Shown: positions 1 through 64,000 of the stretch, piece after piece | How the letters are laid out: each line of letters begins with the position of its first letter | Numbering within the stretch: position 1 is the stretch's first letter | Assembly: GCA_964570895.1 (NCBI GenBank) | Contig: CAZMZD010000006.1 | Location: 11,447-75,446 of the forward strand | Origin: an uncultured Gammaproteobacteria bacterium | Lineage (GTDB): Bacteria; Cyanobacteriota; Vampirovibrionia; Gastranaerophilales; Gastranaerophilaceae | Direction of reading: 5' to 3' | DNA: 64,000 bases | Made by a program: the position numbers and the translations under genes | Notes under the pieces: generated by a model | Database searches by the model: none | What the model was told of the DNA's origin: nothing | Seen by the model: only the letters and a program-made list of their open reading frames with translations

Positions 1-522
1 ATATAATTTCACAATTTCAGGCGTAATTGTCGGGTAAATTGTTATAAAATCTGCACCTTGTTCGCAAAACATTTCAATGTTTTCAGAAATTTTTGAAAAT
101 ACCATTTTTATATCTGCTTTATTTTCGCCGGACAATTCGCAAATCGCTTCCAAAAAAGGGTTCACGCCGTATGGCATATCAAATTCAGTCGCAAATTTTT
201 CTCTCATTTCGCCATACTCAGAATTTGAAGATACATCAAAAGCAACTTTTGCCCCTGCAATTTTTGAAATTTTAATTTTGTCCGTTTCTTCAAGTTGGTT
301 AAAATTTTCAAAATTATTGTTCACACAAGCGCAAATTTTAGGGCTCAAACCATATCCAAGCCCGATTGGAGAAATGCTTTTCGTTTTGTTTTTCAAAATT
401 ACAATGCGCCCGTCGGCAACTCTTTGCCTTAAAACATTTTGATTAATTCCTTCAAGTTCTGCAATTTTTGCTATTTCCGGTGTAATTATGCCTTGTTGTG
501 CTTCAATAATTTGCGTCGTCAC
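1..522 (-). CDS. thiC: Phosphomethylpyrimidine synthase ThiC, N-terminal part (gene runs off the left edge)
   Basis: Absent from the ORF track because no stop lies inside the window. My translation of the minus strand from GTG at 520-522 gives VTTQIIEAQQGIITPEIAKIAELEGINQNVLRQRVADGRIVILKNK...CEQGADFITIYPTITPEIV. This resembles the conserved ThiC N-terminus (TQ..A..GIIT.E, G.+.I..N, GADF.TIH). Confidence 0.75.
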   Translation of the reverse strand, partial: MTTQIIEAQQGIITPEIAKIAELEGINQNVLRQRVADGRIVILKNKTKSISPIGLGYGLSPKICACVNNNFENFNQLEETDKIKISKIAGAKVAFDVSSNSEYGEMREKFATEFDMPYGVNPFLEAICELSGENKADIKMVFSKISENIEMFCEQGADFITIYPTITPEIVKLY

Positions 523-526
523 GAAT

Positions 527-1147
527 TTACCCCTTAAGTTTTTTTATTTCTGAAATTTGTTTTGCGTTTAATTTTTGCGCGCCACCCAAAACAAGCGCCC
601 CAAAATATGTTTCTGCATATGCCCTTACGGATTCAAGCCCCATAAAACAAGTTCTAAGGTCTGCGCCCGCAACAATTACGCCATGGTTTTTCATAAGAAC
701 AATGTTGTGCCCTTTTTTAAAATATTCAACACAGTTACGGGCAAGCTCAAAACTTGATGGCGTTGCATATTTTGCAATCGGAATTTCACCAAATTGGTAT
801 ACAAATTCAGGCAAAATTGCGTCTTTTATAGGAACACCTGCAACCGCAAAAGCTGTGATGTATGGGCAGTGAGAGTGTATTACCGCTTCCACATCCGCGC
901 GCGCTTCATAAATTGCACTGTGTAAATATTTTTCGCCTGAAGGTTTTTTGCCTTTTGATAATTGGTTGCCTTCAAAATCAATAGTTACAATGTCTGGGTC
1001 AGTTAAATCCCCAAGGCAAGTGCCTGTACCTGATATCAAGATTTTATCTTCACCATCCAAAACGCTGATATTTCCGCTTGTTGCAGGGCTCATACCTCTA
1101 TAATATAATCTTTTCGCCCAATATATTAATTCCTCTTTTTTGTTCAT
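527..1147 (-). CDS. Class II aldolase/adducin-family protein (FucA/AraD/MtnB-like)
   Basis: 206-aa ORF with AVIHSHCPYITAFAV and MKNHGVIVAG segments typical of the class II aldolase fold. Only 4 nt separate it from thiC downstream, which suggests an operon. Confidence 0.75.
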   Translation of the reverse strand: MNKKEELIYWAKRLYYRGMSPATSGNISVLDGEDKILISGTGTCLGDLTDPDIVTIDFEGNQLSKGKKPSGEKYLHSAIYEARADVEAVIHSHCPYITAFAVAGVPIKDAILPEFVYQFGEIPIAKYATPSSFELARNCVEYFKKGHNIVLMKNHGVIVAGADLRTCFMGLESVRAYAETYFGALVLGGAQKLNAKQISEIKKLKG

Positions 1148-1228
1148 AATTCTTCGCCTTGCGCCTTATTTTTTTTATGTTTTAATTAATATAGCACAAA
1201 TTTTCATTTGTGACTTCATACAAAGGGT

Positions 1229-2113
1229 GTGAGCTACATAACTCATCAAAAGAAAAATATCATACTTGCCTCGAATGCCGGATTTTGCTACGGCGTGAAA
1301 CGTGCAGTCGAAACAACAAAAAAGCTAAAAGCAGAAAATCCTGAAAAAGAAATTTGCGTTTTAGGCGAGCTTATACATAATTCTCAAGTCATTAAAGAAC
1401 TTAGCGATTTGGGCATTAAGACTATTGAAAACTTGCCAAGTCATGGCGAAGGTTTTTGCGTGGTTAGAAGCCATGGCGCAAGCTTCGAAGTTTTTGAAGA
1501 AATTAAAAACAAGGGTTATGAGCTTGTTGACCTCACTTGCCCTGACGTGAAAAAAGTTCAAGATAAAGCAATCGGGCTTGTTCGAGAAAACTATTTTCTA
1601 ATCATTCTTGGAAAAGGCGAACACCCTGAAGTTATGGCAATTAGGGCAAATGCCGCAAGACACACAACAGATGATAATGTTTTCGTCGCACAAAGTTTAG
1701 AAGAACTTAAAAAAATTGAAGACATCATAAAGAAAAAACAAAAAATCGGCATTGTTGTTCAAACTACGCAAAGAGCGGAATTTTTGCAAGAAATTGTTGC
1801 CTATCTTGCGCCAATTGCTAAAGAACTTAGAATTGCAAACACAATTTGCCGCTCCACAACTCTTAGGCAAAATGAAGCAAGAGAAATTGCGAAAAAGAGC
1901 GATTTAATGATTGTTGTGGGCTCTAAAAAAAGTGCAAACACAACCCACCTTGCAGAAATTTTGAAAAACATCACAAAAACAATCCATATTGAAAACGCAA
2001 GTGAATTAAAAAATTACGAAAATGAAATTCAGCTTGCGCAAAATATCGGCATTACCGCAGGAGCCTCAACTCCTGATTATATAATTAACGAAGTTATAAA
2101 TAGTGTTAAATAA
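1229..2113 (+). CDS. ispH: 4-hydroxy-3-methylbut-2-enyl diphosphate reductase
   Basis: 294 aa with a GTG start. IspH/LytB hallmarks are present: NAGFCYGVKRAV, LTCPDVKKV, NTICRSTTLRQ (three cluster cysteines), VVGSKKSANTTHL, TAGASTP. Confidence 0.9.
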   Translation: MSYITHQKKNIILASNAGFCYGVKRAVETTKKLKAENPEKEICVLGELIHNSQVIKELSDLGIKTIENLPSHGEGFCVVRSHGASFEVFEEIKNKGYELVDLTCPDVKKVQDKAIGLVRENYFLIILGKGEHPEVMAIRANAARHTTDDNVFVAQSLEELKKIEDIIKKKQKIGIVVQTTQRAEFLQEIVAYLAPIAKELRIANTICRSTTLRQNEAREIAKKSDLMIVVGSKKSANTTHLAEILKNITKTIHIENASELKNYENEIQLAQNIGITAGASTPDYIINEVINSVK

Positions 2114-2125
2114 AGGAGAAAAAAC

Positions 2126-3184
2126 ATGACAAACACAATGACTCAAGAAGAATTTGAAGCTTTGCTCGAAAATTCTTACACTTACAAACTAAACGTTGCA
2201 GACATCGTTAAAGGTGTTGTTGTAAAACGTGAAAAAGATGGCTTCCTTGTTGACATCGGTGCAAAAACAGAAGCTTTCTTGCCAAACTCTGAAGTAGTTA
2301 ATTCAAAAGACCAAAACCCTGATGATTTCATCAAACTTTGGGACGAAAAAGAATTCTACATCACAAAAGACGAAGAAGAAAACGAAGTTATCGAATTATC
2401 ACTTAAAAAACTTGCATTTGCTCAAGCTTGGCAAAAACTTTCTGAAGCAAAAGCTGCAAACGAAAGCGTTATGGCTCTTATCGTTCAATCTGTTAAAGGC
2501 GGCTTAATTGCTGAAGTGTTCGGCCTTCGCGGCTTCATTCCTTCTTCTCAATTAAGAGCAGGTCTTGCAGGCGACACTCAAATTGATTCCGAATTAGAAG
2601 TTAAAATTTTAGAAGCTGACCCAAAAAGAAACAAACTTATCCTTTCTCAAAGACAAGTTTACGCTCAACAAAGAGAAATGGTTGCAGACGAAGTTATTTC
2701 AAAACTTGCTGTTGACCAAACAATTGAAGGCGAAGTTGTTAGAATTGCAGACTTCGGCGCATTTATCGACATTAACGGCGTAGATGGCTTACTTCCAATC
2801 TCTGAAATTTCTTGGGATAGAATTAAACACCCATCTGATGTTGTTTCACTCGGTCAAAAAATCGAAGTTAAAGTTATTAAAATCGATGAACAATTAAAGA
2901 GAATTTCGCTTTCATTAAAGAGAATGGGCGCAAACCCATGGGATGAAATTGCTTCTAAATTCCAAGAAGGCGACATTATTGAAGGCACTGTTAATAAAAT
3001 CACTTCTTTCGGCATCTTCATTAACATCTTCCCAGGAGTTGAAGCATTACTTCCATCAGCAGAAATTTCAGATGAACAAGTGAATGTAAACGAAATGTTC
3101 ACACTTGGTCAAGAAGTGAAAGTTCAAATCAAAAAATTCACTCCTGCTGAACACAGAATTGGTCTTTCAATGAAAGGTATATAA
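2126..3184 (+). CDS. rpsA: 30S ribosomal protein S1 (short, four S1 domains)
   Basis: 352 aa with repeated S1/OB units (G.V..V...G..VD+G..EAFLP, GFIPSSQL, GEVVRIADFGAFIDINGVDGLLPISEIS, GTVNKITSFGIFINI). It sits 12 nt after ispH with RBS aaaggag. The ispH-rpsA pairing is common in low-GC anaerobes. Confidence 0.85.
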   Translation: MTNTMTQEEFEALLENSYTYKLNVADIVKGVVVKREKDGFLVDIGAKTEAFLPNSEVVNSKDQNPDDFIKLWDEKEFYITKDEEENEVIELSLKKLAFAQAWQKLSEAKAANESVMALIVQSVKGGLIAEVFGLRGFIPSSQLRAGLAGDTQIDSELEVKILEADPKRNKLILSQRQVYAQQREMVADEVISKLAVDQTIEGEVVRIADFGAFIDINGVDGLLPISEISWDRIKHPSDVVSLGQKIEVKVIKIDEQLKRISLSLKRMGANPWDEIASKFQEGDIIEGTVNKITSFGIFINIFPGVEALLPSAEISDEQVNVNEMFTLGQEVKVQIKKFTPAEHRIGLSMKGI

Positions 3185-3215
3185 TTCTTTTAAAAGAAAG
3201 ATTGAGATTGCTAAA

Positions 3216-3246
3216 ACACGAGGATTTAATGTCCTCGTGTTTTTGT
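3216..3246 (+). terminator. Intrinsic terminator after rpsA
   Basis: 9-bp stem acacgagga / tcctcgtgt, loop tttaatg, followed by a T-run. Confidence 0.75.
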
Positions 3247-3284
3247 ATTTAAAATTAGTATGACATTTTCAGCAAATAAACATG

Positions 3285-3503
3285 TTAATTTCTTGAAATT
3301 AACAGCTCAAATGTTTGTATTTTGAAAAAGGTGGCGATTTTGTCTAATCTTTCAATTGTTATATTTATTCCTGCATTCTCAAGTTTCGAAATATAAGAAT
3401 TTTCAAATTCTAAGGCTAAAGAAAGTTTTTCTCTAGTAAGCCCAGCTTGTTCTCTAAGTTTTTTTACATTATTAGCGATAATTGATTTAAAACATTGATT
3501 CAT
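3285..3503 (-). CDS. XRE-family helix-turn-helix transcriptional regulator
   Basis: 72 aa. The segment IANNVKKLREQAGLTREKLSLALEFENSYISKLENAGINITIERLDKIA follows the Cro/C1 HTH pattern. Confidence 0.7.
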   Translation of the reverse strand: MNQCFKSIIANNVKKLREQAGLTREKLSLALEFENSYISKLENAGINITIERLDKIATFFKIQTFELLISRN

Positions 3504-3557
3504 ATTCTTATTTTCGCTATTGTTTTGATATTTAACAGGATTGACAGTCCATTAAAT

Positions 3558-3794
3558 ATGAATAACAACTATATAATCGAACAAATAAAATATGCTGAAG
3601 AATTGGCTGGTGACATTAAAAACCAGCTAAAAAATATTCGCAAAAGCCACAAGAAAGGCTACGTTGAGCAAGAATTTATATTACAACTAAACAGCTCTCT
3701 TTATGAACTTTACACAGAAGGAATGACTGTCGTTCGAAATCTGTGCGAAATATATGATGAAAAATTTAATAGCAAGATGGATTTTACCTTGTAG
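3558..3794 (+). CDS. Hypothetical small protein, divergent from the XRE gene
   Basis: Track ORF 3495-3794. I prefer the internal ATG at 3558 (MNNNYIIEQIKY...) because the upstream part overlaps the XRE start. No recognisable domain. The stop codon lies inside a REP-like palindrome. Confidence 0.3.
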   Translation: MNNNYIIEQIKYAEELAGDIKNQLKNIRKSHKKGYVEQEFILQLNSSLYELYTEGMTVVRNLCEIYDEKFNSKMDFTL

Positions 3795-3815
3795 GTCAGG
3801 CACTGCCTGGCCTAC
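3791..3815. repeat. REP-like GTAG-headed palindrome
   Basis: gtaggtcaggcactgcctggcctac: GTAG...CTAC ends around the imperfect palindrome gtcaggca/tgcctgg. Confidence 0.7.
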
Positions 3816-3842
3816 GGACCACAAATTATTCACTAAACATGA

Positions 3843-4147
3843 ATAGAATTTTTTAAATTTTTATCACAAAACGGAAATTGCGGAGAGGTTTTGCGCTCAC
3901 GGCATTGGTTGTACTGCGTAAGGCATATTTTTGTTAAATAGCTATTCGCAAAAGCTCGACTGCGATTTCTGAGATAAAAATTTGAAAAATGGCAGAAGCT
4001 AAACATGAGCCCATGTTTCTTTCTTTTTGTTTCGTTTTTCTTTCTTTGCGTTACGGCGCTTGAGTGTCAAAGAAAGAAAAATGAAAAGACACAAGATAAA
4101 CGCTATGTTGAATTATCTGGCAAGATGCTGAAATAAATTCAGCATGA
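3843..4147 (+). repeat. Copy 1 of a ~305-bp dispersed intergenic repeat
   Basis: Aligns by eye along its full length to 36389-36693 in the same orientation, with roughly nine of ten bases identical. It contains a 14-bp-stem hairpin (tttttctttctttg ... caaagaaagaaaaa) and a terminal hairpin gctgaaataaattcagc. Confidence 0.85.
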
Positions 4148-4181
4148 CGGATTAAAATTATGTTGCCTAGCGCGTAATTTT

Positions 4182-4196
4182 TCAGGCGACGCCTGA
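4182..4196. repeat. Short palindrome of the gtcaggc family
   Basis: tcaggcgacgcctga is a truncated version of the REP-like core. Confidence 0.5.
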
Positions 4197-4234
4197 CAAA
4201 TCAAAACAAATTGTGCGCACTACGATTTTAACTT

Positions 4235-4432
4235 CGCTCGTGGGTACGGTTTCGGCTCTGCGGCAAAGCTCCTCGCTTTCCCGCTTTCGCCTCACACACC
4301 AAAGACTCGCTTGAAAATTTTTGCAAAAAACAAATTTTGCTAAAAATTTTCTTCATTTGTGGGGTACGGTTTCGTGTTCGCCGCTTGCTCATCGCAACCG
4401 TCTTCACACGTCACACACCTTAGACTCGCTCG
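4235..4432. repeat. Two diverged ~75-nt direct units
   Basis: Units at 4235-4311 and 4358-4432 share gggtacggtttcg ... cacacacc(a/t)(a/t)agactcgct. Confidence 0.6.
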
Positions 4433-4459
4433 GTTTTTCTAAGCGCAGTTGCGCTAAAG
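4358..4459 (-). repeat. ~100-bp module, inverted copy of 25184-25283
   Basis: The reverse complement (..ctttagcgcaactgcgcttag..cgagcgagtctaaggtgtgtgacgtgtgaagacggttgcgatgagcaagcggcgaacacgaaaccgtacccc) matches 25184-25283. The central 60 nt are almost base for base identical. Confidence 0.85.
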
Positions 4460-4476
4460 AAAAACCGTCGCTCGTA

Positions 4477-7053
4477 TCAAAAAGCTTTGATGTCTGCGGT
4501 TTCAAAATCTAATTTTTTAATGCCAATTCTTGAAAACTCTACATGGTATTCTGAAGGTGTGCCTTGCGGGGTTTTTACAACATCTTTTATTGTCCCAATT
4601 CCAAATTGGCTATGGAAAACCCTTGTGTTAACAGCAAGCGGAGTTTTTGTGATTGGGCGCGCCGCTGGGCGAGCTTGAGCTTGCTCTTTGCACTTTCTAA
4701 TTAAATCGCTCACTGAAACTGCTGGTTCTTGAGTGGCTTTTGGCTGAGTTGAAGCCGCGCTTGAAGAAACAGTTGCCACATTGTGTTTTTTTACCACTTG
4801 TACGCGAGGTTCAGTGCGCACCACATTTGTTGTCTTATTTTGAGCTTTCACTCTTGCAATACTGCTCAAAAGCGAAGTATTACCGCCGCTTGAGCCGGAG
4901 GGAGCACTAAAAGAAGAGGAAGAAGCTGAATTTCCACCCGCTTTTTTAGGAGTGTTTGAAAAGTTTTTATAGCCTGAATTTTGCCTTGGATATTCTCTTC
5001 TTGTTTCGTAAACATTTCTAATTCCGGAGCGGCTTTGCGCTTGGGTTTGCTCCGTTTCGCTTATTTCTTTATCCAACAATTCTGCAGGAATTTCAGATAT
5101 AAACCTTGAAGGCGGGAACATTTTGACTTCGCCCCAAACATACCTTTGACGAGCGGACACAAGGTATAATTTTTCTTTTGCCCTTGTAATTCCAACATAC
5201 ATAAGCCTTCTTTCTTCTTCAAGCTCGCCTGCGTTTGAAGTGTATGAAATTGCGCGAGAATGCGGGAAAATACCTTCTTCCAGCCCAATTAAAAACACTG
5301 TTTGAAACTCTAGCCCTTTTGCAGAGTGGAGTGTCATCAAAGTCACAGATTTATCGCCTTCGACCATAGAATCAATGTCAGACACAAGGGCAACTTGAGT
5401 GAGGAAAGTGCCGAGCATATTCATTCCTTCTTCAAGCTCAAGGTTAAATTCATCTTGCTCAAATTCGCGCGCAACATTGATAAACTCTTGCAAGTTTTCA
5501 ATTCTGGATTCAGCTTCAATCGAATCTTCGGCCCTTAACTCTCTTAAATAGCCTGAATCTTCCAACGTTTTAACCACAATTTCGCTAAGCGGAGTCGTGT
5601 TTTGAATTAAGCTTAAATTTTGAATTAAGTCTGCAAAACTCCTTAAATTAGCTTTACATGACGCATTAAAATTATCGTATTCTTCAATTTTTTCAATAAC
5701 TTCAAAAAGCGAAATATCTTCATTATCCGCAATTTCTGCAAGTTTTTTAATTGTCGTGTCGCCAATTGCGCGCTTTGGAACATTTATAACCCTTCTTAAG
5801 CTTTGAGAGTCGTTTTTATTGTAAATAAGTTTCAAATAAGCAAGGATGTCTTTAATTTCTTTCCTTTCGTAGAATTTCAACCCGCCAACAACTTTGTATG
5901 GGATTGAGGCATGCATAAGCGCTTCTTCCACCCCTCTTGATTGAGCGTTTGTTCTATATAAAATTGCAACATCTTCAAGATTGTAGTTTTCATTCATCAT
6001 TTTTTTGATGTTTGCTGCAACATATTTTGCTTCATCGATGTCTGAATTTGCTTCGTAAATTGAGATTTTTTCGCCATCGCCTTTAGTTGAATATAAAACT
6101 TTATCAATTCTTTCATTATTGTTTTCAATAACACAGTTTGCAGCGCGCAGAATTGTGCCTGTCGAACGGTAGTTTTGCTCAAGTTTTATGAGTTTTGAAT
6201 TTTCATAATCTCTTTGGAAGCCGAGAATAATTTTGAAATCCGCACCACGCCAAGAATAAATAGATTGGTCAACATCGCCCACCACAAACAAGCTCGTATC
6301 CGGAAGTTTAACTTTATCATCACTAAACAACATACGAATAAGCTTATATTGCGCTTGGTTTGTGTCTTGAAACTCGTCTGCCATGATGTGTTTGAAGCGG
6401 TTTTTATATATATTTCTAACCTCTTCATTAGTTTCGAGCAAATTAACGCAAAGAAGAAGCATGTCGTCAAAATCTATTGCGTTATTTAAAGAAAGCTGTT
6501 TTTCATATTCCAAATACACTTCCGCAATTTGTTTAGACTTATGGTCACGCGCAAATTGAGCGTAAGTGGAAGCGGTTTGCATTTTGTTTTTAGCGTTTGA
6601 AATAATTGTTCTGATTAGCTTTACATCGTATATTTTGTCATCTAAATTAAATTTTTTAACCGCGTTTTTGATGACCGTTTTTGTGTCTGTATCATCATAA
6701 ATTACATAGTTGTTATCCCAATGTCTGCCGTCGCGCGTTTTATATTCAGACAAATGTTTTCTTAAAATTCTTCCGCAAATGCTATGGAAAGTGCCAACCC
6801 ACATGCGCTTAACAGTGCCTTCGCCAAGGTAGGTTGCAAGCCTTTCTTGCATTTCTTTTGAAGCTTTGTTTGTAAATGTTACGGCAAGAATTTCGTTCGG
6901 GCTAACACCGGATTTCACAAGGTGTGCAATTCTTGTGGTCAAAACTTTTGTTTTGCCGCTTCCTGCGCCTGCAAGCGTTAAAATAGCACCGTTCACGGAA
7001 CTAACCGCTTCGCGTTGTTTATCGTTCAAACCTTCCAAATAGTCCTTGTCCAT
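4477..7053 (-). CDS. pcrA: ATP-dependent DNA helicase PcrA/UvrD with extended low-complexity C-terminal linker
   Basis: 858 aa with SF1 motifs AGAGSGKT, TFTNKA, MADEFQDTN, VGDVDQSIYSWRGA, LEQNYRS, TLHSAKGLEF, VGITRAK. After the core comes a ~110-aa S/G/A/T-rich segment. The small C-terminal domain typical of UvrD/PcrA follows (RVFHSQFGIGTIKDV...). Confidence 0.9.
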   Translation of the reverse strand: MDKDYLEGLNDKQREAVSSVNGAILTLAGAGSGKTKVLTTRIAHLVKSGVSPNEILAVTFTNKASKEMQERLATYLGEGTVKRMWVGTFHSICGRILRKHLSEYKTRDGRHWDNNYVIYDDTDTKTVIKNAVKKFNLDDKIYDVKLIRTIISNAKNKMQTASTYAQFARDHKSKQIAEVYLEYEKQLSLNNAIDFDDMLLLCVNLLETNEEVRNIYKNRFKHIMADEFQDTNQAQYKLIRMLFSDDKVKLPDTSLFVVGDVDQSIYSWRGADFKIILGFQRDYENSKLIKLEQNYRSTGTILRAANCVIENNNERIDKVLYSTKGDGEKISIYEANSDIDEAKYVAANIKKMMNENYNLEDVAILYRTNAQSRGVEEALMHASIPYKVVGGLKFYERKEIKDILAYLKLIYNKNDSQSLRRVINVPKRAIGDTTIKKLAEIADNEDISLFEVIEKIEEYDNFNASCKANLRSFADLIQNLSLIQNTTPLSEIVVKTLEDSGYLRELRAEDSIEAESRIENLQEFINVAREFEQDEFNLELEEGMNMLGTFLTQVALVSDIDSMVEGDKSVTLMTLHSAKGLEFQTVFLIGLEEGIFPHSRAISYTSNAGELEEERRLMYVGITRAKEKLYLVSARQRYVWGEVKMFPPSRFISEIPAELLDKEISETEQTQAQSRSGIRNVYETRREYPRQNSGYKNFSNTPKKAGGNSASSSSFSAPSGSSGGNTSLLSSIARVKAQNKTTNVVRTEPRVQVVKKHNVATVSSSAASTQPKATQEPAVSVSDLIRKCKEQAQARPAARPITKTPLAVNTRVFHSQFGIGTIKDVVKTPQGTPSEYHVEFSRIGIKKLDFETADIKAF

Positions 7054-7172
7054 AATTTAATTATTAACCAAATAAAAAACAATGCAATAATATTAAGTTT
7101 AATCTCAAAACTTAGACAAATTTCAAAAAATATGTTATATTAAAGCTTGCAGATTTCATTTAAAGGAAAAAT

Positions 7173-7733
7173 ATGACGGACTCAAGCGATAAAATTTCTA
7201 TTAATGTTCCAATTGATGACGATTTGGACAAAGTCCCTGAAGATGGGGGCGATGAGATTGATGTTTTAGCCCAAGAACTTGCCACAATTAGGCAAAGTGC
7301 AAAAAAAATTGCAATTATCGGCAGTCGTAATTTAACAATTACACACCAACAAATTATTGAAATGCTTTCAACCACTCTTGTTAGAGCCGGAAACACTATT
7401 GTAACATCAGGCGGTTCACAAGGAACAAACGCAGCAGCAATTCGTGGCGCAATGAAAGCAAATCCTGACAAGCTCACAATTATTCTTCCTCAAACTATTG
7501 GTCAACAACCGTCAGACGTGCAAGACCAACTAATTGGTGTTAAAAACATTGTTGAGCACCCTGACCGTTCTATGATGACTCTTGCAGACGCTTCGCGAAT
7601 TTGCAACAGAGAAATTGTTGACGATTGCCAACAACTTATATGCTTCCTGTCGCATGATTCAAACACTTTGCACAAAGCAGTTGAATATGCACAAGAAAGT
7701 CACAAAATTATTACGGTGTTCTATTTAGACTAA
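7173..7733 (+). CDS. DprA-like / SLOG Rossmann-fold protein
   Basis: 186 aa. IAIIGSRNLT...LVRAGNTIVTSGGSQGTNAAAIRGA...LTIILPQ resembles the DprA/Smf Rossmann core (vAIVGSR...G..vvSG.A.G.D.aAH.gAL). No other DprA domains are present. Confidence 0.5.
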   Translation: MTDSSDKISINVPIDDDLDKVPEDGGDEIDVLAQELATIRQSAKKIAIIGSRNLTITHQQIIEMLSTTLVRAGNTIVTSGGSQGTNAAAIRGAMKANPDKLTIILPQTIGQQPSDVQDQLIGVKNIVEHPDRSMMTLADASRICNREIVDDCQQLICFLSHDSNTLHKAVEYAQESHKIITVFYLD

Positions 7734-7850
7734 TTTTAAATCCTTAACCAAGTGCTTTTTCTCACATTTTTGATGAGAAAAAATTGTTTACACTCATTAT
7801 TTAGCAAGTACAATAATAGTGTAAAGACACTTATAGTAGAAGGATTAGAG

Positions 7851-9251
7851 ATGATAAAATTTAACCCTGCGAATGTCACAATTGAAGCAGTTGGCGAAGA
7901 ACATGGTCTTGATTTAGAAAAAGAATTTGACGCGTATGCGCCTAAGATTGCAAAAATTTTGACCGAGTTAAATCAAAGAAAAGATAAACCTGACGCTTGG
8001 CTTCAATGGATGAACTTGGGTTATAACGAAGAAACCGTTTGGTATGTTAAAGAATATGCCGCAATGGTTAGAGGAAGGTTTGACAACATTTTAGTCCTTG
8101 GTATAGGTGGTTCTGCTCTCGGCGGCATTGCAGTTACAGAAGCTCTTTTGAAGCCATATTGGAATTTACTCACACCGGAACAAAGAGATAATCTTCCGAG
8201 AATTTTCTTCTTAGACAACATTGACCCTGATCAAATGAGCGCAATGTTTGATATGCTTGATATGAAGAAAACCTTGGTGAATGTGATTACAAAATCAGGT
8301 TCGACAGCTGAAACTATGTCGCAATTTATGATTATCAAAGACAAAATGCAAGCCATTTTGGGCGATGATTACAGAAAACACATCGTTGCAACAACAGATA
8401 AAGAAGCGGGCATTTTAAGGCAAATTTCAAACGAAGAAGGATATAAAACTTTCGTTGTGCCGGATGACGTTGGCGGAAGATTTAGCGTGTTTTCTGCAGT
8501 TGGGCTTGTTCCTTTTGCGCTTGTTGGAATTGATATTGATGAAATTATTGAAGGCATTAAAGATATCGATTTAGCTCTTAAAAACACTGATATCAGAAAA
8601 AATATTGCCGCTCAAAACGCATTAATTCACTATTTATTAGAACGCAAAAAAGGCAAAAATATTTCCGTTATGATGCCGTATTCAAGCCGCTTAAGATATG
8701 TATCCGATTGGTATGTTCAACTTTGGGCTGAATCACTCGGCAAAGAAGAAGATAAAGACGGCAATAAAGTGAACATCGGGCCGACTCCCGTAAAAGCAGT
8801 TGGCGCAACAGACCAACACTCTCAAATTCAACTTTATAACGAAGGTAAAAACGATAAAATCATCAACTTTATCAGAGTTGAAGAATTTGACAGGGAATTA
8901 GCAATTCCTAAAATCTTTGAATATACAGGCATTGGCTACCTTGGCGGAAAAACAATCAACGAATTAATTAACGCAGAAGCAGACGCAACGGCAGTTGCAC
9001 TTTGCGATTACAACCGCCCAAATTTAACAATCACTCTGCCAAAATTGAATGCGTATTATTTAGCTCAACTTTTATATATGCTTGAAGTTCAAACAGCAAT
9101 TGCGGGCGAACTTTACAACATCAACACATTTAACCAACCGGGGGTTGAGCAAGCAAAAAATTATACATACGCTCTTATGGGAAGAGCTGGCTACGAAGAC
9201 AGCGCGGCAATTTTAAGAGAAAAAATGGGCAAAAGATTAGAAGAAGCATAA
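7851..9251 (+). CDS. pgi: Glucose-6-phosphate isomerase
   Basis: The track ORF starts at 7752. I prefer ATG 7851 (MIKFNPANV...), preceded by gaaggattagag. PGI motifs are present: LGIGGSALG, VITKSGSTAET, VPDDVGGRFSVFSAVGL, ATDQHSQIQLYNEG. Confidence 0.9.
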   Translation: MIKFNPANVTIEAVGEEHGLDLEKEFDAYAPKIAKILTELNQRKDKPDAWLQWMNLGYNEETVWYVKEYAAMVRGRFDNILVLGIGGSALGGIAVTEALLKPYWNLLTPEQRDNLPRIFFLDNIDPDQMSAMFDMLDMKKTLVNVITKSGSTAETMSQFMIIKDKMQAILGDDYRKHIVATTDKEAGILRQISNEEGYKTFVVPDDVGGRFSVFSAVGLVPFALVGIDIDEIIEGIKDIDLALKNTDIRKNIAAQNALIHYLLERKKGKNISVMMPYSSRLRYVSDWYVQLWAESLGKEEDKDGNKVNIGPTPVKAVGATDQHSQIQLYNEGKNDKIINFIRVEEFDRELAIPKIFEYTGIGYLGGKTINELINAEADATAVALCDYNRPNLTITLPKLNAYYLAQLLYMLEVQTAIAGELYNINTFNQPGVEQAKNYTYALMGRAGYEDSAAILREKMGKRLEEA

Positions 9252-9276
9252 AACAACAAAAAAGGGGAGAGAGAAT

Positions 9277-11118
9277 ATGTGCGGAATTGTAGGTTATGTA
9301 GGCAAGCGCAAAGCTAGTGAAGTCATCACAAACGGCTTAGAACACCTTGAATACAGAGGCTATGACTCCTCAGGAATTGCTCTTTTTCAACATGACAAAA
9401 TTGAAGTTTTCAAAGCAAGCGGAAAATTAAAAAATTTAAAAGAAATATTATCCAAAGAAGGGGATGGCACGCTAAACGCAAACCTTGGCATTGGGCACAT
9501 TCGCTGGGCAACTCACGGGCTTCCAACCACAGTGAACGCACACCCGCATGTTTGCAATTGCGGAAGTTTAGCCCTTGTGCATAACGGCATAATCGAAAAT
9601 TATACAGAGCTTAAAGAGGAGCTTGTAAAAAAAGGTGCGCATTTTGTTTCTCAAACAGATACAGAAGTTGCAGCGCATTTAATTGCTTATGAATATGCTG
9701 AAACAAACAATCTTCTAGAAGCTGTAACTAGGGCAATCCGCAAAATTGAAGGAGCTTTTGCGTTTTGTGTAATTCATAAAAAATGCCCTGACAGAATAAT
9801 TACTGCGAGAAAAAATGCGCCTCTTATAATTGGCGTTGGCGAAGGCGAAAACTTCATCGCAAGCGATATTCCGGCAATTATTGACTACACTAAAAAAGCA
9901 ACTTATTTAAACGATGGGCAAGTTGCACTTGTCACTAAAGACAAAATCGAAATTCACGACACAGATGGCAAGGCAATTCAAAATAAAATCGAATATTTGC
10001 CGTTTGAGCCTATTGCGCTTAGCAAAATGGGCTATAAGCACTTTATGCTCAAAGAAATTCATGAGCAGCCAGATGTTGTTAGAAATGTTTTGAACCAAAA
10101 ACTCGTAGGCAAAAACGAAAAAATTAATTTAGCGGGCATTAACCTTGACGCAGAAACAATCAAGAAATTCAACAGGGTTCAAATTATTGCCTGCGGAACA
10201 AGCTTGCACGCTGGGCTTGTCGGAAAATATGTTATTGAAGATTTAGTTGGTATTCCGGTTGACGTTGAAGCTTCGAGCGAATACATATACAGAAAAACAA
10301 TAGCGGACGAAAACACACTCGTTATAGGTATTTCCCAAAGCGGCGAAACGGCAGACACAATAACCGCGATTAAGCAAGTTATGAAACTTGGCGCACATGT
10401 TTTAATCATCACAAACAGAACAGATAGCTGCATGGCACGCCTTGCAGACAGTTTGTTTGGAGTGGAAGCAGGTATGGAAGTATCTGTTGCAGCAACAAAA
10501 TCATACACAGCGCAGCTTTTGGCGCTTTATCTTCTTGCACTGTATTTAGCAGAAGAAAAAGGCGAAAACCTTGAAGAAGTTGCCAAAATTAAAGAAGAGC
10601 TCACTCTTTTACCATCAAAAATGGAAAAAGTTTTAAACGACACAACTCACATTGCAAACATCGCGAAAAAATATTCAAGTTATAAAAATTTCATATTTAT
10701 TTCTCGCGGCGTTAATTACTCTTCCGCTCTTGAAGGTGCACTCAAGTTGAAAGAAATAAGCTACATTAATGCAACAGGTTATTCTGCGGGCGAACTTAAA
10801 CACGGGCCTATCGCAATGTTAGATGAAAGTATGCCGGTGCTTGCAATTCTAAACAAAGGAATTGTGTATGACAAAGTATTATCAAATTGCCAAGAGTCAA
10901 AAGCAAGGCAAGCAAAGCTTATTGCGGTCACAAATGTGCTTGACGACAAAAACAATGAATTGTTTGATGATTTAATTGAAATTCCTGAAATTTCAGATAT
11001 ATTATCGCCAGCGCTTAACATTATCGTGCTTCAGCTTTTGGCATATTATATTGCGGAATATTTAGGAAAAGACGTAGACCAACCAAGAAACCTTGCAAAG
11101 AGCGTTACTGTTGAATAG
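9277..11118 (+). CDS. glmS: Glutamine--fructose-6-phosphate aminotransferase
   Basis: 613 aa with an MCGIVGY N-terminal nucleophile, two SIS domains (GTSLHAG, SQSGETADT) and the C-terminal NLAKSVTVE. Confidence 0.95.
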   Translation: MCGIVGYVGKRKASEVITNGLEHLEYRGYDSSGIALFQHDKIEVFKASGKLKNLKEILSKEGDGTLNANLGIGHIRWATHGLPTTVNAHPHVCNCGSLALVHNGIIENYTELKEELVKKGAHFVSQTDTEVAAHLIAYEYAETNNLLEAVTRAIRKIEGAFAFCVIHKKCPDRIITARKNAPLIIGVGEGENFIASDIPAIIDYTKKATYLNDGQVALVTKDKIEIHDTDGKAIQNKIEYLPFEPIALSKMGYKHFMLKEIHEQPDVVRNVLNQKLVGKNEKINLAGINLDAETIKKFNRVQIIACGTSLHAGLVGKYVIEDLVGIPVDVEASSEYIYRKTIADENTLVIGISQSGETADTITAIKQVMKLGAHVLIITNRTDSCMARLADSLFGVEAGMEVSVAATKSYTAQLLALYLLALYLAEEKGENLEEVAKIKEELTLLPSKMEKVLNDTTHIANIAKKYSSYKNFIFISRGVNYSSALEGALKLKEISYINATGYSAGELKHGPIAMLDESMPVLAILNKGIVYDKVLSNCQESKARQAKLIAVTNVLDDKNNELFDDLIEIPEISDILSPALNIIVLQLLAYYIAEYLGKDVDQPRNLAKSVTVE

Positions 11119-11195
11119 CCCGAATAGCACATCGCGTGTGCAATGGAAATAATTTAATTTCAAACTAAACTTCTTTTTGAAAAAAGGAGCTTTAT

Positions 11196-11765
11196 ATGAA
11201 ATTAGAAAACACGGAAACAGAAAAAAATTTAATGCGCGCGCTTACAGGCGAATGCCTTGCCACAAATAAATATTATTATTTTGCAAAACAAGCAAAAAAA
11301 GAAGGTTTCGAACAAATTTCAAATATTTTCTTAGAAACATCCGGAAACGAAAGAGAGCACGCAAAGCTTTTTTACAGATTTTTAGCAGACACAACTCTTG
11401 AGGTTTCTTATAATTACGCCGTGACTTTTGGCACAACAAAAGAAAATTTATTAAGCGCAAAAGAAGGCGAGCACGAAGAAAACACTTTGCTTTACCCAAA
11501 ATTTGAAGAAGTGGCGCGAGATGAAGGTTTTATTGAAATTGCAGACACTTTTAAAAATGTAATTACCGTGGAAAAACACCATGAAGCAAGATATAAAAGG
11601 CTTTGGGAAAATATGCTAAATGATGAAACATTTAAAAAAAGCTACGAAGTCACTTGGAAATGCCTCAAATGCGGTTTTGTGTTAAAAGACACTACAGCGC
11701 CTGAAATTTGCCCATCCTGCAAACACCCGAAAGCATATTTTGAGATGAACTGCGAAAACTATTAA
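11196..11765 (+). CDS. rbr: Rubrerythrin
   Basis: 189 aa. A ferritin-like diiron domain (E...EREH, E..H pairs) is followed by a C-terminal rubredoxin-like CLKCG...CPSC. Confidence 0.9.
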   Translation: MKLENTETEKNLMRALTGECLATNKYYYFAKQAKKEGFEQISNIFLETSGNEREHAKLFYRFLADTTLEVSYNYAVTFGTTKENLLSAKEGEHEENTLLYPKFEEVARDEGFIEIADTFKNVITVEKHHEARYKRLWENMLNDETFKKSYEVTWKCLKCGFVLKDTTAPEICPSCKHPKAYFEMNCENY

Positions 11766-11774
11766 TCAGCTAAA

Positions 11775-11806
11775 CTTCGCGGCTTGCCGCGGAGAACGTT
11801 TATTTT
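11775..11806 (+). terminator. Hairpin terminator between convergent rbr and map
   Basis: 8-bp stem cttcgcgg / ccgcggag (one G-U), tetraloop cttg, followed downstream by tttattttt. Confidence 0.55.
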
Positions 11807-11815
11807 TAGGCGAAA

Positions 11816-12562
11816 TTATAACTTAGTTAAAATTTCGTAACCGTCATCTGTCACAACAACAGTGTGCTCAAAATGCGCTGAAGGCAGTGCGTCGCGGGTT
11901 ACGACTGTCCATTCATCGTCTAAAACATAGACATCATCGCCACCTAAATTCACCATTGGTTCAACTGCAATTGTCATACCTGTTTTTAATATAACATTTG
12001 AGCCGGACCTGTAATTAAAAATAAATGGGTCTTCATGCATGCTGCGCCCAACGCCGTGCCCGCCATATTGGCGCACAATACCCATATTGTTCGCGTTTAC
12101 GACATCTTCAATTGCACCGGACATATCATCAAGCTTCACACCGTTTTTAATTGTGTTTAATCCTGCAAAAAGCGAAGCCTCACACACTTCAAGAAGTTTT
12201 TGAACTTCCGGTTTAATCTCGCCAACAGGATATGTCCAAGCACTGTCGCCAACAAGCCCATGATGCGTTGCGCCAACATCGATTGATATTACATCGCCTT
12301 CTTTTAAAATGACATCTTTTGATGGAATACCGTGAACAACTTGCTCGTTAATTGAAGTGCAAATTGTGGCAGGAAAACCATTATATCCAAGAAAAGTTGG
12401 GATTGCGCGGTTATCTCTAATAATATCGTGCGCAATTTTATCAAGTTCATAAGTTGAAATTCCGGGGCGAACAACGCGTTTCATTTCGTCGTGCACAAGC
12501 GCAACAATGTGCCCTGCGGATTTCATAAGTTTAATTTCTTCTCTTGATTTTTTCTTAATCAA
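11816..12562 (-). CDS. map: Type I methionine aminopeptidase
   Basis: 248 aa. Metal-ligand context matches MetAP: DVISIDVG, GHGVG, MTIAVEPM, HFEHTVVVT. Confidence 0.95.
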   Translation of the reverse strand: MIKKKSREEIKLMKSAGHIVALVHDEMKRVVRPGISTYELDKIAHDIIRDNRAIPTFLGYNGFPATICTSINEQVVHGIPSKDVILKEGDVISIDVGATHHGLVGDSAWTYPVGEIKPEVQKLLEVCEASLFAGLNTIKNGVKLDDMSGAIEDVVNANNMGIVRQYGGHGVGRSMHEDPFIFNYRSGSNVILKTGMTIAVEPMVNLGGDDVYVLDDEWTVVTRDALPSAHFEHTVVVTDDGYEILTKL

Positions 12563-13209
12563 CCTACAATCTCCTTTATTTCATTCCAAACATCTTGAAT
12601 TGATTGGTCTGCATTAATTGTGTGCAAAATGCCTTTTTCTCTGAAATAATCCAAAATAGGCTTTGTTTGCTCTTCGTATGTTTTAAATCTTAATTTCGCG
12701 GTTTCTTCGTTATCATCCGTTCTTTGAATTAAATCTGCGCCATCTATATCGCATTTACCTTCGACTTTAGGCTTATTCGACACAATATTATATATTTTGC
12801 CACAAACAGGGCAAGAGCGCCTATTTACAAGCCTTTCGACAAGCGTATGATTTTCAATATCAAAATAAAATGCAACATTTTGAACATCAAGCCCAATTTC
12901 TTCTTGGATACGTTCTAAAATTTTAGTTTGCTCCATACTCCTTGGAAAACCGTCTAGAATGTAGCCATTTTGGGCGTCCGGTTCTAAAAGCCTATTTTTA
13001 ATTACTCTACCAACAAGCTCAACAGGAACAAGCTGCCCTTTATCTATAAAACCTTTTGCAATAATTCCATCCGGCGTTCCCGCTTTAATATTTGCCCTTA
13101 AAAGAGAGCCTGTGTCGATATGCGGAAGCTTAAGAAAATCAGCAAGATGAGCCGTTTGAGTACCTTTCCCACAGCCTGGGGGCCCCATAAAAATATAAGC
13201 TTTTTTCAT
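12559..13209 (-). CDS. adk: Adenylate kinase (zinc-lid type)
   Basis: 216 aa with P-loop GPPGCGKGTQ and lid CPVCGKIY...GKCDIDG. It overlaps map by 4 nt. Confidence 0.95.
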   Translation of the reverse strand: MKKAYIFMGPPGCGKGTQTAHLADFLKLPHIDTGSLLRANIKAGTPDGIIAKGFIDKGQLVPVELVGRVIKNRLLEPDAQNGYILDGFPRSMEQTKILERIQEEIGLDVQNVAFYFDIENHTLVERLVNRRSCPVCGKIYNIVSNKPKVEGKCDIDGADLIQRTDDNEETAKLRFKTYEEQTKPILDYFREKGILHTINADQSIQDVWNEIKEIVG

Positions 13210-13222
13210 ATTCTACCTCTTG

Positions 13223-14575
13223 TTATTGTTGTTGCTTCAAGAAACTTTCATAATTCTTCGCAAGAAGATGTGTTTTGATTTGATTTATGAAATCAAGAGC
13301 AACACCAACCATGATGATTATACTTGTTGAACCAATACCTTGGAAAGTGGTGATATTTGTGATACCTGATGCAATCGACGGAACCATTGCAACTATACCC
13401 AAACCAAGCGCGCCGATGAAAGTTGTTCTTGTCAAAATTTCGTCAAGCTTATCGGCAGTTGGCTTTCCGGGTTTAATCCCAGGAATAGCAGAACCATATT
13501 TTTTAAGGTTGTTAGCAATTTCTTTAGGTTGCATAGATGGTATGATTGAAGCATAGAAAAATGTGAGAGCCACAATCAATGAGAAATAAATCACATAATA
13601 CCAAGGGCTGGACGGGCTTAAGAATGAGTTAATTGCCGTCAAAGATTTTTGCAAGGCAGGAGAAGCAATATTCATTTGTTGAATAAAGCTCAAGATTGTT
13701 GTTGGGAAAAGAAGTATCGCAATTGCAAAAATGATTGGCATAACCCCGCCAGGGTTTAATTTAAATGGAATATTAGTGTTTTGACCGCCATAAACTTTGT
13801 TGCCAATTTGTTTTCTGGCGCTCACAATCGGAACTTTACGCACAGCGTCTTGCATAACAACAACAAGCACAACTGTCGCTGCAAAAATCAACAGCAATAC
13901 TAAAAACGCAAGTTGCATTTTAGCGTTCGCCGAAACCAAAGTCCAAGTGTTTTTCATATAAAGCGGAATTCCCGCAAGAATACCAATAAAAATTATCAAT
14001 GAACCGCCATTGCCCACGCCTTTTTCCGTGAGCAATTCAGCAAGCCACATAACAAAAACCGAACCGGCGGTGAGCGCCACAATTGAGCCAAAGTAGAACA
14101 AAGGCAAGCTAATCCCCGGCATAATAGAGCCAGGGAGCTTTGATAAAATTGTCGCGAATACAAATGCTTGGAAAAGCGCAAGAACAACTGTAAATTGCCT
14201 TGTGATTTGCTGAATTTTACGTCTTCCTGCTTCGCCTTCTTCTTTTTGTAATTTTTCCAAATACGGAATAATTACGGTTAAAAGCTGGATTATGATTGAA
14301 GATGTGATATATGGCCCGATTCCGAGGGCAAAAATTGAAACCTTACCGAGCGCACCGCCTGAAAACATATCCAAAAAACCAATTAGGTTATTGCTTCCTG
14401 CGATGTTTTGGAACACTTGGTTATCTACACCAAATATCGGTAGTTGTGCCCCAAATCTAAAGAGCATAATTATCGCAAAAGTAAAGATTAATTTTTTGCC
14501 AAGACCACTAGACGTCCAAGCACCCGCAAGCTGATTCATAATCGCTTGCTGATTTTGATTCATTGATTGTTGCAT
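13223..14575 (-). CDS. secY: Preprotein translocase subunit SecY
   Basis: 450 aa, multi-pass membrane protein in the canonical position after rplO. SecY-like segments include GIGPYITSSIIIQLL and GGSLIIF. Confidence 0.95.
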   Translation of the reverse strand: MQQSMNQNQQAIMNQLAGAWTSSGLGKKLIFTFAIIMLFRFGAQLPIFGVDNQVFQNIAGSNNLIGFLDMFSGGALGKVSIFALGIGPYITSSIIIQLLTVIIPYLEKLQKEEGEAGRRKIQQITRQFTVVLALFQAFVFATILSKLPGSIMPGISLPLFYFGSIVALTAGSVFVMWLAELLTEKGVGNGGSLIIFIGILAGIPLYMKNTWTLVSANAKMQLAFLVLLLIFAATVVLVVVMQDAVRKVPIVSARKQIGNKVYGGQNTNIPFKLNPGGVMPIIFAIAILLFPTTILSFIQQMNIASPALQKSLTAINSFLSPSSPWYYVIYFSLIVALTFFYASIIPSMQPKEIANNLKKYGSAIPGIKPGKPTADKLDEILTRTTFIGALGLGIVAMVPSIASGITNITTFQGIGSTSIIIMVGVALDFINQIKTHLLAKNYESFLKQQQ

Positions 14576-14581
14576 TTAAAA

Positions 14582-15025
14582 TTATCCTATAATAACTTCG
14601 CCGCCTGCTGCTTCAATTTTTTCTTTTGCAGAAGCTGTAACATAATAAGCGCTAACTTTAACAGCTTTTTTAATTTCGCCGTTGCCGAGAACTCTTAATC
14701 TTTCAGCCATTCTGTCAACTAAGTTATTTTCTTTTAAATATTTAAGGTCAACTTCTTTAACGCCTAATTTTGCAAGAGTTGAAACATTAATTTCAGCACA
14801 TGGAATTGCAAAATAGTTTGTGAAGCCTTTTAATTTTGGGGCTTGTCTGTATGATGGCATTTGACCACCTTCAAAACCTCTTTTATTTGTGTTACCTGAA
14901 CGTTGTCCTTCACCGTTGTTGCCGCGGCAAGATGTTTTACCATGACCTGATGAACGGCCTCTGCCAACACGTTTTGATTTTTTAACAGAACCTTCTGCAG
15001 GTTTTAAATCTTCTAAAGTTATCAT
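14582..15025 (-). CDS. rplO: 50S ribosomal protein L15
   Basis: 147 aa with LEDLKPAEGS..KRVGRGRSSGHGKTS and canonical synteny. Confidence 0.95.
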   Translation of the reverse strand: MITLEDLKPAEGSVKKSKRVGRGRSSGHGKTSCRGNNGEGQRSGNTNKRGFEGGQMPSYRQAPKLKGFTNYFAIPCAEINVSTLAKLGVKEVDLKYLKENNLVDRMAERLRVLGNGEIKKAVKVSAYYVTASAKEKIEAAGGEVIIG

Positions 15026-15044
15026 TTTTCTTTTGTCCTTTTAA

Positions 15045-15233
15045 TTATTTAACTACTTCAACTAAGTGTGGAACTTTGTTTACCATGCCCATGATTGTAG
15101 CTGATGGCAAGTGTTCAACAACTTGATTTGTTTTTTTCAAGCCCAATGCTCTAACAACCTTGATTTGATCTTTGCTTGAGCCAATTGTACTTTTAACAAG
15201 TTTTATTTTTATTTTTTCTTCTTTTTTAGCCAT
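15045..15233 (-). CDS. rpmD: 50S ribosomal protein L30
   Basis: 62 aa with IKLVKSTIGS...VVRALGLKK, located between rpsE and rplO. Confidence 0.9.
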   Translation of the reverse strand: MAKKEEKIKIKLVKSTIGSSKDQIKVVRALGLKKTNQVVEHLPSATIMGMVNKVPHLVEVVK

Positions 15234-15250
15234 TTTATTTTACCTATTCC

Positions 15251-15892
15251 TTATTTTGTAAGCATTTTTGTAAGTGAAATACCACGAGATTTTGCAACAT
15301 CGTTGAAGCTTCTTAATTCTTTAAGAGCGTTCAATGTAGCGTTTGCAGCGTTAAGAGGTGATTTAGAACCTAATGATTTAGCCAAGATATTTTCAATACC
15401 TGCAAGTTCTAATACTGCACGAACTGCGCCACCTGCGATAACACCGGTACCTGCTGAAGCCGGTCTTAAGATAACGCTTCCTGCACCTGAAGTGCCTGTG
15501 ATTGTGTGAGGAATTGTTGTTCTGAAAATTGGAACATTAACAAGATTTTTTCTTGCATCAGCAACAGCTTTTTGGATTGCAATAATAACTTCAGCAGCTT
15601 TTGCAACGCCCATACCAACTGCGCCTTTTTTGTTACCAACAATAACAATTGCTCTGAAAGAAAGTTTTTTACCACCTTTTACAACTTTTGTAACACGGCG
15701 GATTTGAACAACTTGTTCTTTCCATTCTGATTCAACCGGTTCAACGGTTTCAATTTTTCTTTTTCTTTGTCCTCTTTCGCGTTTAGAACCTTTGAGAACA
15801 GTCACTTTTTCTTCTTCTGAAGCTTCTTGAACTTCAACAACTTCTTGAGCAGTTTCAGTTTCTTGAACTTCAATGTTTTCTTTTTCTTCCAC
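15251..15892 (-). CDS. rpsE: 30S ribosomal protein S5 with acidic N-terminal extension
   Basis: 213 aa with a GTG start. The S5 core is present ([46 protein letters not shown]). It is preceded by ~45 E/V-rich residues. Confidence 0.95.
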
Positions 15893-15914
15893 GTTTATAC
15901 CTTTCTGTTAGTGA

Positions 15915-15920
15915 TTATAT
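15915..15920 (-). promoter_or_regulatory. Candidate -10 (TATAAT) of a dedicated rpsE promoter
   Basis: The minus strand reads ..ttcattttaaaggataaaaatagaTATAATcactaacagaaaggtataaacGTG. It lies just downstream of a hairpin (ttgctttt/aaaagcaa, 15953-15972) that follows the malic enzyme gene. Confidence 0.45.
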
Positions 15921-15973
15921 CTATTTTTATCCTTTAAAATGAAACACAAAATTCTTGCTTTTTGAAAAGCAAA

Positions 15974-17443
15974 TTAATATGTGTGGGTGTTTGGATTTCT
16001 GACATATTCAATAATACATGCTGAAATATTTTTTGCAACATCTTTATCTAGCGCCTCAGGGATAATGTATTCCGCGCTCAAATCTATGTCTTTAACCATA
16101 GAAGCAACGGAAATTGAAGCTAAAATTTTAATGTCATCGGTGATTTTTTGAAGCCCTGAATCTATAACCCCTCTAAAAAGCCCTGGGAAAACAAGCGAAT
16201 TATTTATCTGATTTGGAAAATCGCTTCTTCCTGTGGCAACAATTTTGGCTCCTGATGTTAGTGCAACATTTGGCATAATTTCAGGAGTCGGGTTTGCAAG
16301 AGCAAAAATAACAGGGTTTTCGGCCATATTGGGCACCCATTCAGGTTTTAAAATTCCGCCTTTCGAAACGCCAATAAAAATATCAGCGCCCATAAGTGCC
16401 TCTTCCATTGAGCAAATTTTATTATCTAAATTTGTCTTTTTGGCAAGTTGCTCAAGGTAAGGGTCGTTTTGTTTTCGCCCAACATAGACTATCCCGTTTA
16501 TATCAAACATGATGATATTGCGCGCGCCAAGCCTTAAAAGTTGCTTGCATATAGCGCAACCCGCAGCCCCTGCGCCTGACATTATGATTTTTACATTTTC
16601 CAACTGCTTTTTAAGTAATTTTAGGGCATTTAAAATGCCTGCTGAAACAATGATTGCCGTTCCGTGTTGGTCATCATGAAAAACGGGAATGCAAAGCTTT
16701 TCAATCATTTTTTCTTCAATTTCAAAACACCTTGGGGCGGAAATATCTTCTAAATTAATCCCCGCAAAAGAATTTTCAAGAAGATATGCAATTTTCACTA
16801 TTTCATCAGGATTTTGCGTTCTGACACAAAGTGGCATAGCGTCAACATTTGCAAGCGATTTAAAAAGCGCCGCTTTTCCTTCCATAACAGGAAGTCCTGC
16901 TTCTGCGCCGATGTTACCTAACCCCAAAACCGCAGAGCCATCAGACAAAACGGCAACCGGCTTTCTTATTTTATCTTCGTTTTGGATATAAATCTTAGTT
17001 TCAATAACGCCGCCAAAAACCTCGCGAAGCCTTACTGCTTCAAGCTCTTCAGGGTTTTTAATAAAACAATTTTTTGATTGAGTAGGGATATCGCATGGCG
17101 CGCTATATTCGCCACCATCAATCAAAACTCTATCCACCCCCATAAAATTTGGCATAATGTTTTCGATAACAAATTCGAGTTCATCATCTGTGCACATTTT
17201 AATTTCAAGCGGATAAGCGTCAAGCGAATATTCTCTTTTTAAATGTATTGCACGGCGAAGAGAAGTTTTATAGTCGTAAGACAGCACTGCAATTGAATTT
17301 GAACGATTTGTAAGATCAAAAACCCTATCAATATTATCCTTAATTTCAAGAGAACTTTTTGCAACGGAGGGTGTATATATAAGCGCCAAAACTTCTTTTG
17401 AATTTATTTCAACTTTTGGGATAATTTCAATATTTTCAAGCAT
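15974..17443 (-). CDS. NAD(P)-dependent malic enzyme with a ~110-aa N-terminal insertion
   Basis: 489 aa with malic-enzyme motifs IYTPSVA (AYTPGVA), DGSAVLGLGNIG, GLPVMEGKAALFK, PVFHDDQHGTAI, GAGAAG, FALANPTPEI, GRSDFPNQINN. See the finding on the insertion. Confidence 0.85.
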   Translation of the reverse strand: MLENIEIIPKVEINSKEVLALIYTPSVAKSSLEIKDNIDRVFDLTNRSNSIAVLSYDYKTSLRRAIHLKREYSLDAYPLEIKMCTDDELEFVIENIMPNFMGVDRVLIDGGEYSAPCDIPTQSKNCFIKNPEELEAVRLREVFGGVIETKIYIQNEDKIRKPVAVLSDGSAVLGLGNIGAEAGLPVMEGKAALFKSLANVDAMPLCVRTQNPDEIVKIAYLLENSFAGINLEDISAPRCFEIEEKMIEKLCIPVFHDDQHGTAIIVSAGILNALKLLKKQLENVKIIMSGAGAAGCAICKQLLRLGARNIIMFDINGIVYVGRKQNDPYLEQLAKKTNLDNKICSMEEALMGADIFIGVSKGGILKPEWVPNMAENPVIFALANPTPEIMPNVALTSGAKIVATGRSDFPNQINNSLVFPGLFRGVIDSGLQKITDDIKILASISVASMVKDIDLSAEYIIPEALDKDVAKNISACIIEYVRNPNTHTY

Positions 17444-18051
17444 TATCTAACCTTATTTTCTTCGCCCTTGATAAGCCTTTTGATGTTTTCCCTGTGTAAA
17501 TAAATGATGTATATCGCACCAAGCGCACAGTAGATAACATAAGAAATTGGTTGTCTAAATATGTGCATTAAAAATGGTGCACAAGCAACCGCAATGATTG
17601 AACCGAGCGATACATATCTTGAAAAATATGTGATTACCGCCCATATACCGGCAATTGAAAGCCCTGCAAGCGGGCAAAGCGCAATAATTGTGCCAACGCC
17701 TGAAGCAACCGATTTACCGCCTCTAAAGCCAAGGAAAAGCGGCTTAGAGTGCCCAATTATAACACATGTTGCAGCAAGCGGCGGTGCAATCCTATGTGCG
17801 TCACCCAATTTAAAACTTAAATATCCTGCAAGCACAACAGGAAGTGCGCCTTTGAGCGCGTCAAGAAGCATTACTATAAAAAACCAAGCTTTGCCCAAAA
17901 CTCTTTTTACATTTGTGGCGCCCGTTGAGCCGGAGCCCACTTCTCTAATATCCTGACCTGTTTTTAATTTAACAATAATATATCCTGTTGGGATTGAACC
18001 GATTAAATATGCAACAATTGCAATTAAAATTAAATATAGAGCGTAATGCAA
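17443..18051 (-). CDS. plsY: Glycerol-3-phosphate acyltransferase PlsY
   Basis: 202 aa membrane protein with GSIPTGYII, GSGSTGATNV, GGKSVASG. Confidence 0.9.
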   Translation of the reverse strand: MHYALYLILIAIVAYLIGSIPTGYIIVKLKTGQDIREVGSGSTGATNVKRVLGKAWFFIVMLLDALKGALPVVLAGYLSFKLGDAHRIAPPLAATCVIIGHSKPLFLGFRGGKSVASGVGTIIALCPLAGLSIAGIWAVITYFSRYVSLGSIIAVACAPFLMHIFRQPISYVIYCALGAIYIIYLHRENIKRLIKGEENKVR

Positions 18052-18052
18052 T

Positions 18053-19369
18053 TTATTTTTCTCCTTTTTCTCTAAATCCTATTCTTATTGGTGTTCCAAA
18101 GAAACCAAAATTTTCTCTCAATTTTTTAGAAAGATATTTTTTATAACTATCTCGAATTAAATCTACATTGTTTACAAAAAGCGCGAATGTTGGCGGTTTT
18201 GCCTTAACTTGAGTTGAGTAATAAATTCTGAGCCTTTTGCCCTTAACGCTTGCAGGTGGGTTAAGTTCAATTGATTCATTTATTACTTTATTCAAAACGC
18301 CGGTTGAAACCCTTTTATTGCGCTCGGTGGCAACTGTGATTGCTTCATCTAAAATGTTTGTTAGCCTTTTGCCTGTTTTTGCGCTTATAAATAGCTTTTT
18401 TGCATAACTTAAAAATGGAATTTCTTGCTCAACTTCTTTTTCATATTTATGAGTTTGAACGTTTTGAATTAAATCCCATTTATTAAACGCCACAATCACG
18501 CCAACGCCGGCTTCTTCAACTGTTTGCATAATTTTTTTGTCTTGATCTGAAATATTTTCAACGGCGTCAATTACGATAACCGCAACGTCTGCTTCTCTAA
18601 TCGAGCGAAGCGCTCTATCCACAGCAAATGCTTCAATTCCATAGCTTACTTTTGATTTTTTTCTAATTCCTGCTGTGTCAATTAAAATAAATTCTTGGTC
18701 TTTATATTTAATTTCAGAGTTTATGCTATCGCGCGTAGTGCCTGAAACGTCAGACACAATCGCCCTGTTTTCATTCAAAATTGAGTTTAATATTGAGCTT
18801 TTGCCTGCGTTTGGTTTGCCCACTATTGCAACTTTAATTTTTGATGAATCATCATAATCAGATTGTTTTTCAATATCTTCCGTGATTAAATCCAGCAAAT
18901 CGCCAACACCGCCAGAACCGTGAAGCGCTGAAACAGCTTGAGGTTCGCCCAAAGATAGTTCGTAAAAATCTGAAATGTTGGTTATTTCATCAATACTATC
19001 AACTTTATTGGCAACAAGAATTACTTTTTTCTTTTCACGTCTTAAAATGTTTGCGATGTCTTTATCATAAGGGCTTAGGCCGGATTTAGCATCAACCACA
19101 AACAAAATCAAATCCGCTTCTTCAATTGCGATTTTTGCTTGCGTGAAAATGTTTTGAACAAACTCGCTTTCAGTATCATCCGTGATAATACCGCCGGTGT
19201 CTATCATAATAAACGGTTTATCTTGCCAAACTGCGTCAAAATAAATTCTATCACGGGTGACACCCGCCATATCATCGACGATAGACTTGCGTTCGCCCAA
19301 AATTCTGTTAATTAATGTAGATTTTCCGACATTAGGTCTGCCGACAATTGCTATTACTTTATTTTTCAT
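18053..19369 (-). CDS. der: Ribosome-associated GTPase Der/EngA (two GTPase domains plus KH-like)
   Basis: 438 aa with two P-loops, GRPNVGKST and GKPNAGKSS. DTGG/DTAG and NKVD/NKWD are both present. Confidence 0.95.
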   Translation of the reverse strand: MKNKVIAIVGRPNVGKSTLINRILGERKSIVDDMAGVTRDRIYFDAVWQDKPFIMIDTGGIITDDTESEFVQNIFTQAKIAIEEADLILFVVDAKSGLSPYDKDIANILRREKKKVILVANKVDSIDEITNISDFYELSLGEPQAVSALHGSGGVGDLLDLITEDIEKQSDYDDSSKIKVAIVGKPNAGKSSILNSILNENRAIVSDVSGTTRDSINSEIKYKDQEFILIDTAGIRKKSKVSYGIEAFAVDRALRSIREADVAVIVIDAVENISDQDKKIMQTVEEAGVGVIVAFNKWDLIQNVQTHKYEKEVEQEIPFLSYAKKLFISAKTGKRLTNILDEAITVATERNKRVSTGVLNKVINESIELNPPASVKGKRLRIYYSTQVKAKPPTFALFVNNVDLIRDSYKKYLSKKLRENFGFFGTPIRIGFREKGEK

Positions 19370-19381
19370 AAAATAATTATA

Positions 19382-20089
19382 CTACAAAGATTTATCTTCG
19401 ATAATACTTGTGATACGAAGCCCGAATTTGTCTTCAATAACAATAACTTCACCGTGTGCAACAAGCTTTCCGCACACAAAAAGCTCGACTTGTTCACCCG
19501 CAACTTTATTAATTTCAATAATTGAGCCTTTTTGAATGTCCAAAACTTTTTTGACTTTCATTTTACATCTGCCAAGCTCAACCGTGATTTTTGCTTTCAC
19601 ATCTTGCATAATATCAAGGTTTTTCCTCGGCGTGCCAACTGCGCTCACTTCATTTTCAAAACTTGCAAAACGGATAGGTTTAACTGTGATTACTTCATCA
19701 TCGAGTTCATCTTTTGCTTCAGCTCGAGTTTCAGGCGCGTGGCTAAATTGAGCTTTGGGCTGAGGTGGCTGTGGCACATGTGGCGCATGTGGCGCTTGAG
19801 GCGCTTGAGGTGCTTGAGGTGTATGTGGCTTTTGGGCACCTTGTGTTCTAATTTGAATGTTTGGTTGTGCGCCAATCGGCTTTTCGTCAGGTTTTGGCGG
19901 TTGTGCGCCACTTTGAAAATTAGGCATATTTTCTTGAGGAATGTTTTGTCCCATATCAGAGAACATGCTCATTTCTTCATTTGGCATATTTTCAGGCATA
20001 CCTGAAAACATACTATCAGAGCCCATATTTAATGCGCCAAAATCTTGATTTTCATTATTGTTATCGTTTCCAAAACCAGACATTATCAA
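19382..20089 (-). CDS. fliN: Flagellar motor switch protein FliN/FliY-like with Pro/Gln-rich N-terminal region
   Basis: 235 aa. The C-terminal ~80 aa (ITVELGRCKMKVKKVLDIQKGSIIEINKVAGEQVELFVCGKLVAHGEVIVIEDKFGLRITSI) form a SpoA/FliN domain. The N-terminus is disordered and carries PQAPQAPQAPHAPHVPQPPQP. Confidence 0.8.
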   Translation of the reverse strand: MIMSGFGNDNNNENQDFGALNMGSDSMFSGMPENMPNEEMSMFSDMGQNIPQENMPNFQSGAQPPKPDEKPIGAQPNIQIRTQGAQKPHTPQAPQAPQAPHAPHVPQPPQPKAQFSHAPETRAEAKDELDDEVITVKPIRFASFENEVSAVGTPRKNLDIMQDVKAKITVELGRCKMKVKKVLDIQKGSIIEINKVAGEQVELFVCGKLVAHGEVIVIEDKFGLRITSIIEDKSL

Positions 20090-20091
20090 CC

Positions 20092-20751
20092 TTATTGAAT
20101 TATAAATTGAGCAAAGTTAACTCTTAACACTTCTCTTGCGCCATTAAACACAGCGCTTACCATATCTTGTATTTCTTCTTTTGCAATTTCTTTTCCCGTC
20201 GGAGTTGAAAGCTCATCAGATGTTTTGCTTGATAAAACAGAAATTATAGCATCTCTGATTGCAGGTTTGTATTGTTCCATCTCAGCAATAACTGAAGCCA
20301 TAGGGTCAGCAGGAGCTGCGCCGTGCCCGCCATGAGCACTACCGCCATCAGACGCTGCGTTTGCAGCTTCTGTTTCAGCAATTGTTTTTGTGAGCTCAAT
20401 TGCAACATTCACTTTTAAATACCTTCTTGTTGCAGGGTCAGCTAAATTCAAAATAAAATCGCCTAAATCAAGCAAAATGCCCTTTTCTTCTTGGGTTGCA
20501 TCAGATGAATCTTCTGCAAGCAACTCTTCCGGCGGATGAACTTTTGCAATTTCAGATTTTACAGTTGATTTAACAATAGAATTTCCGATAAAAGTCATCA
20601 AAGCAAAAAAGACGATTAGCACAACCGTGTTTATAATAAGCAACATATTTGTGCTTATTTGCTTTTGGTCTTTATTTACTTGTATTTTAATATCTTCGTC
20701 TTTTGGTTTTAAATCTTTTCCTGAATTAGGTTTAGCCATTATAAACTCCAA
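20092..20751 (-). CDS. fliL: Flagellar basal-body-associated protein FliL
   Basis: 219 aa with one N-terminal TM helix, followed by LDLGDFILNLAD....RYLKVNVAIEL...IRDAIISVLSSKT, typical of FliL. Confidence 0.75.
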   Translation of the reverse strand: MEFIMAKPNSGKDLKPKDEDIKIQVNKDQKQISTNMLLIINTVVLIVFFALMTFIGNSIVKSTVKSEIAKVHPPEELLAEDSSDATQEEKGILLDLGDFILNLADPATRRYLKVNVAIELTKTIAETEAANAASDGGSAHGGHGAAPADPMASVIAEMEQYKPAIRDAIISVLSSKTSDELSTPTGKEIAKEEIQDMVSAVFNGAREVLRVNFAQFIIQ

Positions 20752-20758
20752 TTTTACA

Positions 20759-21472
20759 TTAATTTATTATTATTATATCAACTCTTCTGTTTTTTGACCT
20801 ACCCTGAGAAGTTGAATTTGTTGCTATTGGCTTGATGTCCGCATACCCTGCAACTGTAAATCTTTTTTTATCAAGCTTTTTATTAACTATCAAATAATCA
20901 GCTATTTTTGAGGCCCTGACAGAAGATAGCTCCCAATTAGAACCGTATTTTGCATTTTTAATCGGGAGATTGTCGCTATGTCCTTCTATTCTAATGTGTT
21001 TTTGGTTTTTAGTCAAAACTTTTGCAATTTCATCTAATGTACGTTTGGACTCCGGCTTAATTTCAGCAGAAGCAAAATCAAATAATAAGCCTTCACCCAT
21101 TCTGACAGTGAGCGAGCCTGCTTCTTTGATAATTTGCACATTTTCGTCTTTAGTTGTTTCTTTTAATTGTTTTGCAATATTATCAAACTCAATCACTCTT
21201 ATTTCATCGGAATCAGAAGGATTTTTGACACCCTGCAACATAAGGTTTACCCCGGGTTCTTCTTCGTTCATCGAAATATTTTTATTTTCTTCTTGAGCTT
21301 GTGCTTCTTGCGGCATTTCACTAAATTGAGAGCGGAGTTCTTTATTTTCGGTTGTCGCGCCAATATACAACATCATAAAAAGAGCGAGCAAAATTGTTGT
21401 GAAATCAGAATATGAAACAATCCATCTGTTTCGCCTTTGGTTATTGTGTTTTTTAAAAGAGAGAAAGCCCAC
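20759..21472 (-). CDS. motB: Flagellar stator protein MotB (OmpA-like C-terminus)
   Basis: 237 aa. N-terminal WIVSYSDFTTILLALFMML contains the conserved Asp context. The C-terminus is OmpA-like: IRIEGHSDN.P......SNWELSSVRA......GYAD..P....T..GR..NRRVDI. Confidence 0.85.
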   Translation of the reverse strand: MGFLSFKKHNNQRRNRWIVSYSDFTTILLALFMMLYIGATTENKELRSQFSEMPQEAQAQEENKNISMNEEEPGVNLMLQGVKNPSDSDEIRVIEFDNIAKQLKETTKDENVQIIKEAGSLTVRMGEGLLFDFASAEIKPESKRTLDEIAKVLTKNQKHIRIEGHSDNLPIKNAKYGSNWELSSVRASKIADYLIVNKKLDKKRFTVAGYADIKPIATNSTSQGRSKNRRVDIIIIN

Positions 21473-21473
21473 T

Positions 21474-22289
21474 TTAGCCCTTTCTAAAAAGCTTTTTGAA
21501 GATAGAATTTTGTTGTTTTGTGTTTTCGAAATCGTCTTTAAAATCTTCTAAACCTTCCTTAACGACGATTGTGCTTTGGTTTTGGCAAATTCTAACAACG
21601 GTTTTAATCACAACTTTTTGATAATTCATTTTGTCTTTTAAAACGTTTTTATAATTTCCTGAAATAGGCAAAAACACAAGATTTGCAAGGGCAAGGCCCC
21701 AAAGAGTGGCACAAAATGCAGTCGCAATCCCAGGCATTAATTGATTAATGCTTTGCGCGCTTGAAGCAATTTGCATTAAGCCTGCGATTGCTCCGATAAT
21801 CCCAAAAGTGGGGGCATAACCGCCCATTTCTTCAAAAATTTCAATGTTTATATTGTCTTCTTTATTCACAAAATCCATGTAATTATACAAATTTTGTTCA
21901 AGTTGTTCCGGATCATTAATATCAATGCAACTTTTGAGGCATTTTCTCAAAAAAGGATTTTCAATTCTTGGAACAATTTTTTCCAAACCTAAAATACCAT
22001 TCTTTTTAACAAACAGAGAAATTTCAGACAAAAGTTCAATATCTTCGTAAGAATTAATTTCTTCAGATAAAATCAGTTTTTTAGTGCTTCTGATTGCGTT
22101 AAAAACTTTTGGAATTGAAAAGTTTAAAGAACAAGCACAAAGAGTTCCGCCTAAAACAATTAAAAGCGCGTTCGGCTCAAAAACATCGACAAGCCCCTTT
22201 GATTTAAGAACAAAAGAAATTGAAATCAAAGAAAAACCGGCAACAATCGCCACAATATTTCCTAAGTTTAAATATCTTTTTTTGCGCAT
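21474..22289 (-). CDS. motA: Flagellar stator protein MotA
   Basis: 271 aa, four TM segments. The C-terminal MotA/TolQ/ExbB channel signature is present (APTFGIIGAIAGLM...IATAFCATLWGLALANLVFLPI). Confidence 0.85.
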   Translation of the reverse strand: MRKKRYLNLGNIVAIVAGFSLISISFVLKSKGLVDVFEPNALLIVLGGTLCACSLNFSIPKVFNAIRSTKKLILSEEINSYEDIELLSEISLFVKKNGILGLEKIVPRIENPFLRKCLKSCIDINDPEQLEQNLYNYMDFVNKEDNINIEIFEEMGGYAPTFGIIGAIAGLMQIASSAQSINQLMPGIATAFCATLWGLALANLVFLPISGNYKNVLKDKMNYQKVVIKTVVRICQNQSTIVVKEGLEDFKDDFENTKQQNSIFKKLFRKG

Positions 22290-22292
22290 TTA

Positions 22293-22931
22293 TTAAAACT
22301 CTTGATTATTGTTTTTTACATATAAGCCGAGAGCAAAAGGTTTGTAAGAATTTACTTCAGACTTAAGGGCATAATTTTCTTTGTTTAGGTTATTAATTTT
22401 TTCTCTTAAGCTTTCATTTTCGGTTTTGGCTCTAATAAGTTCCATTATAACTTCATCCAAGCCATCCATTTTTTCTGAAAGTAAAGATGTCATTTTTGAG
22501 ATAATATTTTCTTCAACTTTAGAAAGACTGCTTTCAATTTTGGCAAGCGCTGTGCCCTGAGAAGCAACAGAGCGAGGAGCGCGAGCTACCATTTGTTGTT
22601 TTCTGTTCATTTCGCCAATTTCAGCTTGAACTTGTTTTCTTGCTTGAATAAGATTTTTTTGCTTTGCAATTAGCGCTGACGCTTCTTCAGACATGAAAGT
22701 TTTTTCTCTTGTTGTTTGAACTCTTTTTGCGCTAAACAAATTTTTAACTTTTTTCAAAATTTCTACATCAGCTTTTGTGAAGTACAAATTGCCAAACTCA
22801 TCTCTTTTTGGCTTTAAATTTGTCTTTTCGCATAATGCTTCTATTTCTGTAATGTTCGTGTCTAGTAATTCTTGTACTTTCATAGCACTTATAACTTCGT
22901 TGTTTGCTCTAAATTCCCTTACGCTCGTCAA
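22293..22931 (-). CDS. Hypothetical HTH (MerR/excisionase-like) plus coiled-coil protein, first gene of the motAB block
   Basis: 212 aa with a TTG start and RBS aagagg. N-terminal MKVQELLDTNITEIEALCEKTNLKPKRDEFGNLYFTKADVEILKK looks like a short winged HTH. The remainder is heptad-rich. Confidence 0.4.
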   Translation of the reverse strand: MTSVREFRANNEVISAMKVQELLDTNITEIEALCEKTNLKPKRDEFGNLYFTKADVEILKKVKNLFSAKRVQTTREKTFMSEEASALIAKQKNLIQARKQVQAEIGEMNRKQQMVARAPRSVASQGTALAKIESSLSKVEENIISKMTSLLSEKMDGLDEVIMELIRAKTENESLREKINNLNKENYALKSEVNSYKPFALGLYVKNNNQEF

Positions 22932-23012
22932 TTTGTAAACCTCTTAACCCGTCTTTTTAATATTATAAATTAAAAATAAATAAAAAACGAATTATTAAGT
23001 ATTATGAAGCAA

Positions 23013-23025
23013 AAATGTAACATTT
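23013..23025. promoter_or_regulatory. Palindrome AAATGTAACATTT (candidate operator), upstream of the motAB block
   Basis: Perfect 13-nt palindrome. Related copies lie at 25146-25158, 27832-27846 and 27927-27940. Confidence 0.45.
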
Positions 23026-23042
23026 GAGCTTAATTTGTTATC

Positions 23043-24113
23043 TTAAGCTTGAGCCGGCGCGTTTTGTGCTGCCTGTTGCATTTGACCGGATAATTTGAGC
23101 AAAATCTCTTTGGCGACAACCGCGTCTTCTGCATACATAGTGTCGCTTTTATTTGCTTGAATATTGTTTAAAGTCGCAATTGTTTCTTCGTTTCCTATTG
23201 CGTAGCCCACATTTAGAATTGTGAGCGCCATTTGTCTAACTGAAGCAGAAGGGTCTTTCAAACTTTTATTCAAGAGGGCGGTAAGCGCAGGGTCTGATTT
23301 TCTTTCGTCGCTTTCTTTAAATCTTTTAAGGAGTTCCGTTGCGCCCGCTAAGCGAACTTTCGGGTCGCCGTCATTTAAAGTTCTTTCAAGGTTTTGTATA
23401 TATTCATTAGTTAAAGGTACTGTATTTTCTGTTTTTTGTTCTGCCTTTTGTTCTGCCTTTTGCTCCGGCGCAGGCGTTTGAGGGCTTGTTGCTTGAGCTT
23501 GAGTTAAATCTTGAGTGTTTTGGGCTTGCATTTGTTGAGGCGCAGGCATTTGCATAGCTTGTGGTGCTTGAGGAGCTTGCATTTGTTGAGGCTGTGGCAT
23601 TTGAACATTCGTTTGCCCGTCTTGCGCCGCAGGATAAGCATTTGCAGGCAGCGGCATTTGAGGCACTGTCATATTATTTTGTGGCATATAGTTTGAATAT
23701 GTTGTCGCAGGGTATGAATAATATGTGTTTTGCGGATAAATTGGCGCGCCATTAGTTGTTGTCGGGTTGAAAATGTTGATATTCACAGCTCCGCCTGCCG
23801 GAATGTTAACTCCTTGAGGATATATAGGCATTGTTTGCGCTTGCGTTTGTTGAAGTTCAGTTTGCGCTTGTTGCGCTTGCTGAGGTACAGTTTGCACTTG
23901 TTGCGCTTGTGGCATTTGCATAGCTTGTGGTGCAGGCATTTGAGGAGCTTGCATTTGTTGCGCTTGCGGCATTTGAACACCGGATGTTTGATATTGATTT
24001 TGCGCAGTTAAATCTGCAACAGGTGGCTTTGGCATATGCACTTGCGCCTGATTATTTGAAGTGTTCGGTTTAATACCTTGGTTAAAATAAGAATTGTTAT
24101 TAATTGCTTGCAC
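23043..24113 (-). CDS. Gln/Pro/Ala-rich protein with C-terminal HEAT-like repeats
   Basis: 356 aa with a GTG start and RBS aaggaagg. The N-terminal two thirds are low complexity (QMPQAQQMQAPQMPAPQAMQMPQAQQ, twice). The C-terminus carries DPKVRLAGATELLKRF and DPSASVRQMALTILN, typical HEAT/PBS-lyase repeats. Confidence 0.5.
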   Translation of the reverse strand: MQAINNNSYFNQGIKPNTSNNQAQVHMPKPPVADLTAQNQYQTSGVQMPQAQQMQAPQMPAPQAMQMPQAQQVQTVPQQAQQAQTELQQTQAQTMPIYPQGVNIPAGGAVNINIFNPTTTNGAPIYPQNTYYSYPATTYSNYMPQNNMTVPQMPLPANAYPAAQDGQTNVQMPQPQQMQAPQAPQAMQMPAPQQMQAQNTQDLTQAQATSPQTPAPEQKAEQKAEQKTENTVPLTNEYIQNLERTLNDGDPKVRLAGATELLKRFKESDERKSDPALTALLNKSLKDPSASVRQMALTILNVGYAIGNEETIATLNNIQANKSDTMYAEDAVVAKEILLKLSGQMQQAAQNAPAQA

Positions 24114-24183
24114 TATAAATACCTTCCTTTATATGTTTATAAAAACATTTAAAGAAAAATAATTGCCAAATTTTAACAAAAAG

Positions 24184-25080
24184 TTAATTTTCCCACATTT
24201 TTGACATTATTTGCTCATATTTGGAAGTCGAAAGCCCCATGTTATAAGCCGCGAGTTTTGAAACATAATTTGTCATCATGCCTGCTGAACTTTTTATCAT
24301 ATTCATTAAAGCACTGCAATCGCCCGTGCCTGAAAAAGATATCGCATTTTCAACAGCAGAGGATGCTGCTTCATAATTTTGGGTAAGCACCGATTTATTT
24401 GTTTCTAAGCTGGAATTGTGTTTATCTATGTTTTTAATCAAAGCTTCGACCACGCCATGAGCAGAATTTAAATCTTTCGCACTTGAAACAGTCACATTAA
24501 AACCTGCTATTGAAAAAGCCGTATCGAACTCCAACACTGAATTTTCAGTTCCTTCATAACCTATTTGAGCTTGAGCGGAATTTATATAATTTTCATTAAC
24601 ATCTTCATCAAGAACATAAGTGCCATCTTCTTCGCGCGTATATTTTCTAATGCTTAAAGGCTTATAATCGTGTTCGCCAAAAATGTTTGCCCCGTCGTAT
24701 GTAGTGCCATTTTTTAGTTCATATAATTCCCCAAGCAATTCGTTTATATTGCTTTGCGCAGCTGCAAACTCGCTTGATGAAGAAGTTTCGGTTAATGTAT
24801 TTAATTCTGTTTGAATTTTTTCCGCAATTTCTTTCATACCTTCAAGAGAATTTTGCGCAACGTTTATAAGAGCAATACCGTTTTGAGTGCTTTTTTGGAT
24901 TTCAAAATAATCACCTAGCCTATAATCAAAATCGATTGAAGAAGCGTAAGTGTCTTCATCAGAGCTTATGCTGCTTCCTTGCGAATAAGAAGAATAGTCT
25001 GAATATTGTTCAGCCTTAACCTGTCTTTCATAAACAGAGGTAAGGGTGTTTGTTTTGTAAAATCCTATCGCGCTAACCAT
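24184..25080 (-). CDS. Highly divergent flagellin-domain protein (flagellin/FlgL-like)
   Basis: The track ORF extends to TTG 25116. I prefer ATG 25080 (RBS gaagga), because the TTG overlaps the predicted sigma28 -10. QNGIALINVAQNSLEGMKEIAEKIQTELNTL resembles the flagellin N-domain (QDGIS.IQ.AEGAL.E....LQRMREL). NGTTYDGANIFG and the helical C-terminal part fit the fold loosely. Confidence 0.5.
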   Translation of the reverse strand: MVSAIGFYKTNTLTSVYERQVKAEQYSDYSSYSQGSSISSDEDTYASSIDFDYRLGDYFEIQKSTQNGIALINVAQNSLEGMKEIAEKIQTELNTLTETSSSSEFAAAQSNINELLGELYELKNGTTYDGANIFGEHDYKPLSIRKYTREEDGTYVLDEDVNENYINSAQAQIGYEGTENSVLEFDTAFSIAGFNVTVSSAKDLNSAHGVVEALIKNIDKHNSSLETNKSVLTQNYEAASSAVENAISFSGTGDCSALMNMIKSSAGMMTNYVSKLAAYNMGLSTSKYEQIMSKMWEN

Positions 25081-25115
25081 ATCATCCTTCTGTGTGTTTA
25101 GTTTACTTATTCCCA

Positions 25116-25143
25116 ACTACGGCAAAATATAGCCAAAAATTTA
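25116..25143 (-). promoter_or_regulatory. Sigma28-type promoter candidate for the flagellin-like gene
   Basis: The minus strand reads TAAATTTT-N12-GCCGTAGT, against the consensus TAAAGTTT-N11-GCCGATAA. The -35 element matches well (7/8). The -10 element is only partial. Confidence 0.4.
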
Positions 25144-25145
25144 GA

Positions 25146-25158
25146 AAATGTTACATTT
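25146..25158. promoter_or_regulatory. Palindrome AAATGTTACATTT (candidate operator)
   Basis: Perfect palindrome lying 3 bp upstream of the sigma28-type -35 element of the flagellin-like gene. Confidence 0.45.
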
Positions 25159-25166
25159 CTTTACAT

Positions 25167-25332
25167 GCGAGCGAAGCTCGAGCTATAGCGCGACTGCGCT
25201 TAGCGAGAGCGAGCGAGCCAAAGGTGTGTGACGTGTGAAGACGGTTGCGATGAGCAAGCGGCGAACACGAAACCGTACCCCACGAGCGAAGCTCGAGCTA
25301 TAGCGCGACTGCGCTTAGCGAGAGCGAGCGAG
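25167..25332 (+). repeat. Two ~50-bp direct repeats (25167-25217, 25283-25332) flanking an inverted copy of the 4358-4432 module
   Basis: cgagcgaagctcgagctatagcgcgactgcgcttagcgagagcgagcgag occurs twice, 115 bp apart. Confidence 0.85.
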
Positions 25333-25368
25333 TTAGAACTTCGCCCCAACAGTGCAACATTAAGTCGT

Positions 25369-25403
25369 CATGCTGAACTCGTTTCAGCATCTTACCAACT
25401 AAT
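25369..25403. repeat. Hairpin module catgctgaa..ttcagcatcttaccaactaat (copy 1 in this locus)
   Basis: Inverted relative of the 3' end of the 305-bp unit (4118-4147). A second copy lies at 25554-25590. Confidence 0.7.
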
Positions 25404-25477
25404 AAGCCTCAACATTGTTCGCTATGTTTCAAGGTTTATAAGACCCTGAAATAAATTCAGGGTGACAGATTATAGTT

Positions 25478-25499
25478 CGTAGGTCAGGCATTGCCAGAC
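25478..25499. repeat. REP-like GTAG-headed palindrome
   Basis: cgtaggtcaggcattgccagac. Confidence 0.65.
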
Positions 25500-25552
25500 A
25501 AACCAAAATCGTAAGGTTGGAATTTCTACCACAACAGCGCAATATTTAACGG

Positions 25553-25640
25553 TCATGCTGAACTTGTTTCAGAATCTTACCAACTAATGCAGCGCAACGT
25601 TCACTTTTTACTCCTTCATTTTCTTTCTTTGCTATGCCAA
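25553..25640 (-). repeat. Partial inverted copy of the 3' part of the 305-bp unit
   Basis: gtcatgctgaacttgtttcagaatcttaccaactaatgcagcgcaacg...cattttctttctttg corresponds to the reverse complement of about 4050-4147. Confidence 0.6.
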
Positions 25641-25644
25641 AATA

Positions 25645-25653
25645 TGCTACAAT
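25645..25653 (+). promoter_or_regulatory. Extended -10 promoter candidate (TGcTACAAT)
   Basis: tgctacaat lies about 28 nt upstream of the ATG at 25681. No convincing -35 element was seen. Confidence 0.4.
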
Positions 25654-25680
25654 ACAGAACATAAAGAAATTGAGGGCAAA

Positions 25681-25845
25681 ATGGGCTTTTTTGATAAATT
25701 AAAAAATCTTTTGTTAGGGAAAATTACAGACGAAGAAATTGCTACCACAGAATGGCTATATTGCCCAAAATGCCAAATGAACTATGAAAAAGACATCATA
25801 GCAGATAACCATGGAAAATGCCCAAAATGCGGCGAGCAGCTGTAG
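25681..25845 (+). CDS. Small zinc-ribbon protein (54 aa), not in the ORF track
   Basis: My translation is MGFFDKLKNLLLGKITDEEIATTEWLYCPKCQMNYEKDIIADNHGKCPKCGEQL. It has two CPxC knuckles and RBS gaggg 4 nt before the ATG. A REP-like hairpin follows directly after the stop. Confidence 0.45.
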   Translation: MGFFDKLKNLLLGKITDEEIATTEWLYCPKCQMNYEKDIIADNHGKCPKCGEQL

Positions 25846-25848
25846 CTC

Positions 25849-25873
25849 GTAGGTTGGGCATACTTGCCCAACC
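25849..25873. repeat. REP-like GTAG-headed palindrome (variant core)
   Basis: gtaggttgggcatacttgcccaacc. Confidence 0.6.
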
Positions 25874-25888
25874 GCGTTAAGTTGCAGA

Positions 25889-25905
25889 GTGCGTTTATAC
25901 GCACC
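25889..25905. repeat. Palindrome gtgcgtttatacgcac
   Basis: Same family as ggtgcgtataaacgcacc at 36342-36363. Confidence 0.55.
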
Positions 25906-25927
25906 GCAGAATTGTTTATTTTGATTT

Positions 25928-25948
25928 GTCAGGCGGTGCTTGACCTAC
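25928..25948. repeat. REP-like palindrome ending in CTAC
   Basis: gtcaggcggtgcttgacctac, followed by gagctacggg. Confidence 0.6.
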
Positions 25949-25968
25949 GAGCTACGGGCTATTTAGTC

Positions 25969-26568
25969 CTAACGTTTTGGCCAGCTGGAGTTTTTTGTAC
26001 AATTTCTCATATATTCAAAAAATGGCTCTTTAAGATTATATCCGTCGCCATGCTTGAATATTTCCCCATCTTCTAAATAGTAGTATGTTCCATAACGATT
26101 ATCTTTGGAAAATATCGAACTACACATGTGTCCACTCATAAATTCCTTCCCATCTTTATAAAACGTTCCTTCAAGCTCCCTGCCAAGAGTGCTTCTATAT
26201 GTCACTTCGTCTATTATCCCGTTTGTGAAAACTTTGGTTTCCCTTCTATTAAAACCGATTGCGCCAACGTTAGATTTAATTTTCCCTGTGAATTTTTCGC
26301 CCGTTTCTTTATTCACAAGAACATTATCTCTAAATTCCAAACCCTTTTTTGCAATGTTTTCTTCAAATGTGCTTTTAGATAAAACACCCGCGACAATTGC
26401 AAGCGCTCCTGCCGCTCCTATAATCAACGGCATATATTTGCGGATTTTCTTGCGTATTTCTGATTTTTCCGCTCTTTTTTGGTTTTCTTGAGGTGCAGTA
26501 TTTTGAACCTTTTTAAAAGCCACACGGGACACGCTTTTGTTAACATATTTTATTGGCTGAATTTTCAT
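25969..26568 (-). CDS. Hypothetical membrane-anchored protein (one TM helix; weak MORN/YwqK-like repeats)
   Basis: 199 aa. N-terminus MKIQPIKYVNKSVSRVAFKK, TM helix YMPLIIGAAGALAIVAGVLS, then G-x-aromatic repeat-like segments (FTGKIKSN, GTFYKDGKEF, YYYLEDGEIFKHGDGYN). Its start overlaps the upstream gene by 4 nt (ATGA). Confidence 0.4.
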   Translation of the reverse strand: MKIQPIKYVNKSVSRVAFKKVQNTAPQENQKRAEKSEIRKKIRKYMPLIIGAAGALAIVAGVLSKSTFEENIAKKGLEFRDNVLVNKETGEKFTGKIKSNVGAIGFNRRETKVFTNGIIDEVTYRSTLGRELEGTFYKDGKEFMSGHMCSSIFSKDNRYGTYYYLEDGEIFKHGDGYNLKEPFFEYMRNCTKNSSWPKR

Positions 26569-27752
26569 CGTTCTATTTTATTCCTTAACATTAAGTCGTT
26601 TCTTTCGTCGAGTTTTTTAGTTGTTTCTTTATTAAAATCAAATAAACTATCTGCTAATTCAGCAAAAATTGACCTTTTGGAAACTTTGTTTTTTATTTTT
26701 TCAACAAATAAAGCTTTTTCTATATCACAATTCCTTCGAAAATGATTTTCAGCACTTTCTAACGTGCTATACAAAAACGTTTTTTGAGGTGCTTTTTCTT
26801 TTATTGTTTCAACAACAGGGAGCACTTCTTTTGCTTGAATTGTTTCAAGATATTCTGCAACATCATTTGCAACTTCTTCCGCTTTTTTGATATCGCCATT
26901 CCACACTTGTTGAGTGTAATAATCAAGATAAGACTGCGGAGTAGAGTATCTATATTGCCATCTGTTGCTGAAAATGTTAGCATAGTCTAAATCTTTTAGT
27001 GAACCTGTGAATTTATCATTACTATCAAGATTATTGCAGACATCTTTTGTTATTCTCTCTGCCATAAATTCATTCATATTTTCTGCAGAATATCTGCCAA
27101 GCTTGCATTTTGCTATAAGCTGCCCTATTGAAGTTGGTATTTTTGTTTTATTTAATTTGGACATCACATCTGCGTTACCATTGATATATAAATTTTTAAA
27201 ATGTGCACTATGTCCAAATTCATGAACGAATAATTGCAAATGGTTGGCAGTTGGGCTCCACCATTTTAATTTTTCTTTAATTTCTTGCAGTTGTAATTTT
27301 AATTCTGAATCAAAAAAATCATAATCGGAATTAAACCAAATTTCATTGCTGTCACCATATTTATAATGCTGATGCGCACCAAGCCAATTTTGTGTTTTCG
27401 GATCAGTGAATTTTTCTTTAAAAGAAGTAAATCCAACTATTTTTGGCAAACTGCTTGAACCAAACAATTCTTTAAACAATTCAACTGTTTTTTGTGTGCA
27501 TTTTGCAACAAGGTCATTGTCTTTAAAATCACATTTCATACCTTCTTCAAGCAAAACTTTTTCAATCCGCCCAGCTTCTAATAAAAGGTTTGAAGTGAAT
27601 GCAATTTTTGAACGATTATTTTCATATTTATCCGCAAAATCCAAAACATCTTGTGAAATAGGTTTTGGTGATTTTTCATACACAACCTTGCTTGCAAAAC
27701 TCAAATTGTTTCTTTTTGTAACATTAACACCTGAAATTAGATTTACTTTCAT
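26565..27752 (-). CDS. Putative zinc metallopeptidase (HExxH)
   Basis: 395 aa. The only clear motif is LFVHEFGHSAHF (HExxH). There is no signal peptide. The N-terminus is MKVNLISGVNVTKRNNLSFASK. Confidence 0.45.
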   Translation of the reverse strand: MKVNLISGVNVTKRNNLSFASKVVYEKSPKPISQDVLDFADKYENNRSKIAFTSNLLLEAGRIEKVLLEEGMKCDFKDNDLVAKCTQKTVELFKELFGSSSLPKIVGFTSFKEKFTDPKTQNWLGAHQHYKYGDSNEIWFNSDYDFFDSELKLQLQEIKEKLKWWSPTANHLQLFVHEFGHSAHFKNLYINGNADVMSKLNKTKIPTSIGQLIAKCKLGRYSAENMNEFMAERITKDVCNNLDSNDKFTGSLKDLDYANIFSNRWQYRYSTPQSYLDYYTQQVWNGDIKKAEEVANDVAEYLETIQAKEVLPVVETIKEKAPQKTFLYSTLESAENHFRRNCDIEKALFVEKIKNKVSKRSIFAELADSLFDFNKETTKKLDERNDLMLRNKIER

Positions 27753-27831
27753 TTTTACTTCTCTTTATTTGATACCTTCAAACGGCTCTACAAAACATGA
27801 AAATAACATCTTTTGCTAGTTGCATAAAATA

Positions 27832-27846
27832 AATGTTACAAATTTT
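27832..27846. promoter_or_regulatory. Near-palindrome AAATGTTACAAATTT (candidate operator)
   Basis: Lies in the divergent intergenic region between the HExxH operon and the sigma28-driven small ORFs. Confidence 0.4.
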
Positions 27847-27926
27847 TATATCAAAAAATCAAAAAGACTTGAGAGTGCATAATGCAAAACACATCACAAA
27901 ACCGCCAAATGAGCAATTTCACTAAG

Positions 27927-27940
27927 AAATGTAACAATTT
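27927..27940. promoter_or_regulatory. Near-palindrome AAATGTAACAATTT (candidate operator)
   Basis: Second copy in the same divergent intergenic region. Confidence 0.4.
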
Positions 27941-27962
27941 GTAAAAAAAGCTGAAAAAATCA

Positions 27963-27989
27963 TTAAGAATAATTTTGAAATGCCGATTA
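27963..27989 (+). promoter_or_regulatory. Sigma28-type promoter candidate P1
   Basis: TTAA-N15-GCCGATTA. The -10 element matches GCCGATAA at 7/8. Confidence 0.45.
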
Positions 27990-28014
27990 GTTATTTGTAA
28001 GGGATTTAAGGCAG

Positions 28015-28041
28015 TTTAATTTTCTTACAAAAGGTCGATAA
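28015..28041 (+). promoter_or_regulatory. Sigma28-type promoter candidate P2
   Basis: TTTA-N15-GTCGATAA. The -10 element matches at 7/8. Confidence 0.4.
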
Positions 28042-28121
28042 GAAGAAAAAATAGCTAACAAGGCAATTTTTATTCTCTCAATGTTTTTATTAATGTAGGG
28101 TTTCCTACAGAAGAGGTTACC

Positions 28122-28394
28122 TTGATACAACAAAATATCAGAATTTACGCAAAAAGGCTCAGAAACTACTTGAGTTTTACACGCAATTATCTGTTAAGAA
28201 AAAACCCAATTATGATGCTTGCCAACGAAATTGAGGTAATTCTTAAAGACGTTTTGTTGTTGAACAGAAAAAAGAAAATGGCTCATTACAGGCTTTCTTA
28301 TCAAATTCACAAATTGAATGAAATGGAAACGTTGATTGCAAAAAACAATGAGCACACTTTCTTAAAAGGTAAAAAGTTTAATACATTGAGATAA
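28122..28394 (+). CDS. Hypothetical small basic protein
   Basis: 90 aa with a TTG start, preceded by agaagagg at 5-nt spacing. No recognisable domain, and the coding status is uncertain. Confidence 0.3.
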   Translation: MIQQNIRIYAKRLRNYLSFTRNYLLRKNPIMMLANEIEVILKDVLLLNRKKKMAHYRLSYQIHKLNEMETLIAKNNEHTFLKGKKFNTLR

Positions 28395-28397
28395 AAA

Positions 28398-28724
28398 ATG
28401 GGCATTCTAACATCAACTTACGGGCTAACATATCAAATTAACGAAAGAGCGAATTACGAGAACAAAATCAGTGATTGCGAACAAAAAGCAATGAATTTGT
28501 CGAACACGATTAATGAACTCGGAACGGCGCAAAGCGGTTTGCCAAAAGACAGCCCTGAACTAAAAGCCTTGGAAGCAAGGGTTAAAAGGCTCCAAGTGCT
28601 CGAAACAGAATTGGAACAACAAAAAACAAAATATCAAAATAAATTGCAAATAGTTGAAAAAGAAATTCAAAAACACCAACAAGATTACACAAATTCTGTT
28701 AACAGATTTTACGGGCAAGGTTAA
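28398..28724 (+). CDS. Hypothetical coiled-coil protein
   Basis: 108 aa with heptad-rich KALEARVKRLQVLETELEQQKTKYQNKLQIVEKEIQKHQ. It starts 3 nt after the previous ORF and lies downstream of the sigma28-type promoters. Confidence 0.4.
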   Translation: MGILTSTYGLTYQINERANYENKISDCEQKAMNLSNTINELGTAQSGLPKDSPELKALEARVKRLQVLETELEQQKTKYQNKLQIVEKEIQKHQQDYTNSVNRFYGQG

Positions 28725-28741
28725 TAAATTACATTAAATAG

Positions 28742-28770
28742 TTGGTCAAAATCTTCTTATGGTATATAAT
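28742..28770 (+). promoter_or_regulatory. Sigma70-type promoter candidate for the 28800/slt unit
   Basis: TTGGTC-N17-TATAAT. Confidence 0.5.
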
Positions 28771-28799
28771 AATAATATTGGAAGATTTAGGATATTTTT

Positions 28800-29231
28800 A
28801 TGAAAAAATTATTTTTAATTGCATGCTCTTTTTTAATTATGCCTTGCGCTTTTGCGTATATTACAACGAACGAACTTTCGGATGTTGAATATTTAAAAGG
28901 CAAAGGCTACTCTGAAGCTTTGCTTAAGACTATGGATTTACAAAAAGATAACCAAAAAGGCCCGCACGGAACATACGAAAGAGTTTATCAAACAAACAGA
29001 TACGTAAAACCTTCCGGTTCTTTCTCGAAACAAACTAAAGAACATCTTATATACGTCTACGATAAAGCAAAATTGTATCTTGACCCAATTCAAGATGACG
29101 ATTTGTTTGGAAACCGCGATGCGTCATTCACAAACAAACCAATCAACGAAATACCAACTCGCAGAGAGGCTCCGGCTAAGGTTGAAGAACCAACAGAAAG
29201 TTTAAACCAAGATACCGTAGAAAATCTATAA
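28800..29231 (+). CDS. Hypothetical exported protein
   Basis: 143 aa with N-terminal signal peptide MKKLFLIACSFLIMPCAFA. No other motif was recognised. Confidence 0.5.
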   Translation: MKKLFLIACSFLIMPCAFAYITTNELSDVEYLKGKGYSEALLKTMDLQKDNQKGPHGTYERVYQTNRYVKPSGSFSKQTKEHLIYVYDKAKLYLDPIQDDDLFGNRDASFTNKPINEIPTRREAPAKVEEPTESLNQDTVENL

Positions 29232-29237
29232 AACAAA

Positions 29238-31157
29238 ATGAACGAAAGAATATTCTTAAATTCAATTATCGGTTTATTCATTGGAATTAGCCTGCTTTTT
29301 TCGCTTACATTTTTTAAAAGAAATGCAAGCGAGAGCGACTATAAATTTTTTGGACAAGGGGTTGAGTTTTCAAAGCAACAAGATTATCAAAACGCGTATT
29401 TCAATTTTGGTAAAGTTAACAAATTTTCTAAGCTTTACCCGCTTGCAATATACAGACAAGCGCTTTGCGCAAAAGAACTAAACGACACAAAAACTGCAAC
29501 AAAAAAATATAAGAAATTTTTAAGCACATCATCAGATATTAATTTCCGCCCTGCAGCGCTGTGGGAACTTGCGGAAATATACAGAAAAAACGATAAAATT
29601 CACGCAAGCAAAAAAATCTATCAAAGAATTATCAAGAAAAACCCTGAAACTGACTTTGCGATAGCTTCAAAATATCGCATGGCAGAATATACAAAAAATA
29701 TAAAATTAAGAAAAAAATATATGGCAGAATATCTTGAAGAAGCCCCGATTGGGAGATTTTCAAAGCCATGTGCCGAAAAATTTGCAACATATAATCTAGA
29801 CGAGGGCGAAAAATATATTCTTGCAAATTCTTATTACACTCATAAAGATTATAAAAGCGCATTAAAAACTTTAAGTGGCACAAAAGAAGCAAAAAATCTG
29901 CTTCTTGCGGCTAAATGCTACGGTGCCCTTTCAGACAAAGAAAATGCAAAAAAATATTATGTTTCATATCTTAAAAACATAAATGAAGATACAGAGGGTA
30001 TAAACGACGCAATCACAAGCTACATTAAAGTTTCAGGGCAAACAAAAGCGCAAGCGCTTGGAAATTTAGCACAAATTGTGCACAACAAACGCTCAAGAGC
30101 AGGAATTTTATTTAACTTGGCGCAAATTTCAAACGGAAAAACCGCACAAGATTTGTATACGCAAGTTTTGAATTTAACGCCGAGCGGATATTTTGCGCCG
30201 GAGAGTTTAGCCGAGATTTTTTGGTATCACTATAAAAAGAAAAATTACACAAAAGCGCTATCCGTTGCAAACAACCACATGCAAAATTTCCCTAATAAAA
30301 ACTCAAGCGCAAAAATTATATATTTCGCAGGAAAAATTCACCTCGCAAAAAATAACAAAAGAAACGCGGAAAAATATTTCTCATATATCCTAACAAACTA
30401 TCCTAACGGATATTATGCTTACAGAGCGCACGAAATGCTTGGCAAAAAGAAAAAACCCTTTTCTATTCAGCCTTTTAGAAAACTTCCGCCGGAAGAAAAC
30501 TTCACCCTCAAAACAAACTCTTATTTTATAGATGTCCTCTGCGATTTTGAAGATTTTAACACACTCGACACACTAAAAATAAAGGATGATTTTTTAAAGA
30601 GTTATCTTGCCTATAAAAAAGGCTCTGTGCAATATTCTATCTTGCTTGCAAAGGGCGCATTAGACAAAGAAGGTGAAAATTACCGCAAAAACCCCAATTG
30701 GGCAAAGCTTGCATACCCGATTTATTATCAATTCTACATCAACGAAAGTGGCGAAAAATATAGCATAAACCCACATTTTATTATTTCTTTAATAAAAGAA
30801 GAAAGCCATTTCAATAAAGACGCTGTAAGCTCCGCAGGCGCCGCAGGTTTAATGCAAATTATGCCAAGAACTGCAAGTTTTATGGAAGACAGAGCAATCA
30901 CTTCAAAAGATTTGCAAAATGCAGAATATAACATTCATGTAGGCACTAAATATATTGATTCCATCATTGATAGTTTTGGAAACGAGATGTTTGCGGTCGC
31001 TTCATATAACGCTGGGGTTGGAAATGTCAGAAAATGGCAACAGCAAATTTACGACGGCGATTTAGATGATTTTGTTGAAGATATACCATTTCTTGAAACT
31101 AAAGTTTATGTAAAAAAAGTGTTCACAAGTTTTTGGAACTATTCAAGGTTATATTAA
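29238..31157 (+). CDS. slt: Soluble lytic murein transglycosylase (Slt70-like: helical/TPR-like repeats plus SLT domain)
   Basis: 639 aa. The C-terminal SLT catalytic region is present (LIKEESHFNKDAVSSAGAAGLMQIMPRTA ... ASYNAGVGNVRKW). The long helical N-terminal part has TPR-like repeats. Confidence 0.85.
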   Translation: MNERIFLNSIIGLFIGISLLFSLTFFKRNASESDYKFFGQGVEFSKQQDYQNAYFNFGKVNKFSKLYPLAIYRQALCAKELNDTKTATKKYKKFLSTSSDINFRPAALWELAEIYRKNDKIHASKKIYQRIIKKNPETDFAIASKYRMAEYTKNIKLRKKYMAEYLEEAPIGRFSKPCAEKFATYNLDEGEKYILANSYYTHKDYKSALKTLSGTKEAKNLLLAAKCYGALSDKENAKKYYVSYLKNINEDTEGINDAITSYIKVSGQTKAQALGNLAQIVHNKRSRAGILFNLAQISNGKTAQDLYTQVLNLTPSGYFAPESLAEIFWYHYKKKNYTKALSVANNHMQNFPNKNSSAKIIYFAGKIHLAKNNKRNAEKYFSYILTNYPNGYYAYRAHEMLGKKKKPFSIQPFRKLPPEENFTLKTNSYFIDVLCDFEDFNTLDTLKIKDDFLKSYLAYKKGSVQYSILLAKGALDKEGENYRKNPNWAKLAYPIYYQFYINESGEKYSINPHFIISLIKEESHFNKDAVSSAGAAGLMQIMPRTASFMEDRAITSKDLQNAEYNIHVGTKYIDSIIDSFGNEMFAVASYNAGVGNVRKWQQQIYDGDLDDFVEDIPFLETKVYVKKVFTSFWNYSRLY

Positions 31158-31202
31158 AAAACTCTTGCCATTAAAAACCTTTAGTTTAAAATAAGGGTAA
31201 GT

Positions 31203-32201
31203 ATGAATATTTCAATTACACCGAGTGATATCTTTATGGTTTTGGGGTTTACCCTTTCCCTTTACTCTTGTGTTTCAAATGATGTTATTCAAACACTCGG
31301 GACTTTTTTAAGCTCCACTAAAGATAAACCCGTCTGGCTGATTTGGCTGTTTGCAAGCACAGTGCTTGTTGTGACATTGCTTAGCGGCTGGTATTTATCA
31401 GGCGGAGCCGATATGGCATTTGGCAGGTTAGATAGAATACCTCCTCTTGATAGGCTCTATTGGTGGCATATAATTCCGCCTCTTGCGCTAATTTATATGA
31501 CAAAAAAAGGCTTGCCTGTTGCAACTGCCTTCATTATCTTAACCGTTTTTTCGCCGTCAACGGTCATTGGGCTTATGGTAATGAAATCTTTGGTTGGATA
31601 TTTTTCAGCATTTGCTTGCGCTTTTGTTATTTATTTCTTTATCTCAAGAAAAATTGAAAAGCATTTTCTATATTCAAAAGGCGAACGTATTCCAACGGGC
31701 TGGATAGTTGCAAAATGGATTTCAACAGTGTTTCTTTGGTCGTCTTGGCTTATGCAAGACGCCGCCGTTTTATACGTTTACCTCCCAAGGCATTTGAACA
31801 TTTGGCAAGTTATTGTTTCGCTCATTGCCGCATGCGGACTTCTATACATTATTTGCTATAAAAGAGGGGGCGAAATTCAAAACATCTTGAAGCTTAAAAC
31901 AAACACTCAAGACACCCGCTCTGCAACAATTATTGACATTGTTTTTGCTTCAATATTGTTCTTCTTCCAACATGTAAATAATATCCCGATGTCAACAACT
32001 TGGGTGTTCCTTGGGGTTCTTGCAGGAAGAGAAATTGCAATGTATAACAGAATACGTTTTGAAACCGAGAAAAAAGTATACAAACACATATTTAAAGACT
32101 TCTCGAAAGCCTCTATGGGGCTTGTGTTGTCAATCGTAGTCGCAATGGTTGTAACACACATTCCAATTATTGAAAATTATATTAAAAATTTCTTTAAATA
32201 A
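31203..32201 (+). CDS. Polytopic membrane protein, distantly PiT/PHO4-like
   Basis: 332 aa with about 8 hydrophobic helices. SNDVIQTLGTFLSS and MSTTWVFLGVLAGREI loosely recall the duplicated PiT motifs (GANDVAN..GT, PVSTTH...G...G). Confidence 0.4.
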   Translation: MNISITPSDIFMVLGFTLSLYSCVSNDVIQTLGTFLSSTKDKPVWLIWLFASTVLVVTLLSGWYLSGGADMAFGRLDRIPPLDRLYWWHIIPPLALIYMTKKGLPVATAFIILTVFSPSTVIGLMVMKSLVGYFSAFACAFVIYFFISRKIEKHFLYSKGERIPTGWIVAKWISTVFLWSSWLMQDAAVLYVYLPRHLNIWQVIVSLIAACGLLYIICYKRGGEIQNILKLKTNTQDTRSATIIDIVFASILFFFQHVNNIPMSTTWVFLGVLAGREIAMYNRIRFETEKKVYKHIFKDFSKASMGLVLSIVVAMVVTHIPIIENYIKNFFK

Positions 32202-32203
32202 AA

Positions 32204-32851
32204 TTACGCTTGAAATGATTTTTTAGTTGGGTCTTGCTCTTTTGGTTTTCTAAATGAAGAAATTATATTATATAAAAGTGCAATCATTATACCCGTTCTT
32301 ACGCCTGACGCGATTAAATTAGGGCGATTCATAGATTTTGTTGCCTTTTTAGCTTTTTTAATCAAATCTGACTCTGAAGCATTTTTAATCAGCTCTTCCG
32401 CTTTTTCTTTTGCCAATTTGCAAGCATTATCATAAGATTTTTTAAACTCTTCCAATTTTTCAGGATTTGGCAATTTTTTAAGTTCTTCTTTTCCTGCTGC
32501 AATAGCGTCTATAATATCTTGCCCCTTATTTGGAATAGCTTCTTTGCTTGCAATATCTTTAGTTATTATATCTGCCTTCAGCGCATTATTATACAAGGTA
32601 TGTTTATCAAAAAAATCCTGCGCAATTGATTTAAGAGAAGAATTACTGCCTTCCACTCTTGCTTCATCAAGCACTTTTTCAATAGCCGGCTTGCATGGCA
32701 TAAAACTAACAGCCGTGCCGATTGCACCGCCAACAACAGCACCACTTGCTGCTGTTAATGCTGTTCCTAAAAGGCTTGCCTTAGCGCTTGCTTTTGCTTC
32801 TGCTTTTTCTTGTGGTGTGGCTTTTGCGCCAAAAGATACTGTCATACCCAT
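32204..32851 (-). CDS. Hypothetical membrane protein (glycine-zipper helix, helical K/E-rich middle, C-terminal TM)
   Basis: 215 aa with N-terminus MGMTVSFGAKA, then LLGTALTAASGAVVGGAIGTAVSF. The C-terminal TM helix is GVRTGIMIALLYNIISSF. Confidence 0.4.
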   Translation of the reverse strand: MGMTVSFGAKATPQEKAEAKASAKASLLGTALTAASGAVVGGAIGTAVSFMPCKPAIEKVLDEARVEGSNSSLKSIAQDFFDKHTLYNNALKADIITKDIASKEAIPNKGQDIIDAIAAGKEELKKLPNPEKLEEFKKSYDNACKLAKEKAEELIKNASESDLIKKAKKATKSMNRPNLIASGVRTGIMIALLYNIISSFRKPKEQDPTKKSFQA

Positions 32852-32958
32852 AAAATATTTCCTTCCACTTAAATAAAAACTTTTTTTATAAAAAAATTGC
32901 CAAAGAAAATTAAAATTTGTATAATTTCTTATAATTTATTGTCATTTGAAAGGAAAAA

Positions 32959-33660
32959 ATGAAAAAAATTTTAATAACAGGAACGAGCAAAGGAATAGGA
33001 AATGCCATTTTTGAACACTTTAAAAATTTAGGTTACGAAGTGTTTGGCACAGGAAGAAGCAATGTAAATGAGAAAAATTATCTGCAAATTGATTTAATGA
33101 CAGAAGGCGCTCCTGAAAAATTATACAAAACAGCGTACGACACGATGGGCAGCGTTGATATTTTAATAAATAACGCAGGAATTTACACTTCATGTAAAAC
33201 AGAAAATATGCAAGCAGATGAAATAGCTTCGATGGTTAATATGAATTTTGTCGTTCCATACAAACTTATCGTGCAAGCTATTCCTTATATGAAAGAGAAA
33301 AAATGGGGAAGAATTATAAACATTGGCTCAATTTCAGGCGCAGTTGGGGAAGGTTACGCTTCGCTTTATAGCGGGACAAAAGCAGGGCTTATGGGGCTTT
33401 CAAAATCTTTAGGGCTAGAGCTTGCAGAGTTTGGAATAACAGTTAACACAATAAACCCAGGCTGGGTGGAAACGGAACTTGCGGAAGAGGCGTGCGCCAC
33501 AGGGGAATTTTCTAAAGAAGAAAACCTGCAAATCATTCCTCAAAAAAGATTTATTCAACCGGCTGAAATTGCCAAAATGTGCGAATATTTGATTTCTGAC
33601 GGAGCAAAAGGCTTAACAGGGCAATCTATAAACCTTTGCGCCGGGCTTAGCATAGGATAA
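32959..33660 (+). CDS. SDR-family oxidoreductase (FabG-like)
   Basis: 233 aa with ITGTSKGIGNAI, NNAGI, S...YSGTKAG catalytic pattern, and NTINPGWVETE. Confidence 0.85.
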   Translation: MKKILITGTSKGIGNAIFEHFKNLGYEVFGTGRSNVNEKNYLQIDLMTEGAPEKLYKTAYDTMGSVDILINNAGIYTSCKTENMQADEIASMVNMNFVVPYKLIVQAIPYMKEKKWGRIINIGSISGAVGEGYASLYSGTKAGLMGLSKSLGLELAEFGITVNTINPGWVETELAEEACATGEFSKEENLQIIPQKRFIQPAEIAKMCEYLISDGAKGLTGQSINLCAGLSIG

Positions 33661-33701
33661 CTTTGCGCGCAAGCTAGTGCATAATAATATTAAAAAACCT
33701 C

Positions 33702-33727
33702 AAACCCCCAAGATATCTCGGGGGTTT
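33702..33727. terminator. Bidirectional hairpin terminator between SDR and HD-GYP genes
   Basis: Stem aaaccccc / gggggttt with a 10-nt loop. An A-run precedes it and a T-run follows. Confidence 0.7.
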
Positions 33728-33762
33728 TCGGTATATTTTGTAACTAACTTAAGGTTCAAATA

Positions 33763-35031
33763 TTAACAAATTTTTAAAAGCGCTTCAATAACGGCAGGGT
33801 CCCATTTAACGCCTGATTCTTGTTTTAAGATTTCAAGCGCTTCTTCTTTGGTTTTCGCTTTTCTGTGAGCTCTTTCTTCAGTTAAGGCGCAATACGCGTC
33901 TGCAACCGATATAATTCTTGAACCAAACGGAATTGAATTACCTTCAAGCCCTTCAGGCGTGCCTGTTCCGTTCCAACGTTCTTGCTTGTAATTAATATAT
34001 GGCACAACTTCAGATAAGAAGTTTATATTCATAAGCAAGCTAACGCCAGCGTTTGGAGATTCTTGAAGTTGTTTCCATTCTTCGTCAGTCAATTTTTCAC
34101 GTTTGTTCAAAATCTTTTCATCGAGCGTGATTTGACCAATATTTTGAAGAAGCCCTGCGTAGTATACCAAGTCTGTAGTTTTGTCGCCAAGTCCCATTTT
34201 GTAACAAATTTTTCTTGAAATTTCTGCCGTGTCTTTTGAATGAGAATTTGTTTTGAGTCCACGTTTAAAGTCAACCGCGCTTGCAAGAGTTTCAACAAAG
34301 ATTTGTTGTTGGTCCCCAAGGTCGCCAATAATTGCAGTCAATTGGGCTCGCAAGTTTTGCAATTCGCCCGTTGATACAACATCGTTTGCAAGAACTTTTT
34401 TAACTTCGTCAATAAGTTTTTGAATGCCTAAAGAAGTGACAAAGAGCCCTGCGGTAATTCTGAGTAAATTCGCGTATTCTTCCTCAAGCGGGCGAGAAAT
34501 ATCGCGAGTTACTTCAATTGCACCAATACATTCAAAATTATTTTTCATAGGGAAAACAAAGTGACGTATGTTTTTAGTGTCAAAAGTGTTGTCGCATTTG
34601 TCTTTCCAAGAAGATTTGATATATTTGTTCGGAAGAGTATCGCAAGAATCCGAACTTCCTTGAAGTTTTAACTTGTTTTCACCTTTTTTTGAAAGATAAA
34701 TATTGCAAGTTTCAAGCGAAAGCATTAATTTCACTGTCTTTGCGATAGAATTATAAATTACATAATCATCATTTGCTTCAAAACCTAAAATACTCAATGT
34801 GTTATCAATTGAATATATTGAAATGAGTTCTTGTAGTTGTTTTTTAAGACTTTCAGTTTTATTTCTGTCAGACTTCGCAATTTTTTTCGCAAGGTCTTCA
34901 GAAATTAAATGTTCAGACAAAAATTCCCCTAAATTAAGCGCAAAAATCGCCTCGAGCGGGTCTGTGTCCAACATATTATCTGAACGCGAATAAAAAGATA
35001 CGTTCATGTCTTCTTTTGCTACTTTTCCCAT
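33763..35031 (-). CDS. HD-GYP domain protein (putative c-di-GMP phosphodiesterase) with GAF-like N-terminal sensor region
   Basis: 422 aa. The C-terminus has HSKDTAEISRKI, YYAGLLQNIGQI, ERWNGTGTPEGLEGNSIPFGSRIISVADAYCAL. This is the HD ... GYP-type signature, with GTP in place of GYP. Confidence 0.75.
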   Translation of the reverse strand: MGKVAKEDMNVSFYSRSDNMLDTDPLEAIFALNLGEFLSEHLISEDLAKKIAKSDRNKTESLKKQLQELISIYSIDNTLSILGFEANDDYVIYNSIAKTVKLMLSLETCNIYLSKKGENKLKLQGSSDSCDTLPNKYIKSSWKDKCDNTFDTKNIRHFVFPMKNNFECIGAIEVTRDISRPLEEEYANLLRITAGLFVTSLGIQKLIDEVKKVLANDVVSTGELQNLRAQLTAIIGDLGDQQQIFVETLASAVDFKRGLKTNSHSKDTAEISRKICYKMGLGDKTTDLVYYAGLLQNIGQITLDEKILNKREKLTDEEWKQLQESPNAGVSLLMNINFLSEVVPYINYKQERWNGTGTPEGLEGNSIPFGSRIISVADAYCALTEERAHRKAKTKEEALEILKQESGVKWDPAVIEALLKIC

Positions 35032-35069
35032 TTGATTTCCTATTTGTTAAACTCGTCGTTATATTTCTA

Positions 35070-35096
35070 CTATCGGCATATTTTTTAAAAACTTTT
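35070..35096 (-). promoter_or_regulatory. Sigma28-type promoter candidate for the HD-GYP gene
   Basis: The minus strand reads AAAAGTTT-N11-GCCGATAG against TAAAGTTT-N11-GCCGATAA (7/8 and 7/8). The -10 element ends about 38 nt before the ATG. Confidence 0.6.
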
Positions 35097-35184
35097 GCTA
35101 TATTTACAAAACTTTATACTTTAGTTGCACTTTTTTAATCAAAAACTATACAAAAGTTGGCAAAGTGTGTATAATCCAATTATT

Positions 35185-36282
35185 ATGGCAGGGATTGGCA
35201 TTGTAAAAACTGAATATGTTAAATTTGAAGAACCTTTAAAGCTTCAATCCGGCAAAGTTTTGCCGGAGCTTGAAATTGCTTATGAAACTTACGGAACTTT
35301 AAATGAAAATAAAGATAATGCGCTCCTTGTGCTTCATGCCTTAACGGGCGACGCGCACATCGCCGGAAAACACAGCGAGGAAGATAGAAAAACCGGCTGG
35401 TGGGATGAAATGGTCGGCCCTGATTGCGCATTCGATACAAATAAATTTTTTGTAATATGCTCAAATTGCCTCGGCGGCTGCTCCGGAACGACAGGGCCTG
35501 AATCTATTAACCCTGAAACGGGCGAGCCTTACGGGCTTGATTTTCCTGTTATCACAATTGAAGATATGGTCGAAGTTCAAAAAAAGTTAGTCGACTATCT
35601 TGGCGTTAAAAAGCTTATTGTAATTGGCGGTTCGATGGGCGGAATGCAGGCGCTTGAATGGTCTGTCAGGTTTCCCGATATGACAAAATCCGTTGTGGTT
35701 ATTGCAAGCACATCAAAATTAAGCGCTCAAGCAATTGGTTTTAATGCGGTTGGCAGAAACGCAATTTTAAACGATGAGAATTTTGCAGGCGGAAAATATT
35801 ACGGCAAAAAATTGCCTGAAAAAGGGCTCGCAATCGCGCGTATGGTGGGGCACATCACATATCTTTGCGAAAGCGCAATGCACAAAAAATTTGGACGAGA
35901 ATTTAAAGATGGCCCAAGCTTCGATTTTGGAGTGGATTTCCAAGTTGAAAGCTATTTAGATTATCAAGGGCGGATTTTTGTTGATAGGTTTGACGCGAAT
36001 AGCTATTTATACATCACAAAAGCGGTTGATTATTATGATTTAGGGCAAAAATACGGCTCGCTTGAAGCGGCGTTTGAGCACGCGAAAGCCAAGTTTTTGC
36101 TTATGTCTTTCACTTCCGATTGGCTTTTCCCGACAGAGCAAACAAAAGAAATGCTCTCTGCGCTAATTAAGGCTAAAAAAGATGTTTCGTTTGTGGAACT
36201 TGAATCAGGCGCGGGGCATGACGCATTTTTGCTTGAAACAAAAAATCAAACTAAAATCCTGAAAAGCTTTTTGGCTAATTAG
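35185..36282 (+). CDS. metX: Homoserine O-acetyltransferase
   Basis: The track ORF starts at TTG 35125. I prefer ATG 35185 (MAGIGIVKTEYVKFEEPLKLQSGKVLPELEIAYETYGTLN), which matches the usual MetX N-terminus. Motifs: HALTGDAH, GGSMGGMQALEW (nucleophile elbow), SDWLFP, GHDAFL. Confidence 0.9.
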   Translation: MAGIGIVKTEYVKFEEPLKLQSGKVLPELEIAYETYGTLNENKDNALLVLHALTGDAHIAGKHSEEDRKTGWWDEMVGPDCAFDTNKFFVICSNCLGGCSGTTGPESINPETGEPYGLDFPVITIEDMVEVQKKLVDYLGVKKLIVIGGSMGGMQALEWSVRFPDMTKSVVVIASTSKLSAQAIGFNAVGRNAILNDENFAGGKYYGKKLPEKGLAIARMVGHITYLCESAMHKKFGREFKDGPSFDFGVDFQVESYLDYQGRIFVDRFDANSYLYITKAVDYYDLGQKYGSLEAAFEHAKAKFLLMSFTSDWLFPTEQTKEMLSALIKAKKDVSFVELESGAGHDAFLLETKNQTKILKSFLAN

Positions 36283-36291
36283 TTTTTATTT

Positions 36292-36312
36292 GTCAGGCAT
36301 TGCCTGATCTAC
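36292..36312. repeat. REP-like palindrome ending in CTAC
   Basis: gtcaggcattgcctgatctac. Confidence 0.65.
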
Positions 36313-36341
36313 GGGTTGCGGGCTTATTTTGACGTAATTAA

Positions 36342-36363
36342 GGTGCGTATAAACGCACCCTAC
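36342..36363. repeat. Palindrome ggtgcgtataaacgcacc followed by CTAC
   Basis: ggtgcgtataaacgcaccctac. Confidence 0.6.
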
Positions 36364-36388
36364 GGCTCTTGTTATTATCAAAACATAC

Positions 36389-36693
36389 ATAGAATTTTTC
36401 AAAATTTTTATCACTAAACGGAAATTGCGGAGAGGTTTTGCGGTCACAGCTTGGATTGTAACAGTTAGAGCATATTTTTGTTAAATAGCTATTCGCAAAA
36501 GCTCGACTGCGATTTCTGAGATAAAAATTTGAAAAATGGCAAGAGCTAAACAAGAGCCGATGTTTCTTTCTTTTTGTTTCATTTTTCTTTCTTTGCGTTA
36601 CGGCGCTTGAGTGTCAAAGAAAGAAAAATGAAAGAACAAAAAATAAACGCTATGTTGCATTAATTGGCAAGATTCTGAAACAAGTTCAGAATG
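36389..36693 (+). repeat. Copy 2 of the ~305-bp dispersed intergenic repeat
   Basis: Aligns to 3843-4147 (see copy 1). Confidence 0.85.
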
Positions 36694-36732
36694 ACTTTTT
36701 CATTTATATACCCAAAAACAAAACAAAAAACG

Positions 36733-36775
36733 AAAGACGCACAGCAAAGCCACGCGTCCTTCTTTTGGGAGAGAG
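36733..36775 (-). terminator. Probable flagellin terminator, about 120-160 nt downstream of the stop
   Basis: The minus strand reads aaggacgcgtggctttgctgtgcgtctttcgttttttgtttt. The stem is gacgc/gcgtc, followed by a T-rich tail. The loop is large, so confidence is moderate. Confidence 0.4.
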
Positions 36776-36893
36776 TTCTCTATATTTCAGCTTAAAATAT
36801 CGCACGTTGCCACAGGGGGCACAGAAGTGGCACCACAAGACATAATAAGCTCAAGTATGCAAGTAAGTAGTTTGTTTATCCAATTAATTGGGA

Positions 36894-37826
36894 TTAGCCG
36901 ATTAACTGAATTGCAAGTGATGGTAATTGGTTAGCTTGAGCCAACACCGCAGTTGCAGTTTGTTCAAGAATTTGGTATTTCACCATATCTGAGCTTGCTT
37001 CCGCAATATCAACATCGGTAATTCTTGATTTCGCTGTTTCAAGGTTTTCTACGGTTGTCGCCAAGTTGTCATAGGTCGCATCCATACGGTTTGTATAGGC
37101 ACCTAATAAACCTCTTGCACTTGATATTGTGTTAATTGAGTATTGGACATCTTCCATATATTTACGGAATGCGTCGCCAAATGCTGCGTCAGCTGAGCCA
37201 ACATAAGCTTCAATTGCTGCTTCATCGCCAAATTTATCACTGTTTGGATCTAAACAATCAGGCAGTTTCAAGCCTATGCCACCTGCGTCAACTGTTGTTT
37301 TACCTAAAGCAGACAAGTTACAATCTGTTAATGATTTTTTGACATCGATTGTGTTTGTTTCTTTATCTGTTCCTGCGCCGATTTGGATAATTACTTGTTC
37401 CAATTCGCCGTCAAGAAGGTTTCGACCGTTGTAGTTTACACTGTTCGCTGTGTTTTCGATGTCGATTAATCTTTGATCAATTTCAACCATAATTGATCTA
37501 CGAGCTTCTAAATCGTTGATATCAGAAGCGCCTTGAACCAACAGTTCGTTGATTCTTTGTAAGTGGTCGCCTACGGTAATCATACCGCCTTCTGCGATTT
37601 GCACGAAGTTTTTACCATCTTCGATGTTGTCCATCGCTTTGTTTGAACCACTAATTTGGAATTTAAGTCTTTCGGCGATTGCAAGACCTGCAGCGTCATC
37701 TCCGGCAACATTAATTCTGTAACCTGTAGAAAGCTGGGTCATCGCCTTTTCTAAACTTTTAACGTTTGAGTTAAGCCTATTCTGGGCGATTAACGCAGAA
37801 ACGTTAGTGTTTACACGGATTGCCAT
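36894..37826 (-). CDS. fliC: Flagellin
   Basis: 310 aa. The N-terminus MAIRVNTNVSALIAQNRLN...LSTGYRINVAGDDAAGLAIAERL and the C-terminus ..ITDVDIAEASSDMVKYQILEQTATAVLAQANQLPSLAIQLIG form the canonical D0/D1 flagellin ends. Confidence 0.92.
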   Translation of the reverse strand: MAIRVNTNVSALIAQNRLNSNVKSLEKAMTQLSTGYRINVAGDDAAGLAIAERLKFQISGSNKAMDNIEDGKNFVQIAEGGMITVGDHLQRINELLVQGASDINDLEARRSIMVEIDQRLIDIENTANSVNYNGRNLLDGELEQVIIQIGAGTDKETNTIDVKKSLTDCNLSALGKTTVDAGGIGLKLPDCLDPNSDKFGDEAAIEAYVGSADAAFGDAFRKYMEDVQYSINTISSARGLLGAYTNRMDATYDNLATTVENLETAKSRITDVDIAEASSDMVKYQILEQTATAVLAQANQLPSLAIQLIG

Positions 37827-37834
37827 TTTTCTCT

Positions 37835-37863
37835 CTCCTGTTTCTTATTTTTACTTACAGGAG
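37835..37863 (-). promoter_or_regulatory. Shine-Dalgarno-sequestering hairpin in the flagellin leader
   Basis: The mRNA reads cuccugu-N15-acaggag, where acaggag is the RBS 9 nt before the AUG. The stem is a perfect 7 bp. Confidence 0.5.
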
Positions 37864-37940
37864 GTATAACGAAATTATCTTTTACAACTTTAGTTATAAA
37901 AAAACCAACCTAAGTTGTAGAAAACGGGCAAAACCCTGTC

Positions 37941-37967
37941 ATAGCGGCGTTTTTCAAGCTGTAATTA
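37941..37967 (-). promoter_or_regulatory. Sigma28-type promoter candidate for flagellin
   Basis: The minus strand reads TAAT-N15-GCCGCTAT against the Bacillus sigmaD-type TAAA-N15-GCCGATAT. It predicts a ~105-nt leader. Confidence 0.5.
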
Positions 37968-38019
37968 AACTTGAAGAATATCCTCCATATGGTGTAGAAA
38001 ATGGGAAATTTTGTGTAAT

Positions 38020-40401
38020 TTAAGGGGTGTTTGAGCCATTTTCAGCACTTAAATTTGCAAGCCTTCTTTTTTCATTTTGAAGCTTACTTAAATTTTGAGC
38101 CATGTTAGAAATTTCATATTCAAGAGCAGATATTGTGTCATCTATGTTCAAATTTGCAAGCATATCTTTTGTGGTTTGTTCTTCAGTTTTTAATTCTTCA
38201 AGCTTTTCTCTTGTGTTGTTTTTCAAAATATTGGCTTCTGCTTGTTCTATTTGTTGTTGCAATTTAGTTATTTGTTTATCTAAATTAGCACCGGACCCAG
38301 CAGCAGATTTTGCTTGTTTAATTTGTGCCTGAAGCTCTTTTCTTTTATCTTGCAAGGATAAAAGCTTAATTTCAGGGTTCAAATTCATCTCTGCAATTTT
38401 TGCTTCAACTGAACTTAGGGCTTCAGAGAGAACAAAATCATATTTGCTTGCATTATTGCTTGAAACGTTTGAAGCTTGGAATTTCTTAAACATTGTTTTC
38501 ATTTTGGCAAGTTTATCAGTTAATTCCTTATACTTTGTGACATTCTTTTTATCTGAAATTGAAATGTTGCCAAAGTTTTTCACAATGTCGTCGTTTAAGC
38601 GGATAATGCCGGACATAAGTGTTTCTTCGTATTCTTTTGTTTCTTTTGTTTTTTGAACGCATTCTTCGCTTTGCAAACGGCGGATCTTATCTGCCTTATC
38701 TTTTAGTTCAGAATATTGCCTCAAGCTTTCTGCGCTCATGCGTGCTGAAGGTTTTGTTTTTGAAAGCTCTGCAATTTCACGGTCAAGCGCTTCAAGCTCG
38801 CATGTGAGGTCTTGGGCAGTTGTTGTGTTTTTTTGCGCCTCCGCTTTTTTATCAAACAAACTTTGAAGGCGAAGTTTTAAAGTGTCTAAATTTTCAACCT
38901 CTGCTTCAAGTTTAACAATTTCAGAAGCGATAGTTTCCGGCATTCTGATTGATTTTTTCGAGCTTTCAATTTCTTCATTTAAAGATTTTATCTGTGCGTG
39001 GCATTTTATTTCTTCTTCTTTTGCAATATTTGCGCGAGCAGTAAGCTCAGAGTCGCGCTCTGCTTCAATAGCAAGCTGTCTGCTTTTCATTCTTTTTGGA
39101 ATTTCTTCAAGACGCTCTTTTTTCTTGGCACGTCTATCTTGTTGAGTCTTAATTTCTGAATATTCTTTTCTTAACCTTTTGACAGCTTGTTTTAAACCCG
39201 ATAAAGTTTCTTCTTGAGAAGATAATTTTTTATATGCGTTAAATGTAGTGTCTTGTTCGTATTGCTCTGATTTAGCTTTTAATTCATCTAATTTATTTCT
39301 TTTTGCTTCAAGCGATTTTTCCAATTTCAAAATTCTTGCGTTAATTCTTTTTTCGACATTTTCTTTGGGAGCTTCTTCTTCCACGTCAAATTTTTTCTTT
39401 TCTCTTGCAACTTCTTCACCAAGCTCTTTGGAAAATGTTTCTAAAATTTCTTTTGGGTAAGTTGCATATTCTTCACCTAATTCACCGGTTTGTATTTTTG
39501 CTTCAACCTCTTGCAAGTATTTATCAAAATTCACTTTGAAATTAGGTCTTTGCATAATCCATTCGGAATATGGCATATTTGAGCGCCTAGAATTGCAGTC
39601 TGCGCACATTACTATATAGTTTGAAGTGTCGTTCGCGCCGCCTTTTGAAGCTGGGGTGACATGCTCTGTGGAGGCAAGAGCGCCGGAGAATAATCTGCGC
39701 GCAATGTCTTCATTTGATTTTTTTGAAAACGAAGCATAAAAAGCACTTTCAGAGTTTGATGAAGCAGGGATTTTCTCAGCCATCTCAACTAAAAAATTCG
39801 CTTCTTCCCCTTGCTCTTCAGGGGGAATCAACCCTTTTAATTTTTCAATAAAATCTTGTCTTCTAAAATATTTTTCGTTTTCATAATCAGGATTTGCGAT
39901 TAATTCTTTTTGCTCTTTAATAAATTTCTTTATATTATCTTTTGTTTCTTGTTTAAAATTCTTAGAATTTCTCTCAACTGAATCAAGCACTTTGACTTGT
40001 GCGTCCACAAGCTCGGACATGTATTTTGAGCTTAAAGACCTCATGATGGCTTTTAAATCTTTGTTTTTGTCGCTAAGTGCTTCAAAGATTATGTTTTTAA
40101 TTATTTTATTTTCAATCGCACGGTAGTATGAAGATTTTTGCTGAAGTTCATAAACAAGCTCCGGCCCTTTTAAATCTTTCATTTTTCTCACGTACGTATC
40201 AAGTTGCTTTGTTTGTATTGTTTTTTCGCCACACGAAGCGCAAGGCATTGCATAAATGTTTCTCGGTGCAAAACTGTCTTTTGAGCAAGCAAAACCCGTG
40301 AATGAAAATGGGTTTGAGAAATTATTTCCATAGCTTTTAACGCCTTGTTGTTTAGGCTTAGGCTGTTTAAAACTATAAAAATTTATTGGTTTTATTATCA
40401 T
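38020..40401 (-). CDS. HNH-motif nuclease with ~500-aa C-terminal coiled coil
   Basis: 793 aa. The HNH signature STEHVTPASKGGANDTSNYIVMCADCNSRRSNMPYSEW lies at aa 244-281, with an isolated CASCGEK at aa 54-60. From about aa 290 to the end the sequence is K/E/L/Q heptad-rich. The start overlaps the helicase stop (TAATG). Confidence 0.65.
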   Translation of the reverse strand: MIIKPINFYSFKQPKPKQQGVKSYGNNFSNPFSFTGFACSKDSFAPRNIYAMPCASCGEKTIQTKQLDTYVRKMKDLKGPELVYELQQKSSYYRAIENKIIKNIIFEALSDKNKDLKAIMRSLSSKYMSELVDAQVKVLDSVERNSKNFKQETKDNIKKFIKEQKELIANPDYENEKYFRRQDFIEKLKGLIPPEEQGEEANFLVEMAEKIPASSNSESAFYASFSKKSNEDIARRLFSGALASTEHVTPASKGGANDTSNYIVMCADCNSRRSNMPYSEWIMQRPNFKVNFDKYLQEVEAKIQTGELGEEYATYPKEILETFSKELGEEVAREKKKFDVEEEAPKENVEKRINARILKLEKSLEAKRNKLDELKAKSEQYEQDTTFNAYKKLSSQEETLSGLKQAVKRLRKEYSEIKTQQDRRAKKKERLEEIPKRMKSRQLAIEAERDSELTARANIAKEEEIKCHAQIKSLNEEIESSKKSIRMPETIASEIVKLEAEVENLDTLKLRLQSLFDKKAEAQKNTTTAQDLTCELEALDREIAELSKTKPSARMSAESLRQYSELKDKADKIRRLQSEECVQKTKETKEYEETLMSGIIRLNDDIVKNFGNISISDKKNVTKYKELTDKLAKMKTMFKKFQASNVSSNNASKYDFVLSEALSSVEAKIAEMNLNPEIKLLSLQDKRKELQAQIKQAKSAAGSGANLDKQITKLQQQIEQAEANILKNNTREKLEELKTEEQTTKDMLANLNIDDTISALEYEISNMAQNLSKLQNEKRRLANLSAENGSNTP

Positions 40402-43022
40402 TATGCTACCGAGGTGCCATCATACAATGGCGGTTTTTTAAGTTTTTCTACCGCTTCTTGCGCTGTGCATATTAAATATTCATAATAATATTTATCGTCA
40501 TCATTTGTTGAGTTTTCAAGCGCATATTCTGAAATGTTTATAATTTGTTTCAAAACATCGACTGATTGGCTCAAAACAGAATAAACATCGCCTTCAAAAA
40601 TGTGTTTGAACGGGTTATATCTAAAGCCCAAATATTCTTTTTCATTTTTTCTGACAGTTGGGTCTTTCAAGATATTTTTAAAGTTGTTTGCAGAATTGTC
40701 ATTATATTCAGTTTGGTTGAGCCAAGAATATGCAATGTAGCTTGAGAAAATATCTATGTCGTTTGTTTCGTCTGCAATTCTATTTTCTTTTTCAGCTCTT
40801 TGCAATCTTTCGCATAAATCTTCTGCATCACACAAAGTGTCTAGAATGTCATATTTGCCTTCTTCTTCGCAATAATAAACAAACAAGTCATTTATTAATT
40901 TCTTTGTTTCTTCATTTTCAAAGTTTACGCCTGAATCAATAAGCCCAGCGGCAAACGCAGCAAGCTCAGACGGGCTCAACCTGCCAAGTTTTTTATCTGC
41001 AATCATTTTCACAAGCACAAGTTCATTGTAGCCGTGTGCTTTTGTGAGCAAATTGCCCATAGGAGTAGTTTTATAGCCCCTTGGCGTTTTTTCAAGGAAC
41101 TTGAATTTTTCAAGCACATGCTCATATTTGTTAATTTTATTATTTAAGCGATTTTTTGATTTTATCGGGTTTGCTTTTTGCGCTTGATACATATACAAAG
41201 ACTTGTCTAGAAGATAATCTAAGCCTTCTTTATCGTCGCTTTGCATATAATATGAAGCAAGGAAATTATAGCTTGTTGAATATTTACTTGTTATCGCATT
41301 TGGATTTGAGAAAATATATTTCTTCGCAATTTCTTTATCACTGTTTGATAAGTTATAAAGAATAACGTCGCCGATTTTATCTATACCGCGGCGCCCAGCG
41401 CGACCTGACATTTGTTGGAATTCGTTAACTGTTATTGGAGAATAGCCATCAAGCGCTTTGTCGTCCGGCTTATCCAATTGCGTGATTACAACTGACCTAG
41501 CAGGCATATTAATACCTGCAGATAATGTGCTCGTTGCAAACACAACTTTTAACAATTTTTTAGAGAACAACTCTTCAACAAGTTTCTTGTATCCAGGCAT
41601 TAACCCCGCATGGTGCGAAGCAATACCTGACATAAGATCGTGTTCATTAAAATGTTTTCCTAAGTATACATTTTTTTCTTTATATTCATGGATAATTTTT
41701 TGAATTTGCTCTTTTTCCTCTGGAGTTGTGAGGTTAAGACCTTCGTCAATAAGATTTTTTACATTCATATCGCAAGCATTTCTTGAAAACTTAAATATGA
41801 TTGCAGGAAGTTTTCTCGCGTCGTCTAAATCATGAATTAGAGTTTTGAAGTCTTCTTGAGGCCTTTTTTGATTTTTAGAAGATAGTACATTGCGGTTTAA
41901 TTCGCGAGAATCGTGGTCTAAAAGAAGTTGGGTCACTTCGCGCGCAACATGTTCTTTAAGTGCGAATTGTTCTTGAATTGTTTTTGAAAAATCAGTGTGT
42001 TTAACATGTTCTTCTTCAAACAATGAGAACAGTTTTTCTTGTGCTTCAGCAGATGTTATATCATTTTTATCCGCCAAAATTTCAATCGCACGTTTTTCTT
42101 TATCCGTGAAAGCACCTTCTTGCGCTCTTTCTTTCATTGAGGCAATATTTATGCTGCCCTTGACTATTTCTTTGAAAGGCTCTTTTTCACCTTTGGCATA
42201 TTCTTGGAACACAAGCGGAACAAACCTTTCTTTGTGGCTTGCTTCAATCAAATTTGTTTTCTTTTTTGTAATTGAATCAATCCAAGAAGAAAATTCTTGC
42301 GCGTTGCCGACTGTTGCGCTCAATGGCAAAATTTGCATATTTTGAGGAGTGAACACAATTGATTCTTCCCAAATTTTTCCTCTTTCATGTTCATCTATAT
42401 AGTGCGCTTCGTCAAACACAACTGTGTTTACATCTTTAAAACGGCTTTTTGTAGGGTCTGAAAATTCATTCAGCGCCATGTTTCTATATATTTCAGTTGT
42501 CATAATGAGAACCGGCGCGTCTTTTTTAAGTTTAATGTCCCCTGTTAAAAGACCGACATTTTCTTCGCCATATATTTTGCAAAATTCTCTGTATTTATCG
42601 TTTGATAAGGCTTTTAGAGGGGTTGTGTAATATGTTTTTTTGCCTTCTTTTAAATTTTTTGTAATTACATAATTTGCAATTGCTGTTTTGCCAACACCTG
42701 TTGGAGCGATACAAACTGTGTTGTCACCATCGTATAAGCTTTTTGCCGAGCGAAGCTGCGTGTCATCCGGCATAGCTTGGAATTTTCTGCCTTTAGAGTC
42801 TTCTAAAATCGGCAATTGGAAATAATTTTGTTCGATTGTTTCATCAAAACTAGGCTCTGGCGCGCCTTTAAACAAAATTTGCTGATAATAACTTGCAGGA
42901 TAGCTTGTTATTTGCGAATTTTGCACGTTTTGTGAGCTTTGTTTAATGGGGTTTGAAGAATTGTTCGTTAGTTTTGAAACGCCTGTAAACGGCTTAAAAT
43001 TAGTTACTTTGTTTATCAACAT
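40401..43022 (-). CDS. Ski2/HelY-like DExH-box SF2 helicase
   Basis: 873 aa with motifs APTGVGKT (I), TPLKALSNDK (Ia), VFDEAHYI (II), LSATVGN (III), HHAGLMPGYK, FATSTLSAGINMPARSVV (V) and QMSGRAGRRGID (VI). The C-terminal helical region (TPMGNLLTKAHGYNELVLVKMI...LSPSELAAFAAGLI) resembles the DSHCT-type end of Ski2-like helicases. Confidence 0.85.
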   Translation of the reverse strand: MLINKVTNFKPFTGVSKLTNNSSNPIKQSSQNVQNSQITSYPASYYQQILFKGAPEPSFDETIEQNYFQLPILEDSKGRKFQAMPDDTQLRSAKSLYDGDNTVCIAPTGVGKTAIANYVITKNLKEGKKTYYTTPLKALSNDKYREFCKIYGEENVGLLTGDIKLKKDAPVLIMTTEIYRNMALNEFSDPTKSRFKDVNTVVFDEAHYIDEHERGKIWEESIVFTPQNMQILPLSATVGNAQEFSSWIDSITKKKTNLIEASHKERFVPLVFQEYAKGEKEPFKEIVKGSINIASMKERAQEGAFTDKEKRAIEILADKNDITSAEAQEKLFSLFEEEHVKHTDFSKTIQEQFALKEHVAREVTQLLLDHDSRELNRNVLSSKNQKRPQEDFKTLIHDLDDARKLPAIIFKFSRNACDMNVKNLIDEGLNLTTPEEKEQIQKIIHEYKEKNVYLGKHFNEHDLMSGIASHHAGLMPGYKKLVEELFSKKLLKVVFATSTLSAGINMPARSVVITQLDKPDDKALDGYSPITVNEFQQMSGRAGRRGIDKIGDVILYNLSNSDKEIAKKYIFSNPNAITSKYSTSYNFLASYYMQSDDKEGLDYLLDKSLYMYQAQKANPIKSKNRLNNKINKYEHVLEKFKFLEKTPRGYKTTPMGNLLTKAHGYNELVLVKMIADKKLGRLSPSELAAFAAGLIDSGVNFENEETKKLINDLFVYYCEEEGKYDILDTLCDAEDLCERLQRAEKENRIADETNDIDIFSSYIAYSWLNQTEYNDNSANNFKNILKDPTVRKNEKEYLGFRYNPFKHIFEGDVYSVLSQSVDVLKQIINISEYALENSTNDDDKYYYEYLICTAQEAVEKLKKPPLYDGTSVA

Positions 43023-43113
43023 ACAAATACCTATATTAGTATATGTATGTATAAATCATGAATAACTTTTTTTTGAACATGTAAAAAGGAAAATCGAAAC
43101 ATTCCTTAATATA

Positions 43114-43758
43114 TTATTTTATAATTTGCATTATTTCTTCAAGATTTTTCTTTGGCGCGCGCCCTGATGGAACATCAGCAGGCTTGCCCACTGCTAAAAG
43201 TGAAACGATTTTATCATCGTCCGCTAAATTTAAAATTTTCTTAAACGCACTGCATGCAAGAACAGGAGCCACCATCCAGCAAGAACCGAGCCCTAGAGCA
43301 TGCGCCGTAAGCGCCATATTTTCAACCGCACCACCCATGCTTAAAAGTTGCGAATCGGGGCGCATTAGGGAAATTTCCTCTGACGAATATTTTGCATTTT
43401 CTAAAACATTATCAAGAAAAGCAGGGTATTTTGTTTCAACAACCGCAATTAAAAGAGGTGCTTGGGTAAAAAATGTTGAGTGTGCGCGGAAGCGGTTTAC
43501 ACCGTCTTTTTCTTCTTGTTTATCAAGTTTAGACACAATTTCATCGTATTTTTCAAGCACGGCATTTGCCATCTTTTGCTTAACATCATTATTTAAAATT
43601 GCAACAAATTTCCAATTTTGAGCATTCACCGCAGAAGGCGCAAGACGGGCAGAGTCAATTATTTCTTTAATTTCATCATCGGTTGGAATGTAGTCTGTAT
43701 ATTTTCTTACAGTTTTTCTATTTTTTATAACCTCGAAAAAATTAACTCCGTCCTTCAT
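43114..43758 (-). CDS. Nitroreductase-family protein
   Basis: 214 aa. RKTVRKYTD..P.....I.EII..ARLAPSAVNAQNWKF is a typical nitroreductase N-terminus. The C-terminal GLGSCWM is also present. Confidence 0.85.
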   Translation of the reverse strand: MKDGVNFFEVIKNRKTVRKYTDYIPTDDEIKEIIDSARLAPSAVNAQNWKFVAILNNDVKQKMANAVLEKYDEIVSKLDKQEEKDGVNRFRAHSTFFTQAPLLIAVVETKYPAFLDNVLENAKYSSEEISLMRPDSQLLSMGGAVENMALTAHALGLGSCWMVAPVLACSAFKKILNLADDDKIVSLLAVGKPADVPSGRAPKKNLEEIMQIIK

Positions 43759-43792
43759 ATTAAACTCCTTAATTTATGCTAAAATTATTTGT

Positions 43793-44554
43793 ATGAAAAA
43801 ATACTTTTTAATTTTAATATTTTGCTTGATTTTTGTAAAGCTACAATGGGCGAATACATCTTTCGCCGATTTTGATAAAAACTATAAAGTTTTTGAACCT
43901 CAAACAACAGAAGAAGCAAGAAAAAACATTGAAAACAAAAAAAATATTCTTTTCATCATTGATTTTTCAAACAGCATGAATGAGCCTATGGAAGGCACAA
44001 CAAAAATTCAGCTTGCAATCAAAACAATGAAAGAACTTTTGGCTGAAATTCCGCAAGATGTGAATGTTGGGCTTAGGATTTACGGGCACAGCAGCGGTTT
44101 TACGTATCTTATGGGTTGCACTTCATCAAAATTGTTTGTGCCACTAGGAGTCAAGAACAGAGAGGAAATTATATCTTCACTTGGAAAGGTTAACGCCGTT
44201 GGCTGGACGCCTATCACATATTCTCTAAAACAAGCGGTTCACAAGGATTTCGCAGGAATTGCAGGGCAAAAACACATAATTTTACTTACAGACGGCGGTG
44301 AAAATTGCGACGAAAGCCCTTGCACCTATTCCATAAACCTTATGCAAACAAGAGAAGATATTTCAATTGATGTAATTGCGTTTGACCTGAATGACTACGA
44401 AGCCAAAAACCAGCTCAGGTGCACTTCTTATGTGACTCGCGGAAATTTTTATGATGCAAAAAATTCAAAAGAACTGAAAGACAGTTTGTTTGACAGTTTA
44501 AACATTGATAAATCCGTTAAAGGGCAAGTGAAGGTTAAAACATCGCCGTTTTAA
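43793..44554 (+). CDS. Secreted von Willebrand factor A (VWA) domain protein
   Basis: 253 aa with a signal peptide, MIDAS DFSNSM (DxSxS), GWTPI and LLTDGGEN. Confidence 0.75.
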   Translation: MKKYFLILIFCLIFVKLQWANTSFADFDKNYKVFEPQTTEEARKNIENKKNILFIIDFSNSMNEPMEGTTKIQLAIKTMKELLAEIPQDVNVGLRIYGHSSGFTYLMGCTSSKLFVPLGVKNREEIISSLGKVNAVGWTPITYSLKQAVHKDFAGIAGQKHIILLTDGGENCDESPCTYSINLMQTREDISIDVIAFDLNDYEAKNQLRCTSYVTRGNFYDAKNSKELKDSLFDSLNIDKSVKGQVKVKTSPF

Positions 44555-44892
44555 GATTTATACCAAGGCTTGAAATTGTTTATTTGACTTGCAAGTAAAT
44601 CATAATCGCCTTCAAATTTTAAACACCTGTCATCAATTATGAGCCATGAAAGCTCTTTTTCATTCGTTATGCTTGAAAAATATTTGTCCAAATTATTATC
44701 TTCGAGCCAAGTGCGCGCAAGAGCTTCATCGCGCGTGGTAAACAATTTGAGCTCATAATCTTTGTTTAATTTTTCAAGAAATTCAGATGTACCTTCTTTT
44801 GGCTCAGGAATTAAATTTTTATCGTAATTACCCTTATATTCATTAAGCACGCCATCTAAATCAATCAAGATAGTTTTCTTGTAAGTTTTCAT
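44551..44892 (-). CDS. Small HAD-like hydrolase (NT5C/deoxyribonucleotidase-like)
   Basis: 113 aa with ILIDLDGVLNEY (DxDx motif) and IIDD near the C-terminus. Confidence 0.5.
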   Translation of the reverse strand: MKTYKKTILIDLDGVLNEYKGNYDKNLIPEPKEGTSEFLEKLNKDYELKLFTTRDEALARTWLEDNNLDKYFSSITNEKELSWLIIDDRCLKFEGDYDLLASQINNFKPWYKS

Positions 44893-44976
44893 AAATTACT
44901 CCTTTTTAAAAACTAAGTGTGGAATGCTTATTATAAAAAAATATTTGATTAAATATTGTAGAGTTTTTACAGCACC

Positions 44977-45279
44977 TTGATTAATCATACGCAATATGAT
45001 GTAAAAATGCAACAACAAGATAAAAAGACAATGGTTTTAAATAAAGCAATGGGCGAAATTGTTAAGGAACTAAGAGAGAAAAACGCCAAAAGTTCAATTA
45101 ACAATTTTGCGCGCGAATACGATTTTGATAGAGGCAATTTAAGCAAACTTGAAAGAGGACAGCTAAATTGCAGGCTGCTAACTGCATGGAAATTATCAGA
45201 AGCGCTTGGCATAAAATTTTCTGATTTTGCAAAGTTGTTAGAAGAAAAACTTGGCGAAAATTTTACTTTGATTGATTAG
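44977..45279 (+). CDS. XRE-family HTH regulator (start uncertain)
   Basis: The track start is a TTG. Internal ATGs at 45007 or later are equally possible. The HTH segment is SINNFAREYDFDRGNLSKLERGQ. Confidence 0.55.
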   Translation: MINHTQYDVKMQQQDKKTMVLNKAMGEIVKELREKNAKSSINNFAREYDFDRGNLSKLERGQLNCRLLTAWKLSEALGIKFSDFAKLLEEKLGENFTLID

Positions 45280-45344
45280 TAACAGCACATTTTCTATTGT
45301 GAAATCTCAATGAATATTTTTACACAATATTTGATAATACTTAA

Positions 45345-45563
45345 ATGAATTATTCGCGATTGGGAAAATACATAAAAGACGAACGAATTAAGCTGGGCGT
45401 TTCATTGAATGAATTTGCACTGTCTGTTGATGTTGACCCAGCGATATTATCCCGTATTGAAAATTTAAAACAAAATATAAAATTAAATGTGTTAGAAAAA
45501 ATCGCAAACGGCTTCAAGAAAACGCCTGCACAATTTTTGAGCGATTTTGAAAAACTAAATTAA
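45345..45563 (+). CDS. XRE-family HTH regulator
   Basis: 72 aa with LGKYIKDERIKLGVSLNEFALSVDVDPAILSRIENLKQN. Confidence 0.7.
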   Translation: MNYSRLGKYIKDERIKLGVSLNEFALSVDVDPAILSRIENLKQNIKLNVLEKIANGFKKTPAQFLSDFEKLN

Positions 45564-46775
45564 TTATAGCTCTTTCTTTTGCACCTGCTCGCCTGTTTCA
45601 AGGTTTTTCACAGTATAAAACCCTTGCGCAATTTCGTCTTCGCCAATAATTACAGCGAATTTTGCAACTTTTGCAGCTTTTTCAAGTTGTTTATTAAATT
45701 TCCTTGATTTAGGGTCAAAATCGGCAGTTTTCCCGCCCTCGCGCAATTTGCAAACAGTTTTAAAGGCTTCTGTTGTATATTTTGAAACGACAAAATAATC
45801 TAATTTTTGAGGCTCAAGAGTTGGAATAAGCGAAGACAACCTTTCGACGCCAAGCGCCCAACCAACGGCAGGAGTAGGCTCTCCGCCTAATTGACCAACA
45901 AGCCCGTCATATCTTCCGCCGCCAATCACCGCATTTTGCGAACCTAAGTTATTACTTTTAATTTCAAACACAAGTCTGTTATAATAATCCAGACCGCGAA
46001 CCAAAAGCTTGTTTATGTTGTATTTTATGCCAAGAGCTGAAAGCTCATTACAAATAATTTCAAATTGCTCTCTGCACTCATCGCAAATAAAATCAGAGAA
46101 AATAACTTCTTTCACATTATCAAGCGCAAAAATCTTTTGGCATTCTTCGCATTTGCAGTCCAAAATTCTTAGCGGATTTTTTTCGTAGCGCATGTTGCAA
46201 TCCGGACAAAGCTTGTCTAAATAAGGTTTTAGAACTTCTTTTATTGCGTTTCTGTAATTATCTCTGCATTTTGAACAACCAAGAGAATTAATTTCAACTT
46301 CTAAATCATTTAGCCCTAATTTTTTCAAAATATTAATTGCAAGCGTGATAACTTCAATATCTGTGTATGGAGAATCCGAGCCAAAAACTTCCACGCCCAT
46401 TTGGTGGAATTGCCTTTGCCTTCCTGCTTGAGGGCGTTCATAGCGAAACATTGGTCCAAAATACCAAAATTTTTGAGGTGGCGAAATTCTTGAAAAACCA
46501 TGCTCAATATAAGCCCTCACAACGCCTGCCGTGTTTTCAGGGCGAAGAGTTAAAGAGTTGCCATCGTGAATTTTAAAGGTATACATTTCTTTATTCACAA
46601 TGTCTGTACTATCCCCAACACCGCGCGCAAAAAGCTCTGTCACCTCAAAAATCGGTGTTGAAATTTTTTGCACATTGGCAGAAGAAAAAACTTCTCTTCC
46701 TGCATTTTCTATTTTTTCGAATTTGAGCATTTGCTCATCAAATACATCTTTTGTTCCACGTTCGGCTTTAATCAT
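45564..46775 (-). CDS. hisS: Histidine--tRNA ligase
   Basis: 403 aa with GTKDV, LTLRPENTAGVVRAY, FRYERPQAGRQRQFHQ.GVEVFG, GGGRYDGL and the anticodon-binding tail KFAVIIGEDE. A Cys-rich insertion is present (CSKC..CPDC..CKCEEC..CDEC). Confidence 0.9.
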   Translation of the reverse strand: MIKAERGTKDVFDEQMLKFEKIENAGREVFSSANVQKISTPIFEVTELFARGVGDSTDIVNKEMYTFKIHDGNSLTLRPENTAGVVRAYIEHGFSRISPPQKFWYFGPMFRYERPQAGRQRQFHQMGVEVFGSDSPYTDIEVITLAINILKKLGLNDLEVEINSLGCSKCRDNYRNAIKEVLKPYLDKLCPDCNMRYEKNPLRILDCKCEECQKIFALDNVKEVIFSDFICDECREQFEIICNELSALGIKYNINKLLVRGLDYYNRLVFEIKSNNLGSQNAVIGGGRYDGLVGQLGGEPTPAVGWALGVERLSSLIPTLEPQKLDYFVVSKYTTEAFKTVCKLREGGKTADFDPKSRKFNKQLEKAAKVAKFAVIIGEDEIAQGFYTVKNLETGEQVQKKEL

Positions 46776-47900
46776 CTAAAATCCCACTATCATTGAAAGT
46801 TCTGTATGTTCTTTTTCTAAAATGTTTGCTAATTTTTCGCTTGTAACCATTCCATTAAATGTTGAAACGCCCGTTGCAAAAACTTCATTTTTCTTAATTG
46901 CAGAAATTATACCTTCTTCGCAAATTTGGTGCAAGTAAGGAAACATTGCATAAGAAAACGCAAGAGAAGCTGTTTTCGGCACTGTCGAAGGCACATTTGG
47001 CACAGCATAGTGCAAAACGCCATATTTTTCATAAATCGGGTTTTCATGTGTTGTAATTCTATCTATTGTTTCAATTACGCCGCCTTGGTCAATTGCCACG
47101 TCCATAACAACAGAGCCTTTTTTCATTTGTTTTACAATATCTGCCGTCACAAGTTTTGGCATTTTGCCTTGTGCATAAACCGCGCCGATTAAAATATCAG
47201 CGTCGCGCGCTTCGCGGGCAATTGTCATAGGGTTAGAGTAGAAAGTTTTAACTCCGCCATTAAATGCAAGGTCAATTTTTGCAAGTTTTTTATGATTAAC
47301 ATCAAGGACAGAAACATCTGCGCCCATGCCATGCGCCACTTTGGCAGCGTTAAGCCCAACTGTTCCGCCCCCGATAATAACAACTTTACCCGCAGGAACC
47401 CCAGGAACACCGCCAAGCAAAATGCCTGAACCGCCCATTGTGCGCTCTAAAAATTTTGCGCCCGCTTGAATTGCAATGCGCCCTGCAACCTGTGACATTG
47501 GGCTCAAAATTGGCCTTTCGCCATTTTTTGTGTGTATTGTTTCAAGGGAAACCGAGCAAACTTTTCTCTTTAAAAGTTCCTCTGCGAGCTGTTTTTCATT
47601 ATCTAAGTGCAAATAACCAAGAAGCACATGCTTTGAATTAAAAAATTTATATTCTGCAATTTGAGGTTCTTTAATTTTGAGCACATAAGTTGCTCTTGAC
47701 CATAATTCTTCAGGTGTTGAAACAATTTCTGCGCCAGCTTTTTCATATTCTTCGTTCGAAAAACCGGCAAGAAGCCCTGCATCTTTTTCAACAAGCACCC
47801 CTCTTTCTTCTTTAGGGAGCATGCCAATTACATCAGGAGTTAATGAAACCCTTGTTTCGCCTGCTTTTAATTCTTTTGGAACGCCAAAAAATTTAACCAT
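46776..47900 (-). CDS. ald: Alanine dehydrogenase
   Basis: 374 aa with GVPKELKAGETRVSLTP and VVIIGGGTVGLNAAKVAHGMGA (Rossmann), plus AVPNVPSTVPKTAS. Confidence 0.9.
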   Translation of the reverse strand: MVKFFGVPKELKAGETRVSLTPDVIGMLPKEERGVLVEKDAGLLAGFSNEEYEKAGAEIVSTPEELWSRATYVLKIKEPQIAEYKFFNSKHVLLGYLHLDNEKQLAEELLKRKVCSVSLETIHTKNGERPILSPMSQVAGRIAIQAGAKFLERTMGGSGILLGGVPGVPAGKVVIIGGGTVGLNAAKVAHGMGADVSVLDVNHKKLAKIDLAFNGGVKTFYSNPMTIAREARDADILIGAVYAQGKMPKLVTADIVKQMKKGSVVMDVAIDQGGVIETIDRITTHENPIYEKYGVLHYAVPNVPSTVPKTASLAFSYAMFPYLHQICEEGIISAIKKNEVFATGVSTFNGMVTSEKLANILEKEHTELSMIVGF

Positions 47901-47907
47901 TCTAACC

Positions 47908-48672
47908 TCAATTTAATTTAACATAAGTGCCTGCAAGAGCGTCTTCAATTTCATCTATGATTAATTGAATTGCGTCAATTTTATTTTCAGCTTTTGTGAC
48001 AGGGCGCCCAATAACCATATAGTCAATTCCTGCATTTATCGCGTCAGCAGGTGTCACAACTCGAACCTGATCATCCACAACAGACCAAGTCGGGCGAATT
48101 GCAGGGCACACAATAATAAAATCTTCGCCGCAAATTTTTCTGATTTGAGCAGCTTCTGAAGCAGAAGCAACAACGCCTGAAAGGCAAGCTTCATTTGCAA
48201 TTTTTGCAAGAGAAGCAACATAATCATCAATATTTAATTCTACGCTTAATTCTTGGTTTAAAGTTCTTTGCCCAAAGCTTGAAAGCAAAGTCACGCCCAG
48301 AATTGTCGGCTTATCTTTTTCTAAAGTTTTTGCCACCTCATTACAGTATTTAACTGTCGAAGTGAGCATTTTAGAACCACCTTTAATGTGGATGTCGAAA
48401 AAATCTATGTCATTTTTAATTAAATTCGCACTAGCGCGCGCAACAGTGTTTGGAATATCGTGAAATTTACCGTCAAAAAAGACTCTTCCACCTTCTTCAT
48501 GTATCATTTTAACAACTTCATACCCACATGAAGTGAAAAGTTGCAAACCAACTTTAAAAAACCCAACATAGTCTTTAAGCTCACGCACAAGCTCTCTTGC
48601 AACTTCAAATTCATCTACATCAAGAGCCAATATTATACGTTCTTTTGCACTCGCCGGTTTGTTAACTATCAT
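47908..48672 (-). CDS. pyrF: Orotidine 5'-phosphate decarboxylase
   Basis: 254 aa with IILALDV, FFKVGLQLF, FFDGKFHDIPNTV and MVIGRPV. Confidence 0.9.
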   Translation of the reverse strand: MIVNKPASAKERIILALDVDEFEVARELVRELKDYVGFFKVGLQLFTSCGYEVVKMIHEEGGRVFFDGKFHDIPNTVARASANLIKNDIDFFDIHIKGGSKMLTSTVKYCNEVAKTLEKDKPTILGVTLLSSFGQRTLNQELSVELNIDDYVASLAKIANEACLSGVVASASEAAQIRKICGEDFIIVCPAIRPTWSVVDDQVRVVTPADAINAGIDYMVIGRPVTKAENKIDAIQLIIDEIEDALAGTYVKLN

Positions 48673-48805
48673 ATCTTTATTCCATACATTCTATATCGTT
48701 CGACAAAACAAAATTCTATCACTTGAAGCCCTATTTTGCAAATCGTTAAGATGATATTAAGTAAATAATTTGATTTGAAAACAAAATGCATATTATAATT
48801 ATATT

Positions 48806-49927
48806 ATGGGGAAGTTTGAACAAAAAATCGTTTCATTTTTTATAATATTTTCACTTTTTATGCCGCAAATTGCACTTGCAAACAATTTGAAAGGTAAAGT
48901 CGAACAAACGGAAACTAAGCAAGAAGAGCTTGACGAAAAGCTTTTCACAGGTGAAGTTGAAAAATTAAATCAAGTAAAAACAATTAAAATGACCGTTTCG
49001 CAAGTTTTAAGCTCCGGCTACACTCTTGAAGGCGACGAATTTTTTGCTGAAATTTCACAAAATGTTGAATCTGATAAAGGTATCATTGTGCCGACGGGAA
49101 CAATAGTTCACGGAAGCGTTGCAAGAATTGTTGAGCCTAAAAATTTCGGAAGAGATGGCTATATTCTTCTTGATTTTGATTATTTAATCACCCCTGACGG
49201 AAGAGAAGTGCCAATCAAAGGCAAAGTTTCCACAAAAGAAAACTTAGCGCTTGGAACTGCAAAAGCAGTGGCAGAACATGCGGGCTACACTCTCGCGGGC
49301 GGCGTTGTTGGCGGTTTTGTGGCACTTAATTTATTTGGCGCAGAAGCAGCAATTGCCTCTCAAGGTTACACAATCGCAGGCGGAGCAGCCGTTGGCGGCG
49401 TTCTTGGGCTTAGCGCCGCAATGATGAGAAAAGGCGAAGGAGTGCTTATAAAGCCGGGGGATGAGATAAAAATTGACATTCTATCAGACACTGCCATGCC
49501 GGTATTTAGAAAAGACGCATTCAAACAAGAAGAGCTGTTTTTGGAAGGGCTTGAAGTTCGGATAAATAACATTGTATATTCAAAAGACCCTTTTGGCGGA
49601 GATAATTTTATAACAATTTCTCTCGGGATATTTAATAATACGGATAATTTCTTTTCGACTTTCGACATAGCGCTTATGTCTGAAACTCATCACGTATACT
49701 TCCCTTCTCCATTTGGCGATACATCTCTTTGGTTCAAAACAATAAACCCCGGGGAAAGAGCAGTCGGCAAACTTTCGTTCTGTGTTGATGATAAGAAAAA
49801 AAATCATTGGCTTGTTTTCTACGATAAACGAACAAAAAAACCTCTTGCAAAATATTCAATTACAAACGCAGAGCAAAAATTAAAAGATTTAAAAAACAAT
49901 AAAAAGAAAAAGAAGAAAAACCGTTAA
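48806..49927 (+). CDS. Hypothetical exported/membrane protein
   Basis: 373 aa. It has a signal peptide and a beta-rich region resembling TrbI/VirB10-like barrels (GDEFFAEI...IVPTGTIVHGSV...LDFDYLITPDGREVPIKG). A glycine-zipper helix pair follows, then a C-terminal Ig-like region and a Lys-rich tail. Confidence 0.4.
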   Translation: MGKFEQKIVSFFIIFSLFMPQIALANNLKGKVEQTETKQEELDEKLFTGEVEKLNQVKTIKMTVSQVLSSGYTLEGDEFFAEISQNVESDKGIIVPTGTIVHGSVARIVEPKNFGRDGYILLDFDYLITPDGREVPIKGKVSTKENLALGTAKAVAEHAGYTLAGGVVGGFVALNLFGAEAAIASQGYTIAGGAAVGGVLGLSAAMMRKGEGVLIKPGDEIKIDILSDTAMPVFRKDAFKQEELFLEGLEVRINNIVYSKDPFGGDNFITISLGIFNNTDNFFSTFDIALMSETHHVYFPSPFGDTSLWFKTINPGERAVGKLSFCVDDKKKNHWLVFYDKRTKKPLAKYSITNAEQKLKDLKNNKKKKKKNR

Positions 49928-50071
49928 AGTTCGCTGTCGCCGTACACTTGGCATGTTATATATTTTTTATATACAAAGTATGTAAAGATATGTAACAAAA
50001 ATAAATAAATTTGAAATTGAGTATTTCGAAAATACTTTATATCTATGTAAGTATTAAACAAGGGTTTCAAA

Positions 50072-50911
50072 ATGTCACTTTCAATCAGCGAAATTTTAAA
50101 TAGCATTTCAAACCAAACGGGCACACAAGTTTCTAAAAAAAGTGCTGCTCAAGATAATGAATTTGTATTTGAATTTGAAGGCTTAGAATACACTTACGAA
50201 TCAAAAGCAGCTTTTATGGAAGATATTAAAGATGGTACAATTGATGATGGCAAAGTTAGCTTTATAGCAAAATGTGAAAAATTTGCAAAAGATCTTCCTT
50301 TAGTAGGCGGGCTTTTTGAAAAATACGACAGAACTCACGAAGGCGAAACTGAAAGCGAAGCTTTACAAGAAACCGAAATTGCAGAAGCATCAAAAGATAT
50401 CAATAGCGCAAACCAATTAAGCAAAAGCGCAGAACAAAATATCGACGGTATCGATGAAAGCGCTCAAAAAGCAGATGAAGATTCTTCAGATGACAAAGAA
50501 CTTATCAACGAAAAAAATAAAGAAATTGCAAAACTTAAAGAAGAAATAAAACAATACGAAAAAGAACAAAAAGCAGCTCAAGAAGAAGAACTTGCAAAAG
50601 CAGTTGACAAAGCTGAAAAAGAATATGACCCTGAAAAACACGGCGACAACAAAGAAGCATACATCAACAAACAAGTTGCAGGTATCATTGACTCAAGCAA
50701 AACTCAATCAACTGAATTACAAGACCAATTAAAATCTTTAGAAACAGATGTTAAAGACTTATTCAGCAAAATTGCAAACAGAAATAAAATCAGCAGACAA
50801 AACAGCTTCACAAAATTAAATATGAATGTTCAAAACACACTCAACACAAGCACCGCAGCAGAAGCAGAAGACTACAAAAAAGCAATTACAAACTTAAGCG
50901 TAGCAGCATAA
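50072..50911 (+). CDS. Hypothetical acidic coiled-coil protein
   Basis: 279 aa, E/K/D-rich in the centre. No recognised domain. Confidence 0.4.
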   Translation: MSLSISEILNSISNQTGTQVSKKSAAQDNEFVFEFEGLEYTYESKAAFMEDIKDGTIDDGKVSFIAKCEKFAKDLPLVGGLFEKYDRTHEGETESEALQETEIAEASKDINSANQLSKSAEQNIDGIDESAQKADEDSSDDKELINEKNKEIAKLKEEIKQYEKEQKAAQEEELAKAVDKAEKEYDPEKHGDNKEAYINKQVAGIIDSSKTQSTELQDQLKSLETDVKDLFSKIANRNKISRQNSFTKLNMNVQNTLNTSTAAEAEDYKKAITNLSVAA

Positions 50912-50965
50912 TAAAACGAAGAGAAAGTAAACTATTAGAGAAAATAAAAAAGGAAAAAGAGAATC

Positions 50966-50996
50966 AAAAAGACCCCGCCAACTAGGGGTCTTTTTT
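50966..50996 (+). terminator. Intrinsic terminator
   Basis: aaaaagacccc-gccaacta-ggggtctttttt. Confidence 0.8.
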
Positions 50997-51050
50997 AATT
51001 AGCCTAAATATGCAAGGTGCAAAAAAGAGTTTAAGTGATAATATGATTTT

Positions 51051-52304
51051 ATGCTAAATCTTGCAAAAAAAAGAGAAGAATTAACTCTCGACGACATTAT
51101 AAATTATTATAAAAGTGCCTGCAAGGCGCCTGAAAATAAAAAAATCGGGCTTGAATATGAAAGAATTTCCCTACATGCGCAAACCCTAAAAACAATTGAC
51201 CCTGAATTAATGTCAAAAACTATTGAAGAATTTGCCAAAAGATATGGTTGGGGAATTTTGTATGACGAAAGCACGGTTCTTGGCGCAATAAAAGACGGAA
51301 CAAGCATTTCTCTTGAGCCTGCAGGGCAATTTGAAATATCTTATCAGCCTGAGGATTCTATAAAAAACATTGAAGATGGAGTTTCAGAAATTATTTCAGA
51401 TTTCGATAAGCTCGCAAAAGCAAACAATATAGCGTTTCTTGAAAAAGGGCTCACCCCATATTCCACCCACCCTGAAATTAAAATTTTAAAGAAAAACAGA
51501 TATTTAATTATGGCCGAGTATTTGAAAGAGCAAGGCTCTCTTGCGCCTGCAATGATGAGAGAAACGGCAGGAATACAAGTTAATTGCGATTATTCGAGCG
51601 AAGAAAATGCTATTTTTCAATTAAAATTTTTAAATAAAATTATGCCTTTTATGACGGCACTTTGCGCAAATTCAAACATAAGAGGAGGTATTGATACAAA
51701 CTATAAAAGCTATCGGGCGCTCGTTTGGAAATATACGGATAGTGCCCGTGCCGGCACTTTCTACAACGATATTTTAGATGGCGCAACAGGTTTTGCAGAC
51801 TATATTAAAAAAATAATCGACGTGCCGATGTTGTTTATTGAAAGAAACAATAAAAAGATTTTAATAAACGGTGAAATTTCCTTTAGAGAATTTTTAGAAA
51901 ATGGCTTTATGGGAGAACGCGCAACGCTTGCTGATTATCTTTTGCACTCAAGCCTGACTTTTGGAGATATAAGGCTTAAAAATTCAATCGAGATAAGAAA
52001 CCACGACTCAAACTCTTTAGATGTTGCGCTTGGGCTTTGCGCCTTTTACAAAGGACTTTTAAAAAACGAAGATGAAATTAAAAAATTATATGAAAATTTC
52101 TCTGATGTAACATTTGAAGATATTGAAAAATATGGTTTTGACTGCGCGAAATATGGGCTTGATTTTAAACTTAGCGGAAAAATTAAAGAAAAATTTAAAA
52201 ACGCGCGCGAAATTGTTAATTTTTTAATAAATCAAGCAGAAAATAACCTAGATGACACTGAAAAACACTATCTTGAAAGTTTGAAAAAATTATGCAACAG
52301 TTAA
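51051..52304 (+). CDS. gshA: Glutamate--cysteine ligase, plant/cyanobacterial (GCS2/GSH1) type
   Basis: 417 aa. GLEYERISL, ISLEPAGQFEIS, RETAGIQVNCDY, VWKYTDSARAG, VPMLFI and FGDIRLKNSIEIRNHD parallel the GSH1 pattern (ISLEPGGQFELS, RTCTVQVNLDF, IW.DTD..R.G, FPEVRLK.Y+E.R.AD). Confidence 0.75.
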   Translation: MLNLAKKREELTLDDIINYYKSACKAPENKKIGLEYERISLHAQTLKTIDPELMSKTIEEFAKRYGWGILYDESTVLGAIKDGTSISLEPAGQFEISYQPEDSIKNIEDGVSEIISDFDKLAKANNIAFLEKGLTPYSTHPEIKILKKNRYLIMAEYLKEQGSLAPAMMRETAGIQVNCDYSSEENAIFQLKFLNKIMPFMTALCANSNIRGGIDTNYKSYRALVWKYTDSARAGTFYNDILDGATGFADYIKKIIDVPMLFIERNNKKILINGEISFREFLENGFMGERATLADYLLHSSLTFGDIRLKNSIEIRNHDSNSLDVALGLCAFYKGLLKNEDEIKKLYENFSDVTFEDIEKYGFDCAKYGLDFKLSGKIKEKFKNAREIVNFLINQAENNLDDTEKHYLESLKKLCNS

Positions 52305-52861
52305 ACTCAAAAAAAATATTGCTTCACACATGCTGCGCACCTTGCTTTGCATATCCTTCAATTATGCTTCGCGACGAAGGATACGAAGTTATTTCATATT
52401 TTTATAACCCTAATATTTCTGAATTTGGCGAATATGAAAAAAGAAGGGAAGAGTTAAAAAAATATTGCGAAAAAGAAGGTTTTGAAGTGATTTTTGAGCC
52501 TTGGCAAAATGAAGATTTTATCGCGCAAACAAAAGGGCTAGAGCAAGAACCGGAAAAAGGCGCAAGGTGCACAAAATGTTTTGAATTAAGGCTTACCCAA
52601 ACTGCCAAAAAAGCGCACTCTCTTGGCATTTTAAATTTTTCAACAACGCTCACCGTAAGCCCGCATAAAATCTCAAAACAAATATTTAAAGAAGGCGAGC
52701 GGGTGCAATTATTATTTGAAAATAAAGTGATTTTTATGCCGTTTGATTTTAAGAAAAAAGACGGGTTTAAAAAATCGAATGAAATTGCGAAAAGAGAAAA
52801 TATGTATCGCCAAAATTATTGCGGTTGCGTTTTTTCAAAGAACGCGAGTTTGATTAGATAA
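52292..52861 (+). CDS. queH: Epoxyqueuosine reductase QueH (DUF208)
   Basis: 189 aa with LLHTCCAPC, FYNPNI, ARCTKCFELRL, TTLTVSPHK and MYRQNYCGCVFS. It overlaps gshA by 13 nt. Confidence 0.85.
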   Translation: MQQLNSKKILLHTCCAPCFAYPSIMLRDEGYEVISYFYNPNISEFGEYEKRREELKKYCEKEGFEVIFEPWQNEDFIAQTKGLEQEPEKGARCTKCFELRLTQTAKKAHSLGILNFSTTLTVSPHKISKQIFKEGERVQLLFENKVIFMPFDFKKKDGFKKSNEIAKRENMYRQNYCGCVFSKNASLIR

Positions 52862-52915
52862 ACTTAAGCAAAAAATTTTAAATGCGCAAGCACCATCGAA
52901 CTTAGCTGTGCAAAA

Positions 52916-53359
52916 TTAATAATTTTCGATATGCCTTTGAATATCGCGTTTTTTCAAATCTTCACGTTTGTCGTGGAGTTTTTTACCTTTTCCAAGCCCA
53001 ATTTCAACTTTTGCAAAACCTCTTGTTAAAAAAACTTCAAGAGGCAAAATTGAATAATTTTCTTGTTTAATTTTGCCTATAATCTTTAAAATTTCACGTT
53101 TCGTAAGAAGCAATTTGCGAGGTCTTTCAGCTTCATGGTTATATATATTTCCGTGCTCATAAGGGCTTATGTGGCAATTATACAAAACAACTTCGCCGTG
53201 CTCAATGCGAGCAAAACTGTCTTTTAAATTCAAACCGCCTGCGCGAATTGATTTAATTTCAGTTCCCGTGAGCACAATTCCTGCCGTATATTTTTCAAAA
53301 ATTGTAAAATCGTGGAAGGCTTTTCTATTTGTTTGTATGACTTTTTTCGCTTCTTGCAT
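52916..53359 (-). CDS. smpB: SsrA-binding protein SmpB
   Basis: 147 aa with NRKAFHDF.I.E.Y.AGIVL.GTEIKSIR and the K/R-rich C-terminal tail. Confidence 0.95.
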   Translation of the reverse strand: MQEAKKVIQTNRKAFHDFTIFEKYTAGIVLTGTEIKSIRAGGLNLKDSFARIEHGEVVLYNCHISPYEHGNIYNHEAERPRKLLLTKREILKIIGKIKQENYSILPLEVFLTRGFAKVEIGLGKGKKLHDKREDLKKRDIQRHIENY

Positions 53360-53436
53360 AACGAAATTATAACATAAGTTTTTTTTTAAAACCTTTTTTG
53401 CTATAATTCGAGTAACAAAATAAAGGAAAAAAGCTT

Positions 53437-55122
53437 ATGAAAATGTCTAAACTCTTTGTAAAAACAAAACGTGAATTTCCATCTGACGCAGAAGCAATCA
53501 GCCACAAGCTTCTCGTGCGCGCAGGTTATATTAAAAAATTATCAAGCGGGATATATAGCTATTTGCCACTTGCCTGGAGAGTTATTCAAAAAGTTGAGCA
53601 AATTGTTCGCGAAGAAATGAACAAAGCGGGCGCACAAGAACTTCTTATGCCTTTTGTGCAACCTGCTGAAATTTGGCAAAAATCAGGCAGATGGGCAAAA
53701 TACGGCAAAGAGTTAATGAGAACAAAAGACCGTTCAGGAAACGAAATGTGCCTTGCACCAACTCATGAAGAAGTCATAACTTCAATCGCTGACGGGCTTT
53801 TAGACTCTTACAAGCAACTTCCGATTAACCTATATCAAATTCAAACAAAATTCAGAGATGAAATTCGCCCACGTTTCGGGCTTTTGAGAGGCAGAGAGTT
53901 CATTATGAAAGACGCTTACAGCTTCCACACGACTCAAGAATCTCTTGAAGAAGAATATGAAAATATGGCACGAGCATACACTGCAATATTTAACCGTTGC
54001 GGGCTTGAAACAAAAGCTGTTCAATCAGATTCAGGCGCAATCGGGGGCGCAGTAAGCCATGAATTTATGGTGCTCACAGACACAGAAGTCGGCGAAAATG
54101 ATGTATTTTACTGCACAAAATGCGATTATAGCGCAAACTCAAATCACGCAACTTCAAAATTAAATGTTGAAGAAACAGACGGCGGTTTTACAGAAGAAAA
54201 AACCGTTGACACGCCAAACACAAAAACCATTGAAGATGTTGCAAAATTTTTCAATGTTGACACAAACTGCATATTAAAATCCGTTCTTTATATTGTGGAC
54301 TCAAAACCTGTGATGGCAATGATTAGAGGGGATAAAGAAGTCGAAGAAACAAAACTTTTAAATGCTTGCGAAGGAATTGAAATTCGCCCTGCAACTGCTC
54401 TTGAAGCCGCTGAAATCACAGGCTCTGAAGCAGGATATTTAAGCTTTGTCGGACTTCAAGACAAAATTAAAGTTGTGTTTGACACATCAGCTTCCAAAAT
54501 GAAAAACTTTATAATAGGCGCAAATGAACCTGAAAAACACATTGTAGGCTACAATTTCAAAGAAATGCCTGAATTTGTGGACATTTCACTTGTTAAAAAA
54601 GGCGAAAAATGCCCAATCTGCGGCGAACCGCTGGATGTTACAAGAGGGATTGAAGTAGGTAACATTTTCCAATTAGGAACAAAATATTCAGCTTCAATGA
54701 ATGCGCAATATACAAACGAAAATGGCGAATTGAAACCTTATATTATGGGCTGCTACGGCATTGGCGTGACGCGCGTTGTGTCTGCCGCAATTGAAAAATT
54801 CCACGATGATTTTGGTATCATCTGGCCTGAAGCAATTGCACCATATAAAGTGATTGTTATTCCTGTAAACACTCAAGACGAACTTCAAATGAAAACTGCA
54901 ACTGAAATTTATGAAAAATTGCTTGCAGCAGGAGTTGAAGTTGTGATTGATGACAGAGATGAGCGCGCAGGTGTTAAATTCAAAGACGCTGACCTTATTG
55001 GCTTCCCATACAAAATTGTTGTAGGAAAATCAATCGCAGAAGGCAAAGTTGAATTCAAAAAAAGAACAGGCAAAGAAGCTGAACTTTTAACACCTGAAGA
55101 AGCTGTTAAAAAATTCATCTAA
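53437..55122 (+). CDS. proS: Proline--tRNA ligase (bacterial type with INS editing domain)
   Basis: 561 aa with HKLLVRAGYIKKL, FRDEIRPRFGLLRGREFIMKDAYSF, GCYGIGVTR and the anticodon-binding C-terminus. Confidence 0.95.
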   Translation: MKMSKLFVKTKREFPSDAEAISHKLLVRAGYIKKLSSGIYSYLPLAWRVIQKVEQIVREEMNKAGAQELLMPFVQPAEIWQKSGRWAKYGKELMRTKDRSGNEMCLAPTHEEVITSIADGLLDSYKQLPINLYQIQTKFRDEIRPRFGLLRGREFIMKDAYSFHTTQESLEEEYENMARAYTAIFNRCGLETKAVQSDSGAIGGAVSHEFMVLTDTEVGENDVFYCTKCDYSANSNHATSKLNVEETDGGFTEEKTVDTPNTKTIEDVAKFFNVDTNCILKSVLYIVDSKPVMAMIRGDKEVEETKLLNACEGIEIRPATALEAAEITGSEAGYLSFVGLQDKIKVVFDTSASKMKNFIIGANEPEKHIVGYNFKEMPEFVDISLVKKGEKCPICGEPLDVTRGIEVGNIFQLGTKYSASMNAQYTNENGELKPYIMGCYGIGVTRVVSAAIEKFHDDFGIIWPEAIAPYKVIVIPVNTQDELQMKTATEIYEKLLAAGVEVVIDDRDERAGVKFKDADLIGFPYKIVVGKSIAEGKVEFKKRTGKEAELLTPEEAVKKFI

Positions 55123-55124
55123 AC

Positions 55125-55883
55125 TTAGTTTTCATAAATAAATTTCACGATATCATCTGAAATTTCTTTTGATTGTTTAAGCAGCAATGTGCCTGCACCG
55201 CCCTTAGGATAAACCTTTAGGGACGATTGGGTTTGAATAAATTTTTGCAGAGTTTTCGCTTGGAATAAGAAATATTTATCCGTTTCAGTTGCAATCAAAA
55301 GGAATTTTGTCTTTTGATATTCTGAAATTACAAGCGGGGTGTTTAAGCCTTTAAATTTTTGAGTTGGCGAAATTAAAACCATTTTATCCGGTTCCGGTTT
55401 TAAGTTTTTGCCGGCTAAAATTGCCGTGTTAGCACCTAAATCAGCACCCACAAAAATTATGTGCTTATAGTCTACCATTGAATAGTGTTCTTTCAAGAAG
55501 TTAATTACTTCAAGCGTATCATTCGGGAACTTAAGCCACATCTTAGGCTTTAAATAACTTCTTGAAACATATCTGAAATTAACATTATAAACGCTTCTTC
55601 CATGCCCTCTCATATCAAGAGCAAAAACGTTATTGCCTTCTTTTGCAATTTTTGCAGGCAAATCGCCCCAATCGGCAGATTTACCGTTTACTGAATGCAG
55701 CATAAAGACAAGAGGCATTTTTTTATCGCGCACTTTTGAAGGATAAAAATCCCCAACAAGAACAAAGCCGTCTTTTGTTTCAATTTCCATTCTGACAACT
55801 GAGCCCTTCTTTTTTTGCCCTGTTGCAAAACAAATTGAAGTGCCTACAAAAAATATAATTAATAAAGCTAATAATTTTTTCAT
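55125..55883 (-). CDS. Secreted alpha/beta-hydrolase-fold protein
   Basis: 252 aa with a signal peptide and LDMRGHGRS. The nucleophile elbow reads GADLG (Asp where Ser is usual). Confidence 0.6.
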   Translation of the reverse strand: MKKLLALLIIFFVGTSICFATGQKKKGSVVRMEIETKDGFVLVGDFYPSKVRDKKMPLVFMLHSVNGKSADWGDLPAKIAKEGNNVFALDMRGHGRSVYNVNFRYVSRSYLKPKMWLKFPNDTLEVINFLKEHYSMVDYKHIIFVGADLGANTAILAGKNLKPEPDKMVLISPTQKFKGLNTPLVISEYQKTKFLLIATETDKYFLFQAKTLQKFIQTQSSLKVYPKGGAGTLLLKQSKEISDDIVKFIYEN

Positions 55884-55956
55884 ATTTATTATTTTACCAA
55901 ATTGTCAAAGCTTTTTTTCAAAAATAATACTTTTAGATTAGTTTTATTTTTTTTCT

Positions 55957-55983
55957 TAAATTTATTTCAAAAAATGCCGATTG
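55957..55983 (+). promoter_or_regulatory. Sigma28-type promoter candidate
   Basis: TAAATTTA-N11-GCCGATTG, equivalently TAAA-N15-GCCGAT. Confidence 0.55.
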
Positions 55984-55989
55984 ATAACA

Positions 55990-56059
55990 TGTAAAGCTAA
56001 ATGCTTTGCATTAAAACCTCCTCCCCAAGTCTAGTAGCCGCAGTTTGCGGCTTTTTTTT
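55990..56059 (+). ncRNA. Candidate small RNA (~70 nt) with exposed CCUCCUCCCC tract
   Basis: A weak 5' hairpin (56000-56012) is followed by unpaired aaaaccuccuccccaagucuagu (C/U tract at 56017-26). A 7-bp GC-rich stem agccgca/tgcggct with a U8 tail follows (56036-56059). No ORF with an RBS is present. Confidence 0.4.
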
Positions 56060-56119
56060 ATGCCAAGTGCAAATTCTTAAGATAACTTAACTAAAAATGG
56101 CGAAATGGCATGTTTTTTC

Positions 56120-56147
56120 TTGCATATTAAATTATTCTTGGTATGAT
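56120..56147 (+). promoter_or_regulatory. Sigma70-type promoter candidate for rpmG
   Basis: TTGCAT-N16-TATGAT, with a TGg extended -10. Confidence 0.5.
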
Positions 56148-56169
56148 ATTTGTATATGTGATAAAAAAT

Positions 56170-56195
56170 AACGGGTGAATGAAGCCCGTTTTTTA
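56170..56195 (+). promoter_or_regulatory. Terminator-like hairpin in the rpmG leader
   Basis: aacggg-tgaatgaag-cccgtt followed by tttt. It lies between the candidate promoter and the rpmG RBS. Confidence 0.4.
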
Positions 56196-56231
56196 AAACA
56201 AAAATTAACTAAACCCCAAAAGGAGCGAAAA

Positions 56232-56399
56232 ATGGGAATAAAAGGTAAAAATGACAGAATGGTTGTACTTGCTTGTGAAAACTGCAAAGAACGTAATTAC
56301 ACAACCACAAAAAACAAAAAAACTTTAAAAGAACGTATGGAACTTAAAAAATATTGCCCAAGATGCAATGCTCATACAGTTCACAAAGAAACAAAATAG
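56232..56399 (+). CDS. rpmG: 50S ribosomal protein L33
   Basis: The track ORF starts at GTG 56175. I prefer ATG 56232 with RBS aaggag. The 55-aa product contains CENC...CPRC, as in zinc-binding L33. Confidence 0.9.
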
Positions 56400-56418
56400 T
56401 TTTATCAATTAAGGAATT

Positions 56419-56491
56419 GCGTCCTTAGTTCAGTTGGTAGAACGTCGGTCTCCAAAACCGGATGTCGTGGGTTCGAGTCCTCCAGGGCGCG
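56419..56491 (+). tRNA. trnW: tRNA-Trp (anticodon CCA)
   Basis: Folds by eye as a cloverleaf. Acceptor stem gcgtcct/agggcgc, D-arm agttcagttggtagaac, anticodon stem tcggt/accgg with loop cuCCAaa, and T-arm gtggg-ttcgagt-cctcc. The rpmG-tRNA-Trp-secE position is classic. Confidence 0.9.
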
Positions 56492-56515
56492 ATTTTTAAA
56501 GAAAAGGTAACTTGA

Positions 56516-56731
56516 ATGTCAAATCAAAAAGAAAACAAAGTGTCATTACAAGATAGTCTAAAAAATTACTTCAAAGGCGTGAAGGCGGAATGGGGTAAAA
56601 TTTCTTGGCCACAAAAACCTCAAATTGTGAGCGAAACGATTATCGTGTTTATCGTTGTTGTTTTCTTCACATTGTTCACATACATTGTGGATTTGATATT
56701 TAAAGGTATTTTAGGTCTTATACCTCAATAA
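56516..56731 (+). CDS. secE: Preprotein translocase subunit SecE
   Basis: 71 aa with KGVKAEWGKISWP and a single C-terminal TM helix. It lies upstream of nusG. Confidence 0.85.
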   Translation: MSNQKENKVSLQDSLKNYFKGVKAEWGKISWPQKPQIVSETIIVFIVVVFFTLFTYIVDLIFKGILGLIPQ

Positions 56732-56744
56732 AAAGGGAAAAGTA

Positions 56745-57425
56745 ATGGCAAGAAAATCATCAAAAGTTGTTGTTAAATCAATGGATGAACTTGAAAATCA
56801 AGTGGAAGAAGTGACAGAAGTTAATGAAGAAGAAACTGTTGCTGCTGAAGAAACAGAAGTGAAAGTTGAAGAAAAAGCTCCTGTTAAAGTTGATAGCACA
56901 CCTAGAAAACATTGGTATATCGTGCATGTTTATTCAGGATATGAAAACAAAGTTAAAACAAATCTTGAAAAACGTATCGAATATATGGATATGGCGGATA
57001 AAATTTTCAGAGTTGAAGTTCCGCAAAAAACAATCACTCAAGTGAAAGCCGGAAAGAAAACTGAAAAGGAAGAAAAAATATTCCCAGGCTATGTTCTTGT
57101 TGAAATGATTATGACAGAAGAAACATGGTATGTTGTTCGCCACACTGCAGGGGTTACAAAATTTGTTGGCTCATCTAAAAAACCAATTCCTGCAAAAGAA
57201 AGCGAAATTAAAAAGATTATTCAAAGATCAACCGGCACGGTTCAAAAAATCGAACTCGATGTCAAAGTTGGCGACCAAGTTAAAATCTCCTCTGGTCCAT
57301 TTGCAGACTTTATTGGGGAAATTACAGAAGTTTACCCAGACAAAGCAAAACTTCGTGCAACTGTTTCAATCTTTGGTCGTGAAACTCCGGTTGAATTAGA
57401 ATATAAACAAATACAAAAAGTATAA
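56745..57425 (+). CDS. nusG: Transcription termination/antitermination factor NusG with acidic N-terminal extension
   Basis: 226 aa. About 50 E/V-rich residues precede WYIVHVYSGYENKV (NGN domain). The C-terminal KOW is GDQVKISSGPFADFIGEI. Confidence 0.95.
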   Translation: MARKSSKVVVKSMDELENQVEEVTEVNEEETVAAEETEVKVEEKAPVKVDSTPRKHWYIVHVYSGYENKVKTNLEKRIEYMDMADKIFRVEVPQKTITQVKAGKKTEKEEKIFPGYVLVEMIMTEETWYVVRHTAGVTKFVGSSKKPIPAKESEIKKIIQRSTGTVQKIELDVKVGDQVKISSGPFADFIGEITEVYPDKAKLRATVSIFGRETPVELEYKQIQKV

Positions 57426-57468
57426 GTGGAAGGGTTAGTCCCGCTAGTACCACAGAAAGGAAAATAAA

Positions 57469-57900
57469 ATGGCACCAAAAAAGAAAGTCACTGGCAAAAT
57501 TAAATTGCAAATTGAAGCCGGAAAAGCAAATCCATCACCACCGGTTGGTCCAGCCTTGGGTCAAAAAGGTGTAAACATCATGGATTTCTGCAAACAGTTC
57601 AATGAAAGAACTGCATCACAAGCAGGATACATTATTCCTGTTGTTATCGATGTTTACGAAGACAGAAGTTTTTCATTCGTAACAAAATCACCACCAGCAT
57701 CTGTTTTGATTAAAAAAGCATTAAACCTTCCAAAAGGCAGTGCTACACCAAACAAAACAAAAGTTGGTTCTATTACTCGTGCGCAACTTGAAGAAATTGC
57801 GAAAATTAAAAAAGACGATTTGAATGCAACTACAGTTGAAGCGGCTGTTGAAATGATTAAAGGAACAGCGCGTTCAATGGGCGTTACTGTTGAGGAATAA
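57469..57900 (+). CDS. rplK: 50S ribosomal protein L11
   Basis: 143 aa with [34 protein letters not shown]. Confidence 0.95.
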
Positions 57901-57946
57901 GTTGGCAGGCGATTTCGCCGTTATGACCACGAAAGGGATATAAAAA

Positions 57947-58672
57947 ATGAAAAAATTAACAAAAAAACAACAAAAAATAAATGAGCTAATGGAAGGTTTT
58001 GAACAACCTACATCAGCTCTTGCAGCAATTGAAAAATTGCAAGAAGTTGCAAAAGAAGTTTCTAAATTTGATGAAACTCTTGAATGCCACTTCAGATTAG
58101 GTATTGAAGTTAAACACGCTGACCAACAAATCAGATCAACCACAGTGTTACCGGCCGGCCTTGGTAAAACTGTTAGAGTTTGCGTTGTTGCTAAAGGTGA
58201 AAAAGTACAACAAGCGCTTGACGCTGGCGCAGATTACGCAGGTTCTGAAGAAATTATCGACAAAATTCAAGGCGGTTGGTTTGAATTTGATACTTTAATC
58301 GCAACACCTGATATGATGGCTGCTCTTGGTAAAATCGGTAGAGTTTTGGGGCCTAAAGGCTTAATGCCTAACCCGAAAACAGGCACTGTTACTCCAAACG
58401 TAGCTCAAGCAGTTAAAGACGCTAAAGCAGGTAAAGTTGAATTCAGAGCAGACAAACAAGGTATGATTCACTGCCCATTCGGCAAAATCGGCTTTGCTAA
58501 AGAAGACTTAATGAAAAACTTTTCAACTTTGGCTGATGCTATTATCAAAGCAAAACCATCTGCTGCAAAAGGTACGTACATTAAATCTTTATATGTTGCA
58601 ACAACAATGGGGCCAGGGATTAAAATTGACTCTAAAAACGTTGCTTCTGAAATTAAAGAATATATTGGTTAA
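57947..58672 (+). CDS. rplA: 50S ribosomal protein L1
   Basis: 241 aa with [16 protein letters not shown] and [11 protein letters not shown]. Confidence 0.95.
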
Positions 58673-58691
58673 TTTATTAACTAAACAAAAA

Positions 58692-58721
58692 ATACCTCCT
58701 CAAAAAGGGGGTATTTTTTTA
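58692..58721 (+). terminator. Intrinsic terminator after rplA
   Basis: 8-bp stem atacctcc / gggggtat (one G-U), 7-nt loop, T7 tail. Confidence 0.75.
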
Positions 58722-58780
58722 TTTCTTTTTTAAAAATTGATTTTCCATGGTAAAATTTATAAGAAAATATTAGGTGAGAT

Positions 58781-59902
58781 ATGGGTCTTTTTTCATTTTA
58801 CAAATCAAATAAATTTTTTTCATTGTATCCTGATGGGATATTTATCATTTCGCACGAAGGCAAAATTTTAGATATAAACCCCAAAGGGCTTAAAATTTTA
58901 AATTGCGAAAAAAAAGATGTTAAAGGGAAGTTTTTTTCTAAGTTTATTGAAGGCGGAAGCGTTGTTTTGAACAATATCGTAAACAGCGATAAAACCGTGC
59001 AAGTTAAATCAATTTTAGATGGCGGAAAAGAAATTTATTTAGAACTTAGCGCAAGTCAAAAGAAAAAATCGGATAAAGTCTATGTTGCATTTCGCGAAGT
59101 GACTCAAAAATATCAAGAAAAAGCGAATTTAAAAGAAGGCTACAGCGAAATTGAAAGTCTTGTTTCAGATAAAAACAAATTTTTTGCAAATGTTTCAGAT
59201 GATATTTTAACTCCAATCACCTCAATTGAAGGCTTCGCAAAAGCGCTTTCAGAAGGGCTTGGCGGAGATTTAAACGAAAGACAACAAAAATATTCACAAA
59301 TTATTTTGAAAAATATTTCAGATTTAAATTATGGGCTTGGCAAAATTTTAAACTATTTTAAATTAGAGTCGAAATTAATTCGCTTTGAGCCAAGAAATTT
59401 TGACGCTGTAAATTTAATCACTCAAGAAGTTAAGCGCGGCGAAGAATTATACGAAAAAAAATCTTTGAAAATCAATTTTGAAGCTCGCCCTGTAATGTCG
59501 CGCCATTGCTTCCAAGACCCGACTATTATTCAAGAAATTATAAATGACATGTTAAACCTTGTTTGGCGCAAAACTGACGTCGGCGGAATTGATATAATTG
59601 TGAAAAACCCTGACGCTGAACTTTTAGAAAAAGTGGGGCTAGATAAAGAAGATGAAGAAAACATGAAAAAGTTTATCGCTATTGAATTTAGCGACTCTGC
59701 CCCTGTCATTTCATCTCACGAATTACAAGAGATTTATAACCCTTACGCAATCGAGCAAACAGACAAAAAAAGTGCGCTTGGAATTAGCTTTGTTTATCCG
59801 ACATTGTTAAAATATATTGAATACGTTGGCGGGAAAATGATTGTGGAACCGCAAAAAATCTGCGGAAACAAAACAACAATTTTATTCCCAACAAATTTTT
59901 AG
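58781..59902 (+). CDS. PAS plus histidine-kinase-like protein with degenerate catalytic motifs (pseudo-kinase?)
   Basis: 373 aa. The N-terminus is PAS-like (GIFIISHEGKILDINPKG). The H-box region reads FFANVSDDILTPITSIEGF, with Asp where the phospho-His is expected. The N/G1/G2 boxes of the ATPase domain are poorly recognisable. Confidence 0.55.
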   Translation: MGLFSFYKSNKFFSLYPDGIFIISHEGKILDINPKGLKILNCEKKDVKGKFFSKFIEGGSVVLNNIVNSDKTVQVKSILDGGKEIYLELSASQKKKSDKVYVAFREVTQKYQEKANLKEGYSEIESLVSDKNKFFANVSDDILTPITSIEGFAKALSEGLGGDLNERQQKYSQIILKNISDLNYGLGKILNYFKLESKLIRFEPRNFDAVNLITQEVKRGEELYEKKSLKINFEARPVMSRHCFQDPTIIQEIINDMLNLVWRKTDVGGIDIIVKNPDAELLEKVGLDKEDEENMKKFIAIEFSDSAPVISSHELQEIYNPYAIEQTDKKSALGISFVYPTLLKYIEYVGGKMIVEPQKICGNKTTILFPTNF

Positions 59903-59908
59903 GAAAAT

Positions 59909-60976
59909 ATGGCGAAAATCAAAATACAAAATATTTCAAAAAGATTTGAAGAAAAAGAAGTTTTAAAAGACATTTCTCTTGATATTAAAGACAAAGAGTT
60001 TTGCGTGCTAGTAGGGCCTTCAGGGTGCGGAAAATCCACCCTCCTCCGAATTATTTCAGGGCTTGAAGTTCAAGATACAGGGGACTTATATTTTGATGAC
60101 AAATTGATGAATAAAATTGAACCTAAAGATAGGGATATTGCGTTTGTTTTCCAAAGTTACGCGCTATATCCACACCTTACGGTTTATGAAAATATTGCGT
60201 TTAGTTTGAAAGTCAAAAAATATAAAAAAGATGAAATAGACAAAAAAGTTCGTGAAGCGTCTAAAATTTTAGGACTTGATGAACTTTTAGAGCGCAAACC
60301 TAAAGAATTATCCGGCGGACAAAGGCAAAGAGTGGCTCTCGGGCGCGCTATTGTGCGCGAACCAAAAGTTTTCTTAATGGATGAGCCTTTGAGTAATTTA
60401 GACGCAAAATTGCGTGTTCAAATGCGCTCAGAAATTAAAAAACTTCAAAAAAAACTTCAAGTAACTTGTGTTTATGTAACCCATGACCAAATCGAGGCTC
60501 TTAGCATGGGCGATAGGGTTGTTGTTTTAAACGAAGGAAAAATCCAGCAAATGGACACCCCGCAAAATGTGTATGAAAAGCCAAACAATGTCTTTACTGC
60601 AACTTTTATGGGCAACCTTGGGATGAATATATTAGAAACAGAAATGAATGACTCTGAAATATTTATTGAAGGGACAAGAATTGAAAAAGATTTTGATATA
60701 AGCGCGCTCAATGTTTCTAAAAACGAATTCCTGCTTGGCTTTAGGGCAGATGATGTTGAGTTTACAAAACCAAACGAAAGCTCAATAAAATTAGACGTAA
60801 CTGTGGATTTTGCAGAATCGCTCGGTTCATATAAAATCGCATACTTTGAAATTAATTCAAAAAAATGTTCGGCAAAAGCGCCAATTGACACTGAAATTGG
60901 ACAAAACACAAGTTTTTATGTGCCAATTTCTAAGCTTCATTTCTTCGATAAAGATACAAAACTTAGAATTTGCTAA
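59909..60976 (+). CDS. ABC transporter ATP-binding protein (MalK/UgpC/MsmX-like)
   Basis: 355 aa with Walker A GPSGCGKST, Q-loop, signature LSGGQRQRV, Walker B VFLMDEP, H-loop THD, and a C-terminal TOBE-like regulatory domain. No permease or binding-protein gene lies nearby. Confidence 0.9.
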   Translation: MAKIKIQNISKRFEEKEVLKDISLDIKDKEFCVLVGPSGCGKSTLLRIISGLEVQDTGDLYFDDKLMNKIEPKDRDIAFVFQSYALYPHLTVYENIAFSLKVKKYKKDEIDKKVREASKILGLDELLERKPKELSGGQRQRVALGRAIVREPKVFLMDEPLSNLDAKLRVQMRSEIKKLQKKLQVTCVYVTHDQIEALSMGDRVVVLNEGKIQQMDTPQNVYEKPNNVFTATFMGNLGMNILETEMNDSEIFIEGTRIEKDFDISALNVSKNEFLLGFRADDVEFTKPNESSIKLDVTVDFAESLGSYKIAYFEINSKKCSAKAPIDTEIGQNTSFYVPISKLHFFDKDTKLRIC

Positions 60977-61781
60977 AACCGCCTAACTCGCCCTGCAATT
61001 CAAAGGCTTCAGGCGGCGTAATTTCGTATGAATTATCGCCCAGATATTTAATGCGATAAACATATCTGTCGCTAAGTTCTTTATCGCCCGCTTTCCAATA
61101 TTTGTTAGGGCCTTTCACGCCGTTAATATCGACATAAACTGCGCATTTGTTCTTTTTGCAATCTCCGGCATTAAATGTAAGTATTATATCATCAGAATCA
61201 TAGCCGGACATTAATGCGGTGCGCCCTTTTATTGTTTTAAATTCTTTGCTGCCATCCACAAAAAAATTAGCCAATTCTTGAGAATTATAACTTGGCAATT
61301 CGCGCCCGCGCGCTGTTTTTGCATTATATTCATATTTCAATGTATTATAAACTTTTTCCATATTTATAAAACATTTAGACTCTGATGACGTTTTCAACAT
61401 AGGAAGAAACATTTTCGCCGCAAATGTTATGCCCAATATTACATAAAGTGCAATAATTGCAAAATAAGCAAATACCCATTTTTTTTGTCTTTTTTCAAAA
61501 TCTTCAATGCTTGCATATCTTTTCGCTTGCCATGCCCAAGCATTTCCTTTGGTTCCAATCCATATTGCTAACGCTAAACTAGCTAAAGGACCTATAACCG
61601 GCACAAAGCAAACAACAATGCAAAGAAGTGTAATAGGTTGTTTATGCGCAAGCCCCCAGATAAAAGTCCAAAGAAATGCGCCCCAATTGAATTTTGCTGC
61701 AATTTCTTCGGGAACAAAAGCCTCTTTCCCCATTCCGGACATATTATCTTCGACCGTATTATAACCAACATTGTTTTGCAT
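60963..61781 (-). CDS. Hypothetical membrane protein (DUF2628-like N-terminus, pilin-like C-terminal region)
   Basis: 272 aa. FNWGAFLWTFIWGLAHK resembles DUF2628-type membrane modules. The C-terminal CAVYVDINGVKGPNKYWKAGDKELSDRYVY recalls the globular domain of type IV pilin-like or pseudopilin proteins. Confidence 0.35.
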   Translation of the reverse strand: MQNNVGYNTVEDNMSGMGKEAFVPEEIAAKFNWGAFLWTFIWGLAHKQPITLLCIVVCFVPVIGPLASLALAIWIGTKGNAWAWQAKRYASIEDFEKRQKKWVFAYFAIIALYVILGITFAAKMFLPMLKTSSESKCFINMEKVYNTLKYEYNAKTARGRELPSYNSQELANFFVDGSKEFKTIKGRTALMSGYDSDDIILTFNAGDCKKNKCAVYVDINGVKGPNKYWKAGDKELSDRYVYRIKYLGDNSYEITPPEAFELQGELGGFSKF

Positions 61782-61885
61782 ATTTTGCTCCTAACACTAA
61801 GTACCTTTAGAGTACATATTTACGGGGCATTTGTCAACATGGAACTTTATCGAAGCCACTTTTTGCAATTTCAGACTTTAATTCA

Positions 61886-63286
61886 TTATTTTAAAAACAT
61901 CTTCAAGAAAAATGTTTTTAATTTTGTGTATGGCTGGTATCTTAAATTTAAATCAATAAAAGTCTTTTTATCGACTATACTTTTTTTGTGAGAGAAAGTA
62001 TCGAAACCATATTTGCCATGATACATCCCCATCCCGCTTTCGCCAACTCCGCCAAACGGCATATCAGAAGAAACAAGGTGCATTATAACATCGTTCACGC
62101 AGCCGCCGCCAAATTGGCATTCAGTTAAAATTTTATTAATAAGCGCTTTGTTTTCAGAGAAAATATAAAACGCAAGCGGTTTTTCACCGGAATTTATTTT
62201 TAATATAGTGTCATCAATCGTATCATAAGTTAAAATCGGAAGAATTGGACCAAAAATTTCTTCTTGCATAATTTTATCTTCACAAGTGACATTATCCATA
62301 ATTGTAGGCTCAATTTTTAGAACGTTTTCATCAAACCTTCCGCCATGTGCCACTTTTTCAAAATCGACCAATCCTAAAAGCCTTGAAAAATGCTTTTTAT
62401 TTATTATTTTCCCATAATCTTTGTTTTGAATAGGATTTTCGCCAAATTGCAGTTTTATTTGTTTTTTCAGCTCTTCAATAAGTTTTTCTTTAACCAATTT
62501 ATCGCAAAATATGTAATCCGGCGCAACACAAGTCTGCCCGCAATTTAAAAATTTACCAAAAACTATTCTTTTTGCGCTAAGCGCAATATTTGCCGTTTTC
62601 TCAACAATACACGGGCTTTTCCCGCCAAGCTCTAAAGTTACAGGAGTTATGTGTTTTGAGGCAGCCTCAAGCACTTTTTGCCCAACTGCTTTGCTCCCTG
62701 TAAAGAAAATATAATCAAATTTTTGCTCCAGCAAACAAGCATTTTCTTCTCTTCCGCCTTCAATCACTGCAACCTCGCGCTCGTCAAAAGTTTCAGAGAT
62801 AATTTTTTTAATTATTTTGCTTGTCGAAGGCGAATACGCACTTGGCTTCAAAACAACCGTGTTGCCGGCTGCAATCGCATCAACCAAAGGCTCTATCGCA
62901 AGCAAAAACGGGTAATTCCAAGGGCTGATGATAAGAACTGTGCCATAGGGAGATTTTTTGATAAAACTGTGCGCCACAAAGTTTGCAAGCCCTGTTTTCA
63001 CTGTTCTATCTTTCATATAGTTTTTAAGATTTTTTTGCATGTGAGAAATTTCAGACAAAGTTAAACTCACTTCTGCCAAAAAACCTTCGGTTGCGCTTTT
63101 CCCTAAATCTTCCTGAAGCGCATTTGTTATCAATTCTGAATTTTTTATAATGCTATTTTTTAATTTCGCAAGGGCACCTTTCCTGTGGCGCATTTGCTGC
63201 GTTTCGCCTGTTAAATAATAAGCCCTTTGTTTTTCTATAATGTTTTTTATTTCTTGTTCTTTCATGAAATTCTCCCATGACTTCAT
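61886..63286 (-). CDS. Aldehyde dehydrogenase (class 3-like)
   Basis: 466 aa with VVLKPS, FTGS..VG, ELGGKSPCIV and GQTCVAPDY. The start could also be the ATG at 63265. Confidence 0.9.
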   Translation of the reverse strand: MKSWENFMKEQEIKNIIEKQRAYYLTGETQQMRHRKGALAKLKNSIIKNSELITNALQEDLGKSATEGFLAEVSLTLSEISHMQKNLKNYMKDRTVKTGLANFVAHSFIKKSPYGTVLIISPWNYPFLLAIEPLVDAIAAGNTVVLKPSAYSPSTSKIIKKIISETFDEREVAVIEGGREENACLLEQKFDYIFFTGSKAVGQKVLEAASKHITPVTLELGGKSPCIVEKTANIALSAKRIVFGKFLNCGQTCVAPDYIFCDKLVKEKLIEELKKQIKLQFGENPIQNKDYGKIINKKHFSRLLGLVDFEKVAHGGRFDENVLKIEPTIMDNVTCEDKIMQEEIFGPILPILTYDTIDDTILKINSGEKPLAFYIFSENKALINKILTECQFGGGCVNDVIMHLVSSDMPFGGVGESGMGMYHGKYGFDTFSHKKSIVDKKTFIDLNLRYQPYTKLKTFFLKMFLK

Positions 63287-64000
63287 AGCAAAAATCTTCT
63301 AATTCAATATTATCCATCAAAACAGGAACAGGATAAAGCGGGTTAGCTTCGCTCGAGGCTAATTTTGCCAACTGCCCTATATCTTCTTCTTTAATTTCAG
63401 GCAAAAAGTCTTGAATATTCAAATCACGTTTTAATTTTTTTATTGCACTTAAAACTTTTTTTGCGCCTTGCTCGTATGTTTCAGAGCTTTCGCAGAGCCC
63501 TGCGAAAACGCCAATTTCATATAATTTTTTGTATATTTTTGCGCCATATTTTTTAAGCACCGGCAAGAAAAACACGGAATTTGTAAGCCCATGGGGGGTG
63601 CCATATTTCCCGCTTACCGCATGCGAAAGGGCGTGAACATAGCCGACATAAGAACGTGAAAACGCGTTGCCTGCAAGATATGAAGCGTAGAGCATATTTT
63701 TTCTTGCTTCTAAATTTTCAGGGTTATTATATGCCTCTTGCAGATTTTCAAAAATTAGCTTTGTTGCTTTTTTGGAATATTCGCGAGTTTCAGTATTTGT
63801 TGTGTTTCCAATATACGCTTCAAGTGCGTGAACCAAAGCGTCAAAACCCGTTGTTGCAGTTAAATGCTTTGGAAGTTTGACAGTAACTTTAGGGTCTAAG
63901 AGTGCATATTTTGGAATTATAAAAAAATCATTCATTGGGACTTTTTCTTTTGTTTCAGAATTTGTGATAACAGCCGTGAGTGTTGTTTCACTTCCTGTTC
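63153..64000 (-). CDS. Iron-containing alcohol dehydrogenase, C-terminal two thirds (5' end beyond the window)
   Basis: The reading frame is open to the right edge. My translation upstream of the track start is ..GTGSETTLTAVITNSETKEKVPMNDFF. Fe-ADH motifs are present: ATTGFDALVHALEAY, YVHALSHAVSGKYGTPHGLTNSV. The last ~45 codons overlap the ALDH start in another frame. Confidence 0.85.
   Translation of the reverse strand, partial: TGSETTLTAVITNSETKEKVPMNDFFIIPKYALLDPKVTVKLPKHLTATTGFDALVHALEAYIGNTTNTETREYSKKATKLIFENLQEAYNNPENLEARKNMLYASYLAGNAFSRSYVGYVHALSHAVSGKYGTPHGLTNSVFFLPVLKKYGAKIYKKLYEIGVFAGLCESSETYEQGAKKVLSAIKKLKRDLNIQDFLPEIKEEDIGQLAKLASSEANPLYPVPVLMDNIELEDFCYEVMGEFHERTRNKKHYRKTKGLLFNRRNAANAPQERCPCEIKK

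Follow-up and report, generated by a model that had tools for sequence, protein, structure and literature searches.

What do four otherwise unrelated proteins gain by beginning in the same way? The question is raised by a 64-kb window (the whole stretch of DNA analysed here), for which a preliminary description had claimed four leader-bearing ORFs in two overlapping pairs, with a fifth protein as a possible further member. All five ORFs and their N-termini were found at the positions claimed:

25969-26568, minus strand: 199-aa ORF, N-terminus MKIQPIKYVNKSVSRVAFKK
26565-27752, minus strand: 395-aa ORF, N-terminus MKVNLISGVNVTKRNNLSFASK ... KIAFTSN
32204-32851, minus strand: 215-aa ORF (fifth protein), N-terminus MGMTVSFGAK
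38020-40401, minus strand: 793-aa ORF, N-terminus MIIKPINFYSFKQ ... NPFSFTGFA
40401-43022, minus strand: 873-aa ORF, N-terminus MLINKVTNFKPFTGV ... ILFKGAP

The 199-aa and 395-aa ORFs overlap by 4 nt (ATGA) and the 793-aa and 873-aa ORFs by 1 nt, and both gene pairs are translationally coupled. The proteins behind the leaders are indeed unrelated, as had been proposed. The 793-aa protein carries an HNH nuclease motif (residues 243-275; Pfam HNH_5 and HNH) followed by ~500 residues of coiled coil, and the 873-aa protein, in which Pfam recognises DEAD, Helicase_C and DSHCT domains, is a Hel308/Ski2-like member of the DEAD-box helicases, scored by NCBIfam as a Hel308-type helicase, under the family cut-offs. 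The 395-aa protein is zincin-like (HEFGHSAH...NEFMAER) and belongs to an unnamed family with no match in Pfam, NCBIfam or PDB. The 199-aa protein likewise had no match in Pfam, NCBIfam or PDB sequences; its leader is followed by a Gly/Ala-rich hydrophobic segment (residues 46-64) and a C-terminal antiparallel beta-meander domain, for which fold comparison returned weak beta-meander matches only (OspA-like, DUF1975-like, LolA-like).

On comparison of their sequences, the four N-termini are copies of a portable N-terminal tag that is widespread in Vampirovibrionia. The very first residues form a cap, M-[KR]-I-[NS]-P-[IV]-x-N, followed by a variable spacer of 0 to ~55 residues, rich in N/Q/S/T/P and almost devoid of acidic residues, and then by one to three F-boxes, in which a hydrophobic residue or N precedes [SNT]-F-[KQR]-[GAS]. 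Both elements of the motif first proposed were thereby kept in refined form, the cap as M-[KR..]-I-[NQS]-[PS]-[IV]-x-N and the second element as hydrophobic/N-[SNT]-F-[KQR..]-[GAS]. The leaders in the window are:

26506-26568, minus strand: leader of the 199-aa protein, with cap MKIQPIK, a polar spacer and F-box RVAFKK (F18)
27591-27752, minus strand: leader of the 395-aa protein, with cap MKVNLIS, an extra F-box NLSFAS (F19) and the conserved F-box KIAFTS (F52)
40288-40401, minus strand: leader of the 793-aa protein, with cap MIIKPIN and three F-boxes, YSFKQ (F11), NNFSNP (F28) and FSFTGF (F34)
42858-43022, minus strand: leader of the 873-aa helicase, with cap MLINKVT and three F-boxes, TNFKP (F9), one at the position equivalent to NNFSNP, and the conserved ILFKGA (F51)

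For the 395-aa protein and the helicase, the leaders originally described are real, although the conserved boxes are IAFTS (F52) rather than LSFAS, and ILFKG (F51) rather than PFTG. Whole leaders range from 3 to ~60 residues, stand at the N-terminus in every case and are predicted to be disordered (pLDDT <50), as in residues 1-25 of the 395-aa protein (pLDDT <50) and residues 1-35 of the 199-aa protein (AF2 pLDDT ~33). The last F-box lies at a family-specific fixed distance ahead of the first element of the folded cargo; the F52 box of the 395-aa protein directly precedes the folded domain. The median position of the Phe was 13 in a 5'-nucleotidase family (range 4-29) and 15.5 in 54 other leaders, and it fell at or before residue 19 in 67% of leaders, in a sample in which the scan pattern had to some extent favoured short leaders. 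Apparently functional family members start with MISFKG or MKISFKG.

Scoring was performed with a position matrix built solely from leader families non-homologous to the proteins of the window. The four proteins scored 17.7 (199-aa), 16.1 (873-aa helicase), 12.6 (395-aa) and 7.9 (793-aa), the next-best window protein 0.3, and the highest of 708 control proteins from other phyla 5.0, giving 4/60 window proteins versus 0/708 controls (Fisher p = 3e-5). Ile/Val was strongly preferred at leader positions 3 and 6 in the matrix and was present in 4/4 window proteins. Membership of the fifth protein was not supported: it has an F-box-like VSFGA at residue 7, lacks a cap and scored -1.7, a value reached by 1.1% of control proteins. 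It contains a Gly/Ala-rich hydrophobic segment, with only weak HlyE and pore-domain matches.

N-termini of this kind, rich in K/N/I, could arise with no shared function where codon usage is AT-rich and selection keeps the mRNA unstructured at the start of genes. Genome GC is 32-40%, MK-/MKI- starts are common in such genomes, and a looser leader classifier fired on 2.3% of control proteins, the regular expression of the preliminary description being loose as well. This explanation, which we consider barely credible, is contradicted by composition. Acidic residues (D+E) accounted for 1.4% of leaders versus 9.6% of ordinary N-termini from the same lineage, and N+Q for 31% versus 9%, so that the leaders lie far from what composition would predict; Pro reached 7%. 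Control AT-rich loci (Dialister, Peptoniphilus, Ruminococcus) gave no high matrix scores. Nor does it account for the invariance of the Phe despite synonymous codon variation, or for a distribution in which the tag also occurs in a Vampirovibrionales contig of 46% GC and the in-frame scan matches listed are almost confined to one class. Given its presence in that 46% GC genome, base composition is no explanation for the tag.

Selection on the tag acts at the protein level and not at the RNA level. Across families the Phe is invariant at 25-30% identity, while its own and neighbouring codons vary synonymously, and F-box codons differ synonymously between orthologues. Leaders were retained in orthologues of all four proteins. 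Members of the 199-aa family at 39-57% identity kept the cap and the Phe, with a linker variable in sequence and length, and the pairing of this gene with the HExxH gene was kept in L001-L006 and L008-L010. Among 52 aligned members of the HExxH family, M1 and F52 were at least 90% invariant and so about as strictly conserved as the zinc-ligand and catalytic residues (H177, E178, H181 and E228), and the leader was found on nearly all 90 family representatives (50% clustering). L011 and L012 kept the 793-aa leader, its codons differing synonymously (TTC/TTT, TCA/TCT), and YPASYYQQILFKG of the helicase leader was retained in L011 and L013, also with synonymous changes. With few exceptions, the 120 best helicase homologues (identity 33-95%, length 740-1200 aa) start M-I-[TS]-P-[IV]-x-N-I-[ST]-F ... 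[IL]-[SN]-F-[KT]-G, and helicase-partner genes start MRINFITFNN...QNFKGFDC (L179) and MQINLQTFNN...ISFKGNDYC (L180). Orthologues of the HNH and helicase genes are paired in L011, L013, L179 and L180. In the 5'-nucleotidase-like family the tag was present in 100/102 homologues, down to 27% identity. Shine-Dalgarno sites preceded the leader ATG as frequently as they preceded other genes, which supports the start codons. The preliminary description had named lack of enrichment, lack of conservation and wrong starts as grounds for abandoning the motif; all three were tested and none was observed. The tag is almost certainly real and recognised in trans.

We further investigated its occurrence across one genome per species (185,579 species), using the pattern M[KR]INP[IV]-x2-12-F[KQ]G. 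The scan returned 92 stretches, and the following figures rest on the 80 matches listed. Among these, 18/20 Melainabacteria-labelled matches were in frame at the start of real ORFs (100-545 aa), against no more than 5 of the remaining 60 that lay in frame within an ORF of at least 60 aa (p about 3e-12); two of the latter (L122 and L126) are evidently unlabelled or mislabelled Melainabacteria. Among the matches listed, in-frame occurrences of the coded motif at real gene starts therefore come almost exclusively from Melainabacteria. Within the class Vampirovibrionia the tag is spread over Gastranaerophilales and at least one Vampirovibrionales genome. Only 2-3 of 319 genes flanking proS in 20 Gastranaerophilales genomes carried it; the tag marks accessory genes rather than the proteome at large. 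In the literature searched we found no description of this tag, which heads very many unrelated proteins in gut relatives of cyanobacteria.

Established N-terminal signals differ from it. A Sec signal peptide was rejected, as originally claimed, for want of a hydrophobic h-region behind a short positive n-region and ahead of an AxA-type cleavage site: hydrophobic residues made up 24% of leaders versus 40% of ordinary N-termini, with stretches of 9 of 11 hydrophobic residues left out by the leader classifier, and the loci also contain true signal peptides, which are of another appearance. The claim that the leaders are not Tat signals was also borne out, with no RR pair (as in S/T-R-R-x-F-L-K) or h-region in any of the four. 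A type IV prepilin leader (G|F-T-L-[IL]-E and a hydrophobic helix) was rejected because neither a Glu at +5 nor a hydrophobic helix follows the F-box; the lineage does have genuine pilin-like N-termini, and these differ (MRKSSAFTLAEVLITLAIIGVVAA in L018 and L019).

A single machine or receptor, shared throughout the lineage, would read the tag in trans, beginning at the free N-terminus, with the invariant Phe probably fitting a hydrophobic pocket. The most likely purpose of the tag would be non-Sec sorting, leading to export or to delivery to a particular site, and we tentatively favour such a role, as somewhat less than an even prospect. In other bacteria the 5'-nucleotidase/metallophosphatase family is mostly extracytoplasmic, and the family here has no signal peptide and carries the tag where one would sit. 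Orphans and toxin-like enzymes (HNH, zincin and a weak ADP-ribosyltransferase match) make up many of the cargoes and occur in clusters and in paralogue families that have expanded. The leader, itself neither a Sec nor a Tat signal, is shared by otherwise unrelated cargo, and to that extent the original interpretation is supported; the helicase-HNH pair fits an effector role poorly, since this pair is conserved across the order and lies in relatives among housekeeping genes (clpX, tig, gyrA, dapB). The suggested clustering near a secretion, encapsulin or contractile-system locus was not seen beside leader genes in the loci examined. Other cargo also speaks against export: one tagged protein is a CheR-type methyltransferase, like the helicase of an enzyme type usually at work in the cytoplasm, and some tagged proteins have a hydrophobic anchor right behind the tag (199-aa family, L003, L182), which Sec/YidC would insert regardless.

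The F-box is placed where a disordered leader (0-55 residues) meets the folded domain, at a fixed distance per family, and in this resembles a processing site. The tag could accordingly be a cleavable propeptide or pro-degron, cut at the F-box by a lineage-specific endopeptidase, a reading to which we give clearly less weight than to sorting. A cut after the Phe would free a mature enzyme, as Prp does for bL27, in a zymogen-like control; a cut before it would expose an N-terminal Phe-Lys and lead to the timed destruction of dangerous enzymes. Phe-Lys is a classical ClpS/ClpAP N-degron, and both the acid-free tag and the basic residue following the Phe suit ClpS recognition. Residues at +2 are small (G/A/S), leader length seems irrelevant (MISFKG is on a par with 50-residue leaders in one family), and latency or a short life is plausible for cargoes of which many are nucleases, peptidases and toxin-like enzymes. 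There is also precedent for a Phe-ended tag copied onto unrelated proteins: Wall et al. are said to have reported in 2015 that the Prp-cleaved bL27 propeptide is copied by capsid and scaffold proteins of staphylococcal phage 80alpha. Like the tag, that propeptide is a short, portable and lineage-restricted N-terminal extension ending in a conserved Phe and then small or basic residues. However, it has the fixed-length site (K/L)LNLQFF|AS, against a variable leader with [SN]-F-[KQ]-G, and it belongs to other taxa (Bacillota, Fusobacteria and others). A bL27-like Prp propeptide, with a fixed leader of ~9 residues ending in L-x-[FLY]-F | A/G/S, was rejected on leader length (3 to ~60 residues), K/Q/R after the Phe and the lack of an FF/LQ context; neither a prp gene nor a long bL27 was found in the 64-kb window, and phage contigs gave no real matches for the tag. 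Against processing in general, several leaders have two or three F-boxes, odd for a single site, the cap is conserved at the extreme N-terminus with no role in the model, and the HExxH family is too fast-evolving and paralogue-rich to be a housekeeping leader peptidase. Sorting could take place with or without cleavage at the F-box.

Repeated boxes also suggest avidity, and the N/Q-rich spacer with its aromatic 'stickers' resembles low-complexity interaction regions. The tag might then be a cytoplasmic docking or assembly motif involving no translocation: its F-boxes, by binding a hub protein or each other, would bring soluble enzymes with the tag together with the cytoplasmic tails of membrane proteins bearing it, at a pole, envelope site or condensate. 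Helicase/HNH and CheR-type enzymes are normally cytoplasmic; order-wide tagged enzymes acting on cytoplasmic substrates include the Hel308-like helicase, its HNH partner and the CheR-like methyltransferase, and the first two, presumably interacting, both have related three-box leaders. We nonetheless think docking improbable. Docking would not require an N-terminal position, which the tag occupies in every case, with a conserved extreme cap, and the F-box motif was ~5-fold rarer in internal 40-residue windows; the cargo includes a 5'-nucleotidase-type family, expected outside the cytoplasm, and no candidate hub was found.

Two other kinds of targeting signal invite comparison. Injectisome type III effector signals are compositional, with no conserved sequence motif. 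They share with the tag an N-terminal, disordered, acid-poor and Ser/Thr/Asn/Ile/Pro-rich character and diverse enzyme cargo in accessory regions, but the Phe box of the tag is invariant and its cap conserved; injectisome genes were not seen, nor does a chaperone-binding region follow the tag. Plastid transit peptides are acid-free, hydroxylated and variable in length, with Phe-containing FGLK-type motifs. As in the tag, an acid-free polar N-terminal extension of variable length with a short Phe/Gly/Lys motif is borne by many ordinary enzymes, and the tag belongs to the sister lineage of cyanobacteria. Transit peptides, however, are a eukaryotic invention read by TOC/TIC; the likeness lies only in composition and layout and implies no homologous receptor. 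Vampirovibrio lives in association with prey or partner cells. A bolder version, also improbable, is that the tag serves as address label for a protein-handling pathway of Vampirovibrionia that is non-Sec and undescribed. In it a dedicated receptor would read the free N-terminus and Phe box of a substantial minority of the proteome, and would either translocate the cargo to the outside or to a partner or prey cell, or feed it to a processing/N-degron system. Were this so, the cargo would include helicases, nucleases and metabolic enzymes of 'cytoplasmic' type, and a transit-peptide-like system would exist in the closest non-photosynthetic relatives of the plastid ancestor.

For export proper, the candidate gate would be the flagellar type III export apparatus, the only one visible in this genome, which encodes FliN, FliL and flagellins. 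[quoted passage not shown] 2022, PMC8983047). The tag shares the extreme N-terminal position, disorder, small hydrophobic residues at 3-6, within the first ~10 residues, plus a Phe motif, and the lack of a hydrophobic core or twin arginine. It differs in spacing, with usually 5-12 residues, and sometimes 0, between its elements, versus at least 19 in Salmonella; with a median Phe position of 13-16, the analogy fails the spacing rule. Its box, [SN]-F-[KQ]-[GA], has Gly/Ala at +2 and no general hydrophobic residue at +4, and it occurs, with up to three boxes, on hundreds of non-flagellar proteins, including helicases and anchored proteins. In relatives' loci examined, leader genes and flagellar genes were not linked, and the leaders matched no Pfam model, FliE included. 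The flagellar route is unlikely. Within the HExxH family, residue F+4 was hydrophobic in 38/63 members (60%) versus 14 at +3 (22%) and 19 at +5 (30%), which suggests a GRM-like pattern in that family; in independent leaders it was hydrophobic in 19/36, no more often than at +3 or +5. Separately, FliE of another phylum was seen to start MKINPV...SGFGEML, with the same two-part layout.

The preliminary description attributed a common leader to four open reading frames (ORFs) of the window and added a fifth; all five are on the minus strand and lie exactly at the positions it claimed:

25969-26568, minus strand: 199-aa protein (protein 1), no Pfam match
26565-27752, minus strand: 395-aa HEFGH protein (HExxH protein), no Pfam match; ATGA overlap with the 199-aa gene
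32204-32851, minus strand: 215-aa protein starting MGMTVSFGAK
38020-40401, minus strand: 793-aa protein, Pfam HNH
40401-43022, minus strand: 873-aa helicase, Pfam DEAD/Helicase_C/DSHCT; one-base overlap with the 793-aa gene

Many more unrelated ORFs near their orthologues shared this type of start (e.g. MMLNNVKNISFQGY, MKINAVNGTNQPAFQK, MQIQKTSTNFQGI, MNLAVNPIVNQSNQATFKGK). Leaders were scored using a position matrix of two blocks (residues 2-8; Phe +/-3) with penalties for acidic residues and signal-peptide-like stretches, trained only on families non-homologous to any window protein. Four window proteins scored 17.7, 16.1, 12.6 and 7.9, the fifth-ranked scored 0.3, and the maximum among 708 control proteins, drawn from 46 loci in other phyla with AT-rich Dialister, Peptoniphilus and Ruminococcus among them, was 5.0. 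The number of tagged genes in the window (4 in 60) was significantly greater than in the controls (Fisher, p = 3e-5). The 215-aa protein scored -1.7 and its proposed membership was unsupported.

The tag opened with a cap (M-[KR]-I-[NS]-P-[IV]-x-N). A spacer followed, devoid of acidic residues, rich in N/Q/S/T/P and 0 to about 55 residues long, and then came between one and three F-boxes, the last of which was anchored to the cargo domain. The shortest tags had cap and box fused into about 12 residues (MKINPIFINFKG). Compared with ordinary N-termini of the lineage, leaders were poor in D+E (1.4 % vs 9.6 %) and hydrophobic residues (24 % vs 40 %) and rich in N+Q (31 % vs 9 %) and P (7 % vs 2.5 %). 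AlphaFold2 models gave pLDDT < 50 for the leader and > 90 for the downstream domains. Bare leaders had no match in Pfam at E values up to 10, not even to FliE. An N-glycosylation sequon (N-x-S/T-F) was rejected, being absent from many boxes (QNFKG, PAFQK, RVAFKK).

The tag was kept in all four window families, such that the leader of protein 1 and of the HExxH, helicase and HNH proteins was conserved in their homologues. Members of the protein 1 family (39-57 % identity) started with MRINPINTTCTFRSN, MRINPIISTSAFKAS, MITNIVDNINFRDS and MLRISPINNINFSS, and their linker between tag and hydrophobic segment was unalignable. Nearly all of the 90 representatives of the HExxH family (50 % clustering) started M-[KRQ]-[IV]-[NS]. 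In an alignment of 52 members, M1 and F52 reached at least 90 % invariance, as did H177/E178/H181 and E228, the presumed zinc ligands; this Phe lay 27-31 or 38 residues upstream of the core motif F-[VI]-A-E-C, and its distance from the N-terminus ranged from 4 to 61 residues. The best 120 helicase homologues had 33-95 % identity and lengths of 740-1200 aa, and included paralogues of several size classes. Almost all of them started M-I-[TS]-P-[IV]-x-N-I-[ST]-F and had [IL]-[SN]-F-[KT]-G as a second box, some 15 residues upstream of the conserved motif F-x-x-T-[IL]-x-x-N-Y-F-Q-L-P. Helicase and HNH leaders were alike box for box (xNFKP/xSFKx, NNFSNP, x[LS]FKG). Between orthologues at about 71 % identity, codon changes within boxes were synonymous (TTT/TTC, TCA/TCT, GGC/GGA, TTG/TTA); therefore, selection acts on the peptide. 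AAGGAG-type Shine-Dalgarno sequences preceded the leader ATG as often as the start of other genes (59 % vs 54 %), and the leader start codons were accordingly sound.

A similar pattern was found in a lineage-specific 5'-nucleotidase/metallophosphatase family (L134 protein, 1005-2642, and 102 homologues, P0009-P0110), where the tag stands directly before the first beta strand with no signal peptide. The box [NST]-F-[KR]-[GS]-A was retained in 100/102 homologues, down to 27 % identity, five residues upstream of the first strand (..LNINAFSDTHG), and the shortest leaders were MISFKG and MKISFKG. As practically all of the 102 homologues found were tagged, they provided no contrast with Sec signal peptides. 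The location of the F-box at a domain border, and the fact that leader length makes no difference, would be explained if the tag were a processing site or pro-degron acting at the box. We consider this rather unlikely, as it leaves both the conserved cap and the presence of several boxes per leader unexplained. The HExxH protein itself was rejected as a leader peptidase: its family is fast-evolving, has many paralogues and is itself tagged.

We further investigated the distribution of the tag by scanning one genome each for 185,579 species with a DNA pattern encoding M-[KR]-I-N-P-[IV], 2-12 residues and F-[KQ]-G. The scan yielded 92 stretches, 80 of them listed, against about 40 matches expected by chance (an estimate assuming uniform base composition). 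Among those listed, 20 were labelled Melainabacteria, Gastranaerophilales, Vampirovibrio or 'Cyanobacteria bacterium SIG28', and 18 of these 20 were in frame, opening real ORFs of 100-545 aa, whereas nearly all of the remaining 60 were out of frame or in few-codon ORFs (p about 3e-12). The exceptions among the 60 included L122, syntenic with a Gastranaerophilales locus (L082), and L126, a 28 % GC locus assigned by its label to an uncultured Clostridium sp., which encodes a 241-aa tagged ADP-ribosyltransferase-like protein (6432-7157) with a near-identical counterpart in the Gastranaerophilales loci L090 and L150. Such similarity suggests that the contig was mis-binned or that the gene was transferred very recently. 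Three further exceptions were no more than expected by chance. The relatives found with the HExxH, HNH and ProRS proteins were all labelled Gastranaerophilales or Melainabacteria, which places the window in a gut-dwelling member of the Vampirovibrionia. Six matches were found among 2.9 million viral contigs searched with the same DNA pattern, none convincing, giving no sign of phages copying the tag.

A Vampirovibrionales contig of 46 % GC (L141) carried three tagged genes in 8 kb (521-1366, 1728-2249 and 5420-5923) with [QRN]-F-S-G as their box variant. The tag thus extends beyond the Gastranaerophilales and beyond AT-rich genomes, so AT-richness is not its cause. The possibility that the similarity arose from base or residue composition alone, a concern of the preliminary description, is excluded: the leader exceeds compositional expectation in its matrix separation, its composition contrast and this 46 % GC bearer. 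Together, the tests agree on a real tag that occurs throughout the order.

As had been proposed, the leader was common to otherwise unrelated cargo. This was mostly orphans and included, besides the two gene pairs of the window, a CheR-type methyltransferase, the 5'-nucleotidase-like family, a weak ADP-ribosyltransferase-like protein, proteins with a Gly/Ala-rich hydrophobic segment directly after the tag, and small proteins of 87-170 aa. Tagged genes were often clustered (4/6 genes in L153; 4-5/10 in L120). In proS flanks 2-3/319 genes were tagged, the same as for decoys, which shows that the tag avoids housekeeping neighbourhoods, as judged from these flanks rather than as a genome-wide rate.

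The HExxH protein and its partner formed a conserved two-gene module in nine loci (L001-L006, L008-L010). The former carries a zincin-like motif (HEFGHSAH...NEFMAER); the latter is small, combines a hydrophobic segment with a beta-meander domain, and occurs as three tandem copies in L010. Neither had a relative in Pfam, NCBIfam or PDB using sequence profiles, and AlphaFold2 with Foldseek yielded no more than generic matches, to zincins for the former and to single-layer beta-meanders for the latter. Judging from sequence, the module could possibly be a toxin/immunity or protease/regulator pair. The charge-bias topology of the anchored family was inconsistent among its members.

The helicase, nearest to Hel308-type helicases in NCBIfam but below family cut-offs, and the HNH/long-coiled-coil protein also formed a conserved pair (L011, L013, L179 10001-14860 and L180 10001-15455), translationally coupled and kept across the Gastranaerophilales among housekeeping genes. 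The helicase family has expanded into several size classes between 740 and 1200 aa, and in the shorter ones the helicase has other partners, such as a 1294-aa UvrD-like protein in L181. Cargo of this cytoplasmic type, together with the repetition of boxes, would suit a cytoplasmic docking motif. The strictly N-terminal position of the tag counts against such a motif, and we regard it as improbable.

Our tentative reading is that the tag may be a sorting or export signal for the proteins that bear it. The tag is strictly N-terminal with a conserved extreme N-terminus, the leader is predicted to be disordered and lacks acidic residues, and the cargo is accessory, fast-evolving and enzyme-rich, all of which would fit such a signal. 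The 5'-nucleotidase/metallophosphatase family is usually extracytoplasmic elsewhere, and the 5'-nucleotidase-like family here bears the tag where a signal peptide would be expected. Three kinds of cargo argue against export in general: the helicase/HNH pair, which is conserved throughout the order, the enzyme resembling CheR, and the anchored proteins. Some other function for the tag accounts for the remaining probability.

Among known layouts, the two-part signal of early flagellar type III substrates comes closest to that of the tag. The FliE of a Krumholzibacteriota locus (L154, about 280-570; PF02049, E = 5e-8), a genuine early substrate of another phylum and a chance match in the scan, starts MKINPV with SGFGEML 24 residues on, the same cap-plus-Phe layout as the tag. 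[quoted passage not shown] The Phe of the tag, in contrast, has a median position of 13-16 and can be as early as residue 4, which conflicts with this spacing rule; unlike in the flagellar motif, a hydrophobic residue at Phe +4 is favoured in the HExxH family but is not general. We therefore did not class the tag as a flagellar two-part signal. The window contains FliN, FliL, one flagellin and one flagellin-like gene. The flagellin adjacency of the helicase/HNH pair, seen in the window and close relatives (L011, L012), is not general, because elsewhere the pair sits beside housekeeping genes (clpX-clpP-tig, dapB, gyrA or dnaX) and not flagellar genes. A sigma-28 promoter (TAAA-N13-17-CCGATA) had no match upstream of either pair, and its window-wide count was at chance. 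By analogy, the flagellar gate would be the most visible candidate route only, and export through it appears unlikely. One protein within the flagellar neighbourhood (23043-24113), rich in Gln/Pro and carrying HEAT repeats at its C-terminus, has a tag-like start (MQAINNNSYFNQG) scoring -1.9, below the threshold.

Searches of full-text papers on Gastranaerophilales/Melainabacteria with a motif or secretion signal turned up nothing on the tag. This analysis adds that the scan signal is restricted to one class, that the F-box is anchored to the cargo, that leaders can be very short, that the helicase family is tagged almost throughout and that the flagellar spacing rule fails. Melainabacteria are common, uncultured gut bacteria and, among non-photosynthetic lineages, the closest relatives of cyanobacteria; if several per cent of genes in the class bear a tag that no database model or searchable paper describes, this would be a major gap in the account of their cell biology. 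An export signal would define their secretome/effector set and might show the flagellar export gate in a new role, and a processing site or degron would be a new large-scale regulatory layer. The tag also provides a ready cargo list (orphan enzymes, toxin-like proteins, the helicase-nuclease pair and a novel zincin family) and, in a single Phe, a simple experimental handle, and knowing it would keep gene callers from trimming or mis-starting these N-termini.

Two further loci types were observed. L155 (2021-3986) encodes tandem paralogues (329 and 324 aa) that share a domain and differ in their caps (MAMKLSFTPQNFKG, MKINPITNNNSFKG); the domain, with no Pfam/NCBIfam match, ends in GGLHCMS, reminiscent of guanidino-group-modifying enzymes. 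Pilin-like proteins in L018 (13930-14484) and L019 (16027-16572) start MRKSSAFTLAEVLITLAIIGVVAA, in which the residue preceding the Phe of the prepilin cleavage motif is Ala instead of Gly.

What the first reader, a model, noticed from the sequence alone, without database searches (positions are those of the whole stretch)
38020..43022. Translationally coupled Ski2/HelY-like helicase plus HNH coiled-coil nuclease: candidate undescribed two-gene nucleic-acid surveillance/defence module
Two long minus-strand ORFs share one base (TAATG at 40401), so they are very likely co-transcribed and co-translated.

The upstream 873-aa protein carries the complete SF2 DExH motif set of Ski2/HelY/Mtr4-type helicases:
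- APTGVGKT, TPLKALSNDK, DEAH, SAT, FATSTLSAGINMPARSVV, QMSGRAGRRG.
- A DSHCT-like helical C-terminus.
- About 100 aa of N-terminal low-complexity extension.

The downstream 793-aa protein has three notable parts:
- A clear HNH beta-beta-alpha-metal signature (EHV.P.S.GG.N...N....C..CN..R, nt 39547-39684).
- A lone CxxC about 190 aa upstream of it. In McrA-type HNH domains the first CxxC sits 10-20 aa before the His, so this finger looks split by a helical insert.
- About 500 residues of heptad-rich coiled coil, comparable in scale to SMC/Rad50-type proteins.

Known helicase-nuclease defence pairs use different partners. Hachiman pairs a Ski2-like HamB with a DUF1837 nuclease. Gabija pairs a UvrD-like helicase with an OLD nuclease. 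Zorya II uses the HNH protein ZorE with MotAB-like ZorAB. I know of no described system with this architecture.

The pair sits as an isolated cassette between flagellin and a nitroreductase gene, with its own AT-rich upstream region.
Basis: partly seen in the sequence, partly recalled or inferred. Interest (0 to 1): 0.82.

Follow-up and report, generated by a model that had tools for sequence, protein, structure and literature searches.

The report
Conserved Ski2-type helicase plus HNH-nuclease operon
Two overlapping genes in an uncultured gut relative of cyanobacteria encode an RNA-type helicase and an unclassified zinc-stabilised HNH nuclease with a long helical tail; the pair is inherited together among ordinary core genes, so it looks like a lineage-specific nucleic-acid processing complex, not a mobile anti-phage cassette.

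Summary
Two minus-strand ORFs (40401-43022, 873 aa; 38020-40401, 793 aa) share one base (TAATG).

- **Helicase.** It is a Ski2/Mtr4/HelY-type SF2 helicase with a DSHCT domain.
- **Partner.** It has an HNH core whose catalytic and zinc residues are nearly invariant in 149 relatives. The core sits in a helical head domain that matches no solved or viral structure.
- **Tail.** It is a segmented helical rod, not an SMC/Rad50-scale coiled coil.
- **Pairing is real.** The lineage is Candidatus Gastranaerophilales. Helicase and partner sit -4 to +13 nt apart in at least five different neighbourhoods, down to 36% helicase identity. Two natural helicase-head-domain fusions exist.
- **Defence is not supported.** Every neighbourhood is housekeeping and syntenic. 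GC is native, no family member turned up in phage, plasmid or viral collections, and no defence model matches beyond generic helicase similarity.
- **Flagellin adjacency is clade-specific.** Flagellin has its own conserved sigma-28 promoter.

Most likely this is a vertically inherited helicase-nuclease complex acting on 3'-tailed RNA, RNA:DNA hybrids or DNA. The substrate is unknown.

A side finding: both protein families, and a few unrelated enzymes, share an unexplained two-part N-terminal leader.

The parts
40401..43022 (-). Ski2/Mtr4/HelY-type SF2 DExH helicase, 873 aa
   Evidence: ORF; Pfam DEAD, Helicase_C and DSHCT; PDB Ski2 3e-73 and Mtr4 about 1e-63, against Hel308 1e-42 and HamB 1e-16,
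42768..43022 (-). Helicase N-terminal leader or extension (about residues 1-85): MLINKVTNFKPFTG ... ILFKG
   Evidence: Sequence. The same two-part leader is on all Ski2-like paralogue groups of the lineage and is enriched against other ORFs
42294..42761 (-). RecA1 (DEAD) domain, residues 88-243, with motifs I, Ia, II (DEAH) and III
41385..41678 (-). RecA2 (Helicase_C), residues 449-546, with motifs V and VI
40524..41072 (-). DSHCT C-terminal helical domain, residues 651-833
   Evidence: Pfam PF08148, 28.8 bits, above the 22.7 cut-off
40399..40403 (-). TAATG stop/start overlap; A40401 is shared
   Evidence: Junctions of -4 to +13 nt in all other paired loci
38020..40401 (-). Partner protein, 793 aa: leader, CxxC-helical-HNH head domain, helical tail
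40303..40401 (-). Partner N-terminal leader, residues 1-33 (MIIKPINFYSFKQ...); disordered in the models
40231..40242 (-). First CxxC (C54, C57), the proposed half of a split Cys4 zinc site
   Evidence: Conserved in at least 90% of 149 relatives; coordinates
39685..40230 (-). Helical insert, residues 58-239 (helices 64-239 in the model); no structural match
   Evidence: AlphaFold pLDDT 80-95; Foldseek against PDB and BFVD found no global match
39547..39684 (-). HNH beta-beta-alpha-metal core, residues 240-285: E246-H247, N261, C266xxC269-N270, R273, W281
   Evidence: Pfam; strands 242-247 and 262-266 and helix 267-273; residue conservation; closest solved cores are type II-C Cas9 HNH and IscB
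39397..39546 (-). Conserved helical region after the HNH core, residues 286-335 (Y295, Y312, Y315), completing the head domain
38023..39396 (-). Segmented alpha-helical tail, residues 336-793; fast-evolving; conserved C-terminal motif LNIDDTI at 38131-38151
   Evidence: Helices; 23% identity against 46% for the head; C-terminal motif enriched
43023..43113 (-). 91-nt AT-rich spacer between the nitroreductase gene and the helicase; no terminator-like site and no sigma-28 match
37867..37892 (-). Sigma-28-type promoter of the flagellin gene (TAAAGTTG-N11-TTCGTTAT). It is not part of the module and marks its 3' boundary
   Evidence: Only match in the window; conserved in 7 loci
36894..37826 (-). 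Flagellin gene, a clade-specific downstream neighbour with its own promoter

Best explanation
This is a vertically inherited, lineage-specific helicase-nuclease complex of Candidatus Gastranaerophilales, the non-photosynthetic gut relatives of cyanobacteria.

**Shown**
- The upstream gene encodes a Ski2/Mtr4/HelY-type DExH helicase with a DSHCT domain.
- The downstream gene, translated by stop/start overlap, encodes a partner protein.
- The partner's head is an IscB/Cas9-type HNH nuclease core embedded in a helical domain that matches no known structure.
- The partner's tail is a segmented helical rod that ends in a conserved motif.

**Inferred**
- The CxxC at residues 54-57 completes the HNH zinc site across a 190-aa helical insert.
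- The two proteins bind each other. The helicase loads on a 3' single-stranded tail and translocates 3'-to-5', unwinding RNA duplexes, RNA:DNA hybrids or DNA. The HNH head cuts the substrate that this exposes.
- The tail oligomerises or docks the complex.
- The role is endogenous nucleic-acid processing (RNA decay, R-loop removal or repair), not mobile anti-phage defence.

The substrate is not established.
For: **Identity of the two proteins**
- Helicase.
- Partner: H247 is invariant, and E246, N261, N270, C54, C57, C266 and C269 are conserved in at least 90% of 149 relatives.
- The beta-beta-alpha fold is modelled at pLDDT about 80.

**Functional coupling**
- Junctions of -4 to +13 nt occur in the window, L001, L002, L007-9, L017, L018, L020, L021 and L023. 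Helicase identity in these falls from 88% to 36%.
- The flanks differ: nitroreductase/HisRS, FtsH, ClpXP/DapB, CCA-adding enzyme, PGK/UvrA/SmpB.
- Two helicase homologues (P0215, P0218) carry the head domain fused at their C-terminus (phmmer 2.6e-21 and 7.8e-17).
- Matching longest-contig lengths suggest two or three more co-located pairs.

**Housekeeping rather than mobile**
- No integrase, transposase or defence gene was called within about 7-8 kb, or to the contig end, in any locus.
- Against the L002 relative, neighbours are 62-76% identical, the helicase 58% and the partner 32%.
- GC is 0.350 against 0.363 for the window.
- No family member was found in IMG/VR, INPHARED or PLSDB.
- PADLOC gives only partial generic helicase hits and a coiled-coil hit.
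Against: - No biochemical data exist for any member, and the substrate (RNA, hybrid or DNA) is pure inference.
- The partner evolves much faster than its neighbours and has many paralogues and tandem duplicates. That is more typical of conflict systems than of housekeeping enzymes.
- Some long-form partners lack an adjacent helicase (L003-6, L019).
- The fused versions have lost H247 and N270, so binding, not cutting, may be the conserved job of the head domain.
- Presence or absence across complete genomes of the order could not be surveyed. 'Core gene' therefore rests on synteny in the loci recovered, all of which were found because they carry the genes.
Confidence: 0.5

Rival explanations
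1. It is a chromosomally fixed anti-phage or anti-plasmid defence system that works like Hachiman. The helicase senses foreign or damaged nucleic-acid ends and licenses the HNH nuclease to degrade DNA.
For: - Helicase-plus-nuclease two-gene logic.
- The partner evolves fast: 32% identity against 58-76% for the helicase and neighbours.
- The head-domain family is large (276 clusters at E<1e-30), with several paralogues per genome and tandem copies behind one helicase.
- Partial PADLOC hits of the helicase to PDC-M23B, HamB and SngC.
Against: - No defence or mobile genes occur in any of the neighbourhoods examined. Synteny with core genes is stable.
- GC is native.
- No member was found in viral, phage or plasmid collections.
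- The helicase is far closer to Ski2/Mtr4 (1e-73) than to HamB (1e-16).
- The partner matches no PADLOC nuclease model.
Confidence: 0.2
2. The partner is a flagellum-linked protein. Either it regulates flagellin mRNA together with the helicase, or it is a substrate of the flagellar type III export apparatus. That would explain why its gene sits directly upstream of flagellin.
For: - Flagellin lies immediately downstream in the window, L001, L002 and L007-8. It does so also in L003-6, where the helicase is absent and all other flanks differ.
- Flagellin lies 1.4 kb away in L017.
- The N-terminal leaders resemble flagellin N-termini (for example MVISAINAVSLNTYKQN), and flagellins score just below the leader threshold.
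Against: - Flagellin has its own conserved sigma-28 promoter and upstream element. These stay with flagellin when an opposite-strand gene intervenes (L017).
- No sigma-28 match lies upstream of the helicase.
- No flagellin adjoins the pair or the partner in L019, L020, L021 or L023, and none lies in the 1.1 kb held downstream of the L018 pair.
- The flagellin-adjacent members are the closest relatives of one another (top), which is what inherited synteny predicts.
Confidence: 0.07
3. The HNH head is a non-catalytic nucleic-acid- or helicase-binding module. The protein would then be a structural adaptor or scaffold for the helicase, not a nuclease.
For: - The two natural helicase fusions keep the CxxC, the helical insert and the second CxxC. 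They have H247 replaced by M or Q and N270 by E or K.
- Some family members have lost the cysteines (P0034).
- The tail and its conserved C-terminal motifs suggest a scaffolding role.
Against: - In the free-standing family H247 is invariant, and E246, N261 and N270 are conserved in at least 90% of 149 sequences. That includes every helicase-adjacent partner inspected. Such conservation is hard to explain without catalysis.
Confidence: 0.1

Closest known systems
Bacterial HelY and eukaryotic Ski2/Mtr4 (Ski2-like SF2 helicases with a DSHCT domain)
   Same: - Full DExH motif set, RecA1 plus RecA2 plus a C-terminal DSHCT helical domain.
- Best solved relatives by sequence are Ski2 and Mtr4.
- From my own knowledge: Mycobacterium smegmatis HelY is a 3'-to-5' helicase that unwinds 3'-tailed RNA duplexes and RNA:DNA hybrids (Uson, Ordonez and Shuman 2015). 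Ski2 and Mtr4 feed RNA to a nuclease, the exosome.
   Different: - No arch/KOW insertion was detected.
- It has an insert of about 120 aa between RecA1 and RecA2, and a lineage-specific N-terminal leader of about 85 aa.
- Its partner is an HNH protein encoded in the same operon. To my knowledge that is not described for HelY, Ski2 or Mtr4.
Hachiman (HamA DUF1837 nuclease plus HamB helicase)
   Same: A two-gene helicase-plus-nuclease arrangement. The helicase gives partial matches to HamB models and a weak match to solved HamB (1e-16).
   Different: - The nuclease is an HNH with a helical tail, not DUF1837.
- Gene order here is helicase first.
- The helicase is much closer to Ski2/Mtr4.
- The context is core genome, not a defence island.
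IscB / type II-C Cas9 HNH domains
   Same: The closest sequence relatives of the beta-beta-alpha core are Cas9 8d2k (profile E 0.0026) and annotated iscB genes. The core shares the (D/E)H...N...N catalytic pattern and the P-(F/Y)-x-x-W motif after it.
   Different: - Similarity covers only about 40-65 residues.
- There is no RuvC domain, no guide-RNA-binding domain and no CRISPR context.
- This HNH keeps a Cys4 zinc site whose first CxxC lies 190 aa upstream.
SMC/Rad50/SbcC-type coiled-coil nuclease machines and Lamassu LmuB
   Same: A long helical region next to a nuclease function. There are weak Foldseek hits to Rad50 and SMC arms (best E 2e-3, TM about 0.1) and a weak PADLOC LmuB hit over residues 318-575.
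   Different: - No ABC ATPase head, hinge or zinc hook.
- The tail is broken into helices of 20-60 residues.
- The matches reflect composition and shape only.

Membership tests
Ski2-like (Ski2/Mtr4/HelY) SF2 helicases | Complete DExH motif set I, Ia, II, III, V and VI in two RecA-like domains | tested here: met
   Motifs located; Pfam DEAD 1.2e-24 and Helicase_C 5.9e-8
Ski2-like (Ski2/Mtr4/HelY) SF2 helicases | C-terminal DSHCT helical domain | tested here: met
   PF08148, 28.8 bits, above the 22.7 cut-off, residues 651-833
Ski2-like (Ski2/Mtr4/HelY) SF2 helicases | Closer to Ski2/Mtr4 than to other SF2 clades | tested here: met
   PDB phmmer: Ski2 3e-73, Mtr4 about 1e-63, Hel308 1e-42, Brr2 1e-32, HamB 1e-16
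Ski2-like (Ski2/Mtr4/HelY) SF2 helicases | Arch/KOW insertion of eukaryotic Ski2 and Mtr4 | tested here: not met
   No arch-domain Pfam hit. Only about 60 residues lie between the end of RecA2 and the start of DSHCT, so it fits the arch-less bacterial type
Ski2-like (Ski2/Mtr4/HelY) SF2 helicases | RNA-stimulated ATPase with 3'-to-5' unwinding | not testable with these tools
   Needs purified protein
HNH / beta-beta-alpha-metal nucleases | Beta-hairpin plus helix fold | tested here: met
   AlphaFold gives strands 242-247 and 262-266 and helix 267-273. Local Foldseek matches to Cas9 HNH and phage HNH proteins have E of 0.3 or above and are not significant
HNH / beta-beta-alpha-metal nucleases | Catalytic His and metal-ligand Asp/Glu and Asn | tested here: met
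   H247 is invariant; E246, N261 and N270 are conserved in at least 90% of 149 sequences
HNH / beta-beta-alpha-metal nucleases | Cys4 structural zinc site | tested here: inconclusive
   C54, C57, C266 and C269 are conserved in at least 90%, and C39 is also invariant in 16 diverse members.
Hachiman | HamA (DUF1837) nuclease encoded next to the HamB helicase | tested here: not met
   The partner has no DUF1837 and no PADLOC HamA hit
Hachiman | Helicase matches HamB models over their full length | tested here: not met
   In the strongest HamB hits the best matched stretch covers mainly RecA2 (residues about 380-650); E 1e-25 to 1e-11
SMC/Rad50-type coiled-coil proteins (including Lamassu LmuB) | ABC ATPase head with a long antiparallel coiled coil and a hinge or hook | tested here: not met
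   No ATPase domain; segmented helices; Foldseek TM about 0.1
Known defence systems with an HNH partner (Zorya II ZorE, Septu PtuB and others in PADLOC) | Match to the system's HNH protein model and presence of its partner genes | tested here: not met
   PADLOC returned only a weak LmuB coiled-coil hit for the partner. No MotAB-like or ATPase partner genes lie nearby

The most novel reading that the evidence does not exclude
The pair would be a bacterial counterpart of the eukaryotic Ski2/Mtr4-plus-nuclease arrangement: an RNA or R-loop surveillance machine in which a Ski2-type helicase hands substrate to an HNH nuclease.

It would also be one node of a larger lineage-specific system. That system would be defined by the shared two-part N-terminal leader carried by every Ski2-like helicase paralogue, by every CxxC-helical-HNH paralogue, and by a few unrelated enzymes. 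The leader would then be a new targeting, export or processing signal.
Probability: 0.2. Interest if true: 0.8.

Novelty: new variant of a known kind. Interest (0 to 1): 0.5.

Why it matters
- Bacterial Ski2-like helicases are barely studied, and to my knowledge none has a defined nuclease partner.
- A conserved operon and natural fusions linking one to an HNH nuclease give a concrete, testable complex. It may show how a Ski2-type motor is coupled to cleavage outside eukaryotes and archaea.
- The work defines a sizeable protein family with no annotation (at least 276 clusters at 50% identity). It also defines a shared N-terminal leader in an uncultured gut lineage related to cyanobacteria.
- The practical lesson for scans like this one: helicase-plus-nuclease architecture alone does not indicate a defence system. 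Context has to be checked.

Tried and rejected
**Searches that led nowhere**
- The word-indexed protein search with the head domain alone found one fragment. The exhaustive HMMER search was needed to find the family.
- Alignment A3 was too diverse for locus finding.
- The metagenome scan returned only a locus already held.
- The viral scan returned only generic HNH cores of 38-42 residues.
- Foldseek of the head domain against PDB and BFVD gave no global match. Foldseek of the full-length model against PDB gave only generic coiled-coil hits.
- Paper searches found nothing on this pair, on bacterial Ski2-like plus HNH operons, or on a Melainabacteria N-terminal signal. Two searches failed on term syntax.

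**Ideas rejected**
- SMC/Rad50-like architecture: no ATPase head and segmented helices.
- Co-transcription with flagellin as the reason for adjacency: flagellin has its own sigma-28 promoter.
- Lipoprotein or Sec signal in the leader: no hydrophobic core in any of 278 family proteins.

**Ideas left open**
- The leader may be a Prp/L27-type cleavage site. No L27 gene is in the sequence held.
Full report
**Observation**

The window carries two minus-strand ORFs exactly where stated: 40401-43022 (873 aa) and 38020-40401 (793 aa). The helicase stop and the partner start overlap as TAATG, sharing A40401. All the quoted helicase motifs are present. Pfam gives DEAD, Helicase_C and DSHCT, the last above its curated cut-off. 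The best solved relatives by sequence are Ski2 (3e-73) and Mtr4 (about 1e-63), well ahead of Hel308 (1e-42) and Hachiman HamB (1e-16).

In the partner, Pfam HNH_5 and HNH match only residues 243-275. NCBIfam finds nothing, and PADLOC finds only a weak coiled-coil match to LmuB. GC of the pair (0.350) equals that of the window (0.363).

**Lineage and family size**

Record titles of related genome contigs name Candidatus Gastranaerophilales, from MAGs of goat, sheep and other gut samples. Named helicase relatives carry the same taxon.

The word-indexed search found only 11 relatives of the partner. An exhaustive HMMER search used a profile of its first 330 residues against 1.84 billion cluster representatives. 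It found 1566 hits at E<=1e-3, 780 at <=1e-10 and 276 at <=1e-30. Nearly all of the 150 best hits listed match the whole 300-residue domain.

Members fall into two size classes. One is about 340-420 aa, the head domain only. The other is about 700-960 aa, head plus helical tail. None of those checked carries a name in the source databases.

**Anatomy of the partner**

- **Conservation.** Across 149 diverse members H247 is invariant. C54, C57, E246, N261, C266, C269, N270 and R273 are conserved in at least 90%. C39, F34, F44 and W281 are also invariant in a 16-member set.
- **Catalytic pattern.** E246-H247...N261...N270 is the catalytic pattern of the Cas9 HNH domain (D839-H840...N854...N863, from my own knowledge).
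- **Closest cores.** The closest solved cores are type II-C Cas9 HNH domains (profile E 0.0026). The only plasmid hits are annotated iscB genes, matched over 43-65 residues.
- **Head-domain model.** AlphaFold (6 sequences, pLDDT 80, pTM 0.67) gives a helical bundle between the first CxxC and a beta-beta-alpha unit, followed by further helices. Foldseek finds no global match in PDB or BFVD, only non-significant local HNH-core matches.
- **Split finger.** I could not measure the zinc geometry.
- **Tail.** The full-length model (pLDDT 74) shows helices 349-382, 385-432, 436-484 and 488-547. A disordered stretch at 550-587 follows, then seven helices of 20-38 residues. Foldseek gives only generic Rad50 and SMC-arm hits with TM about 0.1. 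This is a segmented helical rod, not an SMC/Rad50-type arm, and there is no ATPase head.
- **Tail ends are conserved.** A motif h-[DN]-I-[DE]-x-x-I (LNIDDTI here) lies within the last 110 residues in 23 of 68 long members. The background is 0.018 per 110 residues. Another subgroup ends in ...YN..IL..L..Y..MSNEEF....

**Is the pair a unit?**

Yes. Helicase and partner are adjacent, with junctions of -4 to +13 nt, in these loci:

| Locus | Helicase identity to the window | Upstream or flanking context |
|---|---|---|
| Window, L001, L007-9 | 83-88% | Nitroreductase |
| L002 | 58% | Nitroreductase |
| L017 | 54% | FtsH-like gene |
| L018 | 46% | Short contig |
| L020 | 36% | ClpXP, trigger factor, DapB |
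| L021 | 39% | Two tandem partners |
| L023 | 36% | Two tandem partners; PGK, RsfS, UvrA, SmpB |

Three further lines of evidence bear on this.

- Matching longest-contig lengths suggest more co-located pairs: P0044/P0180, P0030/P0179 and P0287/P0195.
- Two helicase homologues, P0215 (1177 aa) and P0218 (1208 aa), carry the CxxC-helical-HNH domain fused to their C-terminus (phmmer 2.6e-21 and 7.8e-17). In them H247 is replaced by M or Q and N270 by E or K. Natural fusions are classical evidence of physical or functional interaction.
- A paralogous Ski2-like helicase group (P0252, 769 aa) is not paired.

Some long partners lack an adjacent helicase: the 610-aa forms in L003-6, and two tandem copies in L019.

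**Defence or housekeeping?**

Every neighbourhood consists of housekeeping genes. No integrase, transposase, restriction or other defence gene was called within 7-8 kb (or to the contig end) in any locus.

Gene order around the window's pair is kept in relatives. The table gives percent identity of each gene to its window orthologue.

| Compared with | Neighbouring genes | Helicase | Partner |
|---|---|---|---|
| L001 | 82-95% | 83% | 64% |
| L002 | 62-76% | 58% | 32% (head 46%, tail 23%) |

No family member was found in IMG/VR, INPHARED phages or PLSDB plasmids, and PHROGs matches only the HNH core. This is the pattern of a vertically inherited chromosomal operon.

Two features argue the other way: the partner's fast evolution and its many paralogues. 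Short forms occur after rplJ-rplL in L011 and L012, and tandem short forms occur in L013. I therefore keep a defence reading at about 0.2. A caveat applies: all loci were recovered because they contain the genes, so absence in close relatives was not tested.

**Flagellin**

Flagellin lies immediately downstream in the window's clade. It also does so in L003-6, where the helicase is missing and the other flanks differ. That first suggested a flagellar link.

The spacer, however, holds a sigma-28-type promoter (TAAAGTTG-N11-TTCGWTAW; window 37867-37892). It is the only such match in the window. An upstream element (window 37961-38000) sits beside it. Both are conserved in seven loci, including L017, where an opposite-strand peptidase gene separates the partner from flagellin. 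No such promoter precedes the helicase. No flagellin adjoins the genes in L019, L020, L021 or L023, and none lies in the 1.1 kb held downstream in L018. The flagellin-adjacent members are each other's closest relatives. Adjacency is therefore best read as inherited synteny.

**Mechanism**

Shown:
- An intact Ski2/HelY-type motor.
- An HNH core with a conserved active site and a probable zinc site.
- Stop/start coupling, conserved adjacency, and natural fusions.

Inferred:
- The proteins form a complex.
- The helicase engages 3' tails and moves 3'-to-5', as its relatives do.
- The HNH head cleaves the substrate that unwinding exposes.
- The tail, through its conserved C-terminus, oligomerises or docks the complex.

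The substrate is open. Ski2, Mtr4 and HelY point to RNA or RNA:DNA hybrids. HNH cores of the IscB/Cas9 type cut DNA.

**Novelty**

Helicase-nuclease pairs are a known kind. This partner architecture, and its coupling to a Ski2-type helicase, is not covered by Pfam, NCBIfam, PADLOC or PHROGs. The papers I could search do not describe it either. I rate it a new variant of a known kind, with interest 0.5.

**Side finding: a shared N-terminal leader**

All Ski2-like helicase paralogue groups of the lineage and all head-domain family members begin with a two-part leader. It reads M-x-I/V-x-P-I-x-N...F, then a basic or N-rich linker, then h-[SNT]-F-[KRTG]-G.

- A strict pattern is met by 72 of 278 family proteins against 2 of 106 other ORFs (Fisher p 2e-9). 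One of those two is the window's own partner protein, which the filter failed to exclude.
- The second motif occurs in residues 13-110 in 119 of 278 proteins, against 1 of 278 in residues 111-208.
- The leader has no hydrophobic core and is disordered in the models.
- The same leader sits on a GH77 glucanotransferase and an M16 peptidase in L013.
- It also sits on two unknown ORFs in the window (25969-27752) next to a flgL-like gene.

Its meaning is unexplained. It could be an export signal, a cleavage site like the Prp-processed L27 N-terminus, or a docking peptide. No L27 gene was in the sequence held.

Noticed in passing
window 42768-43022, 40303-40401, and the N-termini of ORFs 25969-26568(-) and 26565-27752(-); L013 12668-14806 and 15156-17996; all proteins P0001-P0279: A two-part N-terminal leader is shared by two unrelated families: all Ski2-like helicase paralogues and all CxxC-helical-HNH proteins. 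It reads M-x-I/V-x-P-I-x-N..F, then a basic or N-rich linker, then h-[SNT]-F-[KRTG]-G. A GH77 glucanotransferase, an M16 peptidase and two unknown ORFs carry it too. It has no hydrophobic core. It is enriched against other ORFs (Fisher p 2e-9). It could be an export, cleavage or docking signal; its function is unexplained.
   Followed up: partly
window 37867-37892(-) and 37961-38000(-); the same elements in L001, L002, L003, L006, L007 and L017: The flagellin upstream region is conserved over about 190 nt in seven diverged loci. It holds a sigma-28-type promoter (TAAAGTTG-N11-TTCGWTAW), an invariant upstream element (TTTCTACACCATTTGGAGGATATT...) of unknown role, and an invariant CAGGAGAGAGAAAAATG ribosome-binding region.
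   Followed up: partly
proteins P0215 (1177 aa) and P0218 (1208 aa): These are natural fusions of the Ski2-like helicase with a C-terminal CxxC-helical-HNH-like domain. The catalytic His and Asn are replaced (H to M or Q; N to E or K), while the cysteines are kept.
   Followed up: partly
L011 9908-10987; L012 5711-6805; L013 9374-10723 and 10695-11774; L019 85-2178 and 2183-4339; L021 9718-11973 and 11977-14118; L023 10679-12364 and 12368-15244: The head-domain family has several paralogues per genome. Short forms without a tail occur, for example after rplJ-rplL. Tandem duplicates occur, including two partners behind one helicase in L021 and L023.
   Followed up: partly
window 38131-38151(-) (LNIDDTI); C-termini of long family members: The fast-evolving tails end in one of two conserved motifs. 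One is h-[DN]-I-[DE]-x-x-I, found in 23 of 68 long members against a background of 0.018 per 110 aa. The other, in a separate subgroup, is ...YN..IL..L..Y..MSNEEF.... These may be docking sites.
   Followed up: partly
window 19382-27752(-): A flagellar gene cluster: FliN, FliL, MotB, MotA, a MerR-like gene, a HEAT-repeat protein with a Q/P-rich N-terminus, and a flgL-like gene. Two overlapping ORFs of unknown function (395 and 199 aa), both with the N-terminal leader, precede it.
   Followed up: partly
L017 10025-10050(-); L021 1955-1981(-): More sigma-28-type promoter matches lie directly upstream of a VanY/M15 peptidase gene (L017) and of a 125-aa ORF with a leader-like N-terminus (L021). 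These may be further members of the flagellar regulon.
   Followed up: no
window 32204-32851(-): A 215-aa ORF starting MGMTVSFGAK, with a weak HlyE-like Pfam hit (7e-4, below the cut-off). It is only 50% identical to its L001 orthologue, where neighbours are 82-95% identical.
   Followed up: no
L022 7001-13238; proteins P0211-P0279: The lineage has at least three size classes of Ski2-like helicase: about 745-800, 870-930 and 980-1210 aa. All carry the leader. The 769-aa paralogue P0252 is followed by a 1294-aa UvrD-like helicase instead of an HNH partner.
   Followed up: no

Follow-up and report, generated by a model that had tools for sequence, protein, structure and literature searches.

The window analysed here, a 64,000-nucleotide stretch of DNA, contains within a 349-nt intergenic gap an element that is best explained as a stand-alone gene for a ~70-nt trans-acting small RNA (sRNA), transcribed by FliA (sigma-28) and ended by an intrinsic terminator, with fliP2-fliQ2 and fliA as candidate targets, and we judge this explanation to be likely. 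As read from sequence, the element is a real member of a previously undescribed gene family, a new one among predicted sigma-28-dependent trans-acting sRNAs, and its RNA probably pairs with G-rich ribosome-binding sites (RBSs) of flagellar genes. We base this reading on gene architecture, conservation, covariation of a hairpin, an unpaired seed, promoter boxes and co-occurrence with fliA, and from these we infer transcription, dependence on FliA, the identity of the targets and the direction of regulation. Searches of the literature returned no description of a regulatory RNA of Melainabacteria or Vampirovibrionia, and none for Yfr1 in combination with melainabacterial names.

The preliminary description of this locus had proposed sigma-28 boxes, a C/U tract and a terminator, and each of them is present at the position proposed, as listed in the table. 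The putative 5′ end of the sRNA lies 6–8 nt past the −10 element (GCCGATNN). A terminator scan of positions 55000–57000 returned the terminator of the sRNA as the sole terminator, and the distance from the element to rpmG, on the same strand, is 173 nt. The list of open reading frames (ORFs) in the window contains no plausible ORF with an RBS over the sRNA region, in agreement with the earlier statement that an RBS-preceded ORF is absent. The proposed sRNA layout of promoter, seed and terminator hairpin is also borne out, as the element has its own promoter and terminator, is non-coding, and stands among neighbours that vary.

Features of the sRNA locus, with positions counted from the first nucleotide of the window
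Feature	Position	Strand	Description and basis
Secreted alpha/beta-hydrolase gene	55125–55883	−	One flank of the gap; divergent from the sRNA
−35 element, sigma-28 (FliA) type	55957–55964	+	TAAATTTA; read from sequence
−10 element, sigma-28 type	55976–55983	+	GCCGATTG; 11 nt past the −35 element
5′ stem-loop	55989–56011	+	AUGUAAAGC-UAAAU-GCUUUGCAU; 9 bp, loop UAAAU; 55989–55997 paired with 56003–56011 in the fold
Predicted sRNA, ~70 nt	55990–56059	+	R1 covariance model, 73.1 bits, E = 9.5e-14
Single-stranded seed region	56012–56035	+	UAAAACCUCCUCCCCAAGUCUAGU; 24 nt, unpaired in the fold
C/U tract	56017–56026	+	CCTCCTCCCC; within the seed region
Ultraconserved core	56017–56037	+	CCUCCUCCCCAAGUCUAGUAG; comparison with homologues
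Rho-independent terminator	56036–56059	+	AGCCGCA-GTT-TGCGGCT (56036–56052) + T8; 7-bp stem, GTT loop; terminator scan and fold
rpmG	56233–56399	+ (same as sRNA)	Other flank of the gap; followed by tRNA-Trp, secE, nusG, rplK and rplA

Folding of positions 55985–56060 (76 nt) yields a structure of −21.3 kcal/mol with a z-score of −4.17, and 0 of 200 dinucleotide shuffles are equally stable. The fold is composed of three modules, a 9-bp 5′ hairpin, a wholly unpaired 24-nt middle and the terminator. Given these values, the 5′ hairpin does not fit its earlier characterization as a "weak AT-rich hairpin". The three-module fold is shared by 58 non-redundant RNAs of 66–94 nt (median about 80), among which the 5′ hairpin sequences are unrelated, often with a GAAA-type loop; the base of the terminator stem (GCCG/CGGC) is invariant, and the upper stem and loop differ. 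In 42 of the 58 homologues the 18 core nucleotides, and with them the C/U tract whose accessibility the preliminary description took as a test of its proposal, are wholly unpaired in the minimum-energy fold, flanked by the covarying hairpin and the terminator.

We scored the 5′ helix (helix 1) with an explicit four-pair hairpin on a MAFFT alignment made without regard to structure. Each of the four tested pairs contains compensatory double changes, and 81% of the cells are paired. The helix contains 48 double-change cells, compared with 16.1 ± 4.9 in shuffles (0 of 500 shuffles reach 48) and with 2–23 in slid controls, in which the partners were moved by 1–3 columns. MAFFT combined with RNAalifold recovers the terminator alone, because the 5′ hairpin is too variable. 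Judged by these double changes, the 5′ hairpin is a helix that alters its sequence yet keeps its pairing.

The element is conserved well beyond the genome of the window. When the intergenic region was compared by BLAST with 41 genomes from its order, each of the 41 proved to contain the 3′ half of the element, in unrelated genomic places, with identity of up to 100% over 27 nt and with unalignable flanks. The exact 23-mer CCTCCTCCCCAAGTCTAGTAGCC is present in at least 119 public contigs, and almost all of the matches listed carry the label of a Gastranaerophilales, Melainabacteria or "Cyanobacteria bacterium" MAG. More than 100 Gastranaerophilales/Melainabacteria genomes share an identical core, CCUCCUCCCCAAGUC(UAGUAGCCG), and variants of it occur in other families of the class. 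We collected 127 distinct copies for comparison and built a covariance model, R1, which was run on a 301-genome sample of the class and matches 97 of 99 members of the window's own family as well as 10 f18 genomes. Of the 301 genomes, 109 contain the exact 15-mer CCTCCTCCCCAAGTC (f1, f18, f20 and part of f14; a reversed control gave 1 match), and a more permissive search added family f11. The diverged copies of f18 and f11 retain the hairpin, the CCCCAACCUCCUCCCCAAGU core, the terminator and the promoter. Invariant in all lineages is CCUCCUCCCCAA(GU), usually with AA before it, a class-wide stretch that can also be given as AACCUCCUCCCCAA; the core extension CUAGUAGCCG is specific to Gastranaerophilales. 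Such conservation in relatives indicates that the element is more than a chance arrangement, and it answers the conservation check that had been suggested at the outset, with promoter, seed and terminator kept across the order and beyond. Photosynthetic cyanobacteria were rejected as a source of homologues: the 14-mer core occurs there inside coding sequence alone, at about the reversed-control rate, i.e. at chance level.

Most genomes carry one copy of the sRNA, including the window's own genome (1.82 Mb). Genome G028 has at one locus (L175, C4:50250-51050) three complete promoter-RNA-terminator units with 161-nt spacing, and at least 10 sRNA copies across its contigs, with the seed variant CCCCAAAGUCUGGUAG. 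Genus g23 (L182–L184) has an adjacent second paralogue that carries UCUCUUCCCCAAGUCUGGUAG and lacks the 5′ hairpin; in it, UCUCUUCCCC replaces CCUCCUCCCC.

The RNA was found, by the union of the searches, in 120 of the 301 class genomes. All 120 are FliA-positive, out of 197 genomes above the FliA cut-off, and the RNA was found in 0 of the 104 FliA-less genomes, which belong mainly to the large-genome family f12 and also to f17. For 77 FliA-positive genomes of the class (families f13, f15, f16 and f19) the RNA search returned no match. This co-occurrence, which is phylogenetically clustered, supports a link between the RNA and FliA, short of proof.

A −35 sequence TAAAGTTT and a −10 sequence GCCGATAA about 11 nt apart form the textbook consensus of sigma-28 (FliA/SigD). 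The consensus of the homologues is TAAAGTTT-N11-TGCCGATAA or, when anchored on the −10 element, tTAAAGtTTT-N11-TGCCGAtAA, in which TGCCGAtAA (GCCGA) is the most informative upstream block of 105 aligned copies. Specifically, the loose pattern TAAA[GTA]-N13-17-NCG[AT] is found upstream of 113 of the 127 copies, with a spacing of 15–16 in 102. The −35 element reads TAAATTT in copies from the window's own genus; promoters of family f18 read TCAAGTTT-N11-GGCGATAT or TAAAGTTT-N11-GCCGATAT, and those of family f11 read TAAAGTTT-N11-TCCGATAC and GCCGATAA. The sigma-28 promoter first proposed for a single locus thus recurs as boxes kept at a fixed upstream distance, in 113 copies and in f18 and f11 as well. 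In the window's own genome the pattern TAAA[GT]-N14-16-[GTA]CCGAT[AT] has just 25 occurrences over both strands of 1.82 Mb, which makes a chance match at the sRNA unlikely, and about eight of the 25 sites precede flagellin or other late-type genes. The same genome encodes FliA (TIGR02479, 243.9 bits against a cut-off of 189.6; C2:233628-234290), and the boxes seen at the sRNA recur ahead of a Flagellin_N gene and of several further genes. We infer that the sRNA is transcribed by FliA (sigma-28) polymerase.

Some of these promoters contain further motifs. A TGTAA[AC] box starts 24–25 nt ahead of TAAAG in 21 of 94 sRNA copies (loci L019–L139) and in about eight sigma-28 flagellar promoters of the window's own genome (e.g. 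C1:-60638, C3:+115699, C4:+72450 and C15:+17561), and a TAGATGA/TGGATGA box is located directly ahead of their −35 element. The counterpart of the extra upstream motif in the window, at 55932–55941, is degenerate, and family f18 carries TTTACA-N5-GTTACAA in place of the extra motifs. They might serve late flagellar promoters as an activator site or as an UP-like element.

To rank candidate targets, we scored the region from −40 to +15 of each gene by its cofold energy with a 27-nt seed oligonucleotide minus the energies of both separate folds. Percentiles refer to the window's own genome (G000) alone, with 1639 crudely called genes and heuristic start codons, a single-genome background that was mitigated by a matched neighbour-gene control. 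The 30 best of these 1639 genes include four Pfam-confirmed flagellar genes, encoding FliJ (rank 4), FliW (rank 6), FliP1 (rank 12) and FliP2 (rank 23). The fliA gene ranks 75 (4.6%), and its RBS, ACUUGGGGA-N6-AUG, is a 9-nt complement of UCCCCAAGU. The predicted duplexes most often use UCCCCAA. Duplex-fold scoring on unfiltered starts gave noise and was discarded. No perfect complement of the seed longer than 10 nt occurs in the genome; the longest, ACTTGGGGAG (10 nt; C11:7289, minus strand), overlaps the RBS of an 868-aa helicase-like gene in a region that looks accessory.

Because single-genome target lists are noisy, we tested the conservation of the predicted sites in orthologues. FliP2 orthologues of families f1–f10 (n = 23) have a median percentile of 1.5, and 15 of the 23 are at or below 5%, compared with 3 of the 69 neighbouring genes in the same loci (median 38.5 for all 92 genes, FliP2 included). 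The paralogue FliP1 of the main flagellar cluster (n = 26; median 22–24; 5 at or below 5%) and FliW (n = 22; median 53; 5 at or below 5%) were rejected, as their high rank in the window's own genome is not conserved in orthologues. Outside the order, FliP2 (n = 21) has a median of 46 with 0 at or below 5%, and a class-wide role as target is not supported. In the RNA-positive part of family f1, fliA (n = 28) has a median of about 8 with 8 at or below 5%, and in families f2–f10 (n = 16) a median of 32 with 1 at or below 5%, so that fliA as an order-wide target is not supported beyond part of f1. Within f1, 19 of 28 fliA genes have TTGGG in their ribosome-binding window, versus 41 of 1639 genes genome-wide, as part of a recurrent (A/U)UUGGGNAGG-UUA-AUG site. 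In two RNA-less members of the window's own family, the fliA TTGGG motif is missing as well (percentiles 31% and 93%). The choice of fliA is partly post hoc, since its 9-mer match was noticed first.

Control probes separate the sites from general features of RBSs in part. With the 16S anti-Shine-Dalgarno (anti-SD) tail as probe, the FliP2 median weakens to 29.6%, just 1 of the 23 orthologues stays within the best 5%, and the fliA median weakens to 43%, indicating that the fliP2 and fliA sites match the sRNA in particular and are not merely strong Shine-Dalgarno (SD) sequences. C-rich shuffled seeds give intermediate medians (17.6–23.0% for FliP2 and 13.1–20.6% for fliA), and part of the target signal is therefore compositional. 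Three genomes have the RNA and lack FliP2. From these comparisons, the RBS of fliP2-fliQ2 emerges as the best-supported candidate target, predicted across Gastranaerophilales, and fliA mRNA as a second, weaker candidate limited to part of the window's own family. The pairing of a C/U-rich seed with RBSs, as suggested in the preliminary description, thus gains comparative support at fliP2 within the order and weaker support at fliA, but the signal is gone outside the order.

The fliP2 gene is the first of a two-gene fliP2-fliQ2 operon apart from the main flagellar cluster, and the operon codes for paralogues of flagellar export-gate proteins. In the window's own genome the pair is encoded on the minus strand (fliP2, C1:375188-375940; fliQ2, C1:374912-375184), and fliM/N-like, fliO-like, fliP1 and fliQ1 genes are found at C20:7232-9888. 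Two FliP paralogues are present in most Gastranaerophilales and in several other families of the class. FliP2 bears a signal peptide, and its gene pair stands among non-flagellar genes; FliP1 belongs to the main flagellar cluster. Families f15 and f16 have no FliP2, nor do four f1 genomes, and FliW is absent from several relatives that likewise lack FliP2. In the window's own genome fliW (C2:183146-183820, plus strand) is directly followed by a csrA homologue (tblastn E = 1e-14 with a B. subtilis CsrA query), and a FliW-CsrA partner-switch module is probably present. In one genus (G014:C9, locus L270) the ribosome-binding region of fliW, CUAGACUUGACGAGGAG, contains a 9 + 6-nt seed complement with a cofold measure of −25.5 kcal/mol; fliW of this genus may be a lineage-specific candidate target, with nothing comparable in other fliW orthologues. 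A search of the window's own genome for Hfq with approximate queries returned no clear gene (best match E = 0.04).

Taken as a mechanism, the preferred reading would run as follows. Once late flagellar genes are on, active FliA would transcribe the sRNA, and the RNA would build up. The 5′ hairpin, free in sequence, would probably protect the 5′ end, while the C/U-rich core AACCUCCUCCCCAAGUC (plus UAGUAGCCG in Gastranaerophilales), placed within the 24-nt single-stranded stretch, would pair with ribosome-binding regions that are rich in G and follow the pattern (C)UUGGG(G)AG(G). Such pairing would hide the site from the 30S subunit and lower translation, and probably mRNA stability too. Initiation at fliP2-fliQ2 would be reduced, and in some lineages at fliA as well, so that the late class would exert negative feedback on early components; the repressive direction is the predicted one.

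Sigma-28 (FliA)-dependent sRNAs of the flagellar regulon are known from E. coli (UhpU, MotR, FliX and FlgO; PMC10578931) and from Campylobacter jejuni (CJnc170/FlmR; PMC11187230). The present RNA resembles them in its late-class FliA promoter and in post-transcriptional feedback on flagellar biogenesis, which here is predicted. The four E. coli sRNAs are UTR-derived (PMC10578931), whereas the present RNA is an intergenic stand-alone gene. Furthermore, it has neither sequence nor Rfam kinship with the E. coli and Campylobacter sRNAs, belongs to another phylum (Cyanobacteriota, class Vampirovibrionia), and differs in its ultraconserved anti-SD-like C/U seed and in its predicted targets, fliP2-fliQ2 and fliA. 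If the reading holds, late-flagellar-class sRNA feedback, hitherto worked out in E. coli and Campylobacter, would reach into a phylum far removed from theirs.

In other bacteria, LhrC1-5 (Listeria), RsaE/RoxS (Firmicutes) and RepG (Helicobacter) mask SD regions with C-rich seeds, some of them from sibling arrays. The present RNA shares with them an unpaired C/U-rich motif for G-rich RBSs or leaders, here by prediction, and tandem siblings in some genomes. It differs in having no sequence kinship with them (Rfam negative), in one long linear seed instead of several UCCC loops, and in predicted control by the flagellar sigma factor. Rfam 15 contains no family that matches the element at the gathering threshold (best isrK, 20.9 bits versus 50), the sub-threshold matches being look-alikes made up of a hairpin and a terminator, and variants from other families and orders returned nothing. 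Kinship with tRNA was rejected as well: tRNA-Ser(UGA) shares just CCUCCUCC in the 3′ strand of its acceptor, and all tRNAs share at most 8 nt.

Melainabacteria/Vampirovibrionia, the sister group of cyanobacteria, are non-photosynthetic and often live in the gut, and the element would be the first well-defined sRNA of this lineage, with a clear promoter class and a 15–24-nt seed identical in more than 100 species. The predictions for fliP2-fliQ2, of the flagellar export gate, and for fliA are open to test, the compact natural anti-SD-like seed would be useful for mechanistic study, and the R1 covariance model offers a means of annotating the gene as new MAGs appear.

Among the alternatives, a rather unlikely one is that the sRNA is real and driven by sigma-28 and acts mainly through a protein or the ribosome instead of specific mRNAs; it might compete for SD sequences in general, or titrate some factor by which the 16S 3′ end is recognised. 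In favour of this alternative, the FliP2 signal is gone outside the order and the core is still invariant there: a core of 14–15 nt is invariant over several orders, and the predicted mRNA sites are conserved in one order at most. ACCUCCU, the core of the 16S anti-SD, is common to the sRNA core and the 16S tail (GGAUCACCUCCUUUCU), and the ten or more tandem copies in some genomes would fit a titrating RNA. However, CCCCAAG, which lies outside the anti-SD copy, is equally invariant and is matched by UUGGG of the fliP2 and fliA RBSs, and a candidate protein was not identified. Base-pairing sRNAs, too, are known to occur as multicopy siblings. The 16S tail of relatives is canonical, and for that reason the idea that UUGGGGAG is an unusual SD sequence of the lineage was rejected. 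The 16S rRNA 3′ end is not recognisable in the window's own MAG (whole genome), so the anti-SD sequence was taken from related genomes.

We regard as improbable that the RNA is a melainabacterial counterpart of Yfr1 rewired under sigma-28 in flagellated lineages that lack photosynthesis, and/or a global anti-SD mimic, which would reprogramme translation of the G-rich-RBS class once the flagellum is complete. Yfr1 is a 54–69-nt RNA with a 6–10-bp 5′ stem-loop, an unpaired 16–20-nt segment and a GC-rich terminator hairpin with a U-tail, and its unpaired segment holds the ultraconserved, C/U-rich 5′-ACUCCUCACAC-3′ (PMC2190773). The idea of a counterpart comes from the shared phylum, the near-identical three-module blueprint and the hexamer CUCCUC common to both ultraconserved seeds. 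The present RNA has this architecture too, with an unpaired stretch of 24 nt and a total of 66–94 nt, and differs in a sigma-28-type promoter and a distribution that tracks flagellar genes. In addition, the Yfr1 undecamer ACUCCUCACAC is missing from the present core CCUCCUCCCCAAGUC, the best register giving 7 of 11 positions against CCUCCUCCCCA, and Yfr1 is not among the matches of the Rfam scan (96-nt query, E ≤ 10).

The short distance to rpmG on the same strand would suit a cis-acting leader, an attenuator or a read-through promoter of the rpmG-tRNA-Trp-secE-nusG-rplKA cluster in place of an independent gene, and we give this a very small chance. The neighbours of the sRNA vary among genera: the commonest, in 29 loci, is the divergently transcribed hydrolase, in the same arrangement as in the window, and the neighbour comparison found no downstream gene common to the sRNA loci. 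Moreover, a separate promoter-like site and a leader hairpin for rpmG lie past the sRNA terminator, and complete promoter-RNA-terminator units exist in tandem arrays. We consider it highly improbable that the core codes for the C-terminal end of a small peptide or that we are dealing with a short mobile repeat (MITE/REP-like): TAG TAG stands 3′ of the core and some genomes have multiple copies, but an ATG-started frame reaching the core is absent in 37 of 58 homologues, with the rest divided 6/7/8 over the three frames, an SD sequence is absent, the part upstream shows the covariation of an RNA helix, the copy number is one in most genomes, and every copy has its own promoter and terminator and lacks terminal inverted repeats.

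Between the sRNA and the RBS of rpmG, the plus strand at 56119–56195 contains a TTGCAT-N16-TATGAT promoter-like site followed by an AACGGG-N9-CCCGTT hairpin and a T-run. The segment may serve the rpmG-secE-nusG cluster as a leader or an attenuator.
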